Virus record (IMG/VR): IMGVR_UViG_3300033145_003233 | Span: 124,001-188,000 of that record | Length of the DNA stretch: 64,000 nt | Reading direction: 5' to 3' (one strand) | Shown here: piece after piece, positions 1-64,000 of the stretch | How the letters are laid out: every line of letters begins with the position of its first letter | Numbering within the stretch: position 1 is the first letter of the stretch | Program-made: the position numbers and the translations under genes | Notes under the pieces: generated by a model | Databases searched by the model: none | What the model was told of the DNA's origin: nothing | What the model saw: the letters and a program-made list of their open reading frames with translations, nothing else

Positions 1-144
1 CAAACTGAAGTGCTCCAGCCTGATGCTTTCCGGAGGGGAGAAAACTCTTTCACTAATAATATACAAAGAATCCCCCGAAAAGTCAAGAGAAAAATAAAAA
101 ATATTTAAAATTTTAAGTGCCTATAGAATAAAGAGTTATAAAAA

Positions 145-627
145 TCACAATATTAATATTTCCCATCTATTATGAATCATACTATTTTCAACACATTTTG
201 AGCAAGCATATGCCTTAGGAAAGTTATAGTGATTTTCAATCATTTCCTCGATTAAAAAATACTTTTTACAACTATTACAGAGATCATGATCGGGAGAAAA
301 TTTTTCTGGGTTTAAACCAACACAGGTTTCACAATAATAACCATCATAATCAATCATTTCTTCAATTAAAAATCTCTCTATACAGCTATTACAATACTGG
401 TAATCTGAAGATGATTTTTCTGGCATTAAATGGACACAATCCGAACAATAATAATAACCGTCACAATGATCATAATATAAATATTCTTTATATATTATTG
501 TTCCTCAATTTGAGCAGTCTCCATAATCCTCTATCATAAAAGAGCATCTAAGACAACCATCATCTTTACAATGCCTAATATGTAGTATGTCATCTTCTTC
601 TGAAAGATATCTATCAGGTACTTCCAT
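145..627 (-). CDS. Cys-rich zinc-ribbon repeat protein with in-frame TGA at 505-507 (track ORF 145..426 is its 3' part)
   Basis: ATG 627 preceded by AGGA; frame continues past TGA into 145..426; three CxxC..CxxC repeats; C-terminus HNRWEILIL. Confidence 0.6.
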
Positions 628-952
628 AAGCTTTCATCCTATATATAGCATCATACGTTAATTGATCCTTTATATATTGTCCACAATCCTCCCACTTTGC
701 AACAGAAAAATTGTCAAAATTCTTAATATGATAAAAAGGGTCTACATCGCATTTCATCTCTCCACAAGCTATTTTTATACAAAAAGCATATCCCATGCTA
801 TTATCAAGCAACTCAAAATATATATAAAGAAGAGTTTTATCTTCAACCTGATATACCTCCCACTCTTGCCCTTCGATAAAGAAGCTTGTAAGATATTGAT
901 CTGAAGAAATAAGTTTCAATTCTTCTAAATGCTTTTTAACTAAATTTTCCAT
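614..952 (-). CDS. hypothetical protein
   Basis: 112 aa ORF coupled to neighbours. Confidence 0.7.
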   Translation of the reverse strand: MENLVKKHLEELKLISSDQYLTSFFIEGQEWEVYQVEDKTLLYIYFELLDNSMGYAFCIKIACGEMKCDVDPFYHIKNFDNFSVAKWEDCGQYIKDQLTYDAIYRMKAYGST

Positions 953-1730
953 TTATAAAAGGATTGTCCCTCCATATAACATGATTTTTATCAACTCTAT
1001 CTTTGAAATTTTTAGCCATCTTTTTGTAATCTCCTGGTAATATTTTTTTGGGAAGAATATATGTAATGGGATCACTCACAAAATGGGACCAGACATATTT
1101 GAAATTATCTTTATCTATTTGTTGCAAAAAAGATTCTTTCCATATCTTAGAAAAATATTTATTACAACTAATTCTATCATAATGACCATGATATTTGTTC
1201 ACAAATCCTATTTTATCAACATGTAAGGTATACATGTAAAAAGCATAAAAAAAAGTTAGCATGTGACAAGTTTCTGTCCACCACCATGAAACACGGTCAA
1301 AATTAGTATATACCGGGAAGCACACTTTAAAAGCATCAGAATGAAAAGCTAATAAAATAGTGGTTTGATGTTCTATTTTATTAATAAAGTTATAGTAAAC
1401 AGTTCCAATAGCAGGTTGGTACTCTAATAAAAAATCATCAAATATTTGCCATGGATTCTTTCCCTCATCTTCAGGATATTTATCTTTTCTAATACGTAAT
1501 TCAAGGTCATTCTCCAAACAAACATAATATAAATATTTCTTAGGAACTATCTCTGCTAATTTATTTTTACCTTCCCAGCATGTGCTATTAGGAAAAAATA
1601 TACTATTTTTATACTCTACTGGCTTCTTCCACGATAAAATATATACGTCCCTTCCCATCTCTTCTAATGTTTTAACATATTTAGGGATATAGTCTGAAGT
1701 CTGAACTAGATATGCTATTTCTTTAGCCAT
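936..1730 (-). CDS. GT-A fold (GT2-like) glycosyltransferase paralog 12
   Basis: GKNKL helix, DxD position degenerate (LEND), WRDNPFIN end. Confidence 0.65.
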   Translation of the reverse strand: MAKEIAYLVQTSDYIPKYVKTLEEMGRDVYILSWKKPVEYKNSIFFPNSTCWEGKNKLAEIVPKKYLYYVCLENDLELRIRKDKYPEDEGKNPWQIFDDFLLEYQPAIGTVYYNFINKIEHQTTILLAFHSDAFKVCFPVYTNFDRVSWWWTETCHMLTFFYAFYMYTLHVDKIGFVNKYHGHYDRISCNKYFSKIWKESFLQQIDKDNFKYVWSHFVSDPITYILPKKILPGDYKKMAKNFKDRVDKNHVIWRDNPFINGKFS

Positions 1731-2532
1731 TTATAAAAGGGTTATTCTTCCAAATATTATGATCTTTTTTTACTCTTTTTTTGAAATCCTCTGCTAATTC
1801 CAAATATTCTCCAGGATAAGGTTTTTTATATTTAATACCAGTAGAGGATCTACCATTCCTACATTTAAATCCTTCATCTATTTTTTTCTTATCTTCTTCA
1901 TATAATAAAGAAGTTTTATAGAACTTATCCCAGAAATATCTTCTACGATATTTAACTCTTCCACCTCTATGAAGCCCATTCTCCCAACAGATATCAAAAA
2001 AGCTAAGAATATATTTTTCAAAAGCTAGTCTAAAAGTAACCCAATTTATTTGTTCAGTCCAATCCATATTAATTATATCTAGACGATAGTACATGGGGTA
2101 ACATATTTTCATTGCGTCTCTATGAAAAGCCATACAACCAGTGTCTGGCATCCATGTTGTTTCTATTTCTCCCTTTTTTATTTTCTTTTTGTTAGAACAA
2201 TTAGGAAAACTAGGAGAACCAATAGCTGGTTCATATTCTAATAATAAATTCTCGAATTTCTCCAACGCATTAAGATGAGACAAAGATGGATCTCTCATAA
2301 ATACCTCTCCATCCTCATCCATAAATAAATAATATTTATATTTTCTAGAGACAATCTCCGCTAACTTATTTTTGCCTTCTCCATAGGTACATGGAAAGAA
2401 TATACTATTCTTATATTTTACTGGTTTTTTATAAGATAAGAGATATACATCTCTTCCCATTTTATCCAGTATTTCCATATACTTAGGAAGATAATCTGGA
2501 GTATGAATTAAATATACTATTTCTTTATTCAT
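1723..2532 (-). CDS. GT-A fold glycosyltransferase paralog 11
   Basis: GKNKL, YYLFMDED, EYEPAIG. Confidence 0.7.
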   Translation of the reverse strand: MNKEIVYLIHTPDYLPKYMEILDKMGRDVYLLSYKKPVKYKNSIFFPCTYGEGKNKLAEIVSRKYKYYLFMDEDGEVFMRDPSLSHLNALEKFENLLLEYEPAIGSPSFPNCSNKKKIKKGEIETTWMPDTGCMAFHRDAMKICYPMYYRLDIINMDWTEQINWVTFRLAFEKYILSFFDICWENGLHRGGRVKYRRRYFWDKFYKTSLLYEEDKKKIDEGFKCRNGRSSTGIKYKKPYPGEYLELAEDFKKRVKKDHNIWKNNPFING

Positions 2533-3289
2533 TTATAAAGCGATTTTTCCAAATAACGTGTTCTTTGTCTATCCTATTTTTAAAATTGTCTGACATTTCT
2601 TGATATTTTCCTGGACAAGACATTTTAGAAGAAGGCCTATAATGATGAACCATAAAATTAAAATTATCAATATCTTTTTTCTCTAAAAGAAATCTCTTCC
2701 ATATTTTTTTAAAATATCTATTAAGAGGACGTCTTGGATATTCCCCATCACGCTTATTTATAAACATTAATTTATCACATTGTAATATATACGGTTTAAA
2801 AGCATATGTAATAGTCATTAAATATGAGATACAACTCCAAAACCGAGAAACTTTTTCAAAACCTGTATATGCTGGGAACGATATCTCCATCGCATCACTA
2901 TGAATAGCAAATATAATTGGATCATACACTTCTCTATTAACGCCGTATTTAGAAGAAACTGTTCCTATAGCTGGCGTATTATCTAATAAAAATTCCTCAA
3001 ATATCTCCCAAGGATTTTTATTAATATCTTTAGGGTATTTTTCTTTCTTAATAAATAATCCTAGATCATCATCTAACATGACATAATATAAATACTTTTT
3101 AGGAACTATCTCTGCTAATTTATTCCTACCTTCCCATAGAGTGCTATCGGGAAAAAATATGTTATTCTTGTGAGCTAACGGCTCCTTCCAAGAATGTATA
3201 TAAACATCACTCTCCATATCCTCTAGTACTTTAACATAGTCAGGGATATAATCTGGAGTTTGAACTAAATATACAATTTCTTTACTCAT
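2525..3289 (-). CDS. GT-A fold glycosyltransferase paralog 10
   Basis: GRNKL, YYVMLDDD. Confidence 0.72.
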   Translation of the reverse strand: MSKEIVYLVQTPDYIPDYVKVLEDMESDVYIHSWKEPLAHKNNIFFPDSTLWEGRNKLAEIVPKKYLYYVMLDDDLGLFIKKEKYPKDINKNPWEIFEEFLLDNTPAIGTVSSKYGVNREVYDPIIFAIHSDAMEISFPAYTGFEKVSRFWSCISYLMTITYAFKPYILQCDKLMFINKRDGEYPRRPLNRYFKKIWKRFLLEKKDIDNFNFMVHHYRPSSKMSCPGKYQEMSDNFKNRIDKEHVIWKNRFINE

Positions 3290-4127
3290 TTAATAAAGGA
3301 TGATCCTTCCATATAATATGATTCTTATTTATTCTATTCTTAAAATCCTCTACCATTTCTTTATATTTCCCAGGATAAGGCTTTTTATAGCGACCGTCCA
3401 GGGAATGAACCCAGAAAGGGACTCCTATCAATCTGGCTCTTTCCTTATCTTTTTCATATAACAAAGAAGATTTATATAGTTTATGGAAAAACTGCCTAGG
3501 TTTCCTTTTGGTATATTTTCCTGTCCACCTATGCAATTTATTCTGTAATATTATTTTATTACATTGCAAGACACAAGATTTAAAAGCAAGAGCCACATGT
3601 TCCAAATACAACATTGTAGTCCACCACCAACCAGTCTCGTCAAAACCCGTATATAATGGAGAGAATAATTTTAGAGCATCTTTATGAATAGCAGATATAA
3701 TAGGATCATGTATTTTAATAGTATTAGCATCTTTAGTGTCGTCCACATATAGCTCTATAATTTCTTGCTCTTCAAATATTGGCCAAATATAAATAGCCGT
3801 TCCTATAGCCGGTTCATACTCTAATAAAAAATCTTCAAATATCTTCCAAGGATTCTTGCCGACTTCTTCTGGATATCTTTCATCTCTAATATGTAATTCC
3901 ACATCTTCATCTAAAAATACATAATATAAATACTCTTTAGGGACCATTTCTGCCTGCTTATTTCTACCTTCCCAAACAGTGCTATCCGGCAAAAAGATAT
4001 TATTCTTATGTTCTAATGGCTTTTTCCACGAAAGTATATATACATCTCTTCCCATGTCCTCTATGATTTTAACAAAATCAGGGATATAGTCTGGAGTCTG
4101 AACTAAATATGCTATATCTTTATTCAT
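3282..4127 (-). CDS. GT-A fold glycosyltransferase paralog 9
   Basis: GRNKQ, YYVFLDED. Confidence 0.72.
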   Translation of the reverse strand: MNKDIAYLVQTPDYIPDFVKIIEDMGRDVYILSWKKPLEHKNNIFLPDSTVWEGRNKQAEMVPKEYLYYVFLDEDVELHIRDERYPEEVGKNPWKIFEDFLLEYEPAIGTAIYIWPIFEEQEIIELYVDDTKDANTIKIHDPIISAIHKDALKLFSPLYTGFDETGWWWTTMLYLEHVALAFKSCVLQCNKIILQNKLHRWTGKYTKRKPRQFFHKLYKSSLLYEKDKERARLIGVPFWVHSLDGRYKKPYPGKYKEMVEDFKNRINKNHIIWKDHPLLNE

Positions 4128-4899
4128 TGATAAAAGGATTATCTTTCCAAAAAATATGATTTTTATTTACTCTTTTTTTAAAATCTTCTGCCATTTCTTT
4201 GTATCCATTGGGGCAAATTTTATTATAATATCTCGGAATAATAAAAATGCTATGAACAAGAGAAAATATATAATCTATCGTATTTCTATCTTCTTCTCTT
4301 AATAAAGCATTTTTAAATAATTTACATAAAAATCTAAACTTACCTTTGCGAGGATATTCTCTATGATATTTATTTATCGTTAATAATTCATCACACGATA
4401 ATATGTATGGCTCAAAAGCAAGTATTGTAATAATTAGATGAAAAATAGTAGCCCAAAGCCAGGAAGTTTGATCAAAATCTGTGTACACAGGAAAACAAAT
4501 ATCAATAGTGTCTTTATGCATGCCCATAATAATAGTATCATAGAATTTTTTTACTTTCTTGTCGTGATCGCGAAAAAAAACTGCACCTATAGCAGGTTTA
4601 TATTCCAACAAAAAGTTATCAAATATCTCCCAAGGATTCTTGTTTGTATTCTCGTCCTTGATTCTTAACTCTAAATCATCCTCTGTAAATACGCAATATA
4701 AATACTTCTTTGGAACTATTTCTGCCAATTTATTCCTGCCCGTCCAGCATGTGCCGTTAGGAAAAAATATACTATTTTTATGCTCTACTGGCTTCTCCCA
4801 CGATAAAATATATACGTCCCTTCCCATCTCTTCTAAAGTTCTAACATAATCAGGGATATAGTCTGGTGTTTGAATTAAATATGCTATTTCTTTATTCAT
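4120..4899 (-). CDS. GT-A fold glycosyltransferase paralog 8
   Basis: GRNKL, YCVFTEDD. Confidence 0.68.
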   Translation of the reverse strand: MNKEIAYLIQTPDYIPDYVRTLEEMGRDVYILSWEKPVEHKNSIFFPNGTCWTGRNKLAEIVPKKYLYCVFTEDDLELRIKDENTNKNPWEIFDNFLLEYKPAIGAVFFRDHDKKVKKFYDTIIMGMHKDTIDICFPVYTDFDQTSWLWATIFHLIITILAFEPYILSCDELLTINKYHREYPRKGKFRFLCKLFKNALLREEDRNTIDYIFSLVHSIFIIPRYYNKICPNGYKEMAEDFKKRVNKNHIFWKDNPFINE

Positions 4900-5716
4900 T
4901 TATAAAAGGATGATCTTTCCAAATAACATGATTTTTATCAATTCTATTTTTAAAGTCTTCAGCCATTTTTTTATACTTGCCAGGATAAGGTTTTTCATAT
5001 TCTCCGGCAGGTTCTCGATTAACCCATAACACATAAGCATTATCTTTATCCTCTTGACATAACAAAGATTTTTTACATATATCATACAGAAGCTTATTAG
5101 ATCTGATATGCTGAGATGTTTCTCCTCTGTGAAATTTATTTAGTAATAACAATTTATTACATTGCAATAACGATGATTTTGAAATTGCCGCCATAAAGAG
5201 CAGATGACTAGTACATGTCCAAAACCAAGAAGAATCATCAAATCCAGTATACATTGGAAAACATATGTTCATAATATCTTTATGAATAGCCATTATGATT
5301 ACCTCGAATTCTTTTAAGGTATTTGTTTCTTCATCACTTAAATATGTCAACATAGGGCTATTAGATGTCCCCCTGCCGCAATAAGCTGTCCCTATGGCAG
5401 GCTCATATTCCAATAAGAAATCATCAAATATTTTCCATGGATTCTTTCCCTCATCTTCAGGATATCTCTCTTCCCTAACCAATAAATTTACATCATCATC
5501 TAAAAACACATAATACAAATAGTCCTTTGGAACTATCCCTGCTAATTTATTCCTGCCTGTCGCAAAAGTGCTATTAGGAAAGAAAATGCTATTCTCATGC
5601 TTCACTGGTTCTTTATAAGAAAGTATATATACATCTCTTCCCATATCCTCTAACACTTTAACATAATCAGGGATATAATCAGAAGTCTGGACTAAATATA
5701 CTATTTTTTTATTCAT
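4892..5716 (-). CDS. GT-A fold glycosyltransferase paralog 7
   Basis: GRNKL, YYVFLDDD. Confidence 0.72.
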   Translation of the reverse strand: MNKKIVYLVQTSDYIPDYVKVLEDMGRDVYILSYKEPVKHENSIFFPNSTFATGRNKLAGIVPKDYLYYVFLDDDVNLLVREERYPEDEGKNPWKIFDDFLLEYEPAIGTAYCGRGTSNSPMLTYLSDEETNTLKEFEVIIMAIHKDIMNICFPMYTGFDDSSWFWTCTSHLLFMAAISKSSLLQCNKLLLLNKFHRGETSQHIRSNKLLYDICKKSLLCQEDKDNAYVLWVNREPAGEYEKPYPGKYKKMAEDFKNRIDKNHVIWKDHPFINE

Positions 5717-6590
5717 CTTTTAATAAAGGATGATCTTTCCAAAAAATATGTTTCTTATTTATTCTGTTCTTAAAATTATTAACTATTTTTTTATATTTTC
5801 CTGGATATGGTTTTTTATATACTCCATCACAATACCCTTTTTCGAAAAAACGCCCTTCAGGTCCATATCTAATATTTCCATTATAATCGGGAGGAGGGGG
5901 ATCATTTTGATAAGGGTCTAAAAAGGCACGATCTTGGTCTTCTTTATATAATAAAGATTTCTTATAGATGGCAGAATAAAAACGGGGGGCACGATGCCTG
6001 TCACAATTTATTCTACGACCCTTATTTATAAATGTTAAATTATTATCTTGTAATACACAAGATTGAAATGCTATTTTATGTGTAATTCTGGCAATTGCCT
6101 CTGTCCACCATATCGAAATGTGGTCAAAACCAGTAAACATGGGAAAACATATGTCAAGAGCATCTATATGATATGCCAACATAGCACATTCAGTGCGATA
6201 TGTGGTTTCAGTTTGTTCTTCTATTTCTCTTATCTTTTTATATTTGAGTCTTCCCTCATAATAAACGCATCCTATAGCTGGCTCATACTTTAATAAAAAG
6301 TCATCAAATGTCTTCCACGGTTTTTTTTTAATTAATAGTTTATTTCTTACATATAATTCAACATCATCATCTATCTGAACATAATATAAGTATTTTTTAG
6401 GAACTATTTCTATTAATTTATTTCTGCCAGTAGACCATGTGCTATCAGGAAAAAATATATTGTTTTTATGCTCTACTGGTTTTTTATAAGAAAGGATATA
6501 AACATCTCTTCCCATATCCTCTAATACTTTAACATAATCAGGAATAGTATCTGTTGTTTGAGCTAAATATACTATGTCTTTATCCATCAT
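5709..6590 (-). CDS. GT-A fold glycosyltransferase paralog 6
   Basis: GRNKL, YYVQIDDD. Confidence 0.72.
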   Translation of the reverse strand: MMDKDIVYLAQTTDTIPDYVKVLEDMGRDVYILSYKKPVEHKNNIFFPDSTWSTGRNKLIEIVPKKYLYYVQIDDDVELYVRNKLLIKKKPWKTFDDFLLKYEPAIGCVYYEGRLKYKKIREIEEQTETTYRTECAMLAYHIDALDICFPMFTGFDHISIWWTEAIARITHKIAFQSCVLQDNNLTFINKGRRINCDRHRAPRFYSAIYKKSLLYKEDQDRAFLDPYQNDPPPPDYNGNIRYGPEGRFFEKGYCDGVYKKPYPGKYKKIVNNFKNRINKKHIFWKDHPLLKDE

Positions 6591-7404
6591 TCAATAAAGG
6601 ATGATCTTTCCATATAACATGTTTTTTATTTACTTTATTCTTAAATCCTTTTACCATCTTTTTGTATTTTCCTAGATAAGGTTTTTTATATTCTTTCTCT
6701 GAAAAACGATTCTCCCATGATACATACGCTTCTTTTTTGTCTGCCTCCAATAATAAAGAATCTTGAAACATCTTATATAAGAAGTTAAAATCTACTATTC
6801 TTTTATATTTTTTATGATGCCTGTGAAACCTATTATTTATTATGAGCCTATTACATTGTAATATATAAGGATAAAAAGCTAACATTCTAGTAAGTAAAAG
6901 GGTCCCACCTGTCCAATACCATGTAACCTCATTAAATCCTCCAAATATGGGAAAACATAAATCTAAAGTATCTTTATGAAGGCCAGAAATAATACACTCA
7001 TATTCTTTAACTGTGTTAATTTCCTTGTTATCGTCTAAATATGAGACAAACCCACCATAAGAGCTATTATCACAAGAAACCGTTCCGATAGCGGGCAGAT
7101 GCTCTAATAAAAAATTCTCATATACTTTCCAAGGATGTTTATCATTAGGATATTTATCTTTCCTAATTAATAACTCTAAATCATCATCTAAAAACACATA
7201 ATATAAATATTTCTTAGGAACTATCTCTGCCAATTTATTCCTGCCTTCTGACCATGCACAATCAAACAAGAAGGTGTTATTCTTATGGTTAACTGGTTTT
7301 TTATAAGAAAGAATATAAACGTCTCTACCCATATCTTCTAATACCTGAACGTAATCGGGAATGTAGTCGGGTGTTTGAACTAAATATGCTATTTCTTTAC
7401 TCAT
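6580..7404 (-). CDS. GT-A fold glycosyltransferase paralog 5
   Basis: GRNKL, YYVFLDDD. Confidence 0.72.
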   Translation of the reverse strand: MSKEIAYLVQTPDYIPDYVQVLEDMGRDVYILSYKKPVNHKNNTFLFDCAWSEGRNKLAEIVPKKYLYYVFLDDDLELLIRKDKYPNDKHPWKVYENFLLEHLPAIGTVSCDNSSYGGFVSYLDDNKEINTVKEYECIISGLHKDTLDLCFPIFGGFNEVTWYWTGGTLLLTRMLAFYPYILQCNRLIINNRFHRHHKKYKRIVDFNFLYKMFQDSLLLEADKKEAYVSWENRFSEKEYKKPYLGKYKKMVKGFKNKVNKKHVIWKDHPLLNDG

Positions 7405-8221
7405 TAATAAAAGGATGTCCTCTCCATAAAATGTGCGACTTGTCTATTCTATTTATAAAATTCTTCGCCATTTTTTTATATCTACCATTGCTAGGTTTTT
7501 TATATTCTTTATGAAGACAAGAATTACGAAAATGGAATGCATATGCTAATTTCTCCTTGTCCCCATCCTCCAATAAAGAGTCCTGATATATCTCAATAAG
7601 ATCATGATAATTAATTTCTCTAGGATATTCCCTATGCAATCTATCATTAAAGGTTAATTTATTACATTGTAAGACAAATGGAGATAAAAAAAACATACTA
7701 GTTGTTGAATATATCCATCCAGGCCACCACCAAGAAAAACTATCATAATGAGAACAAATGGGATAACAAACATCTATGACATCTTTATGAGCAGCAGAGA
7801 TAATAGAATTATGGAACCTGACAACATTTATCTCTTTAGTATCATCTATATACGTTGCTGCTCCGCTATTTGAAGCCTTCCCACAATAAACACTCCCAAT
7901 AGCAGGCATATGCTTTAATAAAAAATCTTCAAATATCTCCCATGGATTTTTGTCTATTTCTTCTGGATATCTCTCCTCTCTTACAAATAATTCTACATCA
8001 TCATCTAACAGAACATAATATAGATATTTCTTCGGGACTATCTCTACTAATTTATTTCTACCTTCGGCCCATGTACTATTAGGAAAAAATATATTGTTCT
8101 TGTGATCTATAGGTTTTTTATAAGACAATAAATAAACATCTCTTCCCATATCCTCTAATGTTTGAACGTAATCTGGAATATAATCTGGTGTCTGAACTAA
8201 ATATACTATTTCTTTACTCAT
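7397..8221 (-). CDS. GT-A fold glycosyltransferase paralog 4
   Basis: GRNKL, YYVLLDDD. Confidence 0.72.
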   Translation of the reverse strand: MSKEIVYLVQTPDYIPDYVQTLEDMGRDVYLLSYKKPIDHKNNIFFPNSTWAEGRNKLVEIVPKKYLYYVLLDDDVELFVREERYPEEIDKNPWEIFEDFLLKHMPAIGSVYCGKASNSGAATYIDDTKEINVVRFHNSIISAAHKDVIDVCYPICSHYDSFSWWWPGWIYSTTSMFFLSPFVLQCNKLTFNDRLHREYPREINYHDLIEIYQDSLLEDGDKEKLAYAFHFRNSCLHKEYKKPSNGRYKKMAKNFINRIDKSHILWRGHPFINE

Positions 8222-9044
8222 TTATAAAGGGATGGTCCTTCCAAAGAATATGATCCTTTTTTACCTTATTTTTAAATTCTTCCATTAAATTTTTATATTT
8301 GCCAGGATAAGGTTTTTTGTATTCTCCTGGAATAGGGTCCTTTTTATAAACAAATTCTAAATACACCTCATCCTTATCTTTTTTATTTATTATAGAAGAA
8401 CCAAAAAACCAGAACAAGGTGACTTTAGGAAAAACCCCATATTCAGGCCTGTGAAGATTATTTTTTAATATCAACTTATTACATTGCAATATAGAATTAG
8501 AAGCAAAAGCTATTTTAGTAGTTAAGATATAACAACATGCAGGCCATACCATACTAAATCTATCAAAACCTAAAAATAGAGGAAAGCATAAATCTAAAAC
8601 ATCCTTGTGAATAGCAGATAATATAGGCTCATGTTCTTTAAGAGTATTTATTTCTTTGTCGTCATCCAAATAATGTTTAAACTTGGCTTCAGTTAGCTCG
8701 TTAGAACAATAAACCGTTCCTATAGCAGGTTCGTATTTTATGAGAAAATCCCCAAATATTTTCCAAGGATTTTTATCAACATCTTCTGGATATTTTTTCT
8801 CTCTTACAAATAATTCCACATCATCGTCTATCATAACATAATATAGATATTTCTTAGGGACTATCTCTGCTAATTTATTTCTGCCTGAAGACCATGTGCT
8901 ATCAGGAAAGAATATACTATTCTTATATTCTACAGGCTTTTTCCATGAGAGGATATAAACATCTCCTCCCGCAGCCTCTAACATTTTAACATAGTTGGGA
9001 ATATAATCTGGAGTTTGAACTAAATATGCTATTTCTTTATTCAT
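8214..9044 (-). CDS. GT-A fold glycosyltransferase paralog 3
   Basis: GRNKL, YYVMIDDD. Confidence 0.72.
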   Translation of the reverse strand: MNKEIAYLVQTPDYIPNYVKMLEAAGGDVYILSWKKPVEYKNSIFFPDSTWSSGRNKLAEIVPKKYLYYVMIDDDVELFVREKKYPEDVDKNPWKIFGDFLIKYEPAIGTVYCSNELTEAKFKHYLDDDKEINTLKEHEPILSAIHKDVLDLCFPLFLGFDRFSMVWPACCYILTTKIAFASNSILQCNKLILKNNLHRPEYGVFPKVTLFWFFGSSIINKKDKDEVYLEFVYKKDPIPGEYKKPYPGKYKNLMEEFKNKVKKDHILWKDHPFINE

Positions 9045-9876
9045 TAATAAAAGGATGGTCCTTCCACAAAAAATGATCTTTATCTACTTCGTTTTTGAAT
9101 CTATCTATCATCTTTTTATATTTGTATGGATAAGGTTTCTCATAGTCATCTGGAACAGAATCATTTTCATAACTAAACTCTAAATATGTTTCTTTTTTAT
9201 CTCCTTTATTCAATAGAGAATTAGCAAACATCCAAAAAAGGATATTAGTATCTAACCCTCCTCTATGTCTCTCCCTGTGGAGGCTATTCTCTAATGCCAA
9301 TTTATTACATTGTAATATAGATGCATGAATACCAAAAGCTATCTTTGTAATTAATATGTATAAACTGGCCGTCCAGCACCATGGTTTATGGGCCTCATCG
9401 AACTTTAAACAGACAGGGAAACATAAATCTAAAGCTTCTCTATGGACAGCAGAAATAATAGGCTCATGCTCCTTAATAGTATTGATCTTTTTACTATCAT
9501 CTAAATAATGTCTAAAACGAGCTTTGGGGTGAGTGGAATTACAATAGACTCCCCCTATAGCTGGCTCATGCTTCAATAAGAAATCATCAAATATCTTCCA
9601 AGGATTACTGCTCTCGTTAGGATACCTTTCTTTTCTTATATGTAATTTTATATCATCATCTAGAAAGACATAATATAAATATTTCTTAGGGACTATCTCT
9701 GCCAATTTATTCCTACCAGAATAACATGTACTATCAGGAAAGAATATATTATTCTTATGAGCTATTGGCTTTTTATAAGACAATAAATAAACGTCTCTTT
9801 CCATATCTTCTAATGTTTGAACAAAATCTGGGATATAATCGGAAGTTTGAACTAAATATGCAATGTTATTATTCAT
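9037..9876 (-). CDS. GT-A fold glycosyltransferase paralog 2
   Basis: GRNKL, YYVFLDDD. Confidence 0.72.
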   Translation of the reverse strand: MNNNIAYLVQTSDYIPDFVQTLEDMERDVYLLSYKKPIAHKNNIFFPDSTCYSGRNKLAEIVPKKYLYYVFLDDDIKLHIRKERYPNESSNPWKIFDDFLLKHEPAIGGVYCNSTHPKARFRHYLDDSKKINTIKEHEPIISAVHREALDLCFPVCLKFDEAHKPWCWTASLYILITKIAFGIHASILQCNKLALENSLHRERHRGGLDTNILFWMFANSLLNKGDKKETYLEFSYENDSVPDDYEKPYPYKYKKMIDRFKNEVDKDHFLWKDHPFINE

Positions 9877-10708
9877 TGATAAAAGGATGATTTCTCCAAA
9901 GAATATGTTTCTTATTCACTCTCGTTTTAAAGTCTTCTACCATTTCTTTATATTTGTACGGATAAGGTCTTTTATATTCTTTATCGGGAGAATAGAGCCA
10001 AGAAGGAGAAGACATTAATGTTATTATATCTTTATCTGTTTCTTTTAAAAAAGAAGATTTATATAACTCATGAAAAAACTTTCCAGGATATAATAAATAT
10101 TTTCCAGTATGTCTTAATCTATCTGTGTTTTTTAATACTATTTTATTACATTGTAAAATACAGGACTTAAAAGCAAGTATAATATTTCTGGTGTATATGC
10201 CAGAAGCCCAATATATAGAAATTTTGTCAAAACCAGTATATATAGGAAAACATAGTTTCATAGCATCTTTATGGACAGCAGATAATATGGGTTCATGTTC
10301 CTTAACGGTCATTATGTCCATAGCATCATCTAAATACTTTGGTACAAGATTACCTTTTAATACAGGGTAGAAACAGAAACAGCTTCCTATGGCCGGTTTA
10401 TGCTCTAATAAGAAGTTCTCAAATATTTTCCAAGGATTTTTATTAGCATCTTCTGGATAATTTTTTATCTGGATGTTTAAATCTACATCGTCATCTAAAA
10501 ATACATAATATAGATATTTCTTAGGGACTATTTCAGCTAATTTATTTCTTCCTTCTGTCCATGTGCTATCTGGAAAAAATATATTGTTTTTGTGTTTTAC
10601 CGGCTTCTTCCATGAGAGAATATAAACTTCTCTTCCGATGTCCTCGATCATTTGAACATGATCGGGGATATAATCGGGGGCCTGAATTAAATATACTATC
10701 TCCTCCAT
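9869..10708 (-). CDS. GT-A fold glycosyltransferase paralog 1
   Basis: GRNKL, YYVFLDDD; first gene of array, GGTGGGG RBS. Confidence 0.72.
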   Translation of the reverse strand: MEEIVYLIQAPDYIPDHVQMIEDIGREVYILSWKKPVKHKNNIFFPDSTWTEGRNKLAEIVPKKYLYYVFLDDDVDLNIQIKNYPEDANKNPWKIFENFLLEHKPAIGSCFCFYPVLKGNLVPKYLDDAMDIMTVKEHEPILSAVHKDAMKLCFPIYTGFDKISIYWASGIYTRNIILAFKSCILQCNKIVLKNTDRLRHTGKYLLYPGKFFHELYKSSFLKETDKDIITLMSSPSWLYSPDKEYKRPYPYKYKEMVEDFKTRVNKKHILWRNHPFINE

Positions 10709-10841
10709 ACCCCACCTATTCTTTTAAACTAATAGCTGAATAGTATCTTGAATCGCAGGAAATAAGGAACATAAAGTAGTTGTGTCTAAATTAGTGCTAT
10801 AAATAAGATTGTTGATCTTTATAGCAATAAATGTAAAAAAA

Positions 10842-11144
10842 TTAATCATCGTTTTTCTCTTTCTCTATTTTAGAAATCACTTCGTTTATATCTTCTTTTA
10901 TTCTATCCTCTTGGGGAGATAAATCAGCAGCCCTAATAGCTTCAACTAACATCTCTAGATGTTCTACTGCCTCTTTAGAAGTATCAAACTTCCCCTTGTC
11001 AATGCTAACGATAGGAGTATTAATCTCTTCGTCTTTTAACATATATACAACTCCACCATATTTACCATCTTCAAATGGTCCCATAGAGACGCACTTAACA
11101 TCGTTTCCCCTAATCATTAGTGCTGATATTAGGCTCATTGCCAT
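10842..11144 (-). CDS. hypothetical protein
   Basis: 100 aa ORF, co-oriented. Confidence 0.7.
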   Translation of the reverse strand: MAMSLISALMIRGNDVKCVSMGPFEDGKYGGVVYMLKDEEINTPIVSIDKGKFDTSKEAVEHLEMLVEAIRAADLSPQEDRIKEDINEVISKIEKEKNDD

Positions 11145-11529
11145 AGTCTCTCCTAGCAGAAATTAATTCTAACTTTTTCTTTTTCTTTTCTTCCATATGA
11201 AATTTGGCATGACAATTTAGACACAAAACATCACACTTATCAATTTCATTTTGAAGCCTCTTTAACCCATATCCTCTGTTCACCATATCTGAGATATTGC
11301 CCTCTTTATCTCCGTCTCTATGATGAAAAGACAAACAACAAGTTGTTGTTACTCCACATGGACAAGGGTGATTAATTTTATATGCTTCAACATATTTGCG
11401 ATTTCTTTTAACTACCCTTTTTCTACTTCTTTTAGCCTGTTCTTTTTTCTTCTTTTTATTCTTAGCATACCATTTTTTACTATACTCAGAATTATAATCG
11501 CGTCTTGCCGTTTTGTTTTTTCTTGGCAA
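11110..11529 (-). CDS. HNH endonuclease
   Basis: CxC..LSFHH..KCDVLCLNCHAKFH; TTG start after GAGGGG. Confidence 0.85.
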   Translation of the reverse strand: MPRKNKTARRDYNSEYSKKWYAKNKKKKKEQAKRSRKRVVKRNRKYVEAYKINHPCPCGVTTTCCLSFHHRDGDKEGNISDMVNRGYGLKRLQNEIDKCDVLCLNCHAKFHMEEKKKKKLELISARRDYGNEPNISTND

Positions 11530-11602
11530 AACCTTCCCCTCGTTATTAATATTTCATATTATCTATTTTATCGTCTTATTTATCACTTTTCAATTAGTTT
11601 TT

Positions 11603-11636
11603 AAAAAAAAACCCAGGCTTCCGAAGAAGACTGGGG
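11603..11636 (-). terminator. intrinsic terminator
   Basis: CCCAG-CTTC-TTCG-GAAG-CTGGG hairpin then T run on minus strand. Confidence 0.75.
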
Positions 11637-11745
11637 CCTGATGGCATACCATCAGGGCGGTATCTATATTATACCACATATACTTTCACTTTCCTCTATG
11701 TTTTTAAAAAAGGTAAATTTATTTTTTAATAGAAATAAAACTATT

Positions 11746-11979
11746 ATGGGATGGACATGGGGAGATAATGTAAAGAAGCCAGTAGTGAAGCTCAATGGGG
11801 AATGTATAAACAGATCCCAATGGAAATATTGCCCGTACTGGACTGCAAAACATAGGGTTGACTCAAAAAGAGTTACTGGTTTTCGTTGTTTATTGTTTGA
11901 TGTAGATAAGAATAACGGAATGTTGTCTTTACCACAATGTAATGCACGATATGGCACAACTTATGATGGTGATCCATAA
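11746..11979 (+). CDS. Cys-containing hypothetical protein (start MGWTWGDN)
   Basis: plus-strand ORF between two terminators; start trimmed from track ORF 11641. Confidence 0.6.
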   Translation: MGWTWGDNVKKPVVKLNGECINRSQWKYCPYWTAKHRVDSKRVTGFRCLLFDVDKNNGMLSLPQCNARYGTTYDGDP

Positions 11980-12008
11980 AAAAGACCTCCTATTACAAGA
12001 ATAGGAGG
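11978..12008 (-). terminator. intrinsic terminator, possibly bidirectional
   Basis: CCTCCTATT/AATAGGAGG stem next to A run. Confidence 0.65.
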
Positions 12009-12073
12009 CCTTCGGTTCAGGACTCGATGTTAATCGAATCAGGACAAGATATAAGCATTATACCAGAAATCTT

Positions 12074-12472
12074 TCACTTTTCAAGTGTTTTTATTTTTTC
12101 TTTATTCGGAGTATATATTCCGCCCCCTATTCCAAATCTTTCTTTTAAAACAATTGCCATTTGTTTTGAATCTTCAATAAAACTATCCCAATAATCTTCT
12201 CCAGAAGGAGAAGGAAGCTCTCCTCTTAATCTTCTTATATATCCGAATAATTTACCTATTCTTCCGCTCCCCCATATAAGGCCAGTTATTCTAGTGCTTG
12301 CCAAAAAGTAAATATTATTAAGGTTCCACATCATTTCTATTGAAGTCATTAATCTAAATCTATCTGGGTGTTTAGTTATTCCTATTCTCGTTTCTAATAT
12401 TATCGTAAATAAGATAAGAGGTATTGATATAATTATTAACATAAACATAAGAATGTATTTGAATATTTTCAT
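12074..12472 (-). CDS. hypothetical membrane protein
   Basis: N-terminal hydrophobic helix. Confidence 0.7.
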   Translation of the reverse strand: MKIFKYILMFMLIIISIPLILFTIILETRIGITKHPDRFRLMTSIEMMWNLNNIYFLASTRITGLIWGSGRIGKLFGYIRRLRGELPSPSGEDYWDSFIEDSKQMAIVLKERFGIGGGIYTPNKEKIKTLEK

Positions 12473-12696
12473 AAATCTAAAATGTCAAACCTATTATCTA
12501 TTGGATTATTTATTTTATAATCTAGTATATTACCTTCTTCATCTCTTTCAAATTTATTGAAACAAGATAAACAATATTTAAACTCACATTTTGACTGATC
12601 CTCTGGAGGAAAAAGATCTATTCTTACAGCATATTTATTCCCATCTAAAAGGTTGCCACAATGATCACAATAATATTTTTGTTCTTTTTCAATCAT
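12469..12696 (-). CDS. CxxC protein, tag NRFDILDL
   Basis: CDHC/CLSC; C-terminal tag. Confidence 0.8.
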   Translation of the reverse strand: MIEKEQKYYCDHCGNLLDGNKYAVRIDLFPPEDQSKCEFKYCLSCFNKFERDEEGNILDYKINNPIDNRFDILDL

Positions 12697-13031
12697 AAAT
12701 CTAAAATCTCAAAACGATTATTAATAGGGTCAGGATTAACAATAGTGTTTTTCCCAACCCATATCTGATGTCCAATCGCAGCTTCTTCCCATGTAGAATA
12801 TCTTTCCTGCTCTCCATCGAGGGGGCCTCCAAATACCATAGTTTCAAAAACTATGGGAGGATCACTCTTATAATAATTATGATTCAAACCCAGAAACACA
12901 GTTGAAATCTCAATATCTCCTATCTTAGTTTGCGCAAGTACCCTATCAGCCTTAGCAAACCATTTGCCCCATTCATTAATGTCTTCACACATGACAGGTT
13001 TATGACCTTCTAATATATAATGCTCAGCCAT
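12693..13031 (-). CDS. phage hypothetical protein, tag NRFEILDL
   Basis: ISTVFLGLNH..FETMVFGG; tag. Confidence 0.8.
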   Translation of the reverse strand: MAEHYILEGHKPVMCEDINEWGKWFAKADRVLAQTKIGDIEISTVFLGLNHNYYKSDPPIVFETMVFGGPLDGEQERYSTWEEAAIGHQIWVGKNTIVNPDPINNRFEILDL

Positions 13032-13038
13032 TTCTTAC

Positions 13039-13227
13039 CTATAAATCCAAAATTTCAAATCTACTCTCTATAGGAATAGGAAGTATTCCTTTCATTATTT
13101 CCTCTGTAGGCCAATATTCATCTTTATCATAACAAGTTTGGCAATAAGATGTGGCATGACCCTCAACATAAATAATTGTTTTGTAATACCCACATCGAGG
13201 ACAACGCATTTCATCTATAAAACTCAT
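13039..13227 (-). CDS. CxxC protein, tag SRFEILDL
   Basis: CPRC/CQTC; tag. Confidence 0.8.
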   Translation of the reverse strand: MSFIDEMRCPRCGYYKTIIYVEGHATSYCQTCYDKDEYWPTEEIMKGILPIPIESRFEILDL

Positions 13228-13442
13228 ATATCCAAAATCTCAAATCTATCATTAATTTTAACAATTTTATTTTTGTCTATGTTCTCCGAGACATTCTCTA
13301 AGGGGCAATCCGGAGAAATAAATGAAGAGACATAACTAGAATCAAATCTCTTCTGAGTTTTTTGGCAAACAAAAAAATAAACAACTTTTTCAAGAAAAGG
13401 ACACTCATCACAATATTCGATTAATAAATCTAATTTCTTCAT
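13224..13442 (-). CDS. Cys-rich protein, tag DRFEILDI
   Basis: CDECP..C..CP; tag. Confidence 0.8.
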   Translation of the reverse strand: MKKLDLLIEYCDECPFLEKVVYFFVCQKTQKRFDSSYVSSFISPDCPLENVSENIDKNKIVKINDRFEILDI

Positions 13443-13624
13443 ATATCTAAGATCTCAAATCTGCTATATATTGGCTCTGGAGGAATGTGCCTTCTAGCAC
13501 AAGTTGCACATGCTATAAATACTTTTCCTTCATCATCAGCGGATTCCCATTCCCATACTTCTTTAGCAACAGCAAATCTCTCATAACCTAGCATTATTTT
13601 TCTATTACAAAAAGCGCAATACAC
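13439..13624 (-). CDS. CxxC protein, tag SRFEILDI
   Basis: CAFC/CATC; tag. Confidence 0.8.
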   Translation of the reverse strand: MYCAFCNRKIMLGYERFAVAKEVWEWESADDEGKVFIACATCARRHIPPEPIYSRFEILDI

Positions 13625-13863
13625 TATATATCCAATATTTCAAATCTACTATATATGCCTTCCGGCAATACATATTTACACTCATACCATCCACCATATG
13701 GCATTACATCATTTCTTTCACAACAAATAGAACAATATATTTTCGCTCTTTCATATTTGCCTTTAATCCCGATAGCCCACATCTTTTTATTTAAACGATA
13801 TTCTTTAATAGTTAAATATTTTTCACCTACCCATATCTCCTCACAACAAATATCACAATACAT
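13624..13863 (-). CDS. CxxC protein, tag SRFEILDI
   Basis: CDIC/CSIC; tag. Confidence 0.8.
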   Translation of the reverse strand: MYCDICCEEIWVGEKYLTIKEYRLNKKMWAIGIKGKYERAKIYCSICCERNDVMPYGGWYECKYVLPEGIYSRFEILDI

Positions 13864-14210
13864 TATATGTCCATTATCTCAAATCTATTTTCTATAATAG
13901 TATCTTTTTCTATAACTGTATTGCCTTTTGTAGGAAGAGGAGGTATGGGCATCCAATGAGTTACTGACCAAAATTTCTTTGATAAAGGGTTAAAAAAACC
14001 ATAGAACCTCTTATTTACATCAAACATAAACATTGAGGTGTCTCCTTTGTGAGATAAATGTTCAGGACAAATCCTCAATAGGGCAGAAAAGATTGTGCTG
14101 TCGGGAACTCCATTCTCCATTTTACCACGAACTGGGTCTATATCACAACAGAGAACCGTTTTCCCTATTGGGGGCAATCTCTTTTTAACATTATGCCATT
14201 GTCTTCTCAT
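13863..14210 (-). CDS. DUF551-like protein, tag NRFEIMDI
   Basis: WHNVKKRLP...VTHWMPIPPLP; tag. Confidence 0.75.
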   Translation of the reverse strand: MRRQWHNVKKRLPPIGKTVLCCDIDPVRGKMENGVPDSTIFSALLRICPEHLSHKGDTSMFMFDVNKRFYGFFNPLSKKFWSVTHWMPIPPLPTKGNTVIEKDTIIENRFEIMDI

Positions 14211-14446
14211 TATAAATCCATAATTTCAAATCTACTCTTTATTGGTGATGGTCTAGGAGCTTTTTTTGTCGTATCTATAGAACCATTTACTGCTCTGGCA
14301 TTCATCGAACATCTTCTATGATAACAATATAAACGATGTATCGGTTTCGACATATCAGTTAATCTTGCACTTTCTTCTGATGCCCAGATTTTTTTACCAC
14401 AATAATGACAAATTGTATAAGGAACTTTTATAGATGATGATCCCAA
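14210..14446 (-). CDS. CxxC protein, tag SRFEIMDL
   Basis: CHYC/HRRC; tag. Confidence 0.8.
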   Translation of the reverse strand: MGSSSIKVPYTICHYCGKKIWASEESARLTDMSKPIHRLYCYHRRCSMNARAVNGSIDTTKKAPRPSPIKSRFEIMDL

Positions 14447-14778
14447 TTCTCCCCTGGCCCCTCTCTTCTAAAGCAAGATTTATCTCTTAACATATCTGAA
14501 ATACGAACTGTTGTTCTTTTTGATGTTACCCACTCCTCACCCTCGACTAAATAAAGATCGGTCCATTCAAGTTCTACCTGTGTTCCGTCCTGTTCAGTAT
14601 CTTTTATTATATGTCCGTTAATTGGTATGCTATGTGTCTTTTTAAATTCCTTACACTTTTCATTTAATTCTCTTAATGCCGTGTGGATCTTCTCTCTTGC
14701 TTCATATTGTTTTCTTTTAAGATCCAGTAATTTCTTTTCTAATTGTTCTCTTTGTGTTTTAAGTGTTTTCTTTTTCAT
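14428..14778 (-). CDS. coiled-coil hypothetical protein (untagged)
   Basis: start trimmed to MKKKT after GGAG. Confidence 0.7.
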   Translation of the reverse strand: MKKKTLKTQREQLEKKLLDLKRKQYEAREKIHTALRELNEKCKEFKKTHSIPINGHIIKDTEQDGTQVELEWTDLYLVEGEEWVTSKRTTVRISDMLRDKSCFRREGPGENWDHHL

Positions 14779-14797
14779 TTGTTCTCTCCTATCTTTA

Positions 14798-15067
14798 TTA
14801 TAAATCCATAATCTCAAATCTATTATCTATGGAATCTGATACCTCTTCTATTATTTTTGCAAACTCTTTTATTTCTCTTTCTGACCAATTATAGCCAATC
14901 TCTTCCATCTTATAAATTCTAAACATTTCATGCCCATTTGCGCTCTTTTCTCGAGTAAAATCTTTTATTGTAAATATGTTTTTATGTTTTTTTAATGCTT
15001 CTCGTATGTCTGTATTATAATTATCATGAGCTATTATCTCTACCTTATCTCCTATTTTATATTTCAT
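14798..15067 (-). CDS. MKYKxGD (SH3/KOW-like) protein, tag NRFEIMDL
   Basis: paralog of 22933-24105 genes; tag. Confidence 0.8.
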   Translation of the reverse strand: MKYKIGDKVEIIAHDNYNTDIREALKKHKNIFTIKDFTREKSANGHEMFRIYKMEEIGYNWSEREIKEFAKIIEEVSDSIDNRFEIMDL

Positions 15068-15252
15068 ATATCTAAAATCTCAAATCTACTATATATTGGC
15101 ACAGGTATCGGGAGAGGCTTTGGAACCTGTGGATAACTATATTCGTGCTCACCAGGACATGTCTCACAATAATAGATCACAGCATAATCATCAGGACAAG
15201 TAACAATAGTTTTTAATTTTCCACAACAAGAACAAATTCTTAACACAGCCAT
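15064..15252 (-). CDS. CxxC protein, tag SRFEILDI
   Basis: CSCC/CETC; tag. Confidence 0.8.
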   Translation of the reverse strand: MAVLRICSCCGKLKTIVTCPDDYAVIYYCETCPGEHEYSYPQVPKPLPIPVPIYSRFEILDI

Positions 15253-15254
15253 GA

Positions 15255-15467
15255 TTACAAATCCAGAATATCGAACCTACTAACCACTGATTCTCCTTTT
15301 TCTCCTCCACGTCTTACCCACCAATAACAAGCTGTACAGTAATATTCATAAGAAGATCCCCAAGCAGGATAGACATAATGATATTCTCCAAATGGTTTGC
15401 CCATTAAAGATTTCTCACAACGAAAACATTTTACCGGGTCATCCATACGATAAGTCCAATATCTCAA
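15255..15467 (-). CDS. CxxC protein, tag SRFDILDL
   Basis: CFRC/CTAC; tag. Confidence 0.8.
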   Translation of the reverse strand: MRYWTYRMDDPVKCFRCEKSLMGKPFGEYHYVYPAWGSSYEYYCTACYWWVRRGGEKGESVVSRFDILDL

Positions 15468-15810
15468 ACCGACTTATTATAGGATCAAAAACTTCTTCTT
15501 CTGGTTCTTCTGTTTCTTCTTTATAATTTAATATAAACTGTTTTAATGCACTCTTATTGCAAGAATCATTTGAATCGATATTAAGGTCGAACAAACCCAT
15601 TCTATTTTTCATCAACTTAACTTTTTTATTGCCGCTATTATCAATATACCTATGTGCAATAACGCTCGCCGTGTGTCTCTCTCTCATCCCTAAAACACCG
15701 AATAGAGGACTTTTTAACCTTACTTCCTCCGTAAAAATTTTATTCTTGGCCATATCATCGTCATCAAGAATTATAATTTTTCCATATGTTACATGGTCTA
15801 AAGTTATCAT
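15439..15810 (-). CDS. hypothetical protein, tag SRFEILDLSYG
   Basis: start trimmed to MITLD; KLMKNRMG resembles a DnaB-type C-terminal motif (weak). Confidence 0.7.
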   Translation of the reverse strand: MITLDHVTYGKIIILDDDDMAKNKIFTEEVRLKSPLFGVLGMRERHTASVIAHRYIDNSGNKKVKLMKNRMGLFDLNIDSNDSCNKSALKQFILNYKEETEEPEEEVFDPIISRFEILDLSYG

Positions 15811-16004
15811 ATTCCCTCCCGCTTTATTGCTAACATAATTAATGTTGTTTGAGTACAATTAAACCATCTTTGCACAAAATCTAATGCCAAGTCGTCCTCT
15901 TTATATTTATCTAAAAAATAGAACAATACTTTCTTGTCATAATCTGTAAATTCTTGAGAAGTTCTCTTTTTCTGATCTCCTAATTGTGTTCTCAAGGAAG
16001 TCAT
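15807..16004 (-). CDS. hypothetical protein (untagged)
   Basis: coupled ORF. Confidence 0.65.
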   Translation of the reverse strand: MTSLRTQLGDQKKRTSQEFTDYDKKVLFYFLDKYKEDDLALDFVQRWFNCTQTTLIMLAIKREGI

Positions 16005-16210
16005 AGGTCTAATATCTCGAATCTACTAAATATTGGATCAAAAATTGGTTCCTCATCGAAAATATACACAGAAGGCGAAGAAGATCTTTTTTCGGTACAG
16101 CTATTACAATAAAAATTTTGTGCATTAACCGTATGATTAACAATAGTAAGAGGACCTCCTCCAGGGATAATTATTTTACTACAACTATTACACATATATC
16201 CAGTTGCCAT
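16001..16210 (-). CDS. CxxC protein, tag SRFEILDL
   Basis: start trimmed to MATGY; CNSC x2; tag. Confidence 0.78.
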   Translation of the reverse strand: MATGYMCNSCSKIIIPGGGPLTIVNHTVNAQNFYCNSCTEKRSSSPSVYIFDEEPIFDPIFSRFEILDL

Positions 16211-16211
16211 A

Positions 16212-16388
16212 TTATAAATCCAAAATCTCAAATCTATCATATATAGGAGTTGGAACTAAAACTGCCATACTTCTTTTACATTTTTTCTGAATAACACAGT
16301 CTGTGCAATGAAAATTAGCATCAAAGAAAACAATCTCTTCATTATCTTCTATCTTTTTGCGACAAGCATGACACTTCATTTCTACCAT
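16212..16388 (-). CDS. 58 aa CxxC protein missing from track, tag DRFEILDL
   Basis: translated by hand: MVEMKCHACRKK...CTDC...PIYDRFEILDL*. Confidence 0.8.
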   Translation of the reverse strand: MVEMKCHACRKKIEDNEEIVFFDANFHCTDCVIQKKCKRSMAVLVPTPIYDRFEILDL

Positions 16389-16657
16389 TACAAATCCATC
16401 ATCTCAAATCTATCTATATTTTCTCTTTTCTCTACCTCCTTTTTTAAGGGCCTTCTTACTATATGATCTCCCTTCTGTCTTCCCCAACCAACCACTATCT
16501 CCCATCCATCTGCAAGAAGATAATATATAGATTCCATATTTTGCCCCATATCACCATATCTGCCATAGTCATACTTGTCAAAAAATCCATATTCATAATT
16601 ATCTATTTCCATTCTTTTCGTAATAACATATTTATCTTTATATTTATCTCTAGCCAT
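16388..16657 (-). CDS. LADGWE-family protein, tag DRFEMMDL
   Basis: paralog of 18490 and 18696; tag. Confidence 0.8.
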   Translation of the reverse strand: MARDKYKDKYVITKRMEIDNYEYGFFDKYDYGRYGDMGQNMESIYYLLADGWEIVVGWGRQKGDHIVRRPLKKEVEKRENIDRFEMMDL

Positions 16658-16911
16658 TACAAATCTAATATTTCAAATCTGCTCCCTATCGGAATAAAGA
16701 AAGATTTATTTTCCAAAATCTCAAAATAGCTACTTGATTTAACAGAATCTCCTTCAAAATAAGAGAGAAAACAAATTTCCATTATTTCTGGAATCTCTAG
16801 AATTTCTTCTCCATTAAAAATAAGACGATAACAAGCAGTATGGGTTCCGGAGCAAGCAAATCCAGCACAAGCGAAAGAACGTTGAAAACGATCTTTATTT
16901 CTAACTCTCAT
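16657..16911 (-). CDS. hypothetical protein, tag SRFEILDL
   Basis: tag. Confidence 0.75.
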   Translation of the reverse strand: MRVRNKDRFQRSFACAGFACSGTHTACYRLIFNGEEILEIPEIMEICFLSYFEGDSVKSSSYFEILENKSFFIPIGSRFEILDL

Positions 16912-17348
16912 AAATCCATCATCCCAAAGCGACCGTCCTCAGCATTTATTGGTTTGGGGGTTTTTCTTTCAGGAGGACGAGGATCTAATTCATATCCAGC
17001 ACGTTCTGACTCTCCTATTCTTTTTATTTTTTTCCATTGTCTTCTAGATATTTGAGAAATACTTTTTTTCATACAAGATTGACAAGCACACGTCCATCCC
17101 CAAAAAGAAACTTGTAGAACTACACTGCTTGTAGTCTTGTTCCCAAATTTATCCTTCGTTTTAATTGGGGCCAAGCAAAAACTATGTTTTTCTCTGACAT
17201 CCATACCATGCTCTACATCATAACCAATACTCTGCCATGAATATTTTCCCTCTTCTTTGGTGCTTGTTGTAATCGTTTCTTTTTTCCCGCAAAAATCACA
17301 AATATATGTGCTTGTATGTTTATGACTTTCTTCTTTTTTTACTCCCAT
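16908..17348 (-). CDS. CxxC protein, tag GRFGMMDL
   Basis: CDFC/CQSC; divergent tag. Confidence 0.78.
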   Translation of the reverse strand: MGVKKEESHKHTSTYICDFCGKKETITTSTKEEGKYSWQSIGYDVEHGMDVREKHSFCLAPIKTKDKFGNKTTSSVVLQVSFWGWTCACQSCMKKSISQISRRQWKKIKRIGESERAGYELDPRPPERKTPKPINAEDGRFGMMDL

Positions 17349-17350
17349 AA

Positions 17351-17545
17351 TTATTTCTTCTTCAATTTTTTCAGAGCTTTTTTCGAAGCCACATCAATTC
17401 TTTTAATAATAAAAAATGGTCCCATCTCAGGATATTCAGAAACTATTTCTTCTTCAAAAGGACATTCAGAACAACATACAACTCTGTCTGATGCCAAATT
17501 CTTCTTACATAGTTTGACATGCTTTTTTAGCTTTTTCTTATCCAC
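17351..17545 (-). CDS. basic Cys-containing hypothetical protein
   Basis: coupled ORF. Confidence 0.65.
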   Translation of the reverse strand: MDKKKLKKHVKLCKKNLASDRVVCCSECPFEEEIVSEYPEMGPFFIIKRIDVASKKALKKLKKK

Positions 17546-17754
17546 TATCTCTTTTCCAATTTTGGAGTTTTAAATGATTCTTCATGACACTGTGTTAAAA
17601 TAGTTTTTAAAAGCCTACCAGAACCTTTGCACTTTTTACACGTTTCAGTCCAATGATCATAATGACCATTATGATAATCTGTTAATTCACTTTGATGAAT
17701 TACCCCTTCTCCTTCACATTTGGTGCATAAAATTATTTGCTTTTCTTTATCCAT
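17545..17754 (-). CDS. DnaJ-type zinc-finger-like protein
   Basis: CTKCEGEG and CKKCKGSG (CxxCxGxG x2). Confidence 0.7.
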   Translation of the reverse strand: MDKEKQIILCTKCEGEGVIHQSELTDYHNGHYDHWTETCKKCKGSGRLLKTILTQCHEESFKTPKLEKR

Positions 17755-17959
17755 ATTTATGATCCTCCTTTACTTCTTGAATGCTCCCCACATGATCTCC
17801 ATGGAAATGGACAACACTAAATATGTTCATTAAAGGGTATTTCATAATCAACCCATTCTTGAGTTGAAAACAACAAAACCCACCCTTTGTGTAGATTGCC
17901 TCAACATCTTTTCTCACTAATGGCGTAGACGCTGAGTGAAAAATTATTTCAACTTCCAT
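17747..17959 (-). CDS. hypothetical protein
   Basis: coupled ORF with GGGGG RBS. Confidence 0.7.
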   Translation of the reverse strand: MEVEIIFHSASTPLVRKDVEAIYTKGGFCCFQLKNGLIMKYPLMNIFSVVHFHGDHVGSIQEVKEDHKYG

Positions 17960-17981
17960 TATTTACCCCCCACAATAATTT

Positions 17982-18245
17982 CTACAAATCTATGTCTCTA
18001 TCCCATTGCTGTCCAGGATGAACCCTTGTATATCTCCTGCTAGCACAGCCAGGAGTACTTAAAACATTCTTCCAAGACCAAAGTGCAAAGATCCCCAACA
18101 ACACAGCAGATAGGAGATTCCAAAAAGAAACATAAAACCACAAACAATATAAAGCCCTCAAAAAGAAAGCGCTAAATATTAAGGCCACGACACCTCTCAA
18201 GCTTTTAAACTTAGAGGCATTTCTTTTAATTAGAAACCAACTCAT
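17982..18245 (-). CDS. hypothetical membrane protein
   Basis: two hydrophobic helices. Confidence 0.7.
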   Translation of the reverse strand: MSWFLIKRNASKFKSLRGVVALIFSAFFLRALYCLWFYVSFWNLLSAVLLGIFALWSWKNVLSTPGCASRRYTRVHPGQQWDRDIDL

Positions 18246-18259
18246 CTTTTTAACTCCTT

Positions 18260-18433
18260 CTAAATTTCAAATTCATCTGCTAAATCTAACCACTTAACAA
18301 AAGCTTTAGCAATTTTAACACATCTTCCACATTTTTCAGCTTCTATATCACATAATTCCAGATGACACTTAGAACAAAGCCCATCTGGAGACTCCAACTC
18401 AAGCTCATTTTCACACATTCTACAATTTTTCAT
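18260..18433 (-). CDS. 57 aa Cys-rich protein missing from track
   Basis: hand translation MKNCRMC...CSKC...CGRC; GGGAGGG RBS. Confidence 0.65.
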   Translation of the reverse strand: MKNCRMCENELELESPDGLCSKCHLELCDIEAEKCGRCVKIAKAFVKWLDLADEFEI

Positions 18434-18489
18434 TCTTCCCTCCCATTCCTATATTATACCCGTTTTACTTTCACTTTCTAACTATTTTT

Positions 18490-18696
18490 TTAAACTTGTC
18501 TTCTTACGATGTGGTCATACCCGTATTTTCCCATACAAGCAACAATTTCCCACCCATCTGCAAGAAGGTAGTACCTACTATCTATCAGGCAATTATCACA
18601 TTCATCTTCGTTCTCATCATCTGAAAAATAACCATATTCATACCCTTTGATTATTTTTTTATCAATTATTCTATATTTCTCTTTTTTTTTAGCCAT
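18490..18696 (-). CDS. LADGWE-family protein (untagged paralog)
   Basis: aligns by eye with 16388..16657 but stops before linker and tag. Confidence 0.75.
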   Translation of the reverse strand: MAKKKEKYRIIDKKIIKGYEYGYFSDDENEDECDNCLIDSRYYLLADGWEIVACMGKYGYDHIVRRQV

Positions 18697-18947
18697 TATA
18701 TATCCATCATCTCAAATCTGCTAACTTGTGTCTTATCTTGTCTTATGAGAGGTCTTTTTAAATAAAAATCATCCTTATCTCCAGCAGAAGTGTTAGTAAT
18801 AACTTCCCAACCATCTGCAACAGCACAAAATAATGCTGGTGGTTTATCATTATTAGCAAGAAAACTGTAAAGAACACTATATTCATAGTCATCTATTACG
18901 ATAAAATCTGCCAAAACATATTTTGATTTATTTTTATCTTTATACAT
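18696..18947 (-). CDS. LADGWE-family protein, tag SRFEMMDI
   Basis: VADGWEV; tag. Confidence 0.78.
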   Translation of the reverse strand: MYKDKNKSKYVLADFIVIDDYEYSVLYSFLANNDKPPALFCAVADGWEVITNTSAGDKDDFYLKRPLIRQDKTQVSRFEMMDI

Positions 18948-19262
18948 CTATTTTGTTTCATTTTTACATTCTTTTAAACATATTTTTCCACAATGTCCTT
19001 TATCACCACTCCATAATATATCTAAAGCATTTTGAGCTTCTATCTCTATCATTTGTAAATGACATCTTGAACAAGGACATGGGTCTTTTGTGCAATCTCC
19101 AAAATGAACATCTGCCCCCTCTAAAAACTGTTGGTATCCGAAATAAGAGGTACAAGCTTTTAAATTATCTATTTCAGACAATTTGCAAAACATAATAAAT
19201 TTTAAGTACTCATACATCTCTTCTCTTGTAAATTTTTTAGTCTTCATTATCATCCCTCTCAA
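18948..19262 (-). CDS. Cys-rich hypothetical protein
   Basis: DVHFGDCTKDPCPCSRC. Confidence 0.7.
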   Translation of the reverse strand: MRGMIMKTKKFTREEMYEYLKFIMFCKLSEIDNLKACTSYFGYQQFLEGADVHFGDCTKDPCPCSRCHLQMIEIEAQNALDILWSGDKGHCGKICLKECKNETK

Positions 19263-19461
19263 TTTCTTCTATTTCTATTATCTTTCCTATTGAGAAATGC
19301 CCCATAGCACAATAACAAGTGGTAGGATCACTTTCTGGAAAATAAAATGCCGCACAATTTTCCCTGCATGTCGCAGTTCTATTATAACAACAAATATCTT
19401 TGTTCTCAGCAACTCCATATACGCCGCCATTGTCTCTATCTATCATTACTCTTCTTGCCAT
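19237..19461 (-). CDS. Cys-rich hypothetical protein
   Basis: CCYNRTATCRENCAAF. Confidence 0.7.
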   Translation of the reverse strand: MARRVMIDRDNGGVYGVAENKDICCYNRTATCRENCAAFYFPESDPTTCYCAMGHFSIGKIIEIEEIERDDNED

Positions 19462-19485
19462 TTTTATTTACTCCTGACTTTGTTT

Positions 19486-19731
19486 TCATATATCCATTAT
19501 CTCAAATCTACTAATCTTTTCTATTTTATCTTGTTCTTCATGAAATATTTTACTTATTGCTTTTTCTATCTCTTTCTTAGATTCTCTATATACAGTAGTA
19601 TCATCAGAGTGCATGAAACTAATCTGAATATGAGCCTCATAATCTTGTATCTCAGCTATATTATTAATATTAATCCAGATCTTATTCTCTCCCCAGTCTG
19701 TCAATTCTATAAAAAATCCCATTCTTCTCAT
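19486..19731 (-). CDS. hypothetical protein, tag SRFEIMDI
   Basis: tag. Confidence 0.78.
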   Translation of the reverse strand: MRRMGFFIELTDWGENKIWININNIAEIQDYEAHIQISFMHSDDTTVYRESKKEIEKAISKIFHEEQDKIEKISRFEIMDI

Positions 19732-20042
19732 GATAAATCCAAAATTTCAAATCTATTAATAATTCCTCTTTTAAGCCGCTTTGCACTTGTCCTTCCTTTA
19801 GCTGGCCCAGCGAGACCCAATATAAAAATTATCTCTTCTTCTATTGCTTCGGCATATTTAGGAATTCTTGTTATATTTTCTAAATGTTCCTCAACCTCTA
19901 AAAAAGAACCTTTGTTATCTTTTTGATAATATAGTTCTCTTTCTACGCTTTCTCTAAGAGCTTTAGCATATAATGCTCTTCCTTTAGCAGTTTTTAATCC
20001 TTCTCTTATTGTATCTCTTTGTTTCTTCGTTAATTTTTTCAT
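19728..20042 (-). CDS. hypothetical protein, tag NRFEILDLS
   Basis: tag. Confidence 0.78.
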   Translation of the reverse strand: MKKLTKKQRDTIREGLKTAKGRALYAKALRESVERELYYQKDNKGSFLEVEEHLENITRIPKYAEAIEEEIIFILGLAGPAKGRTSAKRLKRGIINRFEILDLS

Positions 20043-20260
20043 AAATCCATAATGTCAAATCTATCAATTATTGGTTTAGCATTTTTTTCTGATATATCAT
20101 GTTCTTTCCATAAACCACCTATCAATGCTGCAAGCTCATTATTAATTTTTCTTATCTTTTCTTCGGAGTCGGCATAATTGCAACTAAGAGAAGGATCATT
20201 GTTTATAGCATGTATCATGCTAATATGATTATTTAGTAATTTGCGTTCATCTGGTGTCAT
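20039..20260 (-). CDS. hypothetical protein, tag DRFDIMDL
   Basis: tag. Confidence 0.78.
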   Translation of the reverse strand: MTPDERKLLNNHISMIHAINNDPSLSCNYADSEEKIRKINNELAALIGGLWKEHDISEKNAKPIIDRFDIMDL

Positions 20261-20718
20261 TCTATAACTATATCCAGTTCATTGCCTAAATTTGTATCGT
20301 CCATACTTATATCTAATATATCTGATCTATTTGAGATTTCTTCTGATGGCCCTACTGGAGGCGAAAGCAAGTTATCATTTATCTCTTCTATTGCTTCTTC
20401 TGGAGCAATTGAAAATTGAATCCTTCGTGCAGAATAACTATACGAAATACGCCATTTACTATATATCTCAGCAAGTTTTTCTAATAATATCTTTCTGATT
20501 AAACATGGAATAATATCACAATCTTTAATCTTTTTAGTTGATCTTAATACTGATTTGCTTAATTCTCTTTCTGAGATAGAAACTTTACCATCTTGAATTA
20601 AAGTCAAATAATTTTCTCTTAAGTACTCATCTATAAATGATTCAGACCTCGAGACATATTCTTCTGCTATTTTATTAAACTGATTTTCTTCTAAAAGATC
20701 ATTCGGGGTCAATGACAT
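20257..20718 (-). CDS. ITPxD-family paralog, tag NRSDILDI plus tail
   Basis: MSLTPND..LY..W..F.P; tag. Confidence 0.78.
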   Translation of the reverse strand: MSLTPNDLLEENQFNKIAEEYVSRSESFIDEYLRENYLTLIQDGKVSISERELSKSVLRSTKKIKDCDIIPCLIRKILLEKLAEIYSKWRISYSYSARRIQFSIAPEEAIEEINDNLLSPPVGPSEEISNRSDILDISMDDTNLGNELDIVIE

Positions 20719-21115
20719 TACTATCTCCTAAATCCAATATGTCAGCCCTATTAGTTATTTCACTATCTTTTTTAGTCTCCGATGTAGTTTTTTCGAATTT
20801 TTTTATGGGAGAAAACTCTAATACATATTTAGAACTACCTGGCCCACCATATGTAGGACTTGCTTTTTCCTTTACAACCCAAGCAGGATATAGTTTGCCA
20901 AGAGCATCAATAAATTGTTCCCTAATTAGAACGGGGAATCTAGTATCATATGTACCCAATGTATGACCAATCAAATCTTCTTCCTTGATACGTACAAAAC
21001 CTTCCCTCATAAGTTGACTTGTATGGGTTCTTATATAATTATCTATATATGGCTCCGCCAATATAAGAGCACTATTTAATTTCTCTGATAAAATTTGATC
21101 AGGATCAACCGACAA
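20699..21115 (-). CDS. ITPxD-family paralog, tag NRADILDL
   Basis: family motifs; tag. Confidence 0.78.
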   Translation of the reverse strand: MSVDPDQILSEKLNSALILAEPYIDNYIRTHTSQLMREGFVRIKEEDLIGHTLGTYDTRFPVLIREQFIDALGKLYPAWVVKEKASPTYGGPGSSKYVLEFSPIKKFEKTTSETKKDSEITNRADILDLGDSNVIDPE

Positions 21116-21530
21116 TTCCTTCTCCTAAATCTAATATCTCTGACCTATGCTCTATCTGCTCTTCAGGTTGTAACACTTGCTTTTTCTTCTTAAAATTTTT
21201 GCGGGGAATAAAATCTAATGTATAATCAGGCCCATCACTTATTTTGTTAGTATAATTAGTCACTGTTCCCCTCTTTATCTCCCAATCAGGATATAACCTA
21301 ATAAGCTCCGCTATTAACTCCTCCCTAATTAATACGGGAAGTGAGCGACCATAAGTATCATTGTTAGTATGGAATATATGATGATTAAACGAAACTTCTC
21401 TAAAACGTATAAAGCCTGAGGTTAAAAGAGCAATCTCACAAGAAAGCAATGAATTGTCTATATAAGAGACTACACTATCAAGAGCATCTGAAAATCTTCT
21501 CTTTATAATATCATTAGAAGATACAGGCAT
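21105..21530 (-). CDS. ITPxD-family paralog, tag HRSEILDL
   Basis: start trimmed to MPVSSND; tag. Confidence 0.78.
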   Translation of the reverse strand: MPVSSNDIIKRRFSDALDSVVSYIDNSLLSCEIALLTSGFIRFREVSFNHHIFHTNNDTYGRSLPVLIREELIAELIRLYPDWEIKRGTVTNYTNKISDGPDYTLDFIPRKNFKKKKQVLQPEEQIEHRSEILDLGEGIVG

Positions 21531-21732
21531 TCCCACCACCCATGAAATAAAGAAACTCCACCACATCCCCATCATTAAGGTTTGTAGTATCAAAGCCATC
21601 CCTACGAAGTATCTCTCCATTTAACTCAACAGAGACCATATCAGGCATCTTGACCTTCTGCTCAGTTAATAAACCACTTACACTAATACCATCCTTGCTC
21701 TCTATGTATTCACCATTTACAATAAGATTCAT
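21514..21732 (-). CDS. thiS: ThiS/MoaD-family ubiquitin-like sulfur carrier with extension after GG
   Basis: VNGE...VSVELNGEI...GDVVEFLYFMGGG then NACIF. Confidence 0.85.
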   Translation of the reverse strand: MNLIVNGEYIESKDGISVSGLLTEQKVKMPDMVSVELNGEILRRDGFDTTNLNDGDVVEFLYFMGGGNACIF

Positions 21733-22091
21733 GATAAGTCCAAAATTTCAAATCTGCTGATTATAGGTTCCATATAAGTTGCTGTTATAGCATCCACTCT
21801 AGTATCCATTTCTCTAAAATCAAGAATAAGTATGATGTCATTAACATTATTTATTTGACGAAGAGAACAGGCGTAAAATTTACTGTCAATAATAAACCAT
21901 GCTGTACCTAATTCTAATTTAAATATTTCTGAATCCCTTCCAATCCCATAAAATTTATAATATCTTCCTGCACCACCATCGGTTATTAGCCATGGATCTC
22001 CCCTCTCCATATCAAATGTATTGACATTATCTCCCTGATAAACTTTGAGCCGTTGTTGAAGAATTCGTTCTATAATTATCTCATGAGTCAT
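21729..22091 (-). CDS. hypothetical protein, tag SRFEILDLS
   Basis: tag. Confidence 0.78.
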   Translation of the reverse strand: MTHEIIIERILQQRLKVYQGDNVNTFDMERGDPWLITDGGAGRYYKFYGIGRDSEIFKLELGTAWFIIDSKFYACSLRQINNVNDIILILDFREMDTRVDAITATYMEPIISRFEILDLS

Positions 22092-22094
22092 TAC

Positions 22095-22511
22095 TTACCA
22101 TTCTCCATCTGAATCTTCTAAATCTAACAATTCCGACCTATTCTCTACAGGAGCTACAGTCTCCTCTACAGAAGCAACTTCTTCAACTACTTGCTCCCTT
22201 GCTTGAGGATAAAATGCAAAAAAGCATTCACAGTTGCTTGATTGCATTTCTTCTACTATTTTCCAATCGGGATATAAAGGACTAAGACCTGAGAGCACAC
22301 CCAACCTAATAACTTTTGGAAAGTTTTTTTTCTGGCGGAATAAATGAGCATTTAACTTGTGCTCAGAAATCTTTACATATCCCTTCTCTAAAAAACTGTC
22401 ATATCTCGATAGCAATTGAGCATCTATATATATCTCTAACTTTTTGATATACTCATCCATCTTCTTTTGAAATCCATTCCTTTTCATAATCTCTTGTGGG
22501 GAAACTCCCAT
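22095..22511 (-). CDS. ITPxD-family paralog, tag NRSELLDL
   Basis: LYPDW; tag. Confidence 0.78.
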   Translation of the reverse strand: MGVSPQEIMKRNGFQKKMDEYIKKLEIYIDAQLLSRYDSFLEKGYVKISEHKLNAHLFRQKKNFPKVIRLGVLSGLSPLYPDWKIVEEMQSSNCECFFAFYPQAREQVVEEVASVEETVAPVENRSELLDLEDSDGEW

Positions 22512-22933
22512 TATTTATCTCCTAAATCTAATATCTCAGACCTATTCTCTATCTCAGACTCTCCTATATCTACGGTAGTAGGGGGAACAGGAGCAACAGG
22601 TGCTTCTATAACTACTTCTGCTCCCGCATTAGGAGTAAACTTTACCCAAGGTTCTGCTCTGTCAATCTCCCAATATATCGTCCAATCAAAATATAAATTA
22701 CTAATAATGGGGAATAAAGAGTTCCTAAGCAATGCAGGAATCTTTTTCCCCTTCTCTAAAAATTTCTTAGGTAGAAAATCTTTCTCAGATATAGCTATAT
22801 TTCCATCATTAATAAGTTCCTGATAATGAGAACTTATATAAGAGTCGATGCCTTGCTCGGCCGCTATAGCACACTCTTGTACTAAAGCTTCAAAATTATT
22901 ATCTATTAAAACTTGACCTGGAGAAATAGCCAT
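22511..22933 (-). CDS. ITPxD-family paralog, tag NRSEILDL
   Basis: LYFDW; tag. Confidence 0.78.
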   Translation of the reverse strand: MAISPGQVLIDNNFEALVQECAIAAEQGIDSYISSHYQELINDGNIAISEKDFLPKKFLEKGKKIPALLRNSLFPIISNLYFDWTIYWEIDRAEPWVKFTPNAGAEVVIEAPVAPVPPTTVDIGESEIENRSEILDLGDK

Positions 22934-23235
22934 TATTCATTTCCTAAATCTAAAATTTCAAATCTGTTATCTATTGAATTAAATATTGCTTCTTCTACTA
23001 ATTCTTCTATCATCTCATCACTCCAAATCCAACCAATCTCTACCATAGAATAACGAACACCCTCATTGCAAATACCTTTTATTGTAAGAATTCTATTAGA
23101 AATTGATTTTAATGCTTCTTCCATATCAGTTACAAAACGCCCTGGAATTGCAATAGCAAGGCCTGTACTGTCAAACTCCTTTGCCATGTCTACCCATGTC
23201 TTTATCTTTACTCTATCTCCTACTTTATATTTCAT
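22933..23235 (-). CDS. MKYKVGD (SH3/KOW-like) paralog, tag NRFEILDL
   Basis: KVGDRVKIKTW..RILTI..WSDEMIE. Confidence 0.8.
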   Translation of the reverse strand: MKYKVGDRVKIKTWVDMAKEFDSTGLAIAIPGRFVTDMEEALKSISNRILTIKGICNEGVRYSMVEIGWIWSDEMIEELVEEAIFNSIDNRFEILDLGNE

Positions 23236-23519
23236 ATATCTAAGATCTCAAATCTGTTATCTATTTCTTCTGCTAATCCCTCTCCTTCAAATCCTTCTAT
23301 CATCTCATCACCCCATTCATTGTCAGTTCCTTCCATGCGATAAGAATGATCCCCAATATATTGTATTGTAAGAATTCTATCAGGGAGGGATTCTAATAAT
23401 ATTTCCATACAAGTTGTAAAGGATAATGGCACTGCAATAGAAGAACCTTTAAGACCAAATTCTTTCTTCATGTCTACCCATGTTTTTATTTTTACTCTAT
23501 CTCCTATTTTATATCTCAT
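23232..23519 (-). CDS. MKYKVGD paralog, tag NRFEILDI
   Basis: same motifs. Confidence 0.8.
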   Translation of the reverse strand: MRYKIGDRVKIKTWVDMKKEFGLKGSSIAVPLSFTTCMEILLESLPDRILTIQYIGDHSYRMEGTDNEWGDEMIEGFEGEGLAEEIDNRFEILDI

Positions 23520-23815
23520 ATGTCTAAGATCTCAAATCTGTTACCTATTGGTTCGGGCATCTTTATTTCTTTTGCTAATCCCTCTATCATATCGTCAGTC
23601 CATCTCCAATCAATATCTTCCATATAATAATATCCTTTTTCAATGCTTTTTATTATAAGAATCCTGTCAGAATTTAAGTCGCTTTCCATTCTGCTTGTAA
23701 AATTGCCTGATGTTGCAAGAACCCAATCATCTGGCCTGTCCCACCTGTGCCCGAACTCTGCCAGCATCGCTTCCCATGCTTTTATCTTTACCTCGTCTCC
23801 TACTTTGTATTTCAT
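23516..23815 (-). CDS. MKYKVGD paralog, tag NRFEILDI
   Basis: same motifs. Confidence 0.8.
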   Translation of the reverse strand: MKYKVGDEVKIKAWEAMLAEFGHRWDRPDDWVLATSGNFTSRMESDLNSDRILIIKSIEKGYYYMEDIDWRWTDDMIEGLAKEIKMPEPIGNRFEILDI

Positions 23816-24105
23816 ATGTCTAAGATCTCAAATCTGTTATCTATTGGTTCTATTGTCTTTATGTCTTTTGCTAATCCCTCTATCATATCATCAGTCCAAG
23901 ACCAACGAACATTTTCCATCTCATAAAAATCTTCTTTAACTTTTCGTATTATAAGAATCCTGTCAGAATTTAATGATTTTTCCATGTCAGTTATAAAAGT
24001 TTTTGATACTTTAAGAACCCGATCTTCTCCTGGCTGACACCCAAACTCTGCTTTCATCTCTTTCCATGTTTTTATCTTTACCTCGTCTTCTACTTTGTAT
24101 TTCAT
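23812..24105 (-). CDS. MKYKVGD paralog, tag NRFEILDI
   Basis: same motifs. Confidence 0.8.
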   Translation of the reverse strand: MKYKVEDEVKIKTWKEMKAEFGCQPGEDRVLKVSKTFITDMEKSLNSDRILIIRKVKEDFYEMENVRWSWTDDMIEGLAKDIKTIEPIDNRFEILDI

Positions 24106-24326
24106 ATGTCTAAGATCTCAAATCTACTTTCAATTATATCTTCAGAATTTAATCTCTTTGGATTATCATAATCTAAATGACCATACTCCCTATAAAACGA
24201 GGCAGCAGTACATTGCCATTTATTATAATAGTTACATTCAGGCAATCCATCATGGCCAGGTAATTTACAAAGTGTTTTTTTCTCAAATTCACACTCTCTA
24301 CTCATTTTGCCATAAGATTCCTTCAT
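24102..24326 (-). CDS. Cys-rich protein, tag SRFEILDI
   Basis: tag. Confidence 0.78.
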   Translation of the reverse strand: MKESYGKMSRECEFEKKTLCKLPGHDGLPECNYYNKWQCTAASFYREYGHLDYDNPKRLNSEDIIESRFEILDI

Positions 24327-24730
24327 TGCTCATCACCTAAATCCAATATCTCTGCTCTATTCGTGATAACCTCATCAGGAGTTATTTCTTTCTGAACTCC
24401 CTCACCCACACTAGTACCTAATTCTTCTCTATAATTTATCTTAACTTTAGGAGATAATGCCAAATATTGAGAACCAACCGCGAATTTTAAATTCCAGCTT
24501 TTATATATTTTTCGCAATGGAACCATAAGATCATTTTCTGCAAAACCATGACTAGATTCAGTAAGTAGTTTCCATGGAATCCATACATAATTTAATTTAC
24601 ATATCTGCTCTTGTTCATCTACTATGTACCCGTTGATTATTGTTATACATGCACCAACAGCAGCTTCTAACCTTTTTTTCTGCTTACCGATATAAGCTAT
24701 CTTAATATCTTCTGGAGTTATCTCTTCCAC
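24323..24730 (-). CDS. ITPxD-family paralog, tag NRAEILDL
   Basis: MEEITPEDI; tag. Confidence 0.8.
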   Translation of the reverse strand: MEEITPEDIKIAYIGKQKKRLEAAVGACITIINGYIVDEQEQICKLNYVWIPWKLLTESSHGFAENDLMVPLRKIYKSWNLKFAVGSQYLALSPKVKINYREELGTSVGEGVQKEITPDEVITNRAEILDLGDEQ

Positions 24731-24731
24731 A

Positions 24732-25127
24732 CTAATCCTCTAAATCCAATATCTCTGCCCTATGCTCTATCACTTCATTAGGAGCAACAGACTTATTTTT
24801 CTTCTTAATCTGACCAATATTTAAACTAAGCTCATCACTTATTTTTTTGCGGGAAGAAAAACGAATGTGTAATCCATCTTTTCTAATCTCCCAAGCAGTA
24901 TATATCTCTTTTAAGTATTTAAGTATGTCATCATATTCCCTGTTGTTTTCATAATTGATATGGTCACTAGTGATAAAATAGATATATCCATCTCTACATA
25001 TTTGTTCACATCTTTCTAATAATGCATCGTTAAGAGATTCTATAGCTGATTCTATCTTTATTTTTAGTTGCTCTCCATATGTCTCTATATATTTTTTTCT
25101 TACATCATCTGGTGTTATGCCATCCAT
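24732..25127 (-). CDS. ITPxD-family paralog, tag HRAEILDL
   Basis: MDGITPDDV; tag. Confidence 0.8.
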   Translation of the reverse strand: MDGITPDDVRKKYIETYGEQLKIKIESAIESLNDALLERCEQICRDGYIYFITSDHINYENNREYDDILKYLKEIYTAWEIRKDGLHIRFSSRKKISDELSLNIGQIKKKNKSVAPNEVIEHRAEILDLED

Positions 25128-25128
25128 G

Positions 25129-25590
25129 CTATTCCCCTAAATCCAATAACTCAGATCTATTCTCTACTGGACTATCCCTAACAACAATCTCAACCTCACT
25201 ACAATTAGGTTCTTTTTCTTCTTCCGATTTTTCTTCTAAAGTATTATCAAAAGGAGTCTTTGGCCTAAATCTAAAATAATAGTTAGATCCATAATTAGAT
25301 TCAACTATCCAACTAGTAAAAGTATCTTGTACGGCTTTTTTTATGAATTTCCAATTATAACCTAAATTTATCTCTTCTTTTATAAAGGACCGTTTAGGAA
25401 AAATAGATGATTGGTATATATCAATATAACCATCTAATATTAATTGACTCTTATCTTTTGATAATGTTTTATTAATTATCTGTATAGCATGGTTAATAAG
25501 ATTCTCTATTTTTGTCTTATTTACTTTTATATATTGATTTCTAATCATATCAGGTGTTATTTCTTCTTTATTATCACTCCAAACTTTCAT
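25129..25590 (-). CDS. ITPxD-family paralog, tag NRSELLDL
   Basis: start trimmed to MKVWS; EEITPDMI; tag. Confidence 0.78.
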   Translation of the reverse strand: MKVWSDNKEEITPDMIRNQYIKVNKTKIENLINHAIQIINKTLSKDKSQLILDGYIDIYQSSIFPKRSFIKEEINLGYNWKFIKKAVQDTFTSWIVESNYGSNYYFRFRPKTPFDNTLEEKSEEEKEPNCSEVEIVVRDSPVENRSELLDLGE

Positions 25591-25591
25591 A

Positions 25592-25777
25592 TCAACTTTC
25601 CAAAACCTTCTTAATCTTCTCTGCCATGTCCATACCAAGCTCTCTAGTCGCATAGTCTATTATTGCAATATTACATATTGCATTCTTAGAGGAATCTTTA
25701 CATACAACCCATATAGGACGGTCTTTTAACATTCCCGAACCTTTCCATGGCTCTATTTCAACTTTTTCTGTTTTCAT
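25592..25777 (-). CDS. hypothetical protein (untagged)
   Basis: coupled ORF. Confidence 0.65.
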   Translation of the reverse strand: MKTEKVEIEPWKGSGMLKDRPIWVVCKDSSKNAICNIAIIDYATRELGMDMAEKIKKVLES

Positions 25778-26145
25778 TCTCTTAAATCCAATATTTCTGA
25801 CCTATTTTGAACTTTCTCAATTTCTTCTTCTATATCTGAAGAACTGACAGGTTTATCGTCTCTCATAACTTCATTTAAATGAATTTTTAACCCTTCTTTT
25901 AATGTAAAGAGGAGTTTTCCATCATCTTTTGTAACTTCCCAATCTTCATATATTGCATTTAAAGCCTTTATAAGAATTTCAAGATCATTATCATATTTAT
26001 AAGAAATATGACAGCGACCTGTTTGACCTACCTTTTTATAATTAGCCAATAATGTTTTATTAATAACTGTCATGGCCTTTTGTACTTCTTGACCTATAAA
26101 TTCTGTAAATTTTTCTTTAATATCATCTGATGTTACGGGTTTCAT
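25774..26145 (-). CDS. ITPxD-family paralog, tag NRSEILDL
   Basis: PVTSDDI; tag. Confidence 0.8.
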   Translation of the reverse strand: MKPVTSDDIKEKFTEFIGQEVQKAMTVINKTLLANYKKVGQTGRCHISYKYDNDLEILIKALNAIYEDWEVTKDDGKLLFTLKEGLKIHLNEVMRDDKPVSSSDIEEEIEKVQNRSEILDLRE

Positions 26146-26146
26146 A

Positions 26147-26524
26147 CTAAGTCCCTAAATCCAAAATTTCTGCTCTATTATCTATAATATCGTCAGTACT
26201 TACCGGCTTATTTTCTCCTTTAATCTTAACTGAATCTAATTTAATCTCATCTATAGAATCCTTAGCAGAAAAAGTCATAGAAAGACCATTCTTAGTGATA
26301 TTCCAATCAGCATATATCTTTTGTAAATATTCAATAATAGTGTAAATTTCTGTGCTATTAGCATATTCCATTCCACTAATAGGAATATTAACATAACCTT
26401 TCTGACAGATTAATCTATAATTAGCTAATAATGCCTTATTGAAATAAGCTACTGCTATACCAACCTTCTTCTCTAAATCAGCTTTATATGTATCTTTGAT
26501 AGTTTTAATAGTCATACCTTCCAT
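26147..26524 (-). CDS. ITPxD-family paralog, tag NRAEILDL
   Basis: IYADW; tag. Confidence 0.8.
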   Translation of the reverse strand: MEGMTIKTIKDTYKADLEKKVGIAVAYFNKALLANYRLICQKGYVNIPISGMEYANSTEIYTIIEYLQKIYADWNITKNGLSMTFSAKDSIDEIKLDSVKIKGENKPVSTDDIIDNRAEILDLGT

Positions 26525-26979
26525 TATATATCCAATATCTCTGACCTATTATCTATTGAACTATCAACAACAACTTCTTCTTTTTTCTTTTTTTCCGATT
26601 TTTTATCTAATTTCATAGTGAAATCAGAGCCAGGATGAAATCTAAAGTAATATTCTCCACCAGCTCTATTAGATTCTATATTCCAACTTGTAAAAATATC
26701 CTGTACAGCTTTATTTATAAATTGCCAAGTATTTTTTAAATCTAATCTTTTTCCATCAAAGGATTTATTTGGGAAAATATGTTTTTGGCCTACATCAATA
26801 CTGCCACTCTCTATTAATTCTTTAGTTCCTGCTGATAGCTTTCCATTAATTATTTGTACAGTGTGACGAATAAGATTTTGTATCTTTATATCGTTTTTAT
26901 TTATATACTTATTTCTAAGCATATCGGGAGTTATCTCTTCTTCACTATCACTCCATGTTTCTTGAGGTTCACATCTCAT
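26524..26979 (-). CDS. ITPxD-family paralog, tag NRSEILDI
   Basis: EEITPDML; tag. Confidence 0.8.
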   Translation of the reverse strand: MRCEPQETWSDSEEEITPDMLRNKYINKNDIKIQNLIRHTVQIINGKLSAGTKELIESGSIDVGQKHIFPNKSFDGKRLDLKNTWQFINKAVQDIFTSWNIESNRAGGEYYFRFHPGSDFTMKLDKKSEKKKKEEVVVDSSIDNRSEILDI

Positions 26980-26980
26980 C

Positions 26981-27432
26981 TTATTTCTCTAAATCTAACA
27001 ACTCTGACCTACTATCTATCGAAATATCAATAACATCAACTTTTTTTCTTTTGATTTTTTATCCAATGTTGTATCAAGAGGGGTTCTTGCTCTAAAGTTT
27101 AAAGATCTAGTCCGATCAACAATAGATTCAACATTCCAATTTGTAAAAGTGTTCTGTACGGCTCTAACTATAAATACCCAAGTACTGATTAAATCTATTT
27201 CATCTTTTTTAAACATAGGTTCAGGAAAAATAAATTCTTGATTTATTTTAATGCTGTTATTTTTCATTAGGTCTACAGACCCCTGTGATAAACCTTTATT
27301 AACCATTTGTATAGTATGACTAATAAGCTTTTTTATTTTTTCTGAGTTACGCTTTAAATACTCATCTCTGAGCATCTCAGGTATTATCTCTTCTTTATTT
27401 TTACTCCATGTGTTTTGAGGTTCACATCTCAT
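26981..27432 (-). pseudogene. ITPxD-family paralog frameshifted in an A7 run before tag SRSELLDLEK
   Basis: one extra A at 27041-27047 restores VDVIDISIDSRSELLDLEK*. Confidence 0.75.
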
Positions 27433-27433
27433 C

Positions 27434-27895
27434 TTATTTCTCTAAATCTAACAACTCTGACCTGTTCTCTATTGCCTCTCCAGGGACTATTGCCTCTTCT
27501 TTCGCTTCTAATTCTATTTTTATGTTTTTATCAATAAGTTCTTTGGGAGAAAATTTAAAATGAGGGTTTGCTTTATTCTTAACCAGCTTTACGTCCCATT
27601 CTGTGAAAACTCCATAAATAGTTACATAAATAAAATCTATTCTTTCAGATTTTTTCGAAAAATTCCAATTCTTTCCATTTATAGTGATTCTATCAATAAA
27701 AACCTCGTCCCATAAAGAAGCAAAAGTATCTTTATATACTATGATAATAGTGCCATCTTTAACAATAGAATCACTATGATATTTTAAATCTTCATTAACG
27801 ATTTTTATAGTTGAAGAAATAACCTTCTCTATTACAGAAATATGTTTATCCTTATATCCATTCAGGATGTTCTCTGGAGTTATAGGCTCTTCCAT
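27434..27895 (-). CDS. ITPxD-family paralog, tag NRSELLDL
   Basis: EPITPENI; tag. Confidence 0.8.
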   Translation of the reverse strand: MEEPITPENILNGYKDKHISVIEKVISSTIKIVNEDLKYHSDSIVKDGTIIIVYKDTFASLWDEVFIDRITINGKNWNFSKKSERIDFIYVTIYGVFTEWDVKLVKNKANPHFKFSPKELIDKNIKIELEAKEEAIVPGEAIENRSELLDLEK

Positions 27896-28071
27896 TAGTT
27901 ACTCTTCCGCAAATGGAAGGTTCATCCATTCTTCAAAACATTTTGCTTTGCAAAAATCTTTCTTATGGAATCTATCAGGCAATGTTATTCCACTCCTATT
28001 ACCAAGATATCCTTCTAATTTTATTCTTTCTTCCCCACAAATTTCTCCACAAAAATCACATTTTATAATAA

Positions 28072-28275
28072 TCATTTTTCTCCTCCTAAATCTAAAATAT
28101 CTATTCTACTCTCTATCCCTTCATCGAGAATTTCTTCTATTTTCTCTAATTGAGAAAACTGAACGACTTGGAACTTTTTTTGACAATGATCACAAATCTG
28201 TTCACCTGAGATGTCTTTTACCATTTTAAGTTTCTTATCACAATGAGGGCATATCTTACTATATAAATATTCCAT
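28072..28275 (-). CDS. CxxC protein, tag SRIDILDL
   Basis: CPHC/CDHC; tag. Confidence 0.78.
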   Translation of the reverse strand: MEYLYSKICPHCDKKLKMVKDISGEQICDHCQKKFQVVQFSQLEKIEEILDEGIESRIDILDLGGEK

Positions 28276-28697
28276 TACTTTTCTCCCAAATCTAAAATCT
28301 CTGCTCTGTTATTTATAATATCGTTAAGAGTTACTTCTTTCTTCTGTTTCTTGTTAAAATCTACTCGTATTTCTATATCAATAGGAGTTTTAGGTCTAAA
28401 ACAAAAATAGTGACCTCCAGAATAGAAATAAGAACTTACTTTCCAATTCTTATAAAATTTACGTACGTTGTCCGCCAAAACCGTCCATCTACTTTCAATA
28501 GCTTTTGCACAGAATCCATCATTATCAAGATCTCCTCTGGCCTTCACATAAACAAAGCCATCATCTACTATCGCTTGATATCTCTCTTTTAATAATTTGT
28601 TTATAATATCTATAGAATAGGAAACGAGATTTTCCATTATCGGGGTTTCTTTGTCTATATATAATTCTTTAATATTTTCTGGTGTTACTTCTTCCAT
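28275..28697 (-). CDS. ITPxD-family paralog, tag NRAEILDL
   Basis: EEVTPENI; tag. Confidence 0.8.
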   Translation of the reverse strand: MEEVTPENIKELYIDKETPIMENLVSYSIDIINKLLKERYQAIVDDGFVYVKARGDLDNDGFCAKAIESRWTVLADNVRKFYKNWKVSSYFYSGGHYFCFRPKTPIDIEIRVDFNKKQKKEVTLNDIINNRAEILDLGEK

Positions 28698-29110
28698 TAT
28701 ATATCCAATATATCAAATCTGCTCTCTACTGGTTCAGTAGTAATTAAAGGAATATCTTTTTTCTGTTCGGCAGTAGGGGCCATCTCTATTACAATAGGTT
28801 CTTTCGGCATAAATTGAAAATACCGTCCCTTATTTTCACAACCTGAAGCTATATCCCAACTTTTAAAAAATTTGCCTAAACAATCTCCCAAGAGTTCCCA
28901 ACTGGTATCTGTTGCTCTGAAGCCTTTAGGAAGATTTAAATCTGAACGAAGTATGTTAAGATATCCAGATGAGATAATAACTTTATACTTATCTACTAAT
29001 ATCTGATTAATAGTTTCTATACATGGAGACACTAATCCATCTAATAATGGAATCTCTTTTTCCATAAATATATTTTTGATATCTTCGGGAGTTACTTCTT
29101 TCATATCCAT
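28697..29110 (-). CDS. ITPxD-family paralog, tag SRFDILDI
   Basis: KEVTPEDI; tag. Confidence 0.8.
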   Translation of the reverse strand: MDMKEVTPEDIKNIFMEKEIPLLDGLVSPCIETINQILVDKYKVIISSGYLNILRSDLNLPKGFRATDTSWELLGDCLGKFFKSWDIASGCENKGRYFQFMPKEPIVIEMAPTAEQKKDIPLITTEPVESRFDILDI

Positions 29111-29178
29111 TCCCCATAAAATTATCCAAACTTATTATATACTAAATGTTTTCACTTTCAAATGTTTAATTGAGAAAC

Positions 29179-30417
29179 CTAGAGAAGAAATGCTAATTTA
29201 TAGTATTTAGATATGTTGTAGTCTATGTAGGGTAGATAGCTGTTTATGTCTATTTTGAGTGGGGTTATTTTTTTACCTATGTAAGATTCTAGGTGATATT
29301 GAGTAGTTTTAGTCCCGTATGAGTAGTGAAAATCTTCATGACAATTATGGCATAAACAGACAGTTTTTGATAATTCTTTGCTAATTTTACCGCGGCCTTC
29401 TTTGTGCATTATGCTTATTTTTTTATACTTTAAATCACTTTCTACGTGATGGAATAATAAGATAGCAGGATCGTTAATTTTACAATTTATACAAAATAGC
29501 GATTTTTTGAATTCCCAAATCATTAGATGGTTTCTGCATAAAGTTTTCTTATTAGTAGGAGAACGAAGATACCGTTTTATTAAAATATCTTCTCTCTCTT
29601 TAGAAGTTCCTATATGTATAATGGTATGACAATTCTTGCATTTAACCACCCCTTTTTTGAATTCTTTATTTATTCGCTCAATGCTGTGGCTACACATTTT
29701 TCTAATCGAATTATCTTTTTCTAAAGGATTTAAATGGTGGAAAGATAATTTGGTTATTTTTTTTTCTCCACAATCACATCCCTGAGTAGTCATGCGTTTT
29801 TTTATATCTTCCCATTTTATTGCCATTTTTGCTCTTTGGAGAGGCTTCTGTTTGTCCCACCATCTTTTTTTTATGAGTTTACTAACCTTTTCTTCTATTT
29901 GATCAGGAAAAGGAATGATGAAATATCTATATACCTTCTCTCTAGTTTTTTGGTGAATATGACATAAGTATTCTGCTTTCTGGCAAATATCATATGATCG
30001 TATTTTTAAGTATATGGAAGAATATTTTTCCATCCGTATATTATGTTGTTTTTTATTACGATTTTCTACAATTCTTTTTAATATCTTATTATGCTGAGTT
30101 AGATCTGAAGAGTACCAATGCTTGTAATATTTACTTCGTAAATCTCTTTTCTTATTGCAAATTTTTTCTTCTATTTGATCAGAAAAAGGAATGATAAAAT
30201 ATCTATATATTTTCTTTCTAGTTTTTTTATTAACTTCATAAAGAATTTCTGCTTTTACATCTATGTTATAAGATTTTATCTTATTATAAAATGGAGAATA
30301 TTGTTTTAACCATCTTTTGTCATTAGCTTTTTTTATGCTGTTCTTATACTTCTCGGGGTTTTCTTGTTGCCATTTTTTTTTATGTTGTAGTTGTTTTGAC
30401 TTATCTTTATATGCCAT
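29179..30417 (-). CDS. endonuclease with two HNH domains
   Basis: LSFHHL..VKCKNCHTIIH and LLFHHV..CLCHNCHEDFH; duplicated N-terminal segment. Confidence 0.82.
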   Translation of the reverse strand: MAYKDKSKQLQHKKKWQQENPEKYKNSIKKANDKRWLKQYSPFYNKIKSYNIDVKAEILYEVNKKTRKKIYRYFIIPFSDQIEEKICNKKRDLRSKYYKHWYSSDLTQHNKILKRIVENRNKKQHNIRMEKYSSIYLKIRSYDICQKAEYLCHIHQKTREKVYRYFIIPFPDQIEEKVSKLIKKRWWDKQKPLQRAKMAIKWEDIKKRMTTQGCDCGEKKITKLSFHHLNPLEKDNSIRKMCSHSIERINKEFKKGVVKCKNCHTIIHIGTSKEREDILIKRYLRSPTNKKTLCRNHLMIWEFKKSLFCINCKINDPAILLFHHVESDLKYKKISIMHKEGRGKISKELSKTVCLCHNCHEDFHYSYGTKTTQYHLESYIGKKITPLKIDINSYLPYIDYNISKYYKLAFLL

Positions 30418-30630
30418 ATAAATATATCGACATATAGATAAAAAATCTATTAATTATAGAGTGAAAAAATAGGTGGTTGGCAAAATAGGGTCCCAGGAAA
30501 GGATGTTAAGGGTAAGTATAAGTGTTCTCTGAAACTGGACGCCCACGGCACGGGGTAACGTAAAATGATTTTTCTGAGGAGTAATACTCCATTGTTCTAT
30601 CGAAAGTTTCGATTGAGTATATTATCCGTC

Positions 30631-31092
30631 TTATATGAGCATCTCCTGTAACTGCTGTAACCGTAAGTAGAACCCCCTGCAATGTATGGAGTCTATACCG
30701 AACCATGCCGTGTCAAGGTGGTGCATAATCTCATGGAGTAGAGTAGATATAGCCCCTTTGGGAGTTCTTACCTGTCGTCTCTTAGCTGTGAGTCTATATA
30801 CTTCTATCCATGACCTTTTACCCCTTATCCCTCTACTATGATAGACACCTTGAGTTTTTTCTCTCATAGTCTCTTTGCCTCTCTGTTTTTTGTGAGGCTG
30901 TATTCCCTGAAACTTGATAGGAATAGGTAATAAATCAAACCTGTCAAGGATACGGTCGCCCAGGATTTGCAACTGCTCTTCAGTAATAACAGATAGATTC
31001 CTAAATTCGTTATATAATCTCTTAACCAATTCAGAAAATTCTATCTTATCAGGAAGAGTCAATCTATTCGATTTTGTGTAGTTCGTTTCCAT
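30631..31092 (-). CDS. SprT-like zinc metalloprotease-domain protein
   Basis: TLLHEIMHH (HExxH) and downstream HCRGFY. Confidence 0.7.
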   Translation of the reverse strand: METNYTKSNRLTLPDKIEFSELVKRLYNEFRNLSVITEEQLQILGDRILDRFDLLPIPIKFQGIQPHKKQRGKETMREKTQGVYHSRGIRGKRSWIEVYRLTAKRRQVRTPKGAISTLLHEIMHHLDTAWFGIDSIHCRGFYLRLQQLQEMLI

Positions 31093-31230
31093 AATTTATA
31101 GAACCAAAAAACTGCTGGTCTGGAAAATTAAAAGGCTTTTAATTTTCTCCCCCTTATCAGACTACCTATTATCTGTTTTATCTCAACCTGAGCTAATCTG
31201 AGCCGTTCTGAGGCAAATTATAGCAGGTAT

Positions 31231-31527
31231 CTAATCACTTTTCAATATGTCTTTAAGATAAGCAAGGAGGATTTCTCTTGCTGCCTCATGGTCAAAGACT
31301 TCACAATCATTTTCTCCTGCTACAGAGATAACAAAGCAATTTTCATCATCAACGCCGCCTGAGTCGTCTGGAAACGGACGATGGATATGTTTTGCTTTGA
31401 CAGTTCCATAAATTAGAAGTTCATCAGTAGTAGAGATCGAAGTTCCTGTCGCAAAAGACGCTGCTATAGCTGCCTTTTTTAACTCTCCTGCCAATGTCTT
31501 TATTGCTTCTTTTGCTGTTTTGTTCAT
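31231..31527 (-). CDS. hypothetical protein
   Basis: co-oriented ORF. Confidence 0.7.
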   Translation of the reverse strand: MNKTAKEAIKTLAGELKKAAIAASFATGTSISTTDELLIYGTVKAKHIHRPFPDDSGGVDDENCFVISVAGENDCEVFDHEAAREILLAYLKDILKSD

Positions 31528-31736
31528 TTTTTGATTCCCTGTTTTTTCTTTTGTTTGTTTTTAATCCTTCTCATATCAATCGCAAACCGTATTTCGATAT
31601 AAAGATAACAAGCCACCCAAGCTATAATAGTAGCTATAGCAGGCAATGACTTTATGATTATCATGGTTGCAATTACTGTTAATACTACTTCTGAAAAACT
31701 CATTTTTTGATTCCTTATTAGGTTTTCACTTAACAA
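31524..31736 (-). CDS. hypothetical membrane protein
   Basis: hydrophobic segment. Confidence 0.65.
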   Translation of the reverse strand: MLSENLIRNQKMSFSEVVLTVIATMIIIKSLPAIATIIAWVACYLYIEIRFAIDMRRIKNKQKKKQGIKK

Positions 31737-31773
31737 TCTATAGGAAAGAAAAAACGTTGGTCTGGAAAAATAG

Positions 31774-31809
31774 AAAATAGCCTTGCAAGCTGTTTACCTG
31801 CAAGGCTAT
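31774..31809 (-). terminator. intrinsic terminator
   Basis: ATAGCCTTGCA/TGCAAGGCTAT stem then T run. Confidence 0.7.
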
Positions 31810-31824
31810 AGTTCCGTGAAAACC

Positions 31825-32502
31825 TTAGCCCATTTTGTATTGAGCCGTGTTTAGATGTATTCGGGTTATATTGCCGAGCAAATAATCTCTGACAATAATC
31901 GGTTTTTTCAAGCCTTGACGTTCGCCCTCTTTTTTCTTAGGGATAAACGACTTCGCAATTGCAAGGTCTGCGGCTGTGAGTTCGTCGCCCGTATCTTTGT
32001 AACGATAAACGGCGGGTTTCGTTCCCAATATAGCCACTTGCAAATAGTAATTGTGCTGATTGTCTTTGTTGGTATGTTCAACCAAAATTCTTGACAATTT
32101 GCCCGAATAAGGGTCTCTGACATGAGTTCCCCACTGTCGGCTTTTTGCCTTAAACGTCGCGGCTGAGTTTTCTGTCATTTCTTTGACTTCGCCCTCAAAC
32201 TGAGCAAGAATTTCCTCTGACACTCCTGCCTCTAAGCAAGCCTCTCTGACTTCGGCTGTGAGTTCCCTGCCTCTTGCATTGTTGACCATATTGGTATAGG
32301 AAAAACCAACAATACAATTCGTGATGGAGTCTTTGACAACCTGCTTGTGTAGAGGATTTCCCCTTTTGTTCATTTTGAGTTCGGTTGTTGATGACAACTG
32401 AATAAATGTTGTCCCGTTCACTCTGAGCAACCGTTCTCTCAAATCTGCCTGATTGATAACGATTGCAGAGTCTTTTGTTTTTACTGCTGTGATTTCTGCC
32501 AT
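31825..32502 (-). CDS. phage hypothetical protein
   Basis: 225 aa ORF with AAGGA RBS. Confidence 0.8.
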   Translation of the reverse strand: MAEITAVKTKDSAIVINQADLRERLLRVNGTTFIQLSSTTELKMNKRGNPLHKQVVKDSITNCIVGFSYTNMVNNARGRELTAEVREACLEAGVSEEILAQFEGEVKEMTENSAATFKAKSRQWGTHVRDPYSGKLSRILVEHTNKDNQHNYYLQVAILGTKPAVYRYKDTGDELTAADLAIAKSFIPKKKEGERQGLKKPIIVRDYLLGNITRIHLNTAQYKMG

Positions 32503-32758
32503 TTTTTCATTCCTTAAAAGGTTTTCACTTGGTTCTCACTTACTAATCTATAGAAGCTGAAAATCAAAGGTCTGGAAAATTAAATGATAGTATAATTACT
32601 CATTTTCTTCTTCTTGTTCTTTTCTTCCATATTCTGTCAATATGTTTGTTTATTGCTCTGTTTATCCTATTATCACAGAAAATAGGTATTGGAAAACCTT
32701 TTACACATTGCCAAGCATAGAATTTTATTTGTCCGAATGTTAATTTCATTTCTCTATT

Positions 32759-33238
32759 TTACACTTTTTCATTCATTATGTCAAGCCCTAAATTGGGATA
32801 TTTTGCCTCAAGATACTTTTTCACTCCTGCACTATATACAGTGGTTACTATTCTATAACTACCTTCCTTATCCCCTTTTAGACGATAGACGGTTTGAGTT
32901 TTGCACCATCTTTTCACTTGTGCCTTTTGTTTTTTCCTTGCTTGGTCTTGTTCTACTGCTTCTACAAGGTTTGTAACGAATATATCACAATCCGTATCTA
33001 TTCCTTTGGGCATCATTGTTGACGGTTTTCTTGCTTGTGATAATGTTCTGCAATGGGCATCAAGTTTTTCTTTTTCCCCTTGATTGAGATAGAAGTCAAC
33101 CATGCCACCACCTGCCGTATCTGTTACTGTTCCGATTCTTTTACCATCTAACCACAAAGAGCAGGAAAAGCCATAGCCTTCTCTACCTACGAAACTTTTA
33201 ACTGCTTTTACTGTATATCCCATTATTTTTTTACCCAT
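32759..33238 (-). CDS. hypothetical protein
   Basis: downstream of repeat copy 33279. Confidence 0.8.
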   Translation of the reverse strand: MGKKIMGYTVKAVKSFVGREGYGFSCSLWLDGKRIGTVTDTAGGGMVDFYLNQGEKEKLDAHCRTLSQARKPSTMMPKGIDTDCDIFVTNLVEAVEQDQARKKQKAQVKRWCKTQTVYRLKGDKEGSYRIVTTVYSAGVKKYLEAKYPNLGLDIMNEKV

Positions 33239-33288
33239 TGTCTTATCCTTTTTATTCTATCCCGCAGAAAAATCGTTGGTCTGGAAAA

Positions 33289-33483
33289 TTAGGCATCTAC
33301 CACTTCGACATCGCCAGGGTCAGTACCTAAATCTTCGAGTTCTTCGAGTTCGTCAACTATGATAACCGGGTTTCCTTCTGAGGCAAACTGATGGATATTT
33401 TCAGCATCATCTTCTATAGCTGAGGCATCGTCTGCTAGTTTCATCGCATAATAATTGCCGCTCATTCTTGTTACTCTAAACAT
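33289..33483 (-). CDS. acidic hypothetical protein
   Basis: stop TAA is first triplet of repeat. Confidence 0.7.
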   Translation of the reverse strand: MFRVTRMSGNYYAMKLADDASAIEDDAENIHQFASEGNPVIIVDELEELEDLGTDPGDVEVVDA

Positions 33484-33486
33484 TTT

Positions 33487-33741
33487 TTACTCCATTTCTT
33501 TTTTTAACCTGTTAAAAACTCTTACTGAAATATGACTCCAATGCTCTCCGTTCTCTTCTAGGTCGAATAAAATAGCCACATAGTCTGGATATAACGGTTT
33601 GAATTCAGGATCTAGACAATATCCTACAACATTATGTCGTTTTATCCAAGCTAATAATTTATCATCATCTACAAATACTCCGTTAGGTATATCAGCATTA
33701 TAATTTCCATATCTGAAAGCATTTGGTGGTAATTCTTGCAT
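33487..33741 (-). CDS. hypothetical protein (leaderless-type start)
   Basis: ATG 25 nt after CCAGAC. Confidence 0.75.
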   Translation of the reverse strand: MQELPPNAFRYGNYNADIPNGVFVDDDKLLAWIKRHNVVGYCLDPEFKPLYPDYVAILFDLEENGEHWSHISVRVFNRLKKEME

Positions 33742-33776
33742 AATCTATACAAGCTGTTTTTTGTTTGTCTGGAAAG

Positions 33777-34064
33777 TTAAAACCCACTTTTTCTCCAATC
33801 AACAGTAGGTATTGTAATGCTAGTTATTTTCTTTTCAAAATCGAGGTTTATTTCTAAATCATATAATTCTGACCAATAAGATACATATATGCTTTGTCCA
33901 GATGGAAGAGCTGCTTCAGAATAATGGACCATCTGGAAAACTATTCCTGACATATAAAGAAAGTCTCCATTCTTATATTTTTCTTCTAGTTCTTCTGGAG
34001 TTAAAGCCCTGATATGCTTTATAAAATGTGAGGCTAGTTGTCTGGTTTCAATTATCTTTGCCAT
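33777..34064 (-). CDS. hypothetical protein
   Basis: start trimmed to MAKII; stop in repeat. Confidence 0.7.
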   Translation of the reverse strand: MAKIIETRQLASHFIKHIRALTPEELEEKYKNGDFLYMSGIVFQMVHYSEAALPSGQSIYVSYWSELYDLEINLDFEKKITSITIPTVDWRKSGF

Positions 34065-34300
34065 TAGTTTTCCCTTTGCAACCAATGTTGTCTAGGTCGT
34101 CCTTCTTCTGGTAAATCTCCAAATCCCATTCCTTCTGCTGCTGCTCCGATAAGATTACTATTAACTACTGACCTATCTTTCATTTCTTTTGTAAAACGAG
34201 GTGGAGCACTTCGTCTGCATTGCCAGCATAATTCCGAGACAGAAGTAGTGTCTCTTCCACAACCTAAGCAACAAAATATTGGATCTGGTTTCTTACTCAT
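34064..34300 (-). CDS. CxxC hypothetical protein
   Basis: CLGC/CWQC; ATG 25 nt after repeat. Confidence 0.72.
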   Translation of the reverse strand: MSKKPDPIFCCLGCGRDTTSVSELCWQCRRSAPPRFTKEMKDRSVVNSNLIGAAAEGMGFGDLPEEGRPRQHWLQREN

Positions 34301-34335
34301 AATTTATACCAGTTGAAAATTATTTGTCTGGAAAG

Positions 34336-34704
34336 TTAGCTTCCTACATTCGGCATTGGAAATTGTGTATCCCATTTTCTCTTTCTCACAATATCTAACG
34401 GGTCTAAAAGAACATTGCCATTTTGTGTCCAGACATCAATATCACAAAAAGCAGAAGAGGTTACAAGACCTGCTAATCCTACCCCTTCTAGATGATTAGT
34501 TTCTAATACTACATGAGGTCTGAAAAAACAGTCTCCCCAGACAAACTGATGAATCATCTTCGATCCATATTTGATTTTCGTATCCCTTATTGCCCCAACA
34601 AAAGATACTACTCCTTCATCAGCCTTTTGGACAATCATTCTCAGGGGAATATGTATCCCATTTTCCCCTACCATCATTCTAGTTGCTACATCACTTCCAA
34701 GCAT
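34336..34704 (-). CDS. hypothetical protein
   Basis: between two repeat copies. Confidence 0.75.
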   Translation of the reverse strand: MLGSDVATRMMVGENGIHIPLRMIVQKADEGVVSFVGAIRDTKIKYGSKMIHQFVWGDCFFRPHVVLETNHLEGVGLAGLVTSSAFCDIDVWTQNGNVLLDPLDIVRKRKWDTQFPMPNVGS

Positions 34705-34852
34705 TTTTATTCCCTTTTTATTCTATACTTTTAATTTTTCATTTGTCTGGAAATTTGATGAATTAGGTAATATTACTGGTTCTTCTCTATCTTTTCTAGC
34801 TTGTTGTTCTATTTGTTGTTGAGCTAGTTGTATTTCTTCTTCTGGGGTTAAA

Positions 34853-35110
34853 TTATTCATTTGGAAATTTCTTCTTAACTAGTTTATCTTTGTAACAATC
34901 TTCACAAACAGCCACATGACCTTTTTTAACTAGTTCTTGTGCTCTTTTATCATCATAAAAGCCCTCTTGGTCTATCCATAGGAGTTTCTCAGACTGTTCT
35001 ATCTCACCGCATATATCGCAGCAATTAAGACCCATATCTCCCAGGGCATTTCTTTCCTCATCTGTTATATCTTTAATATTAAGATAGATTAGTTCTTTTC
35101 TAGTTCTCAT
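34853..35110 (-). CDS. CxxC hypothetical protein
   Basis: CDIC/CEDC. Confidence 0.72.
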   Translation of the reverse strand: MRTRKELIYLNIKDITDEERNALGDMGLNCCDICGEIEQSEKLLWIDQEGFYDDKRAQELVKKGHVAVCEDCYKDKLVKKKFPNE

Positions 35111-35113
35111 TAG

Positions 35114-35329
35114 TTACCCCGGATGAATTATTATATCGCTTGTGTGTAATACATATTGGAAAGTAAAATCACAACCACAATTTTCACAATACCCTGATAA
35201 ATACAACATTGTCCTATTGTGTTGTAAAGTAGGACGATTTAAGTGTAGGTGTTTATCTTCTGATTTACAAGAGGGACAATTTCTATCGCCTCTTTCGTCT
35301 CTATAAATTTTTATTTCTCTTAATGCCAT
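35114..35329 (-). CDS. zinc-ribbon hypothetical protein
   Basis: CPSC/CENC; ATG 25 nt after repeat. Confidence 0.72.
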   Translation of the reverse strand: MALREIKIYRDERGDRNCPSCKSEDKHLHLNRPTLQHNRTMLYLSGYCENCGCDFTFQYVLHTSDIIIHPG

Positions 35330-35364
35330 AATCTATAGAAAAGATTTTTCATCTGTCTGGAAAT

Positions 35365-35811
35365 TTAGCCAAACTCATAACAGCCATCATCAATCCATCT
35401 TTTTTTAGGAATTTTCCACTTAATATCAGGATTGCCCATAAAAGCAATTACCATCCAAAACCTAACCCACATTCCCACATACATAGCAACCTCTTGTTGT
35501 TTACTGTCTGGATTAAGCCACAAATCCTCCTGAAAGTGTTCATAGGTATAATTTGTTGAGCCATACCATTTCGGCGCAGTGGGTAAATCTAACACTTCTT
35601 TGATTTTCTCCCAAGGGTATCTGACATCACCTATTTCTTTGATAAAGAATTTAGTAGGATCAAAGCCAATTATTTCTTTACCTGCTTTATAGGCTTTTGT
35701 TAACTCGTGTTCATCTACGTTGGATAGAACAACGATAGTTTCATACCTACCATGTCCATCTCCCCATCTATCGCCAACTGTAAATGATATGATAAAGTCA
35801 TCCGTTTTCAT
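35365..35811 (-). CDS. hypothetical protein
   Basis: stop in repeat. Confidence 0.78.
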   Translation of the reverse strand: MKTDDFIISFTVGDRWGDGHGRYETIVVLSNVDEHELTKAYKAGKEIIGFDPTKFFIKEIGDVRYPWEKIKEVLDLPTAPKWYGSTNYTYEHFQEDLWLNPDSKQQEVAMYVGMWVRFWMVIAFMGNPDIKWKIPKKRWIDDGCYEFG

Positions 35812-36166
35812 AATGGTCTATTGCTCCTTCATCACACTTCTGATTACGAATACAGTCTGAGCATTTCGTGATAGGTGCTTTCCCATAATAAATACAATCT
35901 TCCCAAGTGCAAGTAAACCTCATAGCTTTGTGGATAGACTGAACATCTTTTCTCATCTGTTTTATGTCTTTTTCTATTGTTGATACTCTATCTATGTATT
36001 TATCATAGAATACAAATAGTGTAACAACAAAAACTATTGACCCGCAGAGAGAGACATATAAAAATACGTCTACAGGAATAAATGCGATAGGTAATTCTGG
36101 ACATGAGAAAATAGCTAATAAAAGAACAATAGCAAACCACCATTTATATATTTTATCTAAGCTCAT
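35798..36166 (-). CDS. membrane protein with Cys-rich C-terminus
   Basis: two TM helices; C..C..C..C. Confidence 0.75.
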   Translation of the reverse strand: MSLDKIYKWWFAIVLLLAIFSCPELPIAFIPVDVFLYVSLCGSIVFVVTLFVFYDKYIDRVSTIEKDIKQMRKDVQSIHKAMRFTCTWEDCIYYGKAPITKCSDCIRNQKCDEGAIDHYENG

Positions 36167-36206
36167 ATTTTATCTTATTAAAAAACCTTTTGTCTGGAAA
36201 AATAAT

Positions 36207-36480
36207 GCCGGTTGGTGCCCGTTCTCTTAAGGGAGCGCCAGTTACCCCCGAAAAAGCCACTAGCAAGCACCAACCGGCTCTCTAATCGCGGGAGCATTGC
36301 CCCAGCGAGGTTACAATACGACTCTCCCTGCCGACCCATGCCAGCAGGGAGAGTTTCAACTACCTTACGTTTCCAAACGTTTCCGACATTGCTAAGAAGA
36401 GATTATATCGAAGGCCGATTTAATTGACTACAGCTTGTCAGGGGAAATCGACTAAAAAACCATCAAGCCTGCCGAATCTC
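36207..36480. ncRNA. candidate structured non-coding RNA
   Basis: GC-enriched island with perfect 12-bp (36207-18/36267-78) and 11-bp (36321-31/36344-54) stems. Confidence 0.45.
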
Positions 36481-36618
36481 TAATAATATTCTCTAATCAG
36501 TGTAAGAATTTTCGTTTACCGCATCATAGCCTCCTTTCGAGTCCGTTTGAAGTTTCGATATTAACTTGTTATTTGTTCTCTACTCTTTATTGGGTAAAGA
36601 AATTGATTGTCTGGAAAA

Positions 36619-36786
36619 TTATAAATCTTCTCTGATAACTTCTTCTACTTCTTCTTCAGTGTAACCTGTTGCCTGTGCTATAGCTTCTATATACATTGAA
36701 GCAGAATCAGGTATAGACTTTAACATCCACTTTGCTTGTTTATAATCTTTGTGATCTCTTATTTTTTCTTTGTCAAATTTATCCAT
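36619..36786 (-). CDS. 55 aa hypothetical protein missing from track
   Basis: MDKFDKEK..; GGA RBS; stop in repeat. Confidence 0.65.
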   Translation of the reverse strand: MDKFDKEKIRDHKDYKQAKWMLKSIPDSASMYIEAIAQATGYTEEEVEEVIREDL

Positions 36787-36788
36787 TT

Positions 36789-37109
36789 TTAATCCTTCTC
36801 TCTAGGTTTTCCACGACTTATACCTGCTCCTAACATAGCAGCTTCTTTTTGTGGAGAAGTGCCAAAATCCCAACATGCTCTTGAATCACATTCTTTGATG
36901 AGTTTCTTTATTTGTTCCAAGTTAGATACATTATACTCAACATTAAGCCCTCCCTCAGTAATGTTCGCATATATGTTTAACTTGTCCAGTTTTTTCTGGA
37001 GTTTGACAGCATTAAGATATTTTATTCTAGAGACAAAGATTCTCCTTTGTCTCGCCTCTTCCAATATCTCTATTGCTTTGGGATTGATTTTCTTATCTTT
37101 ATCACTCAT
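36789..37109 (-). CDS. hypothetical protein
   Basis: ATG 25 nt after repeat. Confidence 0.72.
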   Translation of the reverse strand: MSDKDKKINPKAIEILEEARQRRIFVSRIKYLNAVKLQKKLDKLNIYANITEGGLNVEYNVSNLEQIKKLIKECDSRACWDFGTSPQKEAAMLGAGISRGKPREKD

Positions 37110-37287
37110 ATTCTATCCCAGTAATTTTTCTTTTGTCTGGAAAATTAGCAGAGGGGCAAGTTTGAGGGCATAAATAAGAGGTTATTCCTTCTTCTGATAT
37201 TAACACTATCATATACCAGCCTCTTTTACATTTTCCATCTTTGATCTCTTTATATCGGCATTCTTTTTCGGTGTCAAAGGTCTCCAT
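37102..37287 (-). CDS. Cys-containing hypothetical protein
   Basis: reads through repeat copy 37135. Confidence 0.6.
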   Translation of the reverse strand: METFDTEKECRYKEIKDGKCKRGWYMIVLISEEGITSYLCPQTCPSANFPDKRKITGIEYE

Positions 37288-37320
37288 AACCTTTGATTTA
37301 ACTTTTTATTTTATATCCCT

Positions 37321-37575
37321 CTAAATTACTTCAAACCAACTACAAAGAACATTAAAAGAACAATGTCCGCTTGTAAATTCCATACATTCAATGAACATTC
37401 CATTACCTGAACACATCTTTTTAACTAATGTCGATGTCTCATCACTGATATAAACTTTTTCGGTGTGGCCTGCTTTTACTACTTCGGTGTAAGGTGCGGT
37501 GGTATCATCGGCTGATTCATAGATGGTCAGTGTTACATCTTGTCTCCATCTTATTCGCATTTTTCTACCTCCCAA
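37321..37575 (-). CDS. hypothetical protein
   Basis: co-oriented ORF. Confidence 0.7.
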   Translation of the reverse strand: MGGRKMRIRWRQDVTLTIYESADDTTAPYTEVVKAGHTEKVYISDETSTLVKKMCSGNGMFIECMEFTSGHCSFNVLCSWFEVI

Positions 37576-37787
37576 TGATTGATTGCCCCGGAAAATTCTC
37601 TATTCATCATATTACAGATTTCACGGGCAAACTCATAAGAGAATTTTGTAGTTCCGTAATCTTTGAACCCTGTCAATTTTGATTCCCAGTATATCCTATA
37701 CATGGGAGGTTTATTCTCTTTCGCCACCCCGATATTAGTCAACATCAGAACAAATATTACTACAAATATTGCTATAAGCCTTTTCAT
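37551..37787 (-). CDS. hypothetical exported protein
   Basis: signal-peptide-like N-terminus. Confidence 0.7.
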   Translation of the reverse strand: MKRLIAIFVVIFVLMLTNIGVAKENKPPMYRIYWESKLTGFKDYGTTKFSYEFAREICNMMNREFSGAINHWEVEKCE

Positions 37788-37822
37788 ATTCTATCCAATC
37801 ATTTTTTTGTTTGTCTGGAAAA

Positions 37823-38029
37823 TTAATCAGGTTCGACTGTTTCTACAAAACTATACTGCTTGCCACCCTTGTAGGTGTCATTACGAGAGGATATAAGAAC
37901 ATGATGTCCTACATATCTTTTATCCAGAGGATTTATAACCTCATAGATATTATATGGAACATCCATTGCATTAGCATAGGTCTGTGCTCTTTTTCTGGTA
38001 GCTGCTAAGGTAGATATAGTAATACTCAT
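37823..38029 (-). CDS. hypothetical protein
   Basis: stop in repeat. Confidence 0.7.
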   Translation of the reverse strand: MSITISTLAATRKRAQTYANAMDVPYNIYEVINPLDKRYVGHHVLISSRNDTYKGGKQYSFVETVEPD

Positions 38030-38124
38030 TTTTTAACTCCCTTTTCTATTTTCTGAAAAATTTTCATGAATATAAAGACCGTAAGGGGCAACCATATATC
38101 TATATCTTTGATTAACATAATTCA

Positions 38125-38535
38125 TCAAAAGTTTTGTTCTATGTCCTTTTCATGGCAGATATGCTGTATATGGTTATAAATTTCATCAGCTATATCATTT
38201 CCCTGTGCAGGGATAAAATCTTGTTTGAAAACTGTTTTGACAATGACTTCAATAGTTGCAAATATTTCTGTTGAAAGTTCTTCCCAAAAATCGTAATGCT
38301 CTCCACCCTCTCCTTCAATAGTAATATCTTTTTCTGCCTTTATTATTGCATAGTCTAAAACTCTGCTTTTCTTCTCACTATCCGACATAGATTCTTTGTA
38401 GAAGATATGAATAGTCATATCATAAGTGGTTTCTTCTCCAGAACCCTGTATTTCAAATGTAAACTGCTGCTCACACTCTCTAAAAACCGAGTGAACTACA
38501 GCATTACATGTACCTTTTGACAATATTTCTAACAT
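38125..38535 (-). CDS. acidic hypothetical protein
   Basis: GGAG RBS. Confidence 0.75.
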   Translation of the reverse strand: MLEILSKGTCNAVVHSVFRECEQQFTFEIQGSGEETTYDMTIHIFYKESMSDSEKKSRVLDYAIIKAEKDITIEGEGGEHYDFWEELSTEIFATIEVIVKTVFKQDFIPAQGNDIADEIYNHIQHICHEKDIEQNF

Positions 38536-38621
38536 TCTTTTTTCTCCATAATCGAATCACTTGCACACATTATAACATTTTTCTACAATGTATGCAAGTG
38601 ATTTTTCATTTGTCTGGAAAA

Positions 38622-38792
38622 TTAGTTTTTGGGGAGAAACGACTTAATAGCTCTCCAGATGACAAACACCTGTAAGGTAACTATGGGCCAGAGAACCATC
38701 CATTTGGCAGTAAAAACTACCGAGTCAAAAGACACCTGTAAACTCAACAGGTTCTTGAGTAATCCTGCTAATGTAGCTTCTGTTCCGTTCAT
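38622..38792 (-). CDS. 56 aa membrane protein missing from track
   Basis: MNGTEATLAGLL..; stop in repeat. Confidence 0.6.
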   Translation of the reverse strand: MNGTEATLAGLLKNLLSLQVSFDSVVFTAKWMVLWPIVTLQVFVIWRAIKSFLPKN

Positions 38793-38846
38793 TTCATATC
38801 TCCAATATTATATTAAGGTTGACAAGTTAAAAAAGGGAGAGGGGGT

Positions 38847-39077
38847 TCAACCCCCCTTGTTTCCCTTAGCGTTTCCCCAAGTCCACACGCTGTTACCATG
38901 ACCGCCTGTGTAACTGGGACCGGCTGCTCTGCTTTTCCACACTTCATTGTTGTTTTCATCTTTGTAGAAAGACTTCGCACTTGCTCCACCATGAAGGTCC
39001 ACTTGACAACCCGAAAATAGACCTATCAGGAGGAACACACAAATCACTACTGCTACTTCCCATAATCTACTACGCAT
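38847..39077 (-). CDS. putative lipoprotein
   Basis: lipobox-like LFSGC. Confidence 0.65.
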   Translation of the reverse strand: MRSRLWEVAVVICVFLLIGLFSGCQVDLHGGASAKSFYKDENNNEVWKSRAAGPSYTGGHGNSVWTWGNAKGNKGG

Positions 39078-39312
39078 TGTTCTAACTCCTAACTGAGTTA
39101 TTTACTTCCCTGTTATTGCTTTAAGAGCAACAATCTTTGTTACTCAACAGGGGATAGGAAGGAAAAACGACTTGTCTGGAAATATAAATGTAAGTTCCGA
39201 TAAGATAAGGACTTATGTATTTTTGGGGTTAAAGAGAGATTATTATGGGACAAAAAAAGAGAGAGGCCATATCCTTATGGACTCTCTGGGGGGGAGAAAA
39301 AAATAGGTTCTC

Positions 39313-39534
39313 TTACTTAATTAACCAGTTTTCTCTTCTACTTATAGTAATGTCATTCGGTGTTGCAGACATAATAATAAAACCTATTGCATCAGTTTTG
39401 ATCAGTTTTTTCTCCACGTGCTCTTTACCACTCTTATCAAGGATAGTCCAGACAGTTTTCCCTTGCTCTTCTGCAATTTTAGCTTTCTCATACTCCGTTA
39501 TTATATCACACTCTATTGAGAGTTTTGCTTTCAT
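39313..39534 (-). CDS. hypothetical protein
   Basis: co-oriented ORF. Confidence 0.65.
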   Translation of the reverse strand: MKAKLSIECDIITEYEKAKIAEEQGKTVWTILDKSGKEHVEKKLIKTDAIGFIIMSATPNDITISRRENWLIK

Positions 39535-39552
39535 CCCACCTTATTTTTAGCT

Positions 39553-39789
39553 TTATCCCTTCTTTACATTATCATTGGCCCACGAAGGTTCAATCCAACT
39601 TAGTTCTTCACAAGCCCTCTTAACAGACCGACCATCTCGTATGTCTGTAAATGTATCATCCATAATACGTTGTGCCATTTTTTTAAGGAGTTTCTTAGAA
39701 GTTCCAGCGGGCACACGGGTGCAATAAGAAGCATCTTCAACTTGTTCGAAAATTCCATCGGGTTCTGTATATACAGTAAATCTTAACAA
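39553..39789 (-). CDS. hypothetical protein
   Basis: co-oriented ORF. Confidence 0.65.
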   Translation of the reverse strand: MLRFTVYTEPDGIFEQVEDASYCTRVPAGTSKKLLKKMAQRIMDDTFTDIRDGRSVKRACEELSWIEPSWANDNVKKG

Positions 39790-39799
39790 CTTGTCTTTG

Positions 39800-40126
39800 T
39801 CATTGTTTTCCCTCTAATAATATATCCGCATCAATTATATTAGTAAAAAGCACTTCTCCGATTTCAGGAGTAATGATTTCTTTTCTCTCAAAACTAATAT
39901 CAGGAATCATATTGGTGCAATATATATTATAACTCTCATCAGCTTCTGCGTTCAAGTTCATAAAATCGCCACGTTCAACTTTTCTAAATATATCATAGGG
40001 AGAATCTGGACCATAGAAAGTGTTGAGACAATGAATAAAAACATCTTGCGGGGATAAAGAATCATTTATAAAATGATGCCCTATCTCATTATGACCATCC
40101 CAAATTGTAATATACCATACGTTCAT
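39800..40126 (-). CDS. hypothetical protein
   Basis: ATG 25 nt after repeat. Confidence 0.72.
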   Translation of the reverse strand: MNVWYITIWDGHNEIGHHFINDSLSPQDVFIHCLNTFYGPDSPYDIFRKVERGDFMNLNAEADESYNIYCTNMIPDISFERKEIITPEIGEVLFTNIIDADILLEGKQ

Positions 40127-40145
40127 AATCTATCCTAATAAAAAA

Positions 40146-40436
40146 TCACTTGTCTGGAAATAAGTGTTTTATTTCTTCCCAATCATAGAAAGTATCGTTG
40201 ATAGTGATACCTTTTTTATGTTCTCTCATAAAATCTAAGAGGTTAGCAATATCTTCTGAATCATCAGGACGATTTATGAGATGTTGGAGTGTGTCCATAT
40301 CATTTTGTGGGATTTCTTCTTCGGAGATATTTATACTGCCATACTCATAACTATCGAATATATCGACCTCATAATATATTTCACCACTACGAAGATTCTC
40401 AACTTTATTGGCATTAGCATATATTCTATTACTCAT
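40146..40436 (-). CDS. acidic hypothetical protein
   Basis: ends FPDK* inside repeat. Confidence 0.75.
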   Translation of the reverse strand: MSNRIYANANKVENLRSGEIYYEVDIFDSYEYGSINISEEEIPQNDMDTLQHLINRPDDSEDIANLLDFMREHKKGITINDTFYDWEEIKHLFPDK

Positions 40437-40639
40437 TAAATCTCCACATCTGCACCCTTATTAGCATCTAAACAATGGATAGTATCTCTCTCTTCTCTAT
40501 CATTCCCATCATCTTGAAACTTTCTAAGTGCTACGTCTCTTATTTCTTCGGTATCGTACGGGCCATATAAGTTTGGTTCTACACAACCCCACATATGTAA
40601 AAAATAGTATTCTCTTTCTTTTTTCTCTTGTTCTGCCAT
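40436..40639 (-). CDS. hypothetical protein
   Basis: AAGGA RBS after repeat. Confidence 0.72.
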   Translation of the reverse strand: MAEQEKKEREYYFLHMWGCVEPNLYGPYDTEEIRDVALRKFQDDGNDREERDTIHCLDANKGADVEI

Positions 40640-40688
40640 TTTTATATCCTTTTTATTCTATACTAACTATTTTTCATTTATCTGGAAA

Positions 40689-41213
40689 TTAGTCAGGCAA
40701 ATATCCTGCAAGTTCCATTCCGGGTTCATTATATAACCAAGAGATAGAAATGTTAGGAAACAACTCTACCAACTTATTATATATACCAGTTGGAGGACTC
40801 CACGGAGTCATAAAGGAAAAATCAACATCACAATCGTATGCTTTACAGACTACATCACTTGCAGACCATTTTACTCCCCAATTATTTACACACCAGTCAT
40901 ACCAATTAGTAGCTCCATAGTCAGCCAAGAAACGCTTCTCCATTTTTTTAGTCATACCTCTTATAAACCAACTGCCGAGTTTTTTTTCCTCTCTTTCCTC
41001 TTTTGAAGCATTTTTCCACACTTCATATCTTTTTTCTTGTTCCTTAAATTGTGCCTCAGTGATAATATCAACAGGACGAGTAAATCCTTTTAACTCTGGA
41101 GGCAAAGAAAGAATCTTATCGAAGTCAAACTCATCAGTAATTAACTCCATAAGTTTCTTAATATCTTCTTCTGAGCCACTAATTCTTACTGTATTCTCAC
41201 ACCAATTAGGCAA
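40689..41213 (-). CDS. YubB/DUF1281-like ferredoxin-fold protein
   Basis: (M)PNWCEN..WYDWCVNNWGVKW..FMTPWSPP; TTG start. Confidence 0.75.
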   Translation of the reverse strand: MPNWCENTVRISGSEEDIKKLMELITDEFDFDKILSLPPELKGFTRPVDIITEAQFKEQEKRYEVWKNASKEEREEKKLGSWFIRGMTKKMEKRFLADYGATNWYDWCVNNWGVKWSASDVVCKAYDCDVDFSFMTPWSPPTGIYNKLVELFPNISISWLYNEPGMELAGYLPD

Positions 41214-41320
41214 AGCACACCTCACTTTCTTTTTCACTTATATTGGGCATTTTATTAAAAGAAAATAGCATAATAATTAGAATAATATGTAATATAAATT
41301 AACTAATAAGGAATATATCT

Positions 41321-41725
41321 ATGAATAAAAAAGACTTAATTTACTCAGCAGGTTTTATTGACGGAGAAGGCTGTCTTACAACAGGGCATAAATTTGCTTT
41401 TCGTCTTACTATTTCCAGTACGGATAAAAGTATTTTAGAATGGTTACAAAGCAAATTCAAGGGTAACATCAATAATCAATGGCTTCCTAAAAACCCTAAC
41501 CATAATATGGCTTGGAAATGGGTTTTATGTAAGAAATCCGATTTACTCACTTTCTTATTAGCAATTATACCATATCTTAAATTGAAAAAGAGCCAAGCTC
41601 AACTTATAATCAATTATATGAAAACCTATCCTAATCGAAGAAAGAAAAATGAAATCTCTAATCGAGAAATAGATTTTCTAAAAATTAAAGAGCTATTGCG
41701 TTATTTGAAAAATGTTCATTCTTAA
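41321..41725 (+). CDS. single-motif LAGLIDADG homing endonuclease
   Basis: YSAGFIDGEGCL..PYLKLKKSQA; opposite strand to neighbours. Confidence 0.88.
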   Translation: MNKKDLIYSAGFIDGEGCLTTGHKFAFRLTISSTDKSILEWLQSKFKGNINNQWLPKNPNHNMAWKWVLCKKSDLLTFLLAIIPYLKLKKSQAQLIINYMKTYPNRRKKNEISNREIDFLKIKELLRYLKNVHS

Positions 41726-41758
41726 ATTATAGAACTAAAAAATCATTTGTCTGGAAAA

Positions 41759-42190
41759 TTATTCCCAAGTGATGGTTGCAGGTATTTCCTGGCAGGTTTT
41801 ACCATCAAAAATCCATCTCCATAAATAACCATCTTCGCCGCTCATCTCAATAAAACTATCCTTTTTAACAAAGAGTGCAATAGCCTCAAAGAGATGTTCA
41901 TCATTTCCCAACTTTTCTCCCTCAAAGTAGATAGAAGTGATATTGCCATCGCCATCGGTTTCAGGATGCCATCGAAAAGCATCTAAAATATCTTCGATAT
42001 TTTGAGCATTATCAAGTTCTGAGTTATCTACCCAAGAATATGACCTAATACATATATCAAACCCAGATCTACCGCCGCCTACTTTGTCTCTTTCGTCAAG
42101 TAATTTTTTATGAACGTGCTTGAATGCCTCTACCTTTTTATCAGCAGAGAGAAAAAAGTCTTGATCTTTTTGTTCCATACAATAACCCAT
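41759..42190 (-). CDS. phage hypothetical protein
   Basis: start trimmed to MGYC; FEGEKLG..GEDGYLWRW. Confidence 0.78.
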   Translation of the reverse strand: MGYCMEQKDQDFFLSADKKVEAFKHVHKKLLDERDKVGGGRSGFDICIRSYSWVDNSELDNAQNIEDILDAFRWHPETDGDGNITSIYFEGEKLGNDEHLFEAIALFVKKDSFIEMSGEDGYLWRWIFDGKTCQEIPATITWE

Positions 42191-42247
42191 TTTGATATTT
42201 CTCCTTTTTATTCTATAAAAGGAATTTTTCATTTGTCTGGAAAATTC

Positions 42248-42760
42248 TTATTTCGGTGGAACATACTCATAAACTACAACATCAATACCATTCTCAAGCC
42301 ATATTTCCCTGATGAGTTCAAGGATGAAGTCCCAGTTGCCCTTTGCCAAATCACTGCCGAATTTAGGACAATGTATGACAGGTTTCGCATCATTTTGGCC
42401 ATAATTATCCTCGCAAAAGAAACGGACTCTTAACATTGCTTCTGATAAAGCCCAATATTTGACGGGTTTAGGATTATCCTGGTGAACTGTTCCGTGTTGA
42501 CCTATCATATTAACTACAACAATCTGATCCTCATTATTCATTTCTTGAACATGAGCAAAAGAAACAAACCCAAGAGTCAAAGATTGCATTTTATAAACAT
42601 CTTCTACTAAAGGCCATTTCTCTTTCAGTGCAAGTGCTACTCCCTTTCCCATAATCCCGAGATCATTACAGCAATGAGGAATGATTACTACTTCATTCTT
42701 ATTTGTGATCCAGGGGTTTGTTACATCACCCTGTACTACTTTTAGTTTTCCTTGTTCCAT
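42248..42760 (-). CDS. macrodomain protein (ADP-ribose binding/hydrolase)
   Basis: VQGDV..IPHCCNDLGIMGKGVALAL..CPKFGSDLAKGNW. Confidence 0.88.
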   Translation of the reverse strand: MEQGKLKVVQGDVTNPWITNKNEVVIIPHCCNDLGIMGKGVALALKEKWPLVEDVYKMQSLTLGFVSFAHVQEMNNEDQIVVVNMIGQHGTVHQDNPKPVKYWALSEAMLRVRFFCEDNYGQNDAKPVIHCPKFGSDLAKGNWDFILELIREIWLENGIDVVVYEYVPPK

Positions 42761-42929
42761 CTTTTTTCTCCTTTTTCATAAGATAACCATAAGACAATGA
42801 CTTACATCACAATCTTCTTCACAGGTTTCACAATCTTCTGTTGTAGAAACCACTTCATTAGAAAGAACTTCATCTTCATAGATATGAAAAAGACTCATTG
42901 GATAACCACAACGAACTCTTTTGCCTTTT

Positions 42930-43127
42930 TTAGTAATTTATCCTACCCCCACAATTAAGACAATATATGCTATGTAAGCCATGACAAATAACATTGGAAA
43001 AATCGAACATAACAGGTTCTTTACAAACACACATATCTTTATGATTACCAAGTTCTACTCTCTTTTTATGAAGTTCAGCAGTTCTTTGGTTTATTTCTTC
43101 TGCAAATTGTCTTATTCTTACTTTCAT
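42930..43127 (-). CDS. Cys-containing hypothetical protein
   Basis: ATG 25 nt after repeat. Confidence 0.68.
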   Translation of the reverse strand: MKVRIRQFAEEINQRTAELHKKRVELGNHKDMCVCKEPVMFDFSNVICHGLHSIYCLNCGGRINY

Positions 43128-43164
43128 ATTCTACACCACCTAAAAATTATTTGTCTGGAAAAAT

Positions 43165-43194
43165 AAAAAAGAGAGTAGAATTGCTCCTACTCTC
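43165..43194 (-). terminator. intrinsic terminator
   Basis: GAGAGTAG/CTACTCTC stem then T6. Confidence 0.7.
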
Positions 43195-43218
43195 TTAGTT
43201 ACTAAATCGGGGGGTCTC

Positions 43219-43812
43219 TTAGACCGCTTCGAGGGTGATTTTGTTAGCCGATACATCGACTGTTACCCGAACCTTCTTAGAGGATATACCTCTTTGAGCG
43301 ACACCGAGTCGGACTCGACCGTCTTTTTCGGGTTTACGGCAATGCAATGTGCCGTTGATTTCGATGTCATAGCTCCCACCTGTAGCATCGACCTTATCCA
43401 ACAGGGTCTTAGCGATGTTTATGCGACCGCCAGCCGCAATAGTATAAACATCGGAGTCGGTGCTGCCTGAGCCGACTGCATCTTCCAACTCATCATCATC
43501 GTCAGCATCGAGTGCGGGTGCGGCAGGTTTGATAGCAAGGGGATGGTCATAAGGGCTTTTGCCATGAGGGTAATACACCAAAACGACAGGGTTATTCGTA
43601 ACGTCCAACTCTACCGGGTCCCTGTTATAATTGCCCATTGCTCCGGTGCGGAACTCATTGACAACTATATCGCGAACGTCTTTGAGCAATACGGTTTCTG
43701 AGGTCGCTTTGCGAGCTGCTAACGTAACATCGAAAGCTGTAAAAATCTCAGAATTAGAGACCTTTACCCCCAAACAATCCAAAGTTTCTTGAGCTACTGT
43801 CACTGTACACAT
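43219..43812 (-). CDS. hypothetical protein
   Basis: 197 aa, GGAG RBS, followed by terminator. Confidence 0.8.
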   Translation of the reverse strand: MCTVTVAQETLDCLGVKVSNSEIFTAFDVTLAARKATSETVLLKDVRDIVVNEFRTGAMGNYNRDPVELDVTNNPVVLVYYPHGKSPYDHPLAIKPAAPALDADDDDELEDAVGSGSTDSDVYTIAAGGRINIAKTLLDKVDATGGSYDIEINGTLHCRKPEKDGRVRLGVAQRGISSKKVRVTVDVSANKITLEAV

Positions 43813-43892
43813 CTGTCTTTTCTCCTAATTTATTAGTTTTTATTCTTTTTTAACGACATTGTATAGTAATGAAAAAACATTTGTCTGGAAAA

Positions 43893-44219
43893 TTAGCCCC
43901 AATATGGGCCTTCAAAAATTTTCAACAACTTTTCATTACCACCACTAGTTAAAACTATTTTAGTATAAGTAGGCTCTAACTTACAATAAAGAGGCCAATC
44001 TTCTGAAAGAACATCTTCAAAATATGTTTTATATTTTATAATAGCTCCATTAGATTGTAACGATGAATGACATTTACAAGGAGGTCTGAAATAACCATCT
44101 TCTAAAGGAGGATCATATAATGGATTAGCTCTTGGATCTGCATATACCTTTTCCTTCTTTTTGCGGAGAAAAAGATAACAAATAAAAACAATTGCTAAGA
44201 TTGCCAGAATCTTAATCAT
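43893..44219 (-). CDS. membrane-anchored hypothetical protein
   Basis: N-terminal TM; stop in repeat. Confidence 0.72.
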   Translation of the reverse strand: MIKILAILAIVFICYLFLRKKKEKVYADPRANPLYDPPLEDGYFRPPCKCHSSLQSNGAIIKYKTYFEDVLSEDWPLYCKLEPTYTKIVLTSGGNEKLLKIFEGPYWG

Positions 44220-44310
44220 CTACATCCTTTTTAGAAATTAACCGATTTAAGGAACAAATAAAGAAGTGTCGGCACTATACAATAACCTATAGTCCCACCT
44301 ATTATACTAC

Positions 44311-44601
44311 TTACACTACGATCTCCTTCGAAAGCATTATAATATTAACTAATAATTTTAAAATCCAAACAATTATTCTTGCTAAAAACTTAAAAACTGA
44401 CTTCCACCATTTTTTACTACCAAATCTTTTGTTACATCCTTCTATAACCTTTTCTCCAATTTCATCTAATATTTCTAACCAATTTTCTTCTTCGATCTCT
44501 TCAGGTTCCTCATCCTCTTTATCCTCTTCTATAAACCAATATCTAAACCACTTTTTTATTGACTCTCCATCCATTCCTGCTCTCTTCTGTATTAATTGCA
44601 T
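44311..44601 (-). CDS. hypothetical membrane protein
   Basis: acidic run and C-terminal TM. Confidence 0.6.
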   Translation of the reverse strand: MQLIQKRAGMDGESIKKWFRYWFIEEDKEDEEPEEIEEENWLEILDEIGEKVIEGCNKRFGSKKWWKSVFKFLARIIVWILKLLVNIIMLSKEIVV

Positions 44602-44654
44602 TAACTTATTTCTCCTTTTTATTCTATATTATCTATTTTCATTTGTCTGGAAAA

Positions 44655-46058
44655 TTATAATTTCCATTTGTATTCCATAGAAGGAACAGGACAACTACCT
44701 ATAATATCATAGAAAAGAGAGGATTGAGATTGATAAACTCTTATTCTATGTCTTTTGTAATATTCTCCCTTATATTTGTAACTATAAGGGAATACTTTAC
44801 ATATTTTACCATATTCTTTATCAATTTTTTCAACAATCATCTGTTGATTATCTTTTGTGAAACATTCACTACATAGAATTATTACAACCTGTTTGGTGCT
44901 ACTATTTTTTCTTCTCTGATAACTCGTTCCATCATCCATAAACCAATTCAACAAAGAAACAGGAGAAATATCTATATCTTCTGGAATCACTTTTTTATAA
45001 TTGTTCCATTCGGGATACCATTTTCTATATAACGGTTTTAATTCTTTATGAGACAAGCTCCTGATAGAGTATGCAGTATAAAATTCTTTTTTAAATCCCC
45101 ATTTTTTACTAGGAAAAGAAATCTCTTTTTTAATCTTCATTCTATTTTTATTAAAAATTTGTTTATAAACATACTCTATATGATCTTTACCAATATTCTT
45201 TTTATAAAAACGAGGATTAGATATATTACTCTTTCTATTATATACCCCTAAACCTGCATCCCCCAATAAAGAACCTTCTATTACAGGAATATTAAAAATA
45301 AAGCCATCTTCTTCTCTATTGCAAGTTAGCCCCTCACTGATATTCCTTACATTAATATTATGACGTAGAAGAGACTGTCTAGCAGAGTTAGGAGTCTTTG
45401 CCCCGCATAACTTTGTTATATTTCTGGTGCTACATTTTTCTTCAACATATTTTTGTTCTAACCATTCTTTATCATTCAATAATTCATAATAAAAAGATTT
45501 AGAAACTACATAGCGACGAGCTTCTCTATTATCTCTGATTTTTATATCAAATTTTCTTAATGCCCTTATTACGTTTCCACTATCACAACCTATCAATTTT
45601 GCCATCTGTTTAGATGATTGAGTCTCTTCAATATATTTTTGACATAACCATTCTCTACTTTCTAGCTCCTTATATTTAGATTTATATTCTTTTAATTTCC
45701 CAGCTTCGCTAATAGTTCTTGTAGAAATATTATGTCTTTTAAGTGCTGTAAATACTGATTTTTGATTAGAATTAGCTAACTCTGCTACTTGATAAGAGGT
45801 AAGTTGCTCTGTTATGTATTTCTGATAAAGCCAGTCTTTGTTATTTAGTTTTTCTGCTTTAAATTTTTTCTTGCCTTTTCTTTTTTTCGCAGCAGAAGAA
45901 CAATTACGAACTTTTATATCAAATTTTCTCAAACATCTTAAAACACTGCTAGGATTAACTCCTATTTCTTTGCCAATATCAACGGTGGATAATTGATCTG
46001 TTGTATACTTTCGAAAGAGCCAATCTTTATCATTTAAATACTTATTTGGTAATGCCAT
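44655..46058 (-). CDS. double-motif LAGLIDADG endonuclease with N-terminal HTH-like repeats
   Basis: IEGSLLGDAGL and LLNWFMDDGT; four LN/ExxxWLxxKY repeats. Confidence 0.85.
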   Translation of the reverse strand: MALPNKYLNDKDWLFRKYTTDQLSTVDIGKEIGVNPSSVLRCLRKFDIKVRNCSSAAKKRKGKKKFKAEKLNNKDWLYQKYITEQLTSYQVAELANSNQKSVFTALKRHNISTRTISEAGKLKEYKSKYKELESREWLCQKYIEETQSSKQMAKLIGCDSGNVIRALRKFDIKIRDNREARRYVVSKSFYYELLNDKEWLEQKYVEEKCSTRNITKLCGAKTPNSARQSLLRHNINVRNISEGLTCNREEDGFIFNIPVIEGSLLGDAGLGVYNRKSNISNPRFYKKNIGKDHIEYVYKQIFNKNRMKIKKEISFPSKKWGFKKEFYTAYSIRSLSHKELKPLYRKWYPEWNNYKKVIPEDIDISPVSLLNWFMDDGTSYQRRKNSSTKQVVIILCSECFTKDNQQMIVEKIDKEYGKICKVFPYSYKYKGEYYKRHRIRVYQSQSSLFYDIIGSCPVPSMEYKWKL

Positions 46059-46125
46059 AATATATATTCCATAAAAATAATGTTTATAGAATATACTTTC
46101 GACATATATTTAGAAAATCCTTTAA

Positions 46126-47430
46126 TTATTTCCCAAATTCTAATAAATATTTAAAATTAGACTGAGAAGGTCTATATACAATAAACTCATCATTTAATAT
46201 CCCACTAACACTAGCTTTAGCCCAAGTGCTATCGTAACCATTTTTAGGAAAGCTTCCCCATCTATCAGTAGGGGTATAGCATTTCCCCATAGCTACATCT
46301 GTAATAAATAAAAAACATCTATTATTATGAGAACCGTCCCAATATCCATAACTATAATTTAAACTTTTAGTTGAAGATGAGGCAAAATAACATCCTCTAC
46401 CAAAAAGGGATCCAGTAACATGGACAGAAGCAGCGGGAGGAATTATTAATCCCTGACGAAGTATACTCAAAATATGATGGCTGCGTGTTCCATGATAAAG
46501 ACTTTTAATATTCCCAACATTTTTCCCATCTCTTTCAAATGCCTCTTCCATTATATTTATAGAAACAGTATAAACAGTTTTTAGTTTTAAATGATTGCAG
46601 GAATGAGATCTTCTACGAGTTTTATTTATTTTTTCACTTATTTTGTCAATAACTTTTTTGTCAGTAACTATTTTCATTCCAACATTAAAAATTTGTGGAG
46701 TATCATCTTTTTTAGTTTTTTTCTTTTTCTTTTTAGGAGCAGCAGCGGTTGTAACTCCTACAAAAGAGGCGTCCAACCCATCTAATAAATCATTCTCTTG
46801 TTGAACAGTTGAAAGGTCAGGGAGTATATCTTCCGGAGACATTCTACTCCTGCCAAAATCTCTTGGAATAAGAGAAAGATACTCATTAAGTGCTTCCTCA
46901 ATATCCCAATTATCATCTGCTATTTCATCGGATATACTGCTTAAAAGACTTCGTGCTCTTGCCACTTGTGCAGGAACAACTACGCCCTGTGTAGTTCTAA
47001 ATTGTGCGGTGCTTGTATCATAAGTAATCCTCCCTTTTGTTGCTGTTAATATATTATGAGCATTAACATCAACTAAGTAATCAACCAGTTTTTGAACAAG
47101 AGGGTTTGAGTGCTTAATCTGCTTGCGTGCTATGGCTTTTATATCACCATTTCTTACTGAGGCTGTAGTAGCTGCTCCTGTTACTGTCCCGCTTCCTTCT
47201 ACAACTTCATTTTCTATGTAACCCTTTTTCTCTTTTGACCTAATCTTAGTCTCCATAAAAGAGCGACCTTCTCCATACCATGTTTTGCTTTGGGTGCTTG
47301 CTGAATGCCCCTGTCTCCCCCACTCACTCATTACATCGTCATTATCATAGAGAGTAACATTCCAATACTTGTTAGCGTTATTCCCTAAATTGGTAAGGCT
47401 AAATTTTTTGTGTTCAACTACTGTCGGCAT
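46126..47430 (-). CDS. WGR-domain poly/mono(ADP-ribose) polymerase (PARP family)
   Basis: NKYW..WGRQG; LYHGT, FGRGCYFA, SLNY, NDEFIVY (H-Y-E triad). Confidence 0.9.
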   Translation of the reverse strand: MPTVVEHKKFSLTNLGNNANKYWNVTLYDNDDVMSEWGRQGHSASTQSKTWYGEGRSFMETKIRSKEKKGYIENEVVEGSGTVTGAATTASVRNGDIKAIARKQIKHSNPLVQKLVDYLVDVNAHNILTATKGRITYDTSTAQFRTTQGVVVPAQVARARSLLSSISDEIADDNWDIEEALNEYLSLIPRDFGRSRMSPEDILPDLSTVQQENDLLDGLDASFVGVTTAAAPKKKKKKTKKDDTPQIFNVGMKIVTDKKVIDKISEKINKTRRRSHSCNHLKLKTVYTVSINIMEEAFERDGKNVGNIKSLYHGTRSHHILSILRQGLIIPPAASVHVTGSLFGRGCYFASSSTKSLNYSYGYWDGSHNNRCFLFITDVAMGKCYTPTDRWGSFPKNGYDSTWAKASVSGILNDEFIVYRPSQSNFKYLLEFGK

Positions 47431-47687
47431 TCTCTGCGTCCTTTAATCTTTGGTTTTCTGTCATATGAGATATTGCTTTTATACAAATTTCATCTGTATC
47501 GGCTGGTAATCCTAAATCTTCGAGCATCGCTGCCCAAATTACCTTACTCTTACAATCTTCTTTATATATTGTTCCATTCATTCCACTTTTCCTTATTATA
47601 ACCTATTTTCTACCTTACGTCAAGAAAAAATTACTTGTCTGGAAATTAATAACTTAATCCTTCTTTCACTTTCAAGTGTTATTTAAC

Positions 47688-47757
47688 AGGTCGCTAGGGG
47701 TACGATCCCTAAACTGAACTTTTGGAGAGTCCTGTGATGCCAATTTCACCAACGACC
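47688..47757 (-). tRNA. tRNA-Trp(CCA)
   Basis: cloverleaf, GGACT-CTCCAAA-AGTTC. Confidence 0.85.
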
Positions 47758-47763
47758 TATAAT

Positions 47764-47836
47764 ATCCCCGGAAGGACTTGAACCCTCACAAACCCAGATT
47801 CGTAGTCTGGTGCTCTGTCCATTTGAGCTACGGGGA
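47764..47836 (-). tRNA. tRNA-Arg(ACG)
   Basis: CCAGA-CTACGAA-TCTGG. Confidence 0.9.
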
Positions 47837-47843
47837 CAATAAA

Positions 47844-47917
47844 CGCCCATAGTAGGACTCGGACCTACATTTTTCGCCTTAGGAGGGCGATACCTTATCC
47901 ATTTAGGCTATATGGGC
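47844..47917 (-). tRNA. tRNA-Arg(CCT)
   Basis: TCGCC-CTCCTAA-GGCGA. Confidence 0.85.
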
Positions 47918-47925
47918 ATATAAAC

Positions 47926-47953
47926 AAAACGCTTCTAGTGACAAACTAGAAGC
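47926..47953 (-). terminator. intrinsic terminator-like hairpin
   Basis: GCTTCTAGT/ACTAGAAGC. Confidence 0.55.
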
Positions 47954-48018
47954 ACATCGTTTGTAGAAGTCCTAATCTCAACCAAAAGGTTGCAAATTAG
48001 CAAATTTTATTAAAAAAC

Positions 48019-48246
48019 CTAGTTACAGGTCTCATCCCCAAATAGTTCTCGATCTTCTGATTCGTCTAAAGTAGCTTTTTGCAAAAAAGCAAAAGCAGCT
48101 AAAATTATAATTGATATCTCTTCATCATTCTTAGCTCCATCTATCAAGATATTTTCTAATCTATCAAGATATTTTCTTGCTTCAGCCCAACTTTCATTGA
48201 CAACTCTTTCACATCTGATCCTATATAAATCTTCTTTTTTAGCCAT
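48019..48246 (-). CDS. hypothetical protein
   Basis: co-oriented ORF. Confidence 0.65.
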   Translation of the reverse strand: MAKKEDLYRIRCERVVNESWAEARKYLDRLENILIDGAKNDEEISIIILAAFAFLQKATLDESEDRELFGDETCN

Positions 48247-48369
48247 CCTTAGATCCCCACAAATAATATAAAAGAACTAGTCAAATATGTAACTATTAAA
48301 AATATAACAACTAATTAAACACTTTCAAGAAAAATCTTATAAATATTATATTTTTTTATATTAGGCCAT

Positions 48370-48403
48370 AAAAAATGCCCAACCTATAAAAAGCTGGGCA
48401 TTT
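48370..48403 (-). terminator. intrinsic terminator
   Basis: AAATGCCCA/TGGGCATTT stem, T run. Confidence 0.65.
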
Positions 48404-48421
48404 GATAGCTCTTAACTAGAG

Positions 48422-48862
48422 CTAAGCAGCGGAGGCAGGGATCTTCCTGCGCTTCCTTTGCCCGCTTTTTTGGAGAACAAAAACTCCTCGACTGGTTTTT
48501 TGTATCTTCCTGTCTCTATTGAGCTTGTTGTTCACCATGGTGTAAAATAGTCGGCTATTCGTGTGGTACAAATCCTGTTTCCGTATTGAAGATAGGACAT
48601 CCTGCATCGTCATCTTCTTACCAGGAACCATACTTTTTCGAATTGCGTCTCTCAAAATGACTGTATTATGCATCCTCGGCACATAACTCTTTATCCCCGC
48701 TGACTTAGAATTACGAGCTAAATAACGGGAAAGCCTTCTTTGCACCTTAGAGATCTGACGATCCATCTGTTCTTTCTGCCTTAGCAAGTCCTGTAAAGTT
48801 TGATAGTAGGCCTCTTCAGTTCTTACCGAGGCGTCCTTTCCCACTTTCTTCGTCTTCGGCAT
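48422..48862 (-). CDS. basic coiled-coil plus winged-helix-like DNA-binding protein
   Basis: start trimmed to MPKTKK; C-terminal MTMQDVL..SRGVFVL. Confidence 0.65.
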   Translation of the reverse strand: MPKTKKVGKDASVRTEEAYYQTLQDLLRQKEQMDRQISKVQRRLSRYLARNSKSAGIKSYVPRMHNTVILRDAIRKSMVPGKKMTMQDVLSSIRKQDLYHTNSRLFYTMVNNKLNRDRKIQKTSRGVFVLQKSGQRKRRKIPASAA

Positions 48863-49122
48863 TTTAAAAACTCCCAAAAAAGAAACTAATTTAGTTAAAC
48901 TATACGATAGTCTAGACAAGTATTAATATAACAGATTCTTGTTAGTAGTTCAACTCTTTTCTCTATTTTTCTATCATAGATTATGGATAGGAAATAAAGA
49001 AAATAGATATAACTTGTTAGTCTATAGGAAGTTATGTAAAATGATAAAAGTGGAAATATATTTTATTTTTTGCTAAAGTTTCTTGACAATAGATCCGAAG
49101 AATAATAAGTTCTAATTAAATA

Positions 49123-49163
49123 TCCCCGGTAGGACTCGAACCTACAACATCCAGCTTAGGAAG
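49123..49163 (-). pseudogene. 3' half of tRNA-Arg(CCT)
   Basis: CCTAA-GCTGG..GTAGG-TTCGAGT-CCTAC-CGGGGA; 5' half replaced by ORF end. Confidence 0.7.
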
Positions 49164-49368
49164 ACATTCTAGTAAGTTTCCATTTTTGAATTTTTTTCTC
49201 CATTTTTTCTTCAGCTTCTTCTTTATCTCGACCCCAAGTTTCTCCGAAATCATCTTCTATTTTAGCATCATTACAATACATAGATTGGACTTTGGTAACA
49301 TAATAATATCTATTGCCAATTGGTGGTAACAATTCTCGACTATCTATATAATATTCATACTTATTCAT
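49156..49368 (-). CDS. hypothetical protein
   Basis: GGGAG RBS; stop lies in tRNA-half anticodon loop. Confidence 0.7.
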   Translation of the reverse strand: MNKYEYYIDSRELLPPIGNRYYYVTKVQSMYCNDAKIEDDFGETWGRDKEEAEEKMEKKIQKWKLTRMSS

Positions 49369-49397
49369 TATGTTCTCCCTTGATTATACAAATGAAA

Positions 49398-49474
49398 CAC
49401 CTCAGGTAGGGATCGAACCCACATGTGTCCATTTACCCTTTCATCTGCTTAGAAGGCAGAGGGGATACTGAGGC
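49398..49474 (-). tRNA. atypical tRNA-Arg(TCT) lacking a normal D-arm
   Basis: acceptor GCCTCAG/CTGAGGT, TCTGC-CTTCTAA-GCAGA directly after a 7-nt connector, T-arm GTGGG-TTCGATC-CCTAC. Confidence 0.75.
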
Positions 49475-49479
49475 AAAAC

Positions 49480-50172
49480 CTAACTTTTTACCCATTTTCT
49501 TATTGAGTTATCAGAAACACCATATTTCCTACCAACAGCACAATAGTTAGTTTCTTCTATTTCTTGTAACAACCGTTCTTTAGACGGTCTATTTTTAACT
49601 TTTCTTTGTTCTATATCGACACAGTTTTTACACATATCTAATATAGAATATTTTTTTATTTCTTTTCCACATTTTTTACAATTATGCTTTTTTCTATTTT
49701 TTCTTCCAGCAAAAGTTTCTTGTTGACTATTGCAATTAGGACATAATAATCTTAAATTTTCTAATCTATGATCATTATTAACTCCATTTATATGATCTAA
49801 AACCATTACTAAATTTTGATTGTTATGAATTGGTAATTGATTACAAATAACACATCTATTTTCTAACATCCCATTTTGTAATAATCTTTTTTTAAGATTT
49901 CCTCTATCATAAGTAGAATTCTCTATCATAGCCTCTTTCAAAGGAAGAGATCTTTCTGGAAATTTTCTGTTTTTATTACTATTTAAACCTAGAGATATAT
50001 GAGAATAATCGATACTTTCTTCATCCAGTCTTTTTTTTAAAGCCTTATAATTACTACCTGCTATAACTAAATCAAAATACCTAATAATGGCAGCAATGCT
50101 ATCACTTTTAGCAACTATATTCTTTAATTCTTCGGTAGATATGCCCCAGATTATACTTGTTCTTTTTCTCAT
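49480..50172 (-). CDS. HNH endonuclease
   Basis: LDHINGVNNDHRLENLRLLCPNCNSQ; C-terminal HTH. Confidence 0.9.
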   Translation of the reverse strand: MRKRTSIIWGISTEELKNIVAKSDSIAAIIRYFDLVIAGSNYKALKKRLDEESIDYSHISLGLNSNKNRKFPERSLPLKEAMIENSTYDRGNLKKRLLQNGMLENRCVICNQLPIHNNQNLVMVLDHINGVNNDHRLENLRLLCPNCNSQQETFAGRKNRKKHNCKKCGKEIKKYSILDMCKNCVDIEQRKVKNRPSKERLLQEIEETNYCAVGRKYGVSDNSIRKWVKS

Positions 50173-50278
50173 CTCATTTTCTCCTATATAAATAACTTCT
50201 ATCTATATATTCGAGATAAAAGCCAGGACTCCTTTAATAAAATATTATATCCTCCTAATAAATAATAGAAATAAAAAA

Positions 50279-50350
50279 TACTCCTACAGAGAATCGAACT
50301 CTGATCTTCAGGGCGAAAACCTAATATCCTAACCGTTAGACGACAGGAGC
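50279..50350 (-). tRNA. tRNA-Glu(TTC)
   Basis: TTAGG-TTTTCGC-CCTGA. Confidence 0.85.
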
Positions 50351-50354
50351 AAAA

Positions 50355-50436
50355 TGCGGCTGAGAGGAGTCGAACCTCCACGCCTTGCGGCACAAGATTC
50401 TAAATCTTGCGTGTCTGCCAGTTTCACCACAACCGC
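50355..50436 (-). tRNA. tRNA-Leu(TAG)
   Basis: CAAGA-TTTAGAA-TCTTG, variable arm. Confidence 0.92.
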
Positions 50437-50441
50437 TTAAA

Positions 50442-50513
50442 TACGGGATACCGGACTCGAACCGATAGCTCCGACTTGGAAGGACGGCATGTTACCAATT
50501 ACACCAATCCCGC
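50442..50513 (-). tRNA. tRNA-Gly(TCC)
   Basis: CCGTC-CTTCCAA-GTCGG. Confidence 0.88.
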
Positions 50514-50520
50514 TTAATTT

Positions 50521-50643
50521 ACAGATAGGTAAGGATTTGCACCTTACAATTCTAATTTAGGGATGTTAGAATCTAACACGGGCAGGATAAATTAACTACC
50601 CCTTAGCACCCACATAATATTTACCTATTTCACCACTACCTGT
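50521..50643 (-). ncRNA. expanded tRNA-like RNA
   Basis: acceptor ACAGGTAG/CTATCTGT, D-like TGGTGAAATAGGTAAA, T-arm TAAGG-TGCAAAT-CCTTA; about 45 extra nt centrally. Confidence 0.6.
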
Positions 50644-50647
50644 CTAA

Positions 50648-50718
50648 AGGCCGATGAGGGAATCGAACCCTCTTACACACTTTTGCAGAGTGCGACCTTG
50701 CCAATCGGACAATCGGCC
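50648..50718 (-). tRNA. tRNA-Cys(GCA)
   Basis: GCACT-CTGCAAA-AGTGT. Confidence 0.88.
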
Positions 50719-50719
50719 A

Positions 50720-50793
50720 TGGGGTGATCGAGGGAATTCGAATCCCTACTCGCAGGATCACAACCTGCTGTGCTGCCATTACACCACGACCAC
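50720..50793 (-). tRNA. tRNA-His(GTG)
   Basis: G-1 and CCA encoded; GCAGG-TTGTGAT-CCTGC. Confidence 0.92.
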
Positions 50794-50795
50794 AA

Positions 50796-50876
50796 TGCCA
50801 GAAGGTGGATTTGCACCACCAAGACCTCTCGGCCACAGTTTTACAGACTGCTTGGCTCACTAATGCCTGCCCTGAC
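50796..50876 (-). tRNA. tRNA-Tyr(GTA)
   Basis: GCAGT-CTGTAAA-ACTGT, variable arm. Confidence 0.85.
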
Positions 50877-50880
50877 GGAA

Positions 50881-50952
50881 TACCCCCACCTGGAATCGAA
50901 CCAGGAACTCAAGGTTAAGAGCCTAGTATTTTCCCAATTAAACTATAGAGGC
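50881..50952 (-). tRNA. tRNA-Lys(CTT)
   Basis: CTAGG-CTCTTAA-CCTTG. Confidence 0.85.
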
Positions 50953-50955
50953 GCA

Positions 50956-51462
50956 TTAAAAGTTAAATAGATTCCTATAATAATTAGGATCCTTCATTTT
51001 TATCTCATCTTCTATTTCTATATGGCAATTTGAACAATACATATCACATTTATTAAATTCTTCAAGTATTGTCTCCCATTTTTTCGACCAAAGATTATTA
51101 ATTGTTAATCCAAAATTCTTTTGAGAAGGATCTCGATGATGAAATACCAATGCTTTAACATTCTTTTTATATCCACATCTTTTACAAGAGCCTCCCGCTT
51201 TTGCTACTAATTCTTGCTTTTTATTCCATCCTCTTTTATATATATTCCCTCTATGTTTTTGTTTAGATTCTTCACTCCAACAATAATAAGGCCCTTTTTT
51301 CTTAGCAGGACGACTAGGATCATCAGATTTTGTATTATGACCTCTATAGGGAGAACATTTTAAACAAAATTTTCTATTTCCAAGGTTCTTATTTTTTCCA
51401 TCAATTTTTGTCCAGTGAGGGATATATTCCCCACATTTTCTGCAATCTCTTTTATTACTCAT
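50956..51462 (-). CDS. HNH endonuclease
   Basis: CKRCGY..ALVFHH..KCDMYCSNCHIE. Confidence 0.88.
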   Translation of the reverse strand: MSNKRDCRKCGEYIPHWTKIDGKNKNLGNRKFCLKCSPYRGHNTKSDDPSRPAKKKGPYYCWSEESKQKHRGNIYKRGWNKKQELVAKAGGSCKRCGYKKNVKALVFHHRDPSQKNFGLTINNLWSKKWETILEEFNKCDMYCSNCHIEIEDEIKMKDPNYYRNLFNF

Positions 51463-51554
51463 TGCATATCTCCTATAAAATAACTCTTATAGAAGATATA
51501 TTCTGTAACTTAATTAAAACTCCTCTTTCTATTTACTTTTTAAGTTACAATGAA

Positions 51555-51639
51555 TGAGGGTAGGAGGATTCGAACCTCCAGCGTCCTTACGGATCCGGGT
51601 TAAAAGCCCGGTGCAGCCTACCGTATCTGCAACACCCCC
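51555..51639 (-). tRNA. tRNA-Lys(TTT) with long variable arm
   Basis: CCGGG-CTTTTAA-CCCGG; 15-nt variable region with TCC-GTAA-GGA hairpin. Confidence 0.85.
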
Positions 51640-51776
51640 TATATTTTACCTGATTTCTCTTGTTTTCGTTTCATGAGAATTTTCCTTTCTATTCTCTTTA
51701 AGAAGAATAATTAAATTTGAACAACTAACTCCTCCAGCCGCAAAACCCATACTAAACCAAAAGAGAGGATGAATTA

Positions 51777-52190
51777 GTCAATTACCTCCACCATAAAGGT
51801 GGAGGCTTGTAATTAGCGTCAGGATGACGCTACTACAATAGGCTGATTGACATCAGCCTTACTAAGGTAACATATAGTATCTTAGTAATGTTCTTTAACT
51901 AATTATAAGGATTCACTAATTACAACCGTTAACTCTAATTTAGAGTGTCTTACCTGCCGTAGGCAGGAAAGTGACTTATAAGGGCCTGTGAGTTTTACTT
52001 TAACAAGATTTGTTAAAAACTCCATACTCTTAACTTTAAAAAGAACTATTATATAATTCGTCAGAAAGTAGTTAAAACCTTTAAGAAAATGATAATTTTA
52101 GAAAAAATAAGTTTTGAGATACTTCGTCAGCCTTTGGCTGACTTAATGTCTCATTCCTCCCCTCCCACAAGAGAAGGGGTTTCCTGAGAC
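51777..52190 (+). mobile_element. non-autonomous IS200/IS605-family (IscB/TnpB-type) remnant
   Basis: starts GTCAATTA-CCTCCACC-ATAAA-GGTGGAGG-CTTG; ends CATTCCTCCCCTCCCACAAGAGAAGGGGTTTCCTG; no ORF inside. Confidence 0.6.
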
Positions 52191-52292
52191 CCGATTAATG
52201 AAGACACAAAAATAGCTGTAACTCCTATTGTAATAAGACTACTAAACATAACAGTACTTATAAATAAAGAAATAATTCGTTTCCGTTCCATA

Positions 52293-52580
52293 CTAATCTC
52301 CTTTCTTCCATAATTTTTGTAAAAATCTTATTATTTTATTAGAAGGTTTTTGAGCTTTTATCACCTCTACTATATCTGTTATATTCTTTTTTTGTCTAAA
52401 AATCTTATCACATTCTGGACAATATCTTTCGTGCAAATGAGTTTTCATTCCCCAACAAGATATAGGGATTTTTGTATGCATAGTATTTTTATTACCACAT
52501 AAAGGAATATTCCCCTCAGCAACATGATAGAAAAAACTGCTATGAATACTTTCTCTTATAACTAAATCTTTTTCACTCAT
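52293..52580 (-). CDS. hypothetical protein
   Basis: H..C..C..C motif. Confidence 0.7.
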   Translation of the reverse strand: MSEKDLVIRESIHSSFFYHVAEGNIPLCGNKNTMHTKIPISCWGMKTHLHERYCPECDKIFRQKKNITDIVEVIKAQKPSNKIIRFLQKLWKKGD

Positions 52581-52759
52581 AGATCTTCTTCTTTAATTTC
52601 TTTGCCTTTACAAGTAAAAATAATTACATCAGTTAATAATGGACAATCAGGAGGAAGATCATTATAGCTAGATGCTGTTTTTGTAATATTACATCTTGGA
52701 CCAGAAACCCCATATCCTTCTAAGAAACATTCTCCACAATTTTCTACTTCTATTTTCAT
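52577..52759 (-). CDS. Cys-rich hypothetical protein
   Basis: CGEC..C..CP. Confidence 0.68.
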   Translation of the reverse strand: MKIEVENCGECFLEGYGVSGPRCNITKTASSYNDLPPDCPLLTDVIIFTCKGKEIKEEDL

Positions 52760-53269
52760 TTATTCTAATCCTTTCTTTACTACATCCCAATCTATATGAC
52801 TCCATTTCTGATCTTTTGATTGTTCTAATAATGACTCAGCTCTTTTATTCCCATATGATAAGATTCTTTCAGCATGTTCTTCCGGTGTTATCTTCTTAGG
52901 TGCTTTATAAGGAGGAAGGCCTAAAGCCCTATTTATCTCAGGTTCTTTTTTGAGAGGTGCTCGTGCCTTTTTTAAGATCTTCTCTTTCTCTTCCTTTTCA
53001 TCTTTTTCTTTTTTCGCCGAAACAAAATCAAAACCACACCCTGGGCATTTCTTTGTAACTCCTCCTATAATGATGTTACATTCTGGGCATTTCTTTCTTC
53101 CTTGTCCCAAAGATGTATAAATTTTAGGGGCTACTACCTTATTCTTTTCTTTTAAAAGATCTTCTCTTATCTGTTTTGTGGGGAAATGATATCCACAACT
53201 ACAAAGAGAACTTCTTGCTCCTAATTCGGTGTGACAATTAGGACAATCTTTTTTACCTCTACCTGACAT
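52760..53269 (-). CDS. double zinc-ribbon protein
   Basis: GRGKKDCPNC..CSCG and GQGRKKCPEC..CPGCG. Confidence 0.8.
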   Translation of the reverse strand: MSGRGKKDCPNCHTELGARSSLCSCGYHFPTKQIREDLLKEKNKVVAPKIYTSLGQGRKKCPECNIIIGGVTKKCPGCGFDFVSAKKEKDEKEEKEKILKKARAPLKKEPEINRALGLPPYKAPKKITPEEHAERILSYGNKRAESLLEQSKDQKWSHIDWDVVKKGLE

Positions 53270-53414
53270 TGTTAATCTCCATTATTATTCGGTGCTAATA
53301 AGATAGATATTAGTCCCTACAGGAATGGTAGTTCATCCTAATATCTACACTATTTCCATTATAACTTGATTGATAGGGGCTATAAGTCCCTAGGTCATAA
53401 TGACCATCTTCAAT

Positions 53415-53924
53415 CTAATATAATGAAAAAACAGTTGTCTGGAAAATAAATGGAAATTCTGCTTTTAAATCGTTTCTAAAAACAGTATTATATTTAAAAT
53501 TAGTGGTAAGAATGATAACAGGTATTATTATGTATATGGATACAAATAGAATAAGAGGAAAAAAGTTGTCTCCTTTCTTTTTTTTATTATCATAACAATT
53601 ATCTCGAAAACATATTATATTCCATAATAATAAAAATACACAAAATATTGTATATAAAACCCAGGCTGTCTCATCGTCCATAGGCAAATCCCCCGGAGAA
53701 TCGATCCAGCTAATAACAGGCAACCAACTCCCACATAAAAAAGATACTATTATAGCTCCTATAATAGATCCCTTAAATAAGCTATAATAGTATTTCATTT
53801 CTCCTTTTACTTCATTAGCCATTATTCTTCTACGTTTGATTTTCTCCGCTTCTTTAAGGATCTTTGCTTCTTTAAGGATCTTTCTAACTTCTCTTACATT
53901 TTTTTCCCACCAGCTCTCACTCAT
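53415..53924 (-). CDS. multi-pass membrane protein
   Basis: three hydrophobic helices; reads through repeat copy 53437. Confidence 0.7.
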   Translation of the reverse strand: MSESWWEKNVREVRKILKEAKILKEAEKIKRRRIMANEVKGEMKYYYSLFKGSIIGAIIVSFLCGSWLPVISWIDSPGDLPMDDETAWVLYTIFCVFLLLWNIICFRDNCYDNKKKKGDNFFPLILFVSIYIIIPVIILTTNFKYNTVFRNDLKAEFPFIFQTTVFSLY

Positions 53925-54011
53925 GCTCTTATCCCCATTAAATTATTATTTCATAAATAGTTATTCATCCTATATAGTTATTATAGAAAAACAATTGTCT
54001 GGAAAATTAAA

Positions 54012-54087
54012 TGGGTCCTCTTGGATTTGAACCAAGGATATCCAAGTTATGAGCTTGGTGCTTTAGGCCAGGCTAAGCTAAGAACCC
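54012..54087 (-). tRNA. tRNA-Met/Ile2(CAT)
   Basis: CCAAG-CTCATAA-CTTGG. Confidence 0.88.
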
Positions 54088-54094
54088 AAAGAAG

Positions 54095-54167
54095 TGGTAC
54101 TCCCCGGAGTCGAACCGGGTCCTCAAGATTTTCAGTCTTGCGCTAAATCCACATCAGCTAGAGCACC
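54095..54167 (-). tRNA. tRNA-Phe(GAA)
   Basis: CAAGA-CTGAAAA-TCTTG. Confidence 0.9.
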
Positions 54168-54630
54168 TTTTTTGTAGATAATGAACTTCTGCATGACAAT
54201 TCTTACAGAGTAAATCACACTTTTTAGCTTCTTTCTCGAGTCTCTCCCATTTCAATAACAAACCCGAATTGCTAATTGACATCTCTTTTTCTTCTGGATC
54301 TCTATGATGAAAATCCATACTAGCAATACATTTATTATATCCACATTTTATACATTTACTTCCCTGTAACTCTATTAGAGCTTTTTTTCTTTCTTCTCTT
54401 TTATTTTTTTGATAAGACCAATATTTTTTTCTATTGTTATCTTTTTTTCTTCTGTTTTTATTGATCTCGAATTCTTGGAAAGTTTCTCCATATCTACACA
54501 GCTTAGCATGATTCCCACTCCCAAAAGGAGAACAATTAAGACAATATTTTCTCCTTTGCATATTCCTTTGTTTTCCATCAATCTTGACTTTAGTTTTAAA
54601 TTCTTCTCCGCATAATTTACATGTTTTCAT
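54154..54630 (-). CDS. HNH endonuclease
   Basis: CIKCGYNKC..MDFHH..KCDLLCKNCHAEVH; stop overlaps tRNA-Phe 5' end. Confidence 0.88.
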   Translation of the reverse strand: MKTCKLCGEEFKTKVKIDGKQRNMQRRKYCLNCSPFGSGNHAKLCRYGETFQEFEINKNRRKKDNNRKKYWSYQKNKREERKKALIELQGSKCIKCGYNKCIASMDFHHRDPEEKEMSISNSGLLLKWERLEKEAKKCDLLCKNCHAEVHYLQKRCSS

Positions 54631-54710
54631 TTTTATACCTAGATTAACAGTCGCTCTAGATATATTCGATATAATAGCTCAAAAACCTTTAATTAATAAA
54701 AACTGTTTTA

Positions 54711-54782
54711 AGCTCCCTGCCGGAATCGAACCGACTTTTCTGGAGTACGAAACCAGTAGATCACCATTTATCCTTAGGAAGC
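54711..54782 (-). tRNA. tRNA-Thr(CGT)
   Basis: CTGGT-TTCGTAC-TCCAG (one mismatch). Confidence 0.75.
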
Positions 54783-54784
54783 AA

Positions 54785-54856
54785 AGCCGATGAGAGGAGT
54801 CGAACCCCCATTCCCTGATTACAAAACAGGTGTCTTAGCCATTAGACGACAGCGGC
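54785..54856 (-). tRNA. tRNA-Thr(TGT)
   Basis: CCTGT-TTTGTAA-TCAGG. Confidence 0.82.
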
Positions 54857-54888
54857 ATGATTAAAAACTTTTACCTTCAGCATATCTT

Positions 54889-55458
54889 TTATAATTTATC
54901 TAGCATTTCTCTTGGAGTTAAATGAAAAAAAGAAAAAACCCATTTTCCATTTTTTAAATATAAATGTCTTTTTACATGACAATTCTTACAAATTATTTCA
55001 AAATTTTCCATAACATTATTTGTTCTATCTTTATCTTTATGATGAACTTCCAAAAGATACTCTTTATCTTCTGAACATCCTTCACAAACAGGATTTATAT
55101 GATTTTTTATTAACTTTCTATATATCTCCCTACCTTGAGATGTTCCATAATGAGAAGGTCTTATTTCAGGACAATTCCCTTTTAGACTTTGTGATTTTTC
55201 TTTACATTTCCTTGAGCAAAAATGGAAACCATATTTTGAATTTTTAAGCTTAGATGGAGGTCTTTCTATCTTATTATTACAATTATAACAATAAACCGTA
55301 ATCCTATTTTTACGACTTATATCATGACATTTTTTATTACAATATTTTTTAGGCTTAGAAGCATTTTTTCTTCTTAAAAATTCTTTTCTACAATATTTAC
55401 AACTATGTTTTTCTGCTCTTCTTTTTTCCCCAGATTCCATAATAAATAATTGTTCCAT
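54889..55458 (-). CDS. HNH endonuclease with CxxC repeats
   Basis: LEVHHKDKDRTNNVMENFEIICKNCHVKRH. Confidence 0.88.
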   Translation of the reverse strand: MEQLFIMESGEKRRAEKHSCKYCRKEFLRRKNASKPKKYCNKKCHDISRKNRITVYCYNCNNKIERPPSKLKNSKYGFHFCSRKCKEKSQSLKGNCPEIRPSHYGTSQGREIYRKLIKNHINPVCEGCSEDKEYLLEVHHKDKDRTNNVMENFEIICKNCHVKRHLYLKNGKWVFSFFHLTPREMLDKL

Positions 55459-55541
55459 TTAAATCTCCTATAAAATAGATATCTAACTATTATATATTCA
55501 ATATAAATGGGAGGAATCCTTCATTGCATTGCAAATTTTAA

Positions 55542-55614
55542 TGGAGACTGAGGGTTATGATCCCTCTACTGAACTTTGCAAGAGTTCTGTGATACCCGAT
55601 TTCACCAAGCCCCC
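55542..55614 (-). tRNA. tRNA-Ala(TGC)
   Basis: G3:U70; GAACT-CTTGCAA-AGTTC. Confidence 0.88.
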
Positions 55615-55645
55615 AAAGTAGCACCGCCTAAGCAGTGCTACGTTT

Positions 55646-55775
55646 GTAGATGTGTGTGAGCAAATAAGGATTTAGCGTGCTGCCATTACACTATAGGATT
55701 GATCTCTCAATCCTAGCAAGATTCGAACTTGCTCTGCTCGTTCCGTAGACGATAACTTATTCACATTCAACCTAC
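55646..55775 (-). ncRNA. circularly permuted tRNA-Arg(ACG)-like RNA
   Basis: order: anticodon arm, T-arm, acceptor 3' strand, GAGA loop, acceptor 5' strand, D-arm; termini complementary. Confidence 0.8.
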
Positions 55776-55779
55776 GTAA

Positions 55780-55854
55780 TCGGAGTATCCGGATTTGAAC
55801 CGAAATTATTCCTGGCCCCAAACCAGGTGCCATACCAAATTAGGCGATACTCCG
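55780..55854 (-). tRNA. tRNA-Pro(TGG)
   Basis: CCTGG-TTTGGGG-CCAGG. Confidence 0.88.
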
Positions 55855-55863
55855 TATAATTAA

Positions 55864-55936
55864 TCTGGGCGGAAGGATTTGAACCTTCACCCCCTGGCTC
55901 CAGACCAGGAATGCTGCCAAGTAACACTTCGCCCAG
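55864..55936 (-). tRNA. tRNA-Pro(TGG), second copy with atypical loop (C33, A37)
   Basis: CCTGG-TCTGGAG-CCAGG. Confidence 0.75.
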
Positions 55937-56002
55937 GACAGACAAAAACTCCATAGCTATGAAACTATGAAGTTTTGTCTAATATTAACATTTGTTTAAG
56001 AA

Positions 56003-56077
56003 TTGCGGGAGGTGGATTTGAACCACCGACCTTCAGGTTATGAGCCTGACAAGCTAACCAAACTGCTCTACCCCGCT
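56003..56077 (-). tRNA. initiator-type tRNA-Met(CAT)
   Basis: 1:72 mismatch, GCGGGGTAGAGCAG, TCAGG-CTCATAA-CCTGA. Confidence 0.9.
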
Positions 56078-56093
56078 ATGTTTTTAATAATAG

Positions 56094-56204
56094 TGTACAG
56101 GGTAGGATTTACACCTACATTTTTTCACAACAACGATAAATCACTACTGCAAAACGTCTTAAATAGAAAGGCGAACCAAACTACTTTATTAAGACCACCT
56201 GAAC
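56094..56204 (-). ncRNA. expanded tRNA-like RNA
   Basis: acceptor GTTCAGG/CCTGTAC, T-arm GTAGG-TGTAAAT-CCTAC, 7-bp D-position stem GTCTTAA/TTAAGAC, GU-rich long stem at anticodon position. Confidence 0.55.
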
Positions 56205-56205
56205 A

Positions 56206-56280
56206 TGGCATCGGGGCATGGACTTAAACCATAGCATCCCATCAGTTAAGCTGATGCGCTTTACATGTAAGCTACCCGAT
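56206..56280 (-). pseudogene. degenerate tRNA, apparent TTA anticodon (probably Asn-derived)
   Basis: CATCA-GCTTAAC-TGATG; G73 and CCA encoded; short acceptor 5' strand. Confidence 0.6.
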
Positions 56281-56286
56281 ATAAAA

Positions 56287-56358
56287 TAGTAGAAACTGGA
56301 GTTGAACCAGTATAATCCTTCTTATGAGAAAGGAGCATTCCCGTTATGCTATTCTACC
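56287..56358 (-). tRNA. tRNA-Met/Ile2(CAT)
   Basis: CCTTT-CTCATAA-GAAGG. Confidence 0.82.
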
Positions 56359-57014
56359 TAGAAAAGCCATTTATCAGAATTATCATTTACATATTCCTTT
56401 ATAGAACCAAAAATTTGTTGAGCAATCTGAGTATTTCCGATAGCAATAGAACAAATACCATAAGGATGTTTAATTTTAGAGGTGCTATAATATTTACTTT
56501 TTAAAGTGCATTTTCTTAAACAACTCTTTGGTAATTTTAATTGATTACACCAATAAGTCTGAATCTCTTCTAAAGTTAAACCATTATCAAGATAATATTG
56601 AAAAGTAAGAGCAACATCTTCATTAGCAACCGAAAAATACTTTCTAAGAAAATTAATAAAAAAAGACATCAGCTTAGGATCGCTATTTACTAACCTTACA
56701 TAATTCTTACATTTACTTCCTTCTCCCCAGAATAAAGCACATCCAAAAGCATAATATTGATCTTCTGTCCTAGCTTTTTCTCTTCCCTGTTGTTGATACT
56801 CTCTTCTTTTATTCCTAAAATTCTCAGAATGATTTATATATGCTTTATCTCTAAATTGTAATTTCTTTTTTTGCTTATTTGTAAGGTCAATATCTCTAAC
56901 CCATATACTAACAGAACCTTTAGATACTTTAATTTGTTTTGAAATATTTCTAAGCGACATTCCTTGTTTGCGAAGTTTCCTACATTCTGCTTTTTCTTTA
57001 ATTTTTGCTTTCAT
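56358..57014 (-). CDS. HTH plus LAGLIDADG-like endonuclease
   Basis: N-terminal HTH; YYAFGCALFWGEGSK..NSDP. Confidence 0.72.
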   Translation of the reverse strand: MKAKIKEKAECRKLRKQGMSLRNISKQIKVSKGSVSIWVRDIDLTNKQKKKLQFRDKAYINHSENFRNKRREYQQQGREKARTEDQYYAFGCALFWGEGSKCKNYVRLVNSDPKLMSFFINFLRKYFSVANEDVALTFQYYLDNGLTLEEIQTYWCNQLKLPKSCLRKCTLKSKYYSTSKIKHPYGICSIAIGNTQIAQQIFGSIKEYVNDNSDKWLF

Positions 57015-57372
57015 AATAGAACCCCTTATATATTCAAACTCTTATTAAGCATTCGAAATAAAAGGGTTCATATCCTTTATTTATTTAAAATATATGAAAG
57101 TTGCGTGATATCCCATTTCACTATATTGCTGTGAAATTATTAAAAATTACGGATGTGTTATTGCAAAAAAGCTGGTTTCGGTTTTGATATCGATAACTTT
57201 TTCACTTCAACCCGTATAAATGTCAATTAAACTTTTCATAGGTCAAGTCTATTTTTATTTTAAAGAACCATAAACTACAGTATATAGCATTATACCACAT
57301 CTGCTTTCACTTTCAAGGACTTTTTTATATTTTTCTGAAAAAAGTTATAAACTCTTTTAAAAAAATGACTTA

Positions 57373-57444
57373 TACCCCTACAGAGAGTCGAACTCTGGTC
57401 TTCAGTTAGAGAGACTGATATCCTATCCACTAGACGACAGGGGC
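57373..57444 (-). tRNA. tRNA-Glu(CTC)
   Basis: TCAGT-CTCTCTA-ACTGA. Confidence 0.85.
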
Positions 57445-57450
57445 AAATAA

Positions 57451-57536
57451 CGGAGAGTAATCGAATCGAACGATCAACCAGTAATAGGTTGGGCCAGTTT
57501 TCAAGACTGGGTGGGAACCATTTCCCCCTACACTCC
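57451..57536 (-). tRNA. tRNA-Ser(TGA)
   Basis: CCAGT-CTTGAAA-ACTGG, long variable arm. Confidence 0.85.
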
Positions 57537-57541
57537 ATAAG

Positions 57542-57627
57542 CGGAAAAGACAGGGAACGATCCTGCACTACCCGAAAGTAGGATAGTTTAGCAAACTACT
57601 TGGCACGCCAACCTTGCCAGCTTTTCC
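57542..57627 (-). tRNA. tRNA-Ser(GCT)
   Basis: GTAGT-TTGCTAA-ACTAT, long variable arm. Confidence 0.85.
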
Positions 57628-57691
57628 AAAAATAGGCAAGAGCCGTGTGTAACCCTTTTACTCCCTAACTCTCCTTGTTAGGGAAACCTAA

Positions 57692-57763
57692 CCCCCTCAC
57701 ACGGTTACGATCCGAGTATTTTTGCTCGACAAGCAAATGTGATAGCCAGTTCACTATAAGGGG
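57692..57763 (-). tRNA. tRNA-Asp(GTC)
   Basis: TTTGC-TTGTCGA-GCAAA. Confidence 0.82.
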
Positions 57764-57775
57764 TTAATGAGAACA

Positions 57776-57848
57776 ATATTCAAGGACGAGTCGAACACCC
57801 ATTTCCGGCTTGTTGGCCGGTGCCCTACCATTAGACGACTAAAGTATC
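57776..57848 (-). pseudogene. degenerate tRNA (Val-like)
   Basis: D and T arms recognisable; 6-nt loop CAACAA; broken acceptor stem. Confidence 0.5.
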
Positions 57849-57890
57849 CTCGATATCGTATCTAGAAAAATATATCGGATAGTTCTCAAA

Positions 57891-57965
57891 TGGGCGAGAG
57901 AGGATTTGAACCTCTGACTATTTCCGTGTAAAAGAAACACTCTATCCAGACTGAGTTACACGCCC
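57891..57965 (-). tRNA. tRNA-Val(TAC)
   Basis: TTTCT-TTTACAC-GGAAA. Confidence 0.88.
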
Positions 57966-58086
57966 TAAAAACTATTCGAACTATTATTTTATTTGATATG
58001 AACCATAAAATAATTTTGTATATAAATTAAAGGTTTTTATAAAAATAGTTCGAATATATAATAGAAACATTTATAGGAGAAATATT

Positions 58087-58707
58087 ATGAATAAAGGTCT
58101 TAAAGAAAAAATAATATCATTAAGAATAAAAGGGACTAGTTATCGTCAAATTGCTAAAAAACTAAATTGCTCTAGAGGAACAATTAGCTTACATTGTTCT
58201 AAATTAGAAGAGAATAAAACAATTGAACAATGTAATAGAAAAATGTTGGCTTTTCACCAAAATGAAAGTCTTAATTTTTCAAAAAAAACAATTAGAATCA
58301 TAAAAATACTTTATAATTACGGAATTCAAACTACTGAAATAGCAGATATCCTTAATATAGATATTAGACCAATTAGATCTTTTTGTATAAAACTTCCTAA
58401 AAAAGATTACTCCTTTTTATCAAACTATGAGAAAGTTAAGAGAAGAAGAAAGAAAATTAAAATATTAGGAGTTATCTATAAAGGAGGCAAATGCCAAAAA
58501 TGCGGTTATAATAAATATTTTGAAAATCTAGAATTTCATCATGTAGATCCTAACAAAAAAGAATTTACAATCGCTCAGAAATGTAACCATAGGTGGTTAA
58601 CTATTAAAAAAGAATTAGACAAATGTGTTTGTTTATGTTCAACTTGTCACAGAGAAGAACATATAAAAAAACATATTACAGATATAACACCCATAGATTT
58701 AGAATAG
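58087..58707 (+). CDS. HTH plus HNH endonuclease
   Basis: GGKCQKCGYNK..LEFHH..KCVCLCSTCHREEH. Confidence 0.88.
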   Translation: MNKGLKEKIISLRIKGTSYRQIAKKLNCSRGTISLHCSKLEENKTIEQCNRKMLAFHQNESLNFSKKTIRIIKILYNYGIQTTEIADILNIDIRPIRSFCIKLPKKDYSFLSNYEKVKRRRKKIKILGVIYKGGKCQKCGYNKYFENLEFHHVDPNKKEFTIAQKCNHRWLTIKKELDKCVCLCSTCHREEHIKKHITDITPIDLE

Positions 58708-58775
58708 GATTAATAGGAGTTGAACCTATATACCCGCCTTATCAGGACGGAGCTTTGCCATTAAGCTATAATCCT
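58705..58775 (-). tRNA. tRNA-Ile(GAT)
   Basis: CCGTC-CTGATAA-GGCGG. Confidence 0.88.
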
Positions 58776-58868
58776 AGAAATGGGGAGTAGGCAAACTCCC
58801 CATGGGAATTTACAAAACTTCATTTGTGGCCCTCTTGGACCCCCTATTAACTTTTTATAGATCATAAA

Positions 58869-58967
58869 TCGTAATATCTTACGACTTATATAATATTTCC
58901 TGCTTAAGTCGTAATATCTTACGACTTATATAATATTTCCTGCTTAAGTCGTAATATCTTACGACTT
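58869..58967. repeat. 40-bp tandem repeat (x2.5) containing palindrome AAGTCGTAA-TATC-TTACGACTT
   Basis: three palindromes separated by identical 18-nt linkers. Confidence 0.9.
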
Positions 58968-58969
58968 AG

Positions 58970-59040
58970 CTCCACCACCTAGATTCGAACTAGGACCGAA
59001 GCATTAACAGTGCTCTATGCTACCGTTACACCATGATGGA
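58970..59040 (-). tRNA. tRNA-Asn(GTT)
   Basis: GAGCA-CTGTTAA-TGCTT. Confidence 0.9.
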
Positions 59041-59047
59041 ATTATAT

Positions 59048-59380
59048 TTATTGGTTATAATCTTCTTTGTCATGTAATTCCATATGACATCTACAACATA
59101 ACAAATCACATTTATCTACTTCTTTTTTAAGCCTCTTAAGACTTTTATCATAACTCTTAGCTATTTGTAATTCTTTTTCTTTTTTATCACGATGATGAAA
59201 AGAATAAGCAGCTGGTATACCTTTATTATATCCGCATTCTTGACACTTACCACCCTTGTAAAGAACAAGCTTCCATTTAGTTCTTTTTCGACAATTAATT
59301 ACATTTCTGGATCTTCTTTGCTTTTGATATTCTTCCCACTTTTCTTCTCCCATCTCTGCTCTGCGTTTAGTGATCCTCAT
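59048..59380 (-). CDS. HNH endonuclease
   Basis: GGKCQECGYNK..YSFHH..KCDLLCCRCHMELH. Confidence 0.88.
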   Translation of the reverse strand: MRITKRRAEMGEEKWEEYQKQRRSRNVINCRKRTKWKLVLYKGGKCQECGYNKGIPAAYSFHHRDKKEKELQIAKSYDKSLKRLKKEVDKCDLLCCRCHMELHDKEDYNQ

Positions 59381-59478
59381 TTTTCTCTCCTATATAGATA
59401 ATTTACTATCTATATATTCGATATATAATGATAAACTCCTTTAGTTAACCAATAAATATTTACTTTTTAAAGATCTAA

Positions 59479-59549
59479 CAGCCCCATCAGGGTTCGAACC
59501 TGAGACGCGAGATTCAAAGTCTCGAATGTTACCGCTACACCACAGGGCT
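59479..59549 (-). tRNA. tRNA-Gln(TTG)
   Basis: CGAGA-CTTTGAA-TCTCG. Confidence 0.9.
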
Positions 59550-59703
59550 ATTCGGTGCTACTATCGTCTTTATTCAATTCTTCAAAAAGTTCTTCTACTG
59601 TATCACAAGTAAAAATATCTTTACCAAGATGAGCATCTTCAAAAGCTTGTATTGTCTCAGCATTCGGTACTAAAAATTTTCTTTTTCTTTTTATAGTTCC
59701 CAT
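59548..59703 (-). CDS. RelB/DinJ-like antitoxin C-terminal domain protein (51 aa)
   Basis: PNAETIQAFEDAHLGK..DTVEELFEELN; start trimmed to MGTIK. Confidence 0.65.
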   Translation of the reverse strand: MGTIKRKRKFLVPNAETIQAFEDAHLGKDIFTCDTVEELFEELNKDDSSTE

Positions 59704-59713
59704 ATCTACCAAT

Positions 59714-59743
59714 AAAAAAAGACGACTGAGTTTTTCAGTCGCC
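59714..59743 (-). terminator. intrinsic terminator-like hairpin
   Basis: CGACTGA/TCAGTCG stem then T7. Confidence 0.6.
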
Positions 59744-60336
59744 TTTGAACGAGAAAATATATATTCAAAAGCGACTATCCAGGGCTTCCTACTGTGAGGA
59801 TAAACCAATTATCCATGTAGGATTGGACTGACGGTTCCGCCGTAGCGGCCGATAAATCCTGCCTACATAGATTGCGTCTATGTTTAGTTATGGCTTCTGG
59901 ATATTTGATTGTGATAGTCATCTTCTGGGACTTTCCCTAATAAATAAATAACGAATTACTATATTATATCATATATAGTCGGCATTTCCTTCTTTTTTCT
60001 TTAATCTTTTCAACTTTTTTTTCAATACTTATAAAAGCTGGGTTAACTACCCAAAAAAGCGATACCCTCTTGAGTAGTTAAACCCAGTCGGAGGAGGCTG
60101 TTTAATTTAAAAAGCGGGAAAAAGGAAAACAGGCCCTTTTAGGTTTTGTCGGCAGACATCCTATCTTCCTATTCCCAATCTTCTTCATCAACTCCATATC
60201 AAAACACATTATACCAGAAATCTTTCACTTTTCAACTACTTTATAAAAAAAACATTTGTCTGGAAAAATAAGACTCCTATAGAAGCACATCTCACAAGCC
60301 CGCCAAAGTTTCTGATCCACACTATCCACAGGAGTC

Positions 60337-61263
60337 TTAGTAATTACCAAACAAACATCTACAAATGAAGCTACGCTCACTCGGTGCTACTTCTTCTTCT
60401 ACAAAGCCACTATAGTCAGGAAGGGAGTTATAATAAACCTCCATATCCCTAACAGAGATACCATGAGTGAGACACCATCTATCATCTTCCAAACTATAAT
60501 CTGAAATACACTCTACACCATTATCAGAATGCTCCCAGATACTATAAAACTCTTTACCAGTTCTACCATATCGGTGCTTGATACCTACACCCAAAACAAA
60601 CAAGTTGCCTCTTTGACCCTGTAGATGTTTGAGATTCAGTGCTATATCTACTAAGTGAGGCAAAGAAGTGCCACCCTTAATAGTACCATCCTGGTTTAAT
60701 TGAGAAAGTAGTATCACATGACACTTAACCTCTAAACAAGCATCCCTAAATCCTTTTTTAATACCACCACCCTCTATAATCAAACGGGCTTGTTTCTTAC
60801 TACCTGTCTCAAATTCTTCTATCTCATTGACACTATCAACAATAACTATGCTAGGATTAACATAGTAAATAGCCTCTATCATCTTTCCCAAGGTCTTAGC
60901 ATCACTACAAATAAAACTATCAAGTTGAGAGCCAGAGAGACCAGACGTTTGTTTTACCCAACCAGCAAAGGTTGAAACATCTACCTCATTTTGAAAATAA
61001 AGAACCTTTACGCCTGCTCTAGCATAACTACCTGCCAACTTTATAGCTGCTCTACTTTTACCTACACCACTCTCACCACTCCACAAGCTAATCTTACCTT
61101 GTGGAATTCCCCATTGGTAAGTTATTTGGCGTCTAGCATGAGTAGCATTAAAAGTGCTACAACCATAAATCCAATCTAACTCTTGGAATCCGGTAGGCGC
61201 TCTTAATACAGGTTTAGCCTCAACCTCTGAGATTTTAAAAATATTATCCATTCCTGTCTCCAT
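60337..61263 (-). CDS. RadA/Sms-like RecA-fold ATPase
   Basis: TGFQELD..GESGVGKS (Walker A), IVIVDS (Walker B), IKGGTSLPHLVD, KHRYG; no N-terminal Zn finger or Lon-like domain. Confidence 0.85.
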   Translation of the reverse strand: METGMDNIFKISEVEAKPVLRAPTGFQELDWIYGCSTFNATHARRQITYQWGIPQGKISLWSGESGVGKSRAAIKLAGSYARAGVKVLYFQNEVDVSTFAGWVKQTSGLSGSQLDSFICSDAKTLGKMIEAIYYVNPSIVIVDSVNEIEEFETGSKKQARLIIEGGGIKKGFRDACLEVKCHVILLSQLNQDGTIKGGTSLPHLVDIALNLKHLQGQRGNLFVLGVGIKHRYGRTGKEFYSIWEHSDNGVECISDYSLEDDRWCLTHGISVRDMEVYYNSLPDYSGFVEEEVAPSERSFICRCLFGNY

Positions 61264-61301
61264 TCTATTATATTGAAAGAGTTTTCCAATTGTCTGGAAA
61301 A

Positions 61302-61778
61302 TTATTTCTTATTTCCCGAAAAAAAGACACAAGCATATAAAATACATATTATAGCAGGACTCCAAAATAGACACGCAGGATGAAATATCCTGGGACTTAT
61401 ATATAAACAAGCTGCTGATTTGTCATGCATAGCAAAAACCCTATGATCTGTATGGTATCCATTAAGAGTATCACCACCAGGCCTCCACATCCTACCAGGT
61501 ATAGTAACACTCATCAAGCTCTTTAGATCTACAGAATGACCATCATTATTGTATACCCTATGAACTAATAGATCTGAACCATCTTCTGCTTTTAAAGGAT
61601 TAGGAGTAGCTACCTCCAGAACAAATAATCCCACTACTGCCAAGACAACAGCTATAAAAGAGCCATTAGGAGACCTAGCTGCCAATATAAAGCAGATTAT
61701 TAGATAAACTATGCCTACAGCACAAAAAGCTGATTTTATGCTCCACAAGCTCACTGGGATGTCAATTTCTGCTAACAT
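61302..61778 (-). CDS. membrane protein
   Basis: three hydrophobic helices; stop in repeat. Confidence 0.72.
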   Translation of the reverse strand: MLAEIDIPVSLWSIKSAFCAVGIVYLIICFILAARSPNGSFIAVVLAVVGLFVLEVATPNPLKAEDGSDLLVHRVYNNDGHSVDLKSLMSVTIPGRMWRPGGDTLNGYHTDHRVFAMHDKSAACLYISPRIFHPACLFWSPAIICILYACVFFSGNKK

Positions 61779-61837
61779 ATAGTTTCCTTTCTATATTAGT
61801 ATAGCATAAAATTGATTGTCTGGAAAATTATTCGGTG

Positions 61838-62449
61838 CTATAGGGTGAAATCCCTACCTTTACAGAAATCAGATATAGCCTGCATTATCTTCTTAATCTC
61901 AACCCTATAGGGACCACCAAACCAATAATTCTGAGTTTTTAGCTCAGTGAGTAGTTTTACTATTAATTCACATAGGTCGAATACATTGCTATAGTTCTTC
62001 TGATTCTTATCTGAAAACCTTTCTAGATTCTCATATTGAGTAGTAAGAGTTTTAAGGTCTTCTGTGATCTGCCCTAACTCTCCATCCATTTCTTTTTTCG
62101 CGGAAAGAAAAGTACTGACACTACTCATTTGTTGTTTCTCTTCAGTCCATCCTCTTACCCACCAATTAGAAGAATCTTGAGTTAAAGAACCACTACCATA
62201 AGGATTATCTTTAAGTTGCTTACCATCCATAAAAGCTATCTTACCTTCTGCATAAGCCTCTGACATATTAATATTGTAGAGAATAAGCTCTTCTGTAGAA
62301 GTTACTGTTTCAGATAGTTCTATTTCGGTGTTACAGTTACTACATTTTATACAACATTTACCATCTTCCCTAGACCCTATAAAAAGAGTATCATGGTAAC
62401 ATTTATTACATTTTAGCATTTTATATCCCCTGCTTAATAACATCGTCAC
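61838..62449 (-). CDS. zinc-ribbon/coiled-coil protein with RMF-like motif
   Basis: CNKC/CSNC; YAEGKIA..NPYG..WWVRGW. Confidence 0.65.
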   Translation of the reverse strand: MTMLLSRGYKMLKCNKCYHDTLFIGSREDGKCCIKCSNCNTEIELSETVTSTEELILYNINMSEAYAEGKIAFMDGKQLKDNPYGSGSLTQDSSNWWVRGWTEEKQQMSSVSTFLSAKKEMDGELGQITEDLKTLTTQYENLERFSDKNQKNYSNVFDLCELIVKLLTELKTQNYWFGGPYRVEIKKIMQAISDFCKGRDFTL

Positions 62450-63107
62450 TAGTTATAATAGTACCAATAAACTTATTACTTACATATTTATTACGGTGCT
62501 TGAGAAATTTAAACCGCTTATAATTTCTTATAGGAAAGGCCTTTGCGGTGTTAGAGTATGTAGATAATCTATAGAAGAAGATACCATTAGATATACCTCT
62601 CTTAGATACCCTCTTCATATCTATAGCAGCACCTACCTGCATTAGTTTGTAGGCATAAGGATGTCTCTCTCCTAGCCTTTGAAAGAATATGAAATTCTCT
62701 TGTATCCTACCAATGTGATCCTTACATTTTACAGCATGGTCTCTCTCTGATTTCCCCTTATATTTCTCCCAAGCATTGAAAAAACCTGGTCCCTTGGCTG
62801 GGATGGCAGACATGATTGCTTCTATCTTTTTAAGAACATCAGATAAACTATGCCATTGATTGCCACCTAACAAGAATAGAGATTGTATTTGATAATAGTA
62901 AATACCTTTTCTATAGGGGTTAAAAAATAACCTACCTGATTTTTTCCTAATTCTCTTATCTACTTTTCTAACATCTAATAACCAGCTTGTTCTAGTAGCT
63001 GTTTTCTCTTCCTCTGTCATGTGATATTTTCTTCTCAATACTAATTTTCCATTCTTACTGATGACTTGCTTCCCTGCTTCTTCCGGGTTGTAAATTATAT
63101 CGGACAT
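62421..63107 (-). CDS. basic hypothetical protein
   Basis: 228 aa ORF, AAGGA RBS. Confidence 0.78.
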   Translation of the reverse strand: MSDIIYNPEEAGKQVISKNGKLVLRRKYHMTEEEKTATRTSWLLDVRKVDKRIRKKSGRLFFNPYRKGIYYYQIQSLFLLGGNQWHSLSDVLKKIEAIMSAIPAKGPGFFNAWEKYKGKSERDHAVKCKDHIGRIQENFIFFQRLGERHPYAYKLMQVGAAIDMKRVSKRGISNGIFFYRLSTYSNTAKAFPIRNYKRFKFLKHRNKYVSNKFIGTIITSDDVIKQGI

Positions 63108-63140
63108 ATTTATATTTCCTTTCTAAAGAACCTATTTTTG

Positions 63141-63272
63141 TAGTCTGGAAAGTTATTTGATAGTTTAATTTTCCAGACTATCGATTTTCTATATCATACT
63201 ACTTTCTAACCAACTTGTCAAGCAAAAAACAGTTGTCTGGAAAGTTATTCGATAGTTTAATTTTCCAGACTA
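63141..63272. repeat. two palindromic copies of the CCAGAC repeat
   Basis: TAGTCTGGAAA-N18-TTTCCAGACTA at 63141-63180 and near-identical copy at 63233-63272. Confidence 0.85.
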
Positions 63273-63637
63273 TTAATTTTTAGATTTAAAATCTATTTTT
63301 ATTTCAAGACAAAAAAGATCCAGTTTATCCATTTCTGTCGATAAACCATTTTTTCTTCCTATTCACTACTCTCTAGTTTTTTTAATCTTTCATTTAAATT
63401 TTCAACATTTTTTCTATTAGTTTGAATGTTACGATCTATTGTGTACAACAATACACCTATTACAACTATCAAAGCAATTCCATAAAATTCCAGCATTTTT
63501 CTTTCTCCTATTGATCTTTCAATTCTCTTATTTTCTTTTGTACATCTCTATGTAATTTTCTCATAAGGAAGAGATGACCACTTATAGCCAACACACATAT
63601 CCCAAAGAACACAACAACTAATATTATCTCATCCTTA

Positions 63638-63850
63638 TTAATAATTAACCTCTTTGAAAGTTTCTACTTCTACTCTATCAAAACTATGATCTTGTCCTAC
63701 TATATCAAATCCCTTTGTTACTATAACTTCTGATTTTTCTTGTCCTTCTACCCCTATATCCGTAATCAACCTTTTTGGTATTAAGCATTTTATTATTTTT
63801 CTACTTGATGAAGTTAAACATAGCCATCGTGTTGCTCCCCCTCTATTCAC
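63638..63850 (-). CDS. hypothetical protein
   Basis: ORF near window edge; start uncertain. Confidence 0.5.
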   Translation of the reverse strand: MNRGGATRWLCLTSSSRKIIKCLIPKRLITDIGVEGQEKSEVIVTKGFDIVGQDHSFDRVEVETFKEVNY

Positions 63851-64000
63851 ATGTAAATGATAATAAGCTATATATGATGTCCATCCTCTTTTTGGAGTAT
63901 CGCACCATGTTATCTCTTTTTTGGAAGTATTACCTTCCCTAGGTTTTTGGAGTCTATTTTTTCTTTTATATGGTTTGCCATCATATATAGGTGGAGAGAA

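What the first reader, a model, noticed from the sequence alone, without database searches (positions are those of the whole stretch)
31092..43160. Fixed 25-nt spacing from CCAGAC to ATG: leaderless starts that do not fit sigma70 geometry
Seen: for nine genes (ATG at 31092, 33741, 34300, 35329, 36166, 37109, 37787, 40126, 43127) the start codon follows CCAGAC after 25 nt, directly after TA[GA]AWT-like bases and with no SD. Other copies have the same core followed by AAAAAGG plus an SD-led start. Known: sigma70 initiates about 6-7 nt after the -10 hexamer, which would place the start downstream of these ATGs. Inference: a non-sigma70 (phage-encoded) polymerase or sigma with the AT-rich box adjacent to +1, giving leaderless mRNAs.
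Basis: partly seen in the sequence, partly recalled or inferred. Interest (0 to 1): 0.6.

Follow-up and report, generated by a model that had tools for sequence, protein, structure and literature searches.

The report
Megaphage promoter cassettes abutting start codons
A 548-kb phage marks the front of dozens of small genes with one conserved promoter-like motif whose last box touches the start codon of many of them. This implies either leaderless mRNAs made by an unusual initiation geometry, or ordinary promoters that cannot serve the gene next to them.

Summary
All nine ATGs lie exactly 25 nt after CCAGAC on the minus strand (10 matches against 0.21 expected by shuffling).

The full motif is TAA-w-TTT-CCAGAC-AA, then an A- or T-run, then A-TAnAnT, then a purine. 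The window is part of a 547,943-bp phage record that holds about 45 copies. Metagenomic relatives at 40-78% protein identity keep the same architecture.

The distance from the box to the start codon is 0 (18 copies) or at least 13 nt. It is never 6-12.

Homologues with normal Shine-Dalgarno (SD) starts confirm two of the abutting ATGs as true N-termini. One abutting gene sits directly behind a strong terminator.

In the same genome, three genes behind classical TTGAAA/TATAAT promoters have their ATG 7-8 nt after the -10. The CCAGAC class therefore differs.

No phage RNA polymerase was found. Five sigma-like genes were.

My lean (about 0.5) is a phage-specific promoter whose RNA starts right after the box, giving leaderless mRNAs. 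The main rival (about 0.35) is a canonical sigma promoter starting about 7 nt further on, with these genes translated from read-through transcripts.

No RNA data were available, so the start site is unproven.

The parts
31093..31130 (-). Motif copy (CCAGAC 31118-31123, box TAAATT 31093-31098) abutting the ATG of a 153-aa HExxH protein gene (30631-31092)
   Evidence: Orthologues at 43-78% identity all start at the same Met. Four keep the abutting box. The most distant (L146) uses GGAG-8 nt-ATG instead.
33742..33779 (-). Motif copy (box TAGATT) abutting the ATG of an 84-aa gene (33487-33741). The upstream gene stops at the motif's TAA.
   Evidence: The L153 homologue starts at the same Met with stop/SD coupling. 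This gene is absent from L142 between the same promoter type and the conserved next gene.
34301..34338 (-). Motif copy (box TAAATT) abutting the ATG of a 78-aa Cys-rich gene (34064-34300)
   Evidence: It is an extra gene relative to L142, where the promoter directly precedes the orthologue of 33777-34064.
35330..35367 (-). Motif copy (box TAGATT) abutting the ATG of a 71-aa gene (35114-35329)
36167..36204 (-). Motif copy (box TAAAAT) abutting the ATG of a 122-aa membrane-like protein gene (35798-36166)
37110..37147 (-). Motif copy (box TAGAAT) abutting the ATG of a 106-aa gene (36789-37109)
37788..37825 (-). Motif copy (box TAGAAT) abutting the ATG of a 78-aa gene (37551-37787). Its N-terminus, MKRLIAIFVVIFVLM, looks like a signal peptide.
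40127..40164 (-). Motif copy (box TAGATT) abutting the ATG of a 108-aa gene (39800-40126). The upstream ORF stops at the TGA inside the motif.
43128..43196 (-). Intrinsic terminator (43169-43196, -18.5 kcal/mol, U-tract), then a motif copy (CCAGAC 43153-43158, box TAGAAT 43128-43133) abutting the ATG of a 65-aa gene (42930-43127)
   Evidence: This is the only abutting copy directly behind a strong terminator.
33254..33291 (-). SD-class copy: box TAGAAT followed by AAAAAGGA and an ATG 15 nt after the box (gene start 33238)
34720..34757 (-). SD-class copy: box TAGAAT, then AAAAAGGG, with the ATG at 34704
42210..42247 (-). SD-class copy: box TAGAAT, then AAAAAGGAG, with the ATG at 42190
44621..44657 (-). 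SD-class copy with 18-nt spacing: box TAGAAT, then AAAAAGGAG, with the ATG at 44601
31735..31809 (-). Intrinsic terminator (31777-31809, -24.4 kcal/mol), then a long-leader copy (CCAGAC 31760-31765, box TAGATT) followed by GTTAAGTGAAAACC... and an SD
32545..32582 (-). Long-leader copy (box TAGATT, leader AGTAAGTGAGAACC...) ahead of a 225-aa gene (31825-32502)
   Evidence: The orthologous arrangement occurs in L142.
47595..47649 (-). Motif copy whose downstream part overlaps a classical TTGACG-17-TATAAT promoter
63140..63280 (.). Two 49-nt palindromic units (GTCTGGAAA-N18-TTTCCAGAC), 92 bp apart, flanking a classical TTGACA-17-TATGAT promoter at the head of the leftward gene array

Best explanation
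The element is a phage-specific promoter cassette that heads gene modules in the plastic small-gene and tRNA region of a 548-kb phage.

Its parts are:
- an upstream recognition box, TTTCCAGAC(A/C)A;
- an A- or T-tract;
- 19 bp after CCAGAC, an A-TAnAnT box followed by a purine.

I infer that RNA begins at that purine. Nine genes in the window, whose ATG is that purine plus the next two bases, would then be expressed as leaderless mRNAs. In the other copies the first transcribed bases would be A(A/G)AAAGG (a full Shine-Dalgarno sequence) or a conserved GTTAAGTGAAAACC-type leader.

The upstream box is most likely read by a phage-encoded specificity factor. Candidates are one of the five phage sigma-like proteins or an unidentified DNA-binding activator. 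The factor would act with the host core polymerase, and the palindromic copies at 63.2 kb would serve as operators for it.

Shown: the motif, its spacing, its conservation in relatives, its cassette behaviour and the true N-termini.

Inferred: promoter function, the start site and the identity of the reader protein.
For: - The motif and its spacing are far above chance. They recur in 89 copies across this genome and four diverged relatives.
- The base after the box is a purine in 84 of 89 copies, and in 44 of 44 in the strict set.
- The box-to-start distance is 0 (18 copies), 2, 3 or 5 (one each), never 6-12, and then 13 or more. That is the pattern expected of 5'-UTR lengths measured from a true start site.
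- Two abutting ATGs are authentic N-termini by homology with SD-led orthologues.
- The nine proteins are unrelated to each other, so the junction was not inherited by gene duplication.
- Strong terminators lie directly upstream of about ten copies, which marks them as new transcription units. One is the abutting gene at 43127. Another, in L142, has an SD that begins 3 nt after the box.
- There is no conserved RNA structure, and A-runs and T-runs are interchangeable. Both point to recognition at the DNA level.
- Internal control: three genes behind classical TTGAAA/TTGACA-TATAAT promoters in the same genome have their ATG 7-8 nt after the -10. No CCAGAC-type copy does.
Against: - TAnnnT with invariant T1, A2 and T6, sitting 17-19 bp after a conserved upstream block, is the signature of a sigma70-family -10 element. 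Its start site lies 6-9 nt downstream.
- No phage RNA polymerase was found, so host core polymerase with a sigma is the expected enzyme.
- SD-less starts are common in this genome. Only 223 to 289 of 425 long genes have an SD, so lack of SD does not require a leaderless mRNA.
- Weak SD-like GGA/AGG occurs just before the box in 13 of 19 abutting copies against 6 of 43 others. This would explain why the ATG must follow the 6-nt box at once.
- In relative L153 the leader AAAAAC|AGG places a CA dinucleotide at the canonical seventh position.
- In L155 two abutting genes follow an upstream ORF whose stop codon is the box's own TAA or TAG, which is ordinary translational coupling.
- There are no transcript data.
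Confidence: 0.5

Rival explanations
1. This is an ordinary sigma70-family promoter. Its -35-like block is CAGACA, with the flanks read by a phage sigma or activator. The spacer is 18 bp and the -10 is TAnnnT, so transcription starts about 7 nt after the box.

The abutting genes would not be served by the adjacent promoter. They would be translated from read-through transcripts of upstream promoters in the array. Translation would use a weak SD placed in the free promoter spacer, with the 6-nt box acting as the SD-to-ATG spacer, or SD-independent initiation or stop-start coupling.

The '0 or at least 13 nt' rule then follows because an SD cannot overlap the box.
For: - The TAnnnT pattern and spacing fit.
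- There is no phage polymerase, but there are five sigma genes.
- SD-like triplets are enriched before the box in abutting copies.
- SD-less and coupled starts are frequent genome-wide.
- L155 has junctions of the form stop-3 nt-ATG.
- The conserved A5 run, then GG at +6/+7 or CA at +6/+7, fits an A/T-rich discriminator plus start site.
- Two or three classical promoters in this genome also overlap a start codon.
Against: - It leaves 18 abutting and about 11 short-SD promoters unable to express their adjacent gene.
- About six abutting copies have no SD-like bases yet keep distance 0, among them the HExxH gene in four relatives.
- GGA before the box is about as frequent in SD-class copies, where it cannot act as an SD (4 of 13), so it may simply be a promoter lineage trait.
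- Gene 43127 sits behind a strong terminator.
- No CCAGAC copy shows the canonical leaderless distance of 7-8 nt that classical promoters show here.
Confidence: 0.35
2. The motif acts in RNA. It would be an intercistronic processing or ribosome-loading signal in long polycistronic transcripts, cut just after UAnnnU to release mRNAs that begin at AUG or at the SD.
For: - The distance from CCAGAC to the putative 5' end is fixed.
- The motif is almost always on the coding strand.
- Few terminators separate most cassettes.
Against: - There is no conserved secondary structure.
- A-runs and U-runs would not be equivalent in RNA.
- About ten copies lie directly behind strong terminators, so they would rarely be transcribed from upstream.
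- Palindromic double copies flank a classical promoter, in the manner of DNA operators.
- The TAnnnT pattern is typical of DNA melting elements.
Confidence: 0.07
3. The motif is mainly a recombination linker that shuffles gene cassettes between related phages, and its expression role is secondary. The box-ATG junction would be a frozen product of such exchanges.
For: - Genes are present or absent exactly at motif boundaries between the window and L142.
- The motifs lie in a hyperplastic ORFan region.
- 27 of 62 copies carry stop codons in all three frames, against 5% of random 45-mers.
- There is a precedent in T4-type PeSL cassettes (PMC2839356).
Against: - It does not by itself explain an invariant TAnnnT, the purine after it, or the repeated independent ATG at exactly 0 nt in unrelated genes.
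- It is compatible with, rather than an alternative to, promoter function.
Confidence: 0.08

Closest known systems
PeSL (promoter-early stem-loop) cassettes of T4-type phages (Arbiol et al. 2010, PMC2839356)
   Same: - A conserved intergenic promoter motif repeated in hyperplastic regions full of small ORFans.
- The upstream stop codon lies in an AT-rich part of the motif.
- Some copies carry a terminator stem-loop.
- Gene insertions and deletions between relatives occur at motif boundaries.
   Different: - PeSLs are sigma70-consensus promoters followed by an SD and then the ATG.
- Here the upstream block (TTTCCAGAC) is unlike TTGACA.
- Only about one copy in eight has a stem-loop.
- In 18 copies the start codon touches the -10-like box.
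T4 middle promoters (MotA box at about -30 plus a sigma70 -10 TAnnnT; from established knowledge)
   Same: - A phage-specific box replaces the -35 element, paired with a minimal TAnnnT hexamer.
- They are used for a post-early gene class.
   Different: - No MotA or AsiA homologue is present.
- The box sequence and spacing differ: 17-19 bp here against 12-13 bp.
- T4 middle transcripts start about 7 nt after the hexamer and have leaders.
Classical leaderless genes (lambda cI from PRM; Actinobacteria and Deinococcus genes with TANNNT 6-7 nt before the ATG; from established knowledge)
   Same: - AUG start with no strong SD.
- A promoter lies immediately upstream.
- This genome also has three such canonical cases, with the ATG 7-8 nt after TATAAT.
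   Different: In the CCAGAC class the hexamer ends at -1 rather than -7. Known sigma-holoenzyme geometry does not allow that.
Late promoters of giant phages with non-virion multisubunit polymerases (phiKZ TATG with G as +1; AR9 AACA-N6-T followed by A/G as +1; PMC5312081)
   Same: - The hosts of these promoters are very large phages.
- A short AT-rich element sits directly against +1, with T at -1 and a purine at +1.
   Different: - Those phages encode split beta and beta' subunits, and none is detectable here.
- Their motifs are short and single-block, and their UTRs are long (26-491 nt in AR9).
- Here there is a second conserved block 19 bp upstream, and five sigma genes.
Promoters of single-subunit phage-type polymerases (T7 class; plastid NEP consensus ATAGAATA/GAA next to the start site, recalled from memory and not checked here)
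   Same: An A-TAGAAT-A/G-like sequence lies directly next to the inferred start site.
   Different: - No T7-like polymerase was found (PF00940 gave no candidate; motif search).
- T7-type promoters are one contiguous block of about 23 bp, not a bipartite element reaching -38.

Membership tests
sigma70-family (-35/-10) promoter | Two conserved blocks separated by 16-19 bp | tested here: met
   TAnnnT lies 19 bp after CCAGAC in 63 of 89 copies and at 17-21 bp in all 89. CAGACA-18-TAGAAT is picked up by the consensus scan.
sigma70-family (-35/-10) promoter | -10 hexamer with conserved T1, A2 and T6 | tested here: met
   The hexamer variants TAGAAT, TAGATT, TAAATT, TAAAAT, TAAAGT, TATGAT and TAGGTT all keep T1, A2 and T6. 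Copies were selected on this pattern, but the 22-against-0.38 shuffle test shows it is not chance.
sigma70-family (-35/-10) promoter | Transcription starts 6-9 nt after the hexamer | not testable with these tools
   No RNA run was listed. Indirect evidence points the other way: start codons at 0 nt, SD beginning 2-3 nt after the box, and none at 6-12 nt.
Leaderless mRNA gene | The annotated AUG is the true N-terminus | tested here: met
   This holds for 31092 (six homologues, one SD-led) and 33741 (L153 homologue). The other seven are untested.
Leaderless mRNA gene | No functional Shine-Dalgarno sequence upstream | tested here: inconclusive
   None of the copies has a strong SD. Weak GGA/AGG/GGT occurs 6-8 nt upstream in 13 of 19 copies, and 6 have none.
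Leaderless mRNA gene | The RNA 5' end lies at or within a few nt of the AUG | not testable with these tools
   This needs 5'-end mapping, and no runs were available.
PeSL-type mobile promoter cassette | A repeated conserved promoter motif flanks ORFans in a plastic region, with gene gain or loss at the motifs | tested here: met
   There are 28 motif-context copies in window 31-63 kb. None of the nine abutting genes has a PHROG family. Two or three extra genes sit at motif boundaries relative to L142.
PeSL-type mobile promoter cassette | An integral stem-loop terminator in the cassette | tested here: inconclusive
   Strong hairpin plus U-tract occurs in about 10 of about 90 copies. Most copies have none.
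Promoter of a phage-encoded RNA polymerase (T7-type, N4-type or phiKZ-type) | The genome encodes such a polymerase | tested here: not met
   PF00940, PF00562, PF00623 and PF04997 gave no match. The PF00940 control was silent, so that negative is weaker. No DxDGD or T7 motif set was found. The large ORFs are tail-like or metabolic, or give no family match. A very divergent enzyme cannot be excluded.
T4 middle (MotA/AsiA) promoter | MotA and AsiA homologues are present | tested here: not met
   PF09158 and PF09010 gave no match.

The most novel reading that the evidence does not exclude
A previously unknown mode of transcription initiation in a huge phage. A specificity factor (an atypical sigma-like protein or an unrecognised polymerase) would read TTTCCAGAC and place +1 directly after a TAnnnT box 25 bp downstream. 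The result would be a programmed set of leaderless mRNAs alongside SD-led ones from the same promoter family.
Probability: 0.4. Interest if true: 0.8.

Novelty: new variant of a known kind. Interest (0 to 1): 0.6.

Why it matters
If the RNA really starts at the box edge, this phage family uses a promoter geometry that no known bacterial sigma factor allows. That would imply an unrecognised initiation factor or polymerase in a 548-kb genome that is mostly ORFans. It would also imply a deliberate use of leaderless translation, possibly to escape or reshape host translation control.

If the start is canonical, the element is still useful. It would be a clean, information-rich promoter and cassette-boundary signal for annotating early or middle genes in a poorly known clade of gut megaphages. 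It would also be a second example, outside T4-type phages, of promoter-mediated gene shuffling.

The question can be tested directly with one 5'-end mapping experiment.

Tried and rejected
**Searches that gave nothing useful**
- Public sequencing runs for window 33201-43200: none listed, so read laying could not be used. An earlier attempt was one base over the size limit.
- Megablast of 31-44 kb against GenBank phages: no match.
- Scan of IMG/VR for AATTTTCCAGACAA: only single, apparently chance hits.
- Relatives of the PARP-like protein in viral contigs: none.
- tblastn of the 281-aa sigma against phages: only distant fragments from human faecal samples.

**Alternative genetic code: rejected.** Coding density is 93% under code 11, there is no suppressor tRNA, and the ORF-poor-looking stretch at 10.7-19.3 kb is simply full of small ORFs.

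**Paralogy of the nine genes as the cause of the fixed spacing: rejected.** There are no pairwise hits among them.

**Conserved RNA structure: none**.

**A hidden canonical -10 at -12 to -7 before the abutting ATGs: rejected.** Positions there are variable. TnnnAT lacks the essential A at its second position.

**A cryptic polymerase in the 1028-aa ORF that has an R-x3-K-x7-FG motif: unsupported.** There was no support from PDB sequences or the Atlas.

**Archaeal-type (TATA/BRE) reading: considered and rejected.** The phage has five sigma genes, and CCAGACAA is not TATA-like.

**Identifying the CCAGAC-binding protein:** Pfam scans of neighbouring genes gave nothing.

Full report
**Context.** The window is bases 124001-188000 of a 547,943-bp IMG/VR virus record with 33.6% GC, rated complete by CheckV. 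The standard code gives 93% coding density, and the 29 tRNAs include no suppressor. Nearly all genes in the window are on the minus strand, and so is the motif.

**Observation.** Every one of the nine ATGs lies exactly 25 nt after a minus-strand CCAGAC and directly after a TAnnnT hexamer. Shuffle controls are decisive:
- CCAGAC: 46 matches against 12 expected.
- CCAGAC-N25-ATG: 10 against 0.21.
- CCAGAC-N19-TAnnnT: 22 against 0.38.

**Anatomy.** I aligned 44 copies (30 in the genome, 14 in a related contig). Numbering is from the base after the box as +1.
- T-38 A-37 A-36 w TTT CCAGAC(-31 to -26) A A.
- A run of five or six T or, interchangeably, A at -20 to -15.
- T-11, then A-7 T-6 A-5 n A-3 w T-1.
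- A purine at +1 (44 of 44; A in 37).

The genome holds about 45 motif-context copies, concentrated at genome 155-188 kb, which is window 31-64 kb.

Three kinds of sequence follow the box:
- ATG directly.
- A(A/G)AAAGG, an extended Shine-Dalgarno sequence, with the ATG 13-19 nt after the box.
- A conserved (A/G)(G/T)TAAGTGAAAACC leader with an SD about 30 nt on.

The motif often supplies the stop codon of the preceding gene: TAA at -38, TGA at -22, or TAG/TAA at -6. These are in three different frames. 27 of 62 copies stop all three frames, against 5% of random 45-mers.

**Relatives.** The 153-aa product of 30631-31092 and the 225-aa product of 31825-32502 have metagenomic homologues at 33-78% identity. 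I read contigs encoding homologues at 40-78% identity.

Their contigs (L142-L146, L152, L153, L155) show the same architecture.
- L142 has 14 copies in 7.4 kb, and six abut an ATG.
- L155, at 40% identity, has three abutting called genes. A fourth copy abuts the ATG of a 16-codon mini-ORF upstream of gene 3829.
- L153 has a variant core, TTTACCAG(A/C), and only SD-class copies.

Pooled, 89 copies carry TAnnnT at 17-21 bp. The next base is A in 48, G in 36 and a pyrimidine in 5. The distance from the box to the called start is:
- 0 nt in 18 copies;
- 2, 3 or 5 nt in one copy each;
- never 6-12 nt;
- 13-19 nt in 14 copies;
- 23-35 nt in 25 copies.

**Are the abutting ATGs real starts?** The nine proteins are unrelated to one another, so the junction is not a duplicated gene head. 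They look like real small proteins: Cys-rich, membrane or signal-peptide types, and one with HExxH.

- For 31092, six homologues align from Met1, with an in-frame indel at residue 4. The most distant one (L146) reaches the same Met through GGAG-8 nt-ATG.
- For 33741, a homologue in L153 starts at the same Met behind a stop codon and a G-rich SD.

These ATGs must therefore be present in mRNA.

**Promoter or RNA element?** Several results point to a DNA-level promoter.
- There is no conserved RNA structure.
- A- and T-tracts are interchangeable.
- Two palindromic double copies flank a classical TTGACA-17-TATGAT promoter at 63140-63280.
- About ten copies sit directly behind strong intrinsic terminators. 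Two are in the window, at 43169-43196 (-18.5 kcal/mol, z -5.3) and 31777-31809 (-24.4 kcal/mol, z -7.1). A terminator followed at once by the motif and a gene is the layout of a new transcription unit.

Cassette behaviour is also clear. Two L142 genes that follow SD-class promoters have orthologues in the window. In the window an extra abutting-class gene (33741, 34300) sits between the same promoter type and the conserved gene. This mirrors the promoter-early stem-loop cassettes of T4-type phages (PMC2839356).

**Where does the RNA start?** This is the crux, and it cannot be measured here because no sequencing run was listed.

*For a start at the box edge:*
- The '0 or at least 13' distance rule.
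- The purine at +1 and T at -1.
- SD-class leaders that begin with the full A(A/G)AAAGG complement of the 16S rRNA tail right after the box.
- The abutting gene 43127 sits behind a strong terminator.
- An L142 copy behind a terminator has an SD that would be cut by a start seven bases on.

There is also an internal control. This genome has a second, classical promoter family, TTGAAAGTGAAAG-N8/9-TATAAT, with about a dozen copies that also occur in relatives. Three genes behind classical promoters, two of them from this family, have their ATG 7-8 nt after TATAAT with no SD, which is the textbook leaderless geometry. They are the 190-aa sigma gene at genome 257664, plus the genes at 222511 and 220929. 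None of the 89 CCAGAC-type copies uses that distance.

*Against a start at the box edge:*
- The TAnnnT pattern at a fixed 17-19 bp from an upstream block is the hallmark of a sigma70-family -10. Known holoenzyme structure puts the start 6-9 nt after it.
- I found no phage polymerase. Pfam beta, beta' and T7-type families gave nothing. Catalytic-motif searches gave nothing convincing. Every ORF of about 700 aa or more that I scanned is tail-like, metabolic or without a family match.
- The phage has five sigma70-family genes: a 281-aa FliA/WhiG-like one, a 240-aa SigH-like one, and three of 190-199 aa. No MotA or AsiA is present.
- Lack of SD is not special here. Only 223 of 425 long genes have an SD at the first start and 289 at any early start, with many coupled starts.
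- SD-like GGA/AGG/GGT lies in the 8 nt before the box in 13 of 19 abutting copies, against 6 of 43 others.

That last point offers a neat alternative reading. An SD would sit in the free promoter spacer and the 6-nt box would serve as the SD-to-ATG spacer. Distance 0 would then be enforced, and 6-12 nt would be impossible.

The alternative has limits. The copies are related by descent. The same GGA is about as common in SD-class copies, where it cannot be an SD (4 of 13). About six abutting copies, among them the HExxH gene in four relatives, have no such bases.

Two further details fit canonical geometry and ordinary coupling.
- L153's AAAAAC|AGG leaders put a CA at the canonical seventh position.
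- In L155 two abutting genes follow ORFs that end at the box's own stop codon.

**Verdict.** The element is very probably a promoter cassette (about 0.9). I lean to RNA starting at the box edge, giving leaderless mRNAs for the nine genes (about 0.5). The canonical-geometry rival is at about 0.35, and RNA processing or a pure recombination role take the rest.

Its interpretation is partly supported: the geometry argument and the leaderless inference stand up as well as sequence alone allows. The proposed phage polymerase was not found. A phage sigma would need an unprecedented register.

**Closest known systems:**
- T4-type PeSL cassettes, for organisation and shuffling.
- T4 middle promoters, for a phage box paired with TAnnnT.
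- Classical leaderless promoters, which are present here as a contrast.
- The start-adjacent promoters of giant-phage non-virion polymerases (PMC5312081).

**Limits.** Start sites, the temporal class and the reader protein are all inferred. Gene calls are my own greedy ORF calls. Copies within a genome are not independent, so the Fisher tests overstate significance. The host is unknown; the SigH- and FliA-like sigmas and strong AAAGGAG sites suggest a low-GC Gram-positive host.

Noticed in passing
window 47675, 57316, 18478, 11693 (minus strand); genome-wide about 12 copies: A second, classical promoter family, TTGAAAGTGAAAG-N8/9-(TG)nTATAAT, often with an A-rich upstream stretch. It is conserved in relatives L153 and L155. 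Outside the window, two of its copies (the 190-aa sigma gene and the gene at genome 220929), plus a related TTGAAAAGTGA copy at genome 222511, have an ATG 7-8 nt after the -10.
   Followed up: partly
window about 11600-11693 (minus strand): Downstream of one TTGAAAGTGAAAG-type promoter lie two GC-rich hairpins and a T-run instead of an ORF start. This is a candidate small non-coding RNA. There was no Rfam hit.
   Followed up: no
window 63140-63280: Two 49-nt palindromic units (GTCTGGAAA-N18-TTTCCAGAC), 92 bp apart, bracket a consensus TTGACA-17-TATGAT promoter ahead of a 228-aa ORFan (62421-63107). They look like operators for whatever protein binds the CCAGAC box.
   Followed up: partly
window 47686-59550 (minus strand): A cluster of 27 tRNA genes, plus a weak 28th at 49398-49474, interspersed with small ORFs and HNH/HTH endonuclease-like genes (58087-58707 on the plus strand; 54889-55458).
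   Followed up: partly
window 936-10708 (minus strand): Twelve tandem paralogous genes of 254-293 aa. Each overlaps the next by 8 nt. They have SD-less starts preceded by a conserved ttggaa-r-ga-y-catcc-tttat-w-a sequence, and no Pfam family.
   Followed up: no
window 22520-29104 (minus strand): A tandem family of about ten paralogues of roughly 135 aa, seen as repeated tblastn hits of one L142 protein. Function is unknown.
   Followed up: no
window 46126-47430 and 44655-46058 (minus strand): A eukaryote-like PARP protein (WGR, PARP regulatory and PARP catalytic domains), next to a LAGLIDADG homing-endonuclease-like gene.
   Followed up: no
window 61838-62449 (minus strand): A 203-aa protein with a sub-threshold match to ribosome modulation factor (PF04957, 23.3 bits against a cut-off of 27.9). 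If real, a ribosome-modifying early protein would bear on SD-less or leaderless translation.
   Followed up: no
window 31703-31740, 32502-32550; L142 and L155 leaders: Conserved leader sequences directly after the box. The window and L142 have (A/G)(G/T)TAAGTGAAAACC, duplicated at 32575. L155 has GTAATGATAAACTTTTTCAGGAGTG. They may be regulatory RNA or operator elements.
   Followed up: no
window 50172, 51462, 54630, 55458, 59380 (upstream of these starts): Another repeated upstream motif in the tRNA region: tcgaatatatagatag ... ttatataggaga before the ATG.
   Followed up: no
whole genome (G000): About a third to a half of long genes lack a recognisable SD, among them the giant tail genes. Many of these start within a few nt of the preceding stop codon. 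A 5139-aa ORF (genome 486468-501887) matches a tape-measure PHROG.
   Followed up: partly
window 30631-31092 (minus strand): A 153-aa protein family with an invariant HExxH motif and a conserved C-terminal SIHC-GFY motif. It may be a small metalloprotease. It is known only from metagenomic relatives of this phage.
   Followed up: partly

What the first reader, a model, noticed from the sequence alone, without database searches (positions are those of the whole stretch)
31118..61830. About 29 copies of a gene-boundary element that supplies the upstream stop codon: cassette-like architecture
Seen: minus-strand TAATTTTCCAGAC-N17-TATA[GA]AWT. In 12 copies the TAA at the start of the element is the stop of the upstream ORF (33289, 33777, 34336, 35365, 36619, 37823, 38622, 40689, 41759, 43893, 44655, 61302). 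In three copies the upstream ORF is out of register and reads through (37102, 40146, 53415). Known: repeated promoter elements mediate modular gene shuffling in T4-type phages (PeSL elements). Inference: a phage-specific promoter that also acts as the junction for capturing and rearranging single-gene cassettes, in an integron-like manner.
Basis: partly seen in the sequence, partly recalled or inferred. Interest (0 to 1): 0.78.

Follow-up and report, generated by a model that had tools for sequence, protein, structure and literature searches.

The report
Repeated phage promoter that seeds gene shuffling
A 38-base promoter-like element sits in front of almost every small gene unit in one region of a 548-kb uncultivated phage; its core matches the half-site of an operator-like palindrome at the head of the region, and its copies are crossover points for gene gain and loss, as in T4-type phages and not as in an integron.

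Summary
There are 27 minus-strand copies of TAWTTTTCCAGAC-(A5 or T5 tract)-TAGAWT in 31093-61830, plus 4 half-sites at 63141-63272 (20 strict matches against 0.07 expected). In 12 copies the TAA is the stop codon of the upstream gene, and in 3 the upstream gene reads through.

The window lies in a 547,943-bp virus record whose portal is distantly like that of Bacillus phage G. The element is co-oriented with the genes, fills the intergenic gaps, and has a -35-position core and a sigmaA-like -10. Relatives keep this architecture but change the core around an invariant CCAG: TTGCCAGAG, AATCCAGAC, AAACCAGTC, GCCAGGTT. In each lineage the same core forms two palindromes bracketing a canonical sigmaA promoter in front of a conserved 228-aa gene at the head of the region. 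I therefore read the core as the site of a phage-encoded specificity factor. The factor was not identified.

Closer relatives show gene gain and loss with breakpoints inside the element: one hybrid element where this genome has element-gene-element, and one insert flanked by a 16-nt repeat of the element. That matches PeSL-type homologous shuffling. No integrase was found and each cassette carries its own promoter, so "integron-like" is not supported. The transcription start is unresolved.

The parts
31093..31130 (-). element copy E31125; the ATG of the next gene abuts the TAGAWT box
   Evidence: (score 39.7)
31735..31772 (-). element copy E31767, preceded by a terminator-like hairpin at 31809-31777
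   Evidence: (40.2)
32545..32582 (-). element copy E32577
   Evidence: 37.7
33254..33291 (-). element copy E33286; TAA is the stop of ORF 33483..33289; AAAAAGGA leader follows
   Evidence: (42.5)
33742..33779 (-). element copy E33774; TAA is the upstream stop; ATG abuts the box
   Evidence: (37.8)
34301..34338 (-). element copy E34333; TAA is the upstream stop; ATG abuts the box
   Evidence: (40.9)
34720..34757 (-). element copy E34752 with AAAAAGGG leader
   Evidence: 35.0
35330..35367 (-). element copy E35362; TAA is the upstream stop; ATG abuts the box
   Evidence: (37.9)
36167..36204 (-). element copy E36199; ATG abuts the box
   Evidence: (36.6)
36584..36621 (-). element copy E36616; TAA is the upstream stop; about 245 nt without a convincing ORF follow
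   Evidence: (29.4)
37110..37147 (-). element copy E37142; the upstream ORF reads through to 37102; ATG abuts the box
   Evidence: (41.4)
37788..37825 (-). element copy E37820; TAA is the upstream stop; ATG abuts the box (product starts MKRLIAIFVV, signal-peptide-like)
   Evidence: (37.1)
38587..38624 (-). element copy E38619; TAA is the upstream stop; the core is followed by TTGCAT-17-TATAAT
   Evidence: 40.3
39149..39186 (-). weak element copy E39181 (core kept, box degenerate)
   Evidence: 26.4
40127..40164 (-). element copy E40159; the upstream ORF ends inside it at 40146; ATG abuts the box
   Evidence: (36.6)
40655..40692 (-). variant copy E40687 (TTTCCAGAT); TAA is the upstream stop
   Evidence: (27.6)
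41724..41761 (-). element copy E41756; TAA is the upstream stop; it faces a LAGLIDADG-like ORF on the opposite strand (41321-41725)
   Evidence: (43.1)
42210..42247 (-). element copy E42242 with AAAAAGGAG leader; left breakpoint of an indel against L122
   Evidence: (38.6)
43128..43165 (-). element copy E43160, preceded by a terminator-like hairpin at 43196-43169; an indel against L122 starts right after its TAGAAT
   Evidence: (39.7)
43858..43895 (-). element copy E43890; TAA is the upstream stop
   Evidence: 42.9
44620..44657 (-). element copy E44652 (spacer one base shorter); TAA is the stop of the LAGLIDADG gene
   Evidence: (22.1)
47612..47649 (-). core copy E47644, followed by TTGACG-17-TATAAT
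   Evidence: (30.1)
53412..53449 (-). element copy E53444; downstream partner of the one-cassette indel
   Evidence: (34.9)
53972..54009 (-). element copy E54004, directly after tRNA-Met; upstream partner of the one-cassette indel
   Evidence: (27.3)
53415..53924 (-). 169-aa gene present here between E54004 and E53444; relative L120 lacks it and has one hybrid element
60233..60270 (-). core copy E60265, followed by TTGAAA-17-TATAAT
   Evidence: 33.2
61267..61304 (-). element copy E61299; TAA is the upstream stop; site of the 56-aa gene insertion in L182
   Evidence: (35.3)
61793..61830 (-). element copy E61825
   Evidence: 32.1
63141..63180 (.). proximal palindrome: two inverted core half-sites (15-nt arms, 93% complementary, 10 nt between the arms), downstream of the sigmaA-type -10
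63193..63221 (-). canonical sigmaA-type promoter, TTGACA-17-TATGAT, between the two palindromes
63224..63281 (.). distal palindrome of the same half-sites, 92 nt from the proximal one
62421..63107 (-). conserved 228-aa gene at the head of the region; the model suggests a winged-helix-like domain; candidate core-binding factor, not shown
42776..43127 (-). 65-aa and 40-aa genes, present here and absent in L122, lying exactly between TAGAAT of E43160 and the AAAAAGGAG leader of the 170-aa gene
41321..42190 (.). block present here and absent in L122: 143-aa gene, E41756 and the opposite-strand LAGLIDADG-like ORF

Best explanation
The element is a phage-specific promoter. It stands in front of nearly every 1-3-gene unit of a hypervariable region of small genes of mostly unknown function (plus a tRNA island) in a phage-G-like megaphage. 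It has four parts: an AT-rich flank TAWTTT, an invariant 9-bp core TTTCCAGAC at the -35 position, an A5 or T5 tract in the spacer, and a sigmaA-like -10 box TAGAWT.

Inferred: the core is not read as an ordinary -35. It is the binding site of a phage-encoded specificity factor, either an activator or a sigma-like protein. That factor is made first from a canonical sigmaA promoter, which is itself bracketed by two palindromes of the same core, suggesting feedback control. The factor then switches on about 40 promoters. The conserved 228-aa gene next to the palindromes is the candidate factor, but this is not shown.

The TAA that doubles as a stop codon is gene packing: upstream ORFs run into the AT-rich flank.

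Shown by comparison with relatives: because about 40 bp of near-identical sequence recurs every ~570 bp between unrelated genes, the copies act as crossover points for homologous or short-homology recombination. This adds, deletes and reorders promoter-plus-gene cassettes.
For: Statistics and genome-wide clustering. Copies share the orientation of the genes, and the element fills the intergenic gaps; the next start codon is 0-30 nt after the box in 18 of 29 copies. The consensus scan reads CAGACA-18-TAGAAT.

The architecture is conserved in relatives with a changed core. G001 has about 75 copies of TAATTTGCCAGAGTG-A tract-TTATAG. G002 has TTCCAGAC. L186 and L188 have AATCCAGAC, and L187 has AAACCAGTC.

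In G000, G001, G002, L182, L183, L186-L189, L191 and L193, the phage's own core forms inverted pairs around a TTGACA-17-TATAAT promoter in front of the 228-aa homologue. L185 and L192 show one or imperfect pairs. Array copies are single half-sites.

The 228-aa protein has more than 190 homologues and a confident model (pLDDT 88.8). Its best structural matches are all winged-helix DNA-binding domains, though weak (Z up to 5.8).

Copies outside the array precede non-structural genes: NAD-dependent ligase, NAPRTase and an RlaP-like gene.

Recombination evidence: a hybrid element in L120; a 16-nt flanking repeat in L182; indels abutting elements in L122; and gene order shuffled among G000, G001, G002 and L122.
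Against: There are no transcript data; no sequencing run was listed. In 9 copies the ATG follows TAGAWT with no gap. In G001 a hairpin starts 1-2 nt after TATAG in 18-22 of 57 copies, against about 3 in shuffles. Both suggest that RNA starts inside the box, which a sigma70-type -10 geometry does not allow.

The factor is not identified. The 228-aa protein is highly conserved while the core flanks vary. The only candidate specificity residue (R170) failed its prediction: it also occurs with ATCCAGAC and TCTCCAGTC cores. The fold matches fall below the tool's own reliability line. L190 has no palindrome. The protein-DNA complex job was not folded.

Because intergenic DNA here is almost entirely element, viable indels would abut elements by selection alone. 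Only two events carry a sequence-level signature of crossover within copies.
Confidence: 0.68

Rival explanations
1. This is an ordinary early promoter read by the host sigmaA holoenzyme alone. CAGACA acts as a weak -35, TAATTTT as an UP-like element and TAGAAT as the -10. No phage factor is involved, and the repeats are simply copies of a strong promoter.
For: The consensus scan scores the copies as CAGACA-18-TAGAAT, 9 of 12. No phage RNA polymerase was detected. By my own recollection, not checked here, SPO1-type host-takeover modules use many strong sigmaA promoters.
Against: Nine core bases are invariant in 28 copies, more than a -35 hexamer needs. In relatives the equivalent position reads CAGAGT, CAGTCG or CAGGTT, which is not -35-like, while the rest of the architecture is kept. 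The genome does contain true TTGACA-17-TATAAT promoters, so the host consensus is standard. The core also occurs as conserved palindromes.
Confidence: 0.12
2. The promoter is read by a phage-encoded sigma factor or an unrecognised phage polymerase that initiates inside the TATAG box. This would give leaderless or near-leaderless mRNAs. The core would then lie at about -29 to -21 and would not be a -35.
For: The ATG abuts the box in 9 copies here, and at the same distance in G001, G002 and L186. In G001, hairpin 5' arms start just after TATAG. G000 encodes at least 4 sigma-like ORFs. One of them, the 191-aa region-4-only protein s217, has only 28-31% identical counterparts in G001, and these lie inside G001's array.
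Against: No polymerase was found by Pfam or PHROGs in the ORFs tested. A sigma factor does not explain the conserved palindromes. Five of the nine abutting copies have a GG 9-12 nt upstream that could serve as a weak ribosome site on read-through transcripts (read by eye). The hairpin enrichment is not seen in G000 or G002.
Confidence: 0.25
3. This is a site-specific cassette system. A dedicated recombinase or Rep-like nickase recognises the core and excises or captures single-gene cassettes, in an integron-like or rolling-circle-like way.
For: Breakpoints lie inside the element. The protein-atlas feature search gave weak leads to Rep_trans and Phage_CRI initiators for the 228-aa protein (score 0.86). 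Inverted repeats of the core lie next to that gene.
Against: No tyrosine or serine recombinase was found. The atlas score lies in the range the tool calls 'a lead only', and structural matches point to winged-helix domains, not Rep folds. Array copies are single half-sites. The cassettes carry promoters, there are no paralogous cassettes, and the events seen are explained by homology between copies.
Confidence: 0.06
4. The palindromes are a replication origin, and the 228-aa protein is its initiator, with the neighbouring AAA_25/KaiC-like ATPase as helicase or loader. The promoter copies would then share the initiator's box much as DnaA boxes occur in promoters.
For: The winged-helix matches include ORC/Cdc6 and Rep3-type initiators. 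A conserved ATPase gene lies two genes downstream in all relatives. The half-sites repeat at 92-nt spacing.
Against: All structural matches are weak. The palindromes precisely bracket a promoter, which is the usual operator layout. Forty to seventy-five single boxes at a fixed distance from a -10 box and from start codons point to transcription.
Confidence: 0.1

Closest known systems
PeSL (promoter-early stem-loop) cassettes of T4-type phages (Arbiol et al. 2010, PMC2839356; Comeau et al. 2014, PMC4122927)
   Same: Both are repeated promoter motifs concentrated in hyperplastic regions full of small non-essential genes of unknown function. In both, indels and replacements between relatives have breakpoints in the motif, so the motif acts as a point of exchange between otherwise unrelated sequences.
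   Different: A PeSL is a composite of a sigma70-like promoter and a terminator stem-loop. Here only 2 of 21 array copies follow a terminator-like hairpin. The core is not sigma70-like, changes with the lineage, and also occurs as palindromes at one regulatory gene. The phage is a phage-G-like megaphage and not T4-like. Mini-circles could not be tested.
T4 middle promoters (MotA box at -30 plus a sigma70 -10, with AsiA); from my own knowledge
   Same: Both combine a host-type -10 with a phage-specific box that replaces the -35. In both, the factor would be made from an early host-type promoter, and the promoters precede early or middle non-structural genes.
   Different: No homologue of the MotA C-terminal domain or of AsiA was found (the controls for these searches were silent). 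The box sequence differs. Palindromic copies at the regulator gene are not a MotA feature. The factor here is unidentified.
SPO1 host-takeover module (from my own knowledge; the papers listed were not read)
   Same: Both are dense clusters of small phage genes, each or nearly each with its own strong promoter, in a phage of a low-GC Gram-positive type host.
   Different: The SPO1 early promoters are described as sigmaA promoters. Here the -35 position holds a lineage-specific invariant 9-mer.
Integron attC/attI cassette arrays
   Same: Both are arrays of single-gene units separated by a repeated boundary element.
   Different: Here no IntI-type recombinase was found, the boundary element is not an imperfect inverted repeat, every unit has its own promoter, and the observed events fit homologous exchange.

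Membership tests
PeSL-type regulatory cassette | Strong promoter motif repeated in a hyperplastic region of non-essential genes | tested here: met
   21 copies among about 41 small genes in 31.1-44.7 kb. Of the 17 array proteins scanned (about 41 genes), most have no family match. Gene content between conserved anchors differs in G001 and G002. Promoter activity itself was not measured.
PeSL-type regulatory cassette | Stem-loop terminator joined to the promoter | tested here: not met
   Only two terminator-like hairpins lie directly upstream of copies, at 31809-31777 and 43196-43169.
PeSL-type regulatory cassette | Indels between close relatives with breakpoints in the motif | tested here: met
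   Hybrid element in L120; 16-nt flanking repeat of the element in L182; three more indels abutting elements in L122.
PeSL-type regulatory cassette | Excised mini-circles joined at the motif | not testable with these tools
   No sequencing run was listed for this genome.
Integron | Adjacent IntI-type tyrosine recombinase | tested here: not met
   PF00589 and PF00239 gave no match in the 547,943-bp record, while the control genomes matched.
Integron | attC-type imperfect inverted repeat at each cassette boundary | tested here: not met
   Array copies have no inverted partner within 50 nt upstream; the best candidates have 2-4 mismatches of 8 at scattered offsets. Only the two head copies have perfect partners.
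Integron | Promoterless cassettes expressed from one common promoter | tested here: not met
   The repeated element itself has promoter anatomy and precedes each unit.
MotA/AsiA-dependent middle promoter | MotA and AsiA homologues encoded by the phage | tested here: inconclusive
   PF09158 and PF09010 gave no match in G000, but nothing matched in the control genomes either.
MotA/AsiA-dependent middle promoter | Phage-specific box replacing the -35, combined with a host-type -10 | tested here: met
   Invariant core at the -35 position and TAGAWT at the -10. The core varies with lineage while the -10-like box stays. This is anatomy only.
Sigma70-type promoter | Transcription start 6-8 nt downstream of the -10 hexamer | tested here: inconclusive
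   No reads were available. The ATG abuts the box in 9 copies, and hairpins start just after TATAG in G001. Both argue against this geometry.
Winged-helix DNA-binding protein (228-aa product) | Helix-turn-helix plus beta-hairpin wing fold with a significant structural match | tested here: inconclusive
   The model is confident. The top 50 structural matches are nearly all winged-helix domains over residues 58-190, but Z is at most 5.8 and Foldseek E is above 0.05.

The most novel reading that the evidence does not exclude
A family of megaphages organises a 30-60-kb hypervariable gene region with one lineage-specific DNA word (nnCCAGnn). An unknown phage factor reads this word, possibly the conserved 228-aa protein, which has no recognised family. 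The word switches on dozens of promoters, forms an autoregulatory operator at the factor's own gene, and initiates RNA inside a TATAG box to give leaderless messages. Its copies double as the recombination substrate that renews the gene set. That would be a previously undescribed transcription system with coupled evolvability.
Probability: 0.2. Interest if true: 0.75.

Novelty: new variant of a known kind. Interest (0 to 1): 0.5.

Why it matters
Huge uncultivated phages are known almost only as gene lists, and how they time their gene expression is unknown. This finding gives a concrete, testable regulatory code for one widespread lineage: the 228-aa head gene has more than 190 homologues in metagenomes. 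The code comprises a lineage-specific box, an operator-like palindrome at one conserved gene, and a set of 40-75 target promoters per genome. The finding also extends the PeSL idea, in which repeated promoters act as engines of gene shuffling, beyond T4-type phages. It explains why a region of genes of unknown function turns over so quickly between relatives while its promoters stay. The abutting start codons raise the possibility of widespread leaderless early messages.

Tried and rejected
1. Nucleotide search of 14 kb of the array against cultured phages found nothing. The 228-aa protein has no homologue there either.
2. An exact 18-mer search of viral contigs gave only a chance hit inside a gene (L001).
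3. Single-protein locus searches with the PARP-like and 230-aa proteins found nothing.
4. The two sequencing-run searches listed none, so transcription starts and circle junctions could not be examined.
5. The protein-dimer plus palindrome complex job was not folded and is not evidence either way.
6. I searched for a specificity residue in the 228-aa protein. R170 was the only column separating TTTCCAGAC phages from the others. Three new loci with R170 and other cores refuted it.
7. The second gene (zinc ribbon plus an RMF-like NPY motif) is not homologous in all relatives, so I dropped it as a candidate factor.
8. A phage RNA polymerase was sought with PF00562 and PF00940, and with PHROGs on the 14 largest ORFs. 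None was found; the 5139-aa ORF is tape-measure-like.
9. There are no paralogous cassettes in the array, so tandem duplication is not the source of the repeats.
10. Rfam finds only tRNAs in 30-64 kb.
11. I considered a -10 hexamer upstream of the TATAG box. G001 has TAnnnT there, but G000 does not, so I rejected it.

Full report
THE GENOME. The window is bases 124,001-188,000 of a single-contig virus record of 547,943 bp with 33.6% G+C. CheckV rates it complete. Its portal protein is 31.7% identical to gp14 of Bacillus phage G over 59% of its length. Strong AAAGGAG ribosome sites and true TTGACA-17-TATAAT promoters are present. Both point to a host with standard sigmaA-type transcription, probably a low-GC Gram-positive. 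Nearly all genes in the window are on the minus strand.

THE OBSERVATION. A weight matrix built from the copies finds 40 minus-strand and a few plus-strand sites in the whole genome. Of these, 27 lie in window 31093-61830, and four more half-sites lie at 63141-63272.

The consensus is TAWTTT-TTCCAGAC-AAATG-(AAAAA or TTTTT)-about 7 nt-aTAGAWT. The nine bases TTTCCAGAC are invariant in 28 copies. The tract is A5 in 10 copies and T5 in 18.

Where the TAA position is not used as a stop it reads TAA in only 7 of 17 copies. The stop use is therefore opportunistic packing against an AT-rich flank, not a fixed part of the word.

ANATOMY AND SETTING. Twenty-one copies lie among about 41 small genes (35-225 aa) between 31.1 and 44.7 kb. 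Of the 17 proteins scanned, most have no family match. The exceptions are a phosphatase-like protein and an Api92-like domain.

All copies point the same way as the genes. After the box, the next start codon follows with no gap in 9 copies, after 2-30 nt in 9 copies, and after 31-80 nt in 7. In the 2-30-nt class the leader often begins AAAAAGGAG. A consensus scan reads the copies as CAGACA-18-TAGAAT. Only two copies follow a terminator-like hairpin.

Some copies keep the core and tract but are followed by a full TTGACA-type promoter instead of the box: 47644, 60265, 38619 and 63242. Outside the array the element precedes an NAD-dependent DNA ligase, a nicotinate phosphoribosyltransferase, an RlaP-like protein and small unknown genes. 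These are non-structural genes.

RELATIVES: THE CORE CHANGES AND THE ARCHITECTURE STAYS. A 461-kb relative, G001, was found through the phosphatase-like protein (59% identity). It has only two chance copies of TTTCCAGAC. It does have about 75 copies, in 367-428 kb, of TAATTTGCCAGAGTG-A tract-about 7 nt-TTATAG.

A 298-kb record, G002, uses TTCCAGAC. Metagenome contigs carrying homologues of the head gene use AATCCAGAC (L186, L188, L191), AAACCAGTC (L187), TCTCCAGTC (L190), TTTCCAGG/C (L193), GCCAGGTT (L189) and TACCAGA (L185).

Only CCAG is common to all of these. At the position that would be a -35 hexamer, most variants do not resemble TTGACA. The region is syntenic in G000, G001 and G002, with shared anchor genes. 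The genes between the anchors are mostly different, and some anchors change order.

THE HEAD OF THE REGION. At 63141-63281 the core occurs as two inverted pairs 92 nt apart. In the proximal pair the arms are 15 nt long and 93% complementary; the distal arms (24 nt) are 79% complementary. The pairs bracket TTGACA-17-TATGAT, and the 228-aa gene 63107-62421 follows.

The same layout stands in front of the homologous gene in G001, G002, L182, L183, L186-L189, L191 and L193. In each case it is built from that phage's own core. L185 has one pair, L192 has imperfect ones, and L190 has none. Both arms change together from lineage to lineage, so the dyad is functional. Array copies have no inverted partner.

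I infer that the core is the site of a phage-encoded factor. It would bind paired sites at one host-type promoter, for feedback, and single sites at the -35 position of its target promoters.

THE CANDIDATE FACTOR. The 228-aa protein has more than 190 homologues at 50-68% identity and no Pfam family. Its model is confident, with pLDDT 88.8 and pTM 0.85. Foldseek finds nothing significant. A Foldseek-independent search ranks winged-helix DNA-binding domains first across residues 58-190: ORC/Cdc6, Fur/PerR, OmpR, forkhead and histone H1. However, Z is at most 5.8, below the tool's own line for trust.

A feature search pointed weakly to Rep_trans and Phage_CRI (0.86, "a lead only"). My specificity test failed. 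The one column that separated TTTCCAGAC phages (R170, at the tip of the hairpin) also occurs with other cores. The complex prediction was not run by the tool.

The genome also encodes at least four sigma-like proteins. One of them is a region-4-only protein of 191 aa whose weak G001 counterparts lie inside G001's array. The factor is therefore open.

RECOMBINATION AT THE ELEMENT. Contigs from one sample (L120, L122, L183) and from one run (L182) are 75-95% identical to the window. Five events stand out.

(a) G000 has E54004, a 169-aa gene, then E53444, where L120 has one element. L120's upstream flank matches the tRNA-Met side of E54004, and its downstream flank matches the E53444 side. The switch lies within TTTTCCAGACAA.

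(b) L182 carries an extra 56-aa gene at E61299, flanked by a 16-nt direct repeat, ATAAGAAATAATTT(T)C. That repeat is the 5' part of the element.

(c) G000 has 65-aa and 40-aa genes exactly between TAGAAT of E43160 and the AAAAAGGAG leader of the 170-aa gene. L122 lacks them, while G002 has the 65-aa gene in the same abutting position.

(d) G000 has a 143-aa gene, E41756 and an opposite-strand LAGLIDADG-like ORF between the E42242 leader and the next gene. L122 lacks this block.

(e) L122 has a 239-aa HTH-domain gene (I read it as a possible homing endonuclease, but no nuclease domain was detected) inserted just before an element, and it ends on that element's TAA.

Events (a) and (b) carry the sequence signature of exchange between copies. 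Events (c) to (e) abut elements, but selection for intact genes could explain that. In the tRNA island, rearrangements occur without elements, next to tRNA and HNH-like genes.

No tyrosine or serine recombinase was found. This matches PeSL-mediated modular shuffling in T4-type phages (PMC2839356, PMC4122927) and does not match an integron.

WHAT REMAINS UNEXPLAINED. If TAGAWT is a sigma70-type -10, RNA should start 6-8 nt after it. Yet in 9 copies the start codon follows the box directly, including one gene whose product starts with a clear signal-peptide-like sequence. The same fixed distance recurs in G001, G002 and L186.

In G001, hairpins with co-varying arms begin 1-2 nt after TATAG in 18-22 of 57 copies, against about 3 in shuffles. 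G000 and G002 do not show this enrichment.

Either RNA starts inside the box, giving leaderless or near-leaderless messages and implying a non-canonical initiation, or these genes are translated from read-through transcripts. No phage polymerase was found in the searches made. Only 5'-end mapping can settle this.

VERDICT. The element is best read as a factor-dependent phage promoter whose repeated copies also serve as recombination points. It is a new variant of a known kind (PeSL-like) in an uncultivated megaphage lineage, with two added features: a core that varies with lineage, and operator-like palindromes at a conserved head gene. The integron analogy fails its defining tests.

Noticed in passing
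window 936-10708, minus strand: Twelve tandem paralogous genes of 254-293 aa with 8-nt overlaps. The first and last are 44% identical, and there is no Pfam match.
   Followed up: partly
window 47686-59550: An island of 27 tRNA genes interleaved with a family of HNH-like genes (54154-54630, 59048-59380, 50956-51462) and an HTH-HNH ORF on the plus strand (58087-58707). Relatives rearrange this island without using the element.
   Followed up: partly
window 46126-47430, minus strand: A 434-aa protein with WGR, PARP regulatory and PARP catalytic domains. It is conserved in G001 (45%) and G002 (57%).
   Followed up: no
window 41321-41725, plus strand: A weak LAGLIDADG-like ORF on the opposite strand, faced head-on by element E41756, so the element would make antisense RNA to it. 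The block is absent from relative L122.
   Followed up: partly
window 36340-36583: About 245 nt downstream of element E36616 contain no convincing ORF. This may be a non-coding RNA or a very small gene.
   Followed up: no
G001 369-428 kb (loci L030-L033): Hairpins with co-varying arms and a GTTAAT-like loop begin 1-2 nt after the TATAG box in about a third of copies, against about 5% in shuffles.
   Followed up: partly
G000:C1:256450-257640: Two adjacent ECF-like sigma ORFs (199 and 190 aa) have no counterpart in relative G001. A FliA-like 281-aa sigma (44.5-45.4 kb) and a 240-aa sigma-like ORF (297.6 kb) are 54% conserved in G001.
   Followed up: partly
G000:C1:486468-501887: A single ORF of 5139 aa whose only family match is to tail tape-measure proteins.
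   Followed up: partly

Follow-up and report, generated by a model that had tools for sequence, protein, structure and literature searches.

Outside animal mitochondria, cloverleaf connectivity is treated as universal for tRNAs, and a paper from 2024 states that all known bacterial tRNAs adopt it (PMC11551756). D-armless mitochondrial tRNAs, such as mammalian tRNA-Ser(AGY) and nematode tRNA-Ser, have lost the D-loop and the elbow formed by the D- and T-loops, are shorter and flexible, and need co-evolved partners (PMC7609411, PMC4013460). The allo-tRNAs and the 8/4 or 9/3 tRNAs of bacteria and their phages have altered stem lengths but retain cloverleaf connectivity (PMC5389517), and class II tRNAs (Leu, Ser, bacterial Tyr) carry a long variable arm next to a normal D arm. 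Phage tRNAs that resist host tRNA nucleases differ from host tRNAs by point changes in the anticodon loop (PMC10264068; PARIS-neutralising tRNA, PMC11464382). Here we describe a tRNA-Arg(UCU) gene of a 548-kb phage in which, by contrast, two blocks of the cloverleaf have exchanged places, while the L-shape is apparently kept. The gene belongs to a widespread and almost entirely unannotated family of phage tRNAs, of which we found no prior description in the literature searched. A 2020 review of non-canonical tRNAs does not mention phages, a 2017 survey of novel cloverleaf tRNAs reports 8/4 and 9/3 forms only, and Rfam 15 has no family for this architecture.

A tRNA-Arg(UCU) gene without a D arm before the anticodon arm

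We analyzed a window of 64,000 nucleotides (positions 124,001 to 188,000) from the IMG/VR virus record IMGVR_UViG_3300033145_003233, which is 547,943 bp long and has a G+C content of 33.6%. A first-pass annotation of the sequence had described a tRNA-Arg(UCU) in which the D-loop is apparently moved to the 3' side of the anticodon arm, and its parse of the minus strand proved to be exact (Table 1). ARAGORN finds 27 tRNAs in the window but does not call this one. The tRNA model of Rfam (RF00005) reports it at 30.0 bits against a gathering score of 29, treating the D arm as deleted and 18 nt after the anticodon arm as an insertion. Apart from tRNA, Rfam searches over 49300-49600 with E-values up to 10 gave only chance lncRNA fragments. 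The 7-bp acceptor stem (with a G1-U72 wobble), the 5-bp anticodon stem with a 7-nt loop and U33, and the 5-bp T stem are otherwise as in ordinary tRNAs, although the G1-U72 pair and the lack of an encoded CCA are tolerable rather than ideal features. The genome does carry a PF01743 (CCA-adding / poly(A) polymerase family) domain elsewhere.

The annotation had also noted that this is the only UCU tRNA of the window, and this holds for the whole genome, since none of its 29 ARAGORN tRNAs has the anticodon UCU. AGA makes up 58% of the Arg codons (25.8 per 1000) in ORFs of 200 aa or more. The gene lies in a minus-strand array of tRNAs interrupted by small ORFs, and a 70-aa ORF starts about 30 nt downstream. 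Pfam found nothing for the flanking ORFs of the window. Clustering of the ORFs within 4 kb of 174 family members gave no cluster present in more than 34 loci, the representative of the largest cluster being HNH-like, and no protein family is consistently adjacent to the members.

Table 1. Coordinates of the rearranged tRNA-Arg(UCU) gene, its segments and neighboring features in the window. RNA positions are counted from the 5' end of the gene.
Feature	Coordinates	Strand	RNA positions and sequence	Observations
Whole gene, rewired tRNA-Arg(UCU)	49398..49474	-	77 nt	No CCA encoded; discriminator G followed by UUU
Acceptor stem, 5' strand	49468..49474	-	1-7, GCCUCAG	Pairs with 49399-49405; all 7 pairs covary across the family
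U8 A9	49466..49467	-	UA	UA in 83/83 members, although not part of the search pattern
Segment in place of the canonical D-stem 3' strand (positions 22-25)	49462..49465	-	10-13, UCCC	Leads into C (position 26 equivalent, 49461) and the anticodon stem
Anticodon arm	49444..49460	-	15-31, UCUGC CUUCUAA GCAGA	Anticodon UCU at 49451-49453; four of the five stem pairs covary
Linker, N44 and G45 equivalents plus inserted AAA spacer	49439..49443	-	32-36, UGAAA	NGAAA in 82 of 83 members; G33, A35 and A36 invariant although outside the first search pattern
Segment in place of the canonical D-stem 5' strand (positions 10-13)	49435..49438	-	37-40, GGGU	
D-loop	49426..49434	-	41-49, AAAUGGACA	A14 A15 A16 U17 G18 G19 A20 C20a A21; A20 equivalent at 49428
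Equivalents of variable-loop positions 46-48	49423..49425	-	50-52, CAU	U52 corresponds to Y48
T arm	49406..49422	-	GUGGG UUCGAUC CCUAC	
Acceptor stem, 3' strand, and discriminator G73	49398..49405	-	CUGAGGU (49399-49405) and G (49398)	G/A73 fits arginine identity (PMC9976931)
HNH homing-endonuclease-like ORF (230 aa), upstream neighbor, not part of the RNA	49480..50172	-		Ends 5 nt before the tRNA; phrog_10822, E 4.2e-38; DNA similarity to HNH endonuclease genes of T4-like phages
Second HNH-like ORF	50956..51462			
Canonical tRNA-Arg(ACG) of the same phage	47762..47838	-		D arm GCUC-AAAUGGACA-GAGC

The gene is one member of a large phage family

To find out whether this gene is an isolated case, we searched 50,697 phage records by blastn with 93 nt covering the locus. 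This gave same-length, ungapped matches across the unusual region in very different phages, namely the crAss-like Kehishuvirus 'tikkala', about 45 Streptomyces phages, Vibrio phages and the Microbacterium phage Zooman. The matches lie in unannotated gaps inside or beside tRNA clusters, and a first alignment showed a conserved UAUCYCC...NGAAAGRGUA..GG...CAY core with varying anticodons. Two independent IUPAC pattern scans of IMG/VR, one anchored in the 3' half and one in the 5' half, were then performed. In the fetched loci we counted 185 members in 178 loci, of which ARAGORN calls only 4 members. Canonical tRNAs are located nearby in 158 of the 178 loci, but only 5 members share their anticodon with a canonical neighbor. 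Nonetheless, non-redundancy is not universal, as some cultured phages, such as Stanimal, carry both a rewired and a canonical tRNA-Ile(GAU). With a typical Ile member as query, 80 further phage records were found, 77 of them from Streptomyces, and the match is unannotated in nearly all of these and labeled 'tRNA-Leu' in the records of one phage, EGole. Cultured systems with members include Streptomyces cluster BE phages and Kehishuvirus on Bacteroides cellulosilyticus. The family is in effect phage-specific. In 185,579 prokaryote species genomes the specific pattern finds 19 places, of which 16 are true members according to the covariance model, and nearly all of these are on MAG contigs with tRNA clusters, while one is in a 15-tRNA island on a contig of an Achromobacter isolate. 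No matches were found in E. coli genomes or plasmids.

A covariance model, R1, was built from 91 distinct members of 77 nt that share the order acceptor-UA-U[CYC]C-anticodon arm-NGAAA-[GRG]U-D-loop-CAY-T arm-acceptor. The gene in the window scores 83.4 bits on this model with a full-length alignment without gaps, whereas canonical tRNAs in the window score 27 bits or less. It should be noted that the effective sequence number of the model is low (1.97).

Covariation supports the rearranged structure

We next tested a structure with 21 pairs (acceptor 7, D-like 3, anticodon 5, 15-48 1, and T 5) on the 91 distinct members. In this alignment 93.6% of the cells are paired against 66.8% in shuffles, none of 500 shuffles being as high, and 509 double-sided changes were observed against 155 expected. 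Sliding the 3' partner by 1 to 3 columns in either direction drops the pairing to 36-49%. The pairing of CCC with GGG around the anticodon arm, which the first-pass annotation had proposed, is real: the helix generally reads CYC/GRG, its middle pair (columns 12-38) is CG in 56 and UA in 35 members with no mismatch, and rarer members have ACC/GGU and CGU/ACG. The second base of the D-loop-like segment and the base just before the T stem (columns 42-52) read AU in 68 members, GC in 21 and other combinations in 2, which is the signature of the R15-Y48 Levitt pair. An unbiased mutual-information scan ranked only pairs of the model at the top, R15-Y48 being the top pair outside the helices, and the next link was between the middle anticodon base and the base after GG. 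Because the members were gathered with sequence patterns, some of the invariance is imposed by ascertainment. However, the invariants of the 3' half are not an artefact of the search pattern, since members collected with a 5'-only pattern keep UA before the loop (133/134), GG (130/134) and CA (125/134).

In one respect the first-pass annotation was not supported, namely that the D-loop-like AAAUGG lies in a hairpin. The single-sequence minimum free energy structure, which is unremarkable (z = −1.64), does prefer a local mini-hairpin (43-45/50-52), but this has no covariation support (63.0% paired against 62.7% in shuffles). The segment is a loop whose closing stem is the CCC/GGG helix.

These data bear on the possibility that the locus is a decaying pseudogene or an assembly artefact, for instance a tRNA-Arg gene scrambled by recombination next to a homing endonuclease. 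The borderline Rfam score, the missing ARAGORN call, the HNH endonuclease gene immediately upstream and the weak folding z-score would fit such a view. Yet, the same 77-nt architecture recurs in about 180 viral contigs and about 80-90 cultured phage records from unrelated lineages, with compensatory changes in every helix and in the 15-48 pair, and a pseudogene would not keep covariation or the coupling of identity elements described below. We therefore regard this explanation as effectively refuted, unless the family alignment were an artefact of contaminated assemblies.

Identity elements track the anticodon

The anticodons found on this scaffold are UAU (most), GAU and one CAU for Ile, and UCU, CCU, ACG, CCG and UCG for Arg. 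The base after GG (position 20) is A in every Arg member, and U in all 70 Ile members (UAU, GAU) of the first set, while in the larger set collected with the 5'-only pattern one of the 101 UAU members has C. The discriminator is A in all 70 Ile members of the first set. In the larger set it is A in 94 of 101 UAU members and in all 16 GAU members, the remaining 7 UAU members reading C, and several of the 36 rows that fail the 3' pattern are D-loop length variants that shift the register at that column. In Arg members the discriminator is mostly G or A. The published arginine identity set consists of A20, C35, U/C36 and A/G73, with A20 as the main determinant for E. coli ArgRS (PMC9976931), and the gene in the window has all four. 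Moreover, its nine-base loop AAAUGGACA is identical to the D-loop of the canonical tRNA-Arg(ACG) of this phage and differs at one base from that of its tRNA-Arg(CCU). A tree based on 73 columns is weak. It does not reject a single Arg clade (p-AU 0.59), but does not establish it either.

An alternative view is that the RNA is a tRNA-shaped decoy, or another non-translational tRNA-like RNA, that soaks up or misleads a host tRNA-targeting nuclease, a modification enzyme or a sensor. Phage tRNAs are known to counter tRNA-targeting defences (PMC10264068, PMC11464382), the architecture is odd enough to be missed by ARAGORN, and phages that carry it also carry tRNA-repair genes, namely RNA ligase and polynucleotide kinase in Stanimal. 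We nevertheless consider this unlikely, because a decoy does not need synthetase identity elements to track the anticodon, yet A20 goes with C35 and U20 with Ile anticodons in every member of the first set, with the few exceptions mentioned for the larger set. In addition, the acceptor stem is an intact, freely covarying 7-bp helix with a proper discriminator, the members are largely non-redundant with neighboring canonical anticodons, and in this phage the gene fills the gap for the most used Arg codon.

Two internal blocks are transposed

The sequence maps exactly onto canonical tRNA numbering. The canonical order [1-9][10-21][22-45][46-76] has become [1-9][22-45]-AAA-[10-21][46-76]. After U8 A9 the chain enters the strand that normally forms the 3' half of the D stem, runs through position 26 and the whole anticodon arm (27-43) to positions 44-45, crosses the AAA spacer, and only then reaches the 5' half of the D stem, the D-loop (14-21, with 20a) and positions 46-48 before the T arm. 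To test this mapping, we exchanged the two blocks in silico and removed the AAA. ARAGORN then called a normal cloverleaf with the expected anticodon in 133 of 133 members, including the gene in the window, against 0 of 133 in the native order. Six deliberately shifted boundary choices gave 23 to 128 of 133. For the window this exchange yields a tRNA-Arg(UCU) with the D stem GGGU/UCCC and a 5-nt variable loop.

The tertiary contacts that can be expected from yeast tRNA-Phe (9 with 12-23, 45 with 10-25, 21 with 8-14, and 46 with 13-22) would imply that each new junction (9 to 22, 45 to 10, 21 to 46) joins residues that already are neighbors in space. This would explain how an L-shape could be kept, and why only the 45-to-10 junction needs a spacer. 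Accordingly, we infer from sequence logic, rather than from modelling or probing, the usual three-dimensional core with the D stem stacked on the anticodon stem, U8-A14, R15-Y48, and G18 G19 against the T loop. It is conceivable that the tRNA instead has a flexible shape like that of D-armless mitochondrial tRNAs, in which an extended anticodon helix is present, a real elbow is absent and the 13-nt segment acts only as a connector. On paper the RNA is a three-way junction with a long single-stranded connector, the CCC/GGG helix could simply extend the anticodon stem as proposed for mitochondrial tRNA-Ser(AGY) (reviewed in PMC7609411), and E. coli machinery can use an engineered D-armless tRNA (PMC11551756). 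This seems improbable, however, as the connector is not free to vary: it keeps the A14, R15, G18 G19 and A21 equivalents together with a canonical T loop, R15 covaries with Y48 exactly as in L-shaped tRNAs, the segment is identical to a real D-loop in the same phage, and the block lengths map one-to-one on canonical numbering.

Taken together, the most likely reading is that the locus encodes a working elongator tRNA-Arg(UCU) with transposed D-arm wiring, which serves as the only decoder of this AT-rich phage for its commonest Arg codon, AGA, and probably decodes AGG as well. Direct evidence for transcription, processing, CCA addition, aminoacylation or decoding is lacking, and we assign this reading a probability of roughly 0.8. 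We infer that the tRNA would be processed from a polycistronic transcript like its neighbors, given CCA, and charged by the host ArgRS through A20, C35, U36 and G73. A plausible origin, also inferred, is a partial tandem duplication of [10-45] followed by loss of the outer copies, with subsequent spread between phages and switching between Ile and Arg identity. Possible reasons for the rewiring are escape from a tRNA nuclease or modification enzyme, discrimination from host tRNAs, or a frozen accident carried around by mobile tRNA cassettes. The first-pass annotation suggested that the shape could evade anticodon nucleases or alter modification, which remains speculation. A broader version of this idea, which we regard as doubtful though not excluded, is that the rewiring is adaptive: it would keep the surfaces read by synthetases, EF-Tu and the ribosome, but break the backbone paths (9-10, 21-22, 45-46) that some host tRNA nuclease, quality-control RNase or modification enzyme needs, or that a phage-encoded host-tRNA-degrading enzyme uses to tell self from host, so that decoders for AUA, AGA and AGG would survive when ordinary tRNAs are destroyed or mis-modified.

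A natural, widespread family that relocates the D-arm strands yet keeps every tertiary-contact nucleotide would show that the tRNA fold does not depend on one chain order, and would reveal which tRNA-binding proteins need backbone continuity in the D and variable region. It also offers a possible scaffold for orthogonal tRNA engineering. As about 77 curated Streptomyces phage genomes leave the gene unannotated, codon-supply analyses of phages have been missing AUA, AGA and AGG decoders.

Comparison with known tRNA systems

Canonical bacterial and phage tRNA-Arg(UCU) genes share with this gene the 7-bp acceptor stem, U8 A9, the anticodon arm with the loop CUUCUAA, the T arm with UUCGAUC, the D-loop sequence A-R-N-N-G-G-A20-N-A, the 15-48 pair, the G/A73 discriminator and the role of supplying a rare-codon decoder to an AT-rich phage. 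The difference lies in the order of the segments along the chain, as the D-stem 5' strand and the D-loop lie 3' of the anticodon arm, the D stem closes around the anticodon arm, and an extra AAA spacer is present.

D-armless mitochondrial tRNAs likewise have no D hairpin between position 9 and the anticodon stem, and a helix extending the anticodon stem is formed between the 5' connector and the 3' region. In the present gene, however, every D-arm nucleotide is retained and only relocated, including a full 9-nt D-loop with GG, the length is a normal 77 nt, and the setting is phage and bacterial translation. Circularly permuted tRNA genes, which probably occur in Cyanidioschyzon merolae, also have their segments in a non-canonical order in the DNA, but in that case the whole gene would be permuted and RNA processing would restore an ordinary cloverleaf. 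Here the acceptor strands are at the two ends of the gene as usual and two internal blocks are transposed, which is not a circular permutation, and no plausible processing route would restore the canonical order, so the mature RNA itself should be rewired.

With class II tRNAs the gene shares a long stretch (21 nt) between the anticodon stem and the T stem, but class II tRNAs keep a normal D arm and their extra region is a hairpin, whereas here there is no D arm 5' of the anticodon arm, and the extra region shows no hairpin covariation but carries the D-loop. The allo-tRNAs and 8/4 or 9/3 tRNAs are, like this family, naturally occurring non-standard architectures found in metagenomes and phage tRNA clusters with varied anticodons on one scaffold, yet this family keeps the 7/5 stems and changes the connectivity. 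Finally, the phage tRNAs that resist host nucleases are also borne in clusters, and a counter-defence rationale is possible in both cases, but here the anticodon loop is standard and the body is rewired.

Genomic context of the rewired tRNA gene

In the window, HNH homing-endonuclease-like ORFs are interspersed in the tRNA array, and the first of these shares DNA similarity with HNH genes of T4-like phages and of a 595-kb uncultured phage. These ORFs could help to move tRNA cassettes between phages. The tRNA-Lys(UUU) called by ARAGORN in the window is unusually long for a class I tRNA, and it may carry an insertion or intron. Outside the window, the phage genome encodes a PF01743 domain inside an 843-aa open frame, which is relevant because the rewired tRNA has no encoded CCA.

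Features in the window and in other genomes.
Sequence	Coordinates	Strand	Feature	Match or score
Window	49480-50172	-	HNH homing-endonuclease-like ORF	phrog_10822, E 4e-38
Window	50956-51462	-	HNH homing-endonuclease-like ORF	phrog_2255, E 3e-26
Window	51555-51639	-	tRNA-Lys(UUU), 85 nt	ARAGORN call
Phage genome (G000:C1, locus L191)	290564-290983	-	PF01743 (tRNA CCA-adding / poly(A) polymerase family) domain	87.9 bits
Streptomyces phage Stanimal OP021680.1 (60000-105000, locus L190)	74460-74523		Rewired tRNA, unannotated, just after a 'nucleotidyl transferase' gene	
Streptomyces phage Stanimal OP021680.1 (60000-105000, locus L190)	about 91431-91507		Rewired tRNA, unannotated, anticodon CCU	
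Achromobacter anxifer LMG 26857, NZ_CAHLAR010000005.1 (locus L132)	6534-6610		Rewired tRNA-Arg(CCG)	
Locus L023	2864-2942		Divergent relative	39-49 bits
Locus L075	5487-5565		Divergent relative	39-49 bits
Locus L133	4553-4629		Divergent relative	39-49 bits
Locus L003	295-378		Divergent relative	39-49 bits
Locus L106	4396-4472		Divergent relative	85 bits

Rewired tRNAs in other genomes

The curated genome of Stanimal has two rewired tRNAs that are not annotated, and canonical Ile(UAU) and Ile(GAU) tRNAs, a tmRNA, a Ro-like protein, an RNA ligase and a polynucleotide kinase are annotated in the same genome. The last two form a tRNA-repair-type gene set. The only hit in an isolate genome was found in A. 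anxifer, where the rewired tRNA sits in an 8-kb island with 15 ARAGORN tRNAs and a tmRNA. This is probably a prophage or phage-derived island, and it also contains an 86-nt tRNA-Arg(CCG) call and a tRNA with a 2-base 'anticodon' call.

The divergent relatives appear to share the same topology with other D-stem sequences (CGU/ACG, ACC/GGU) or a 7-nt longer linker (Vibrio phage 424E50-1), which suggests that the class is broader than the pattern-defined core. One member found by the 5' pattern (locus L157, IMG/VR 3300001097_000021) carries anticodon CAU with U20 and A73, and it may be a lysidine-dependent tRNA-Ile2 or a Met tRNA on the rewired scaffold.

We also considered the canonical tRNA-Arg, -Ile and -Met genes near members in the IMG/VR loci (L006-L189). 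Among these, Arg(UCU) is the most frequent, with 91 occurrences. Many phages therefore pair a rewired AUA decoder with an ordinary AGA decoder, whereas the phage of the window is in the minority that puts Arg(UCU) itself on the rewired scaffold.
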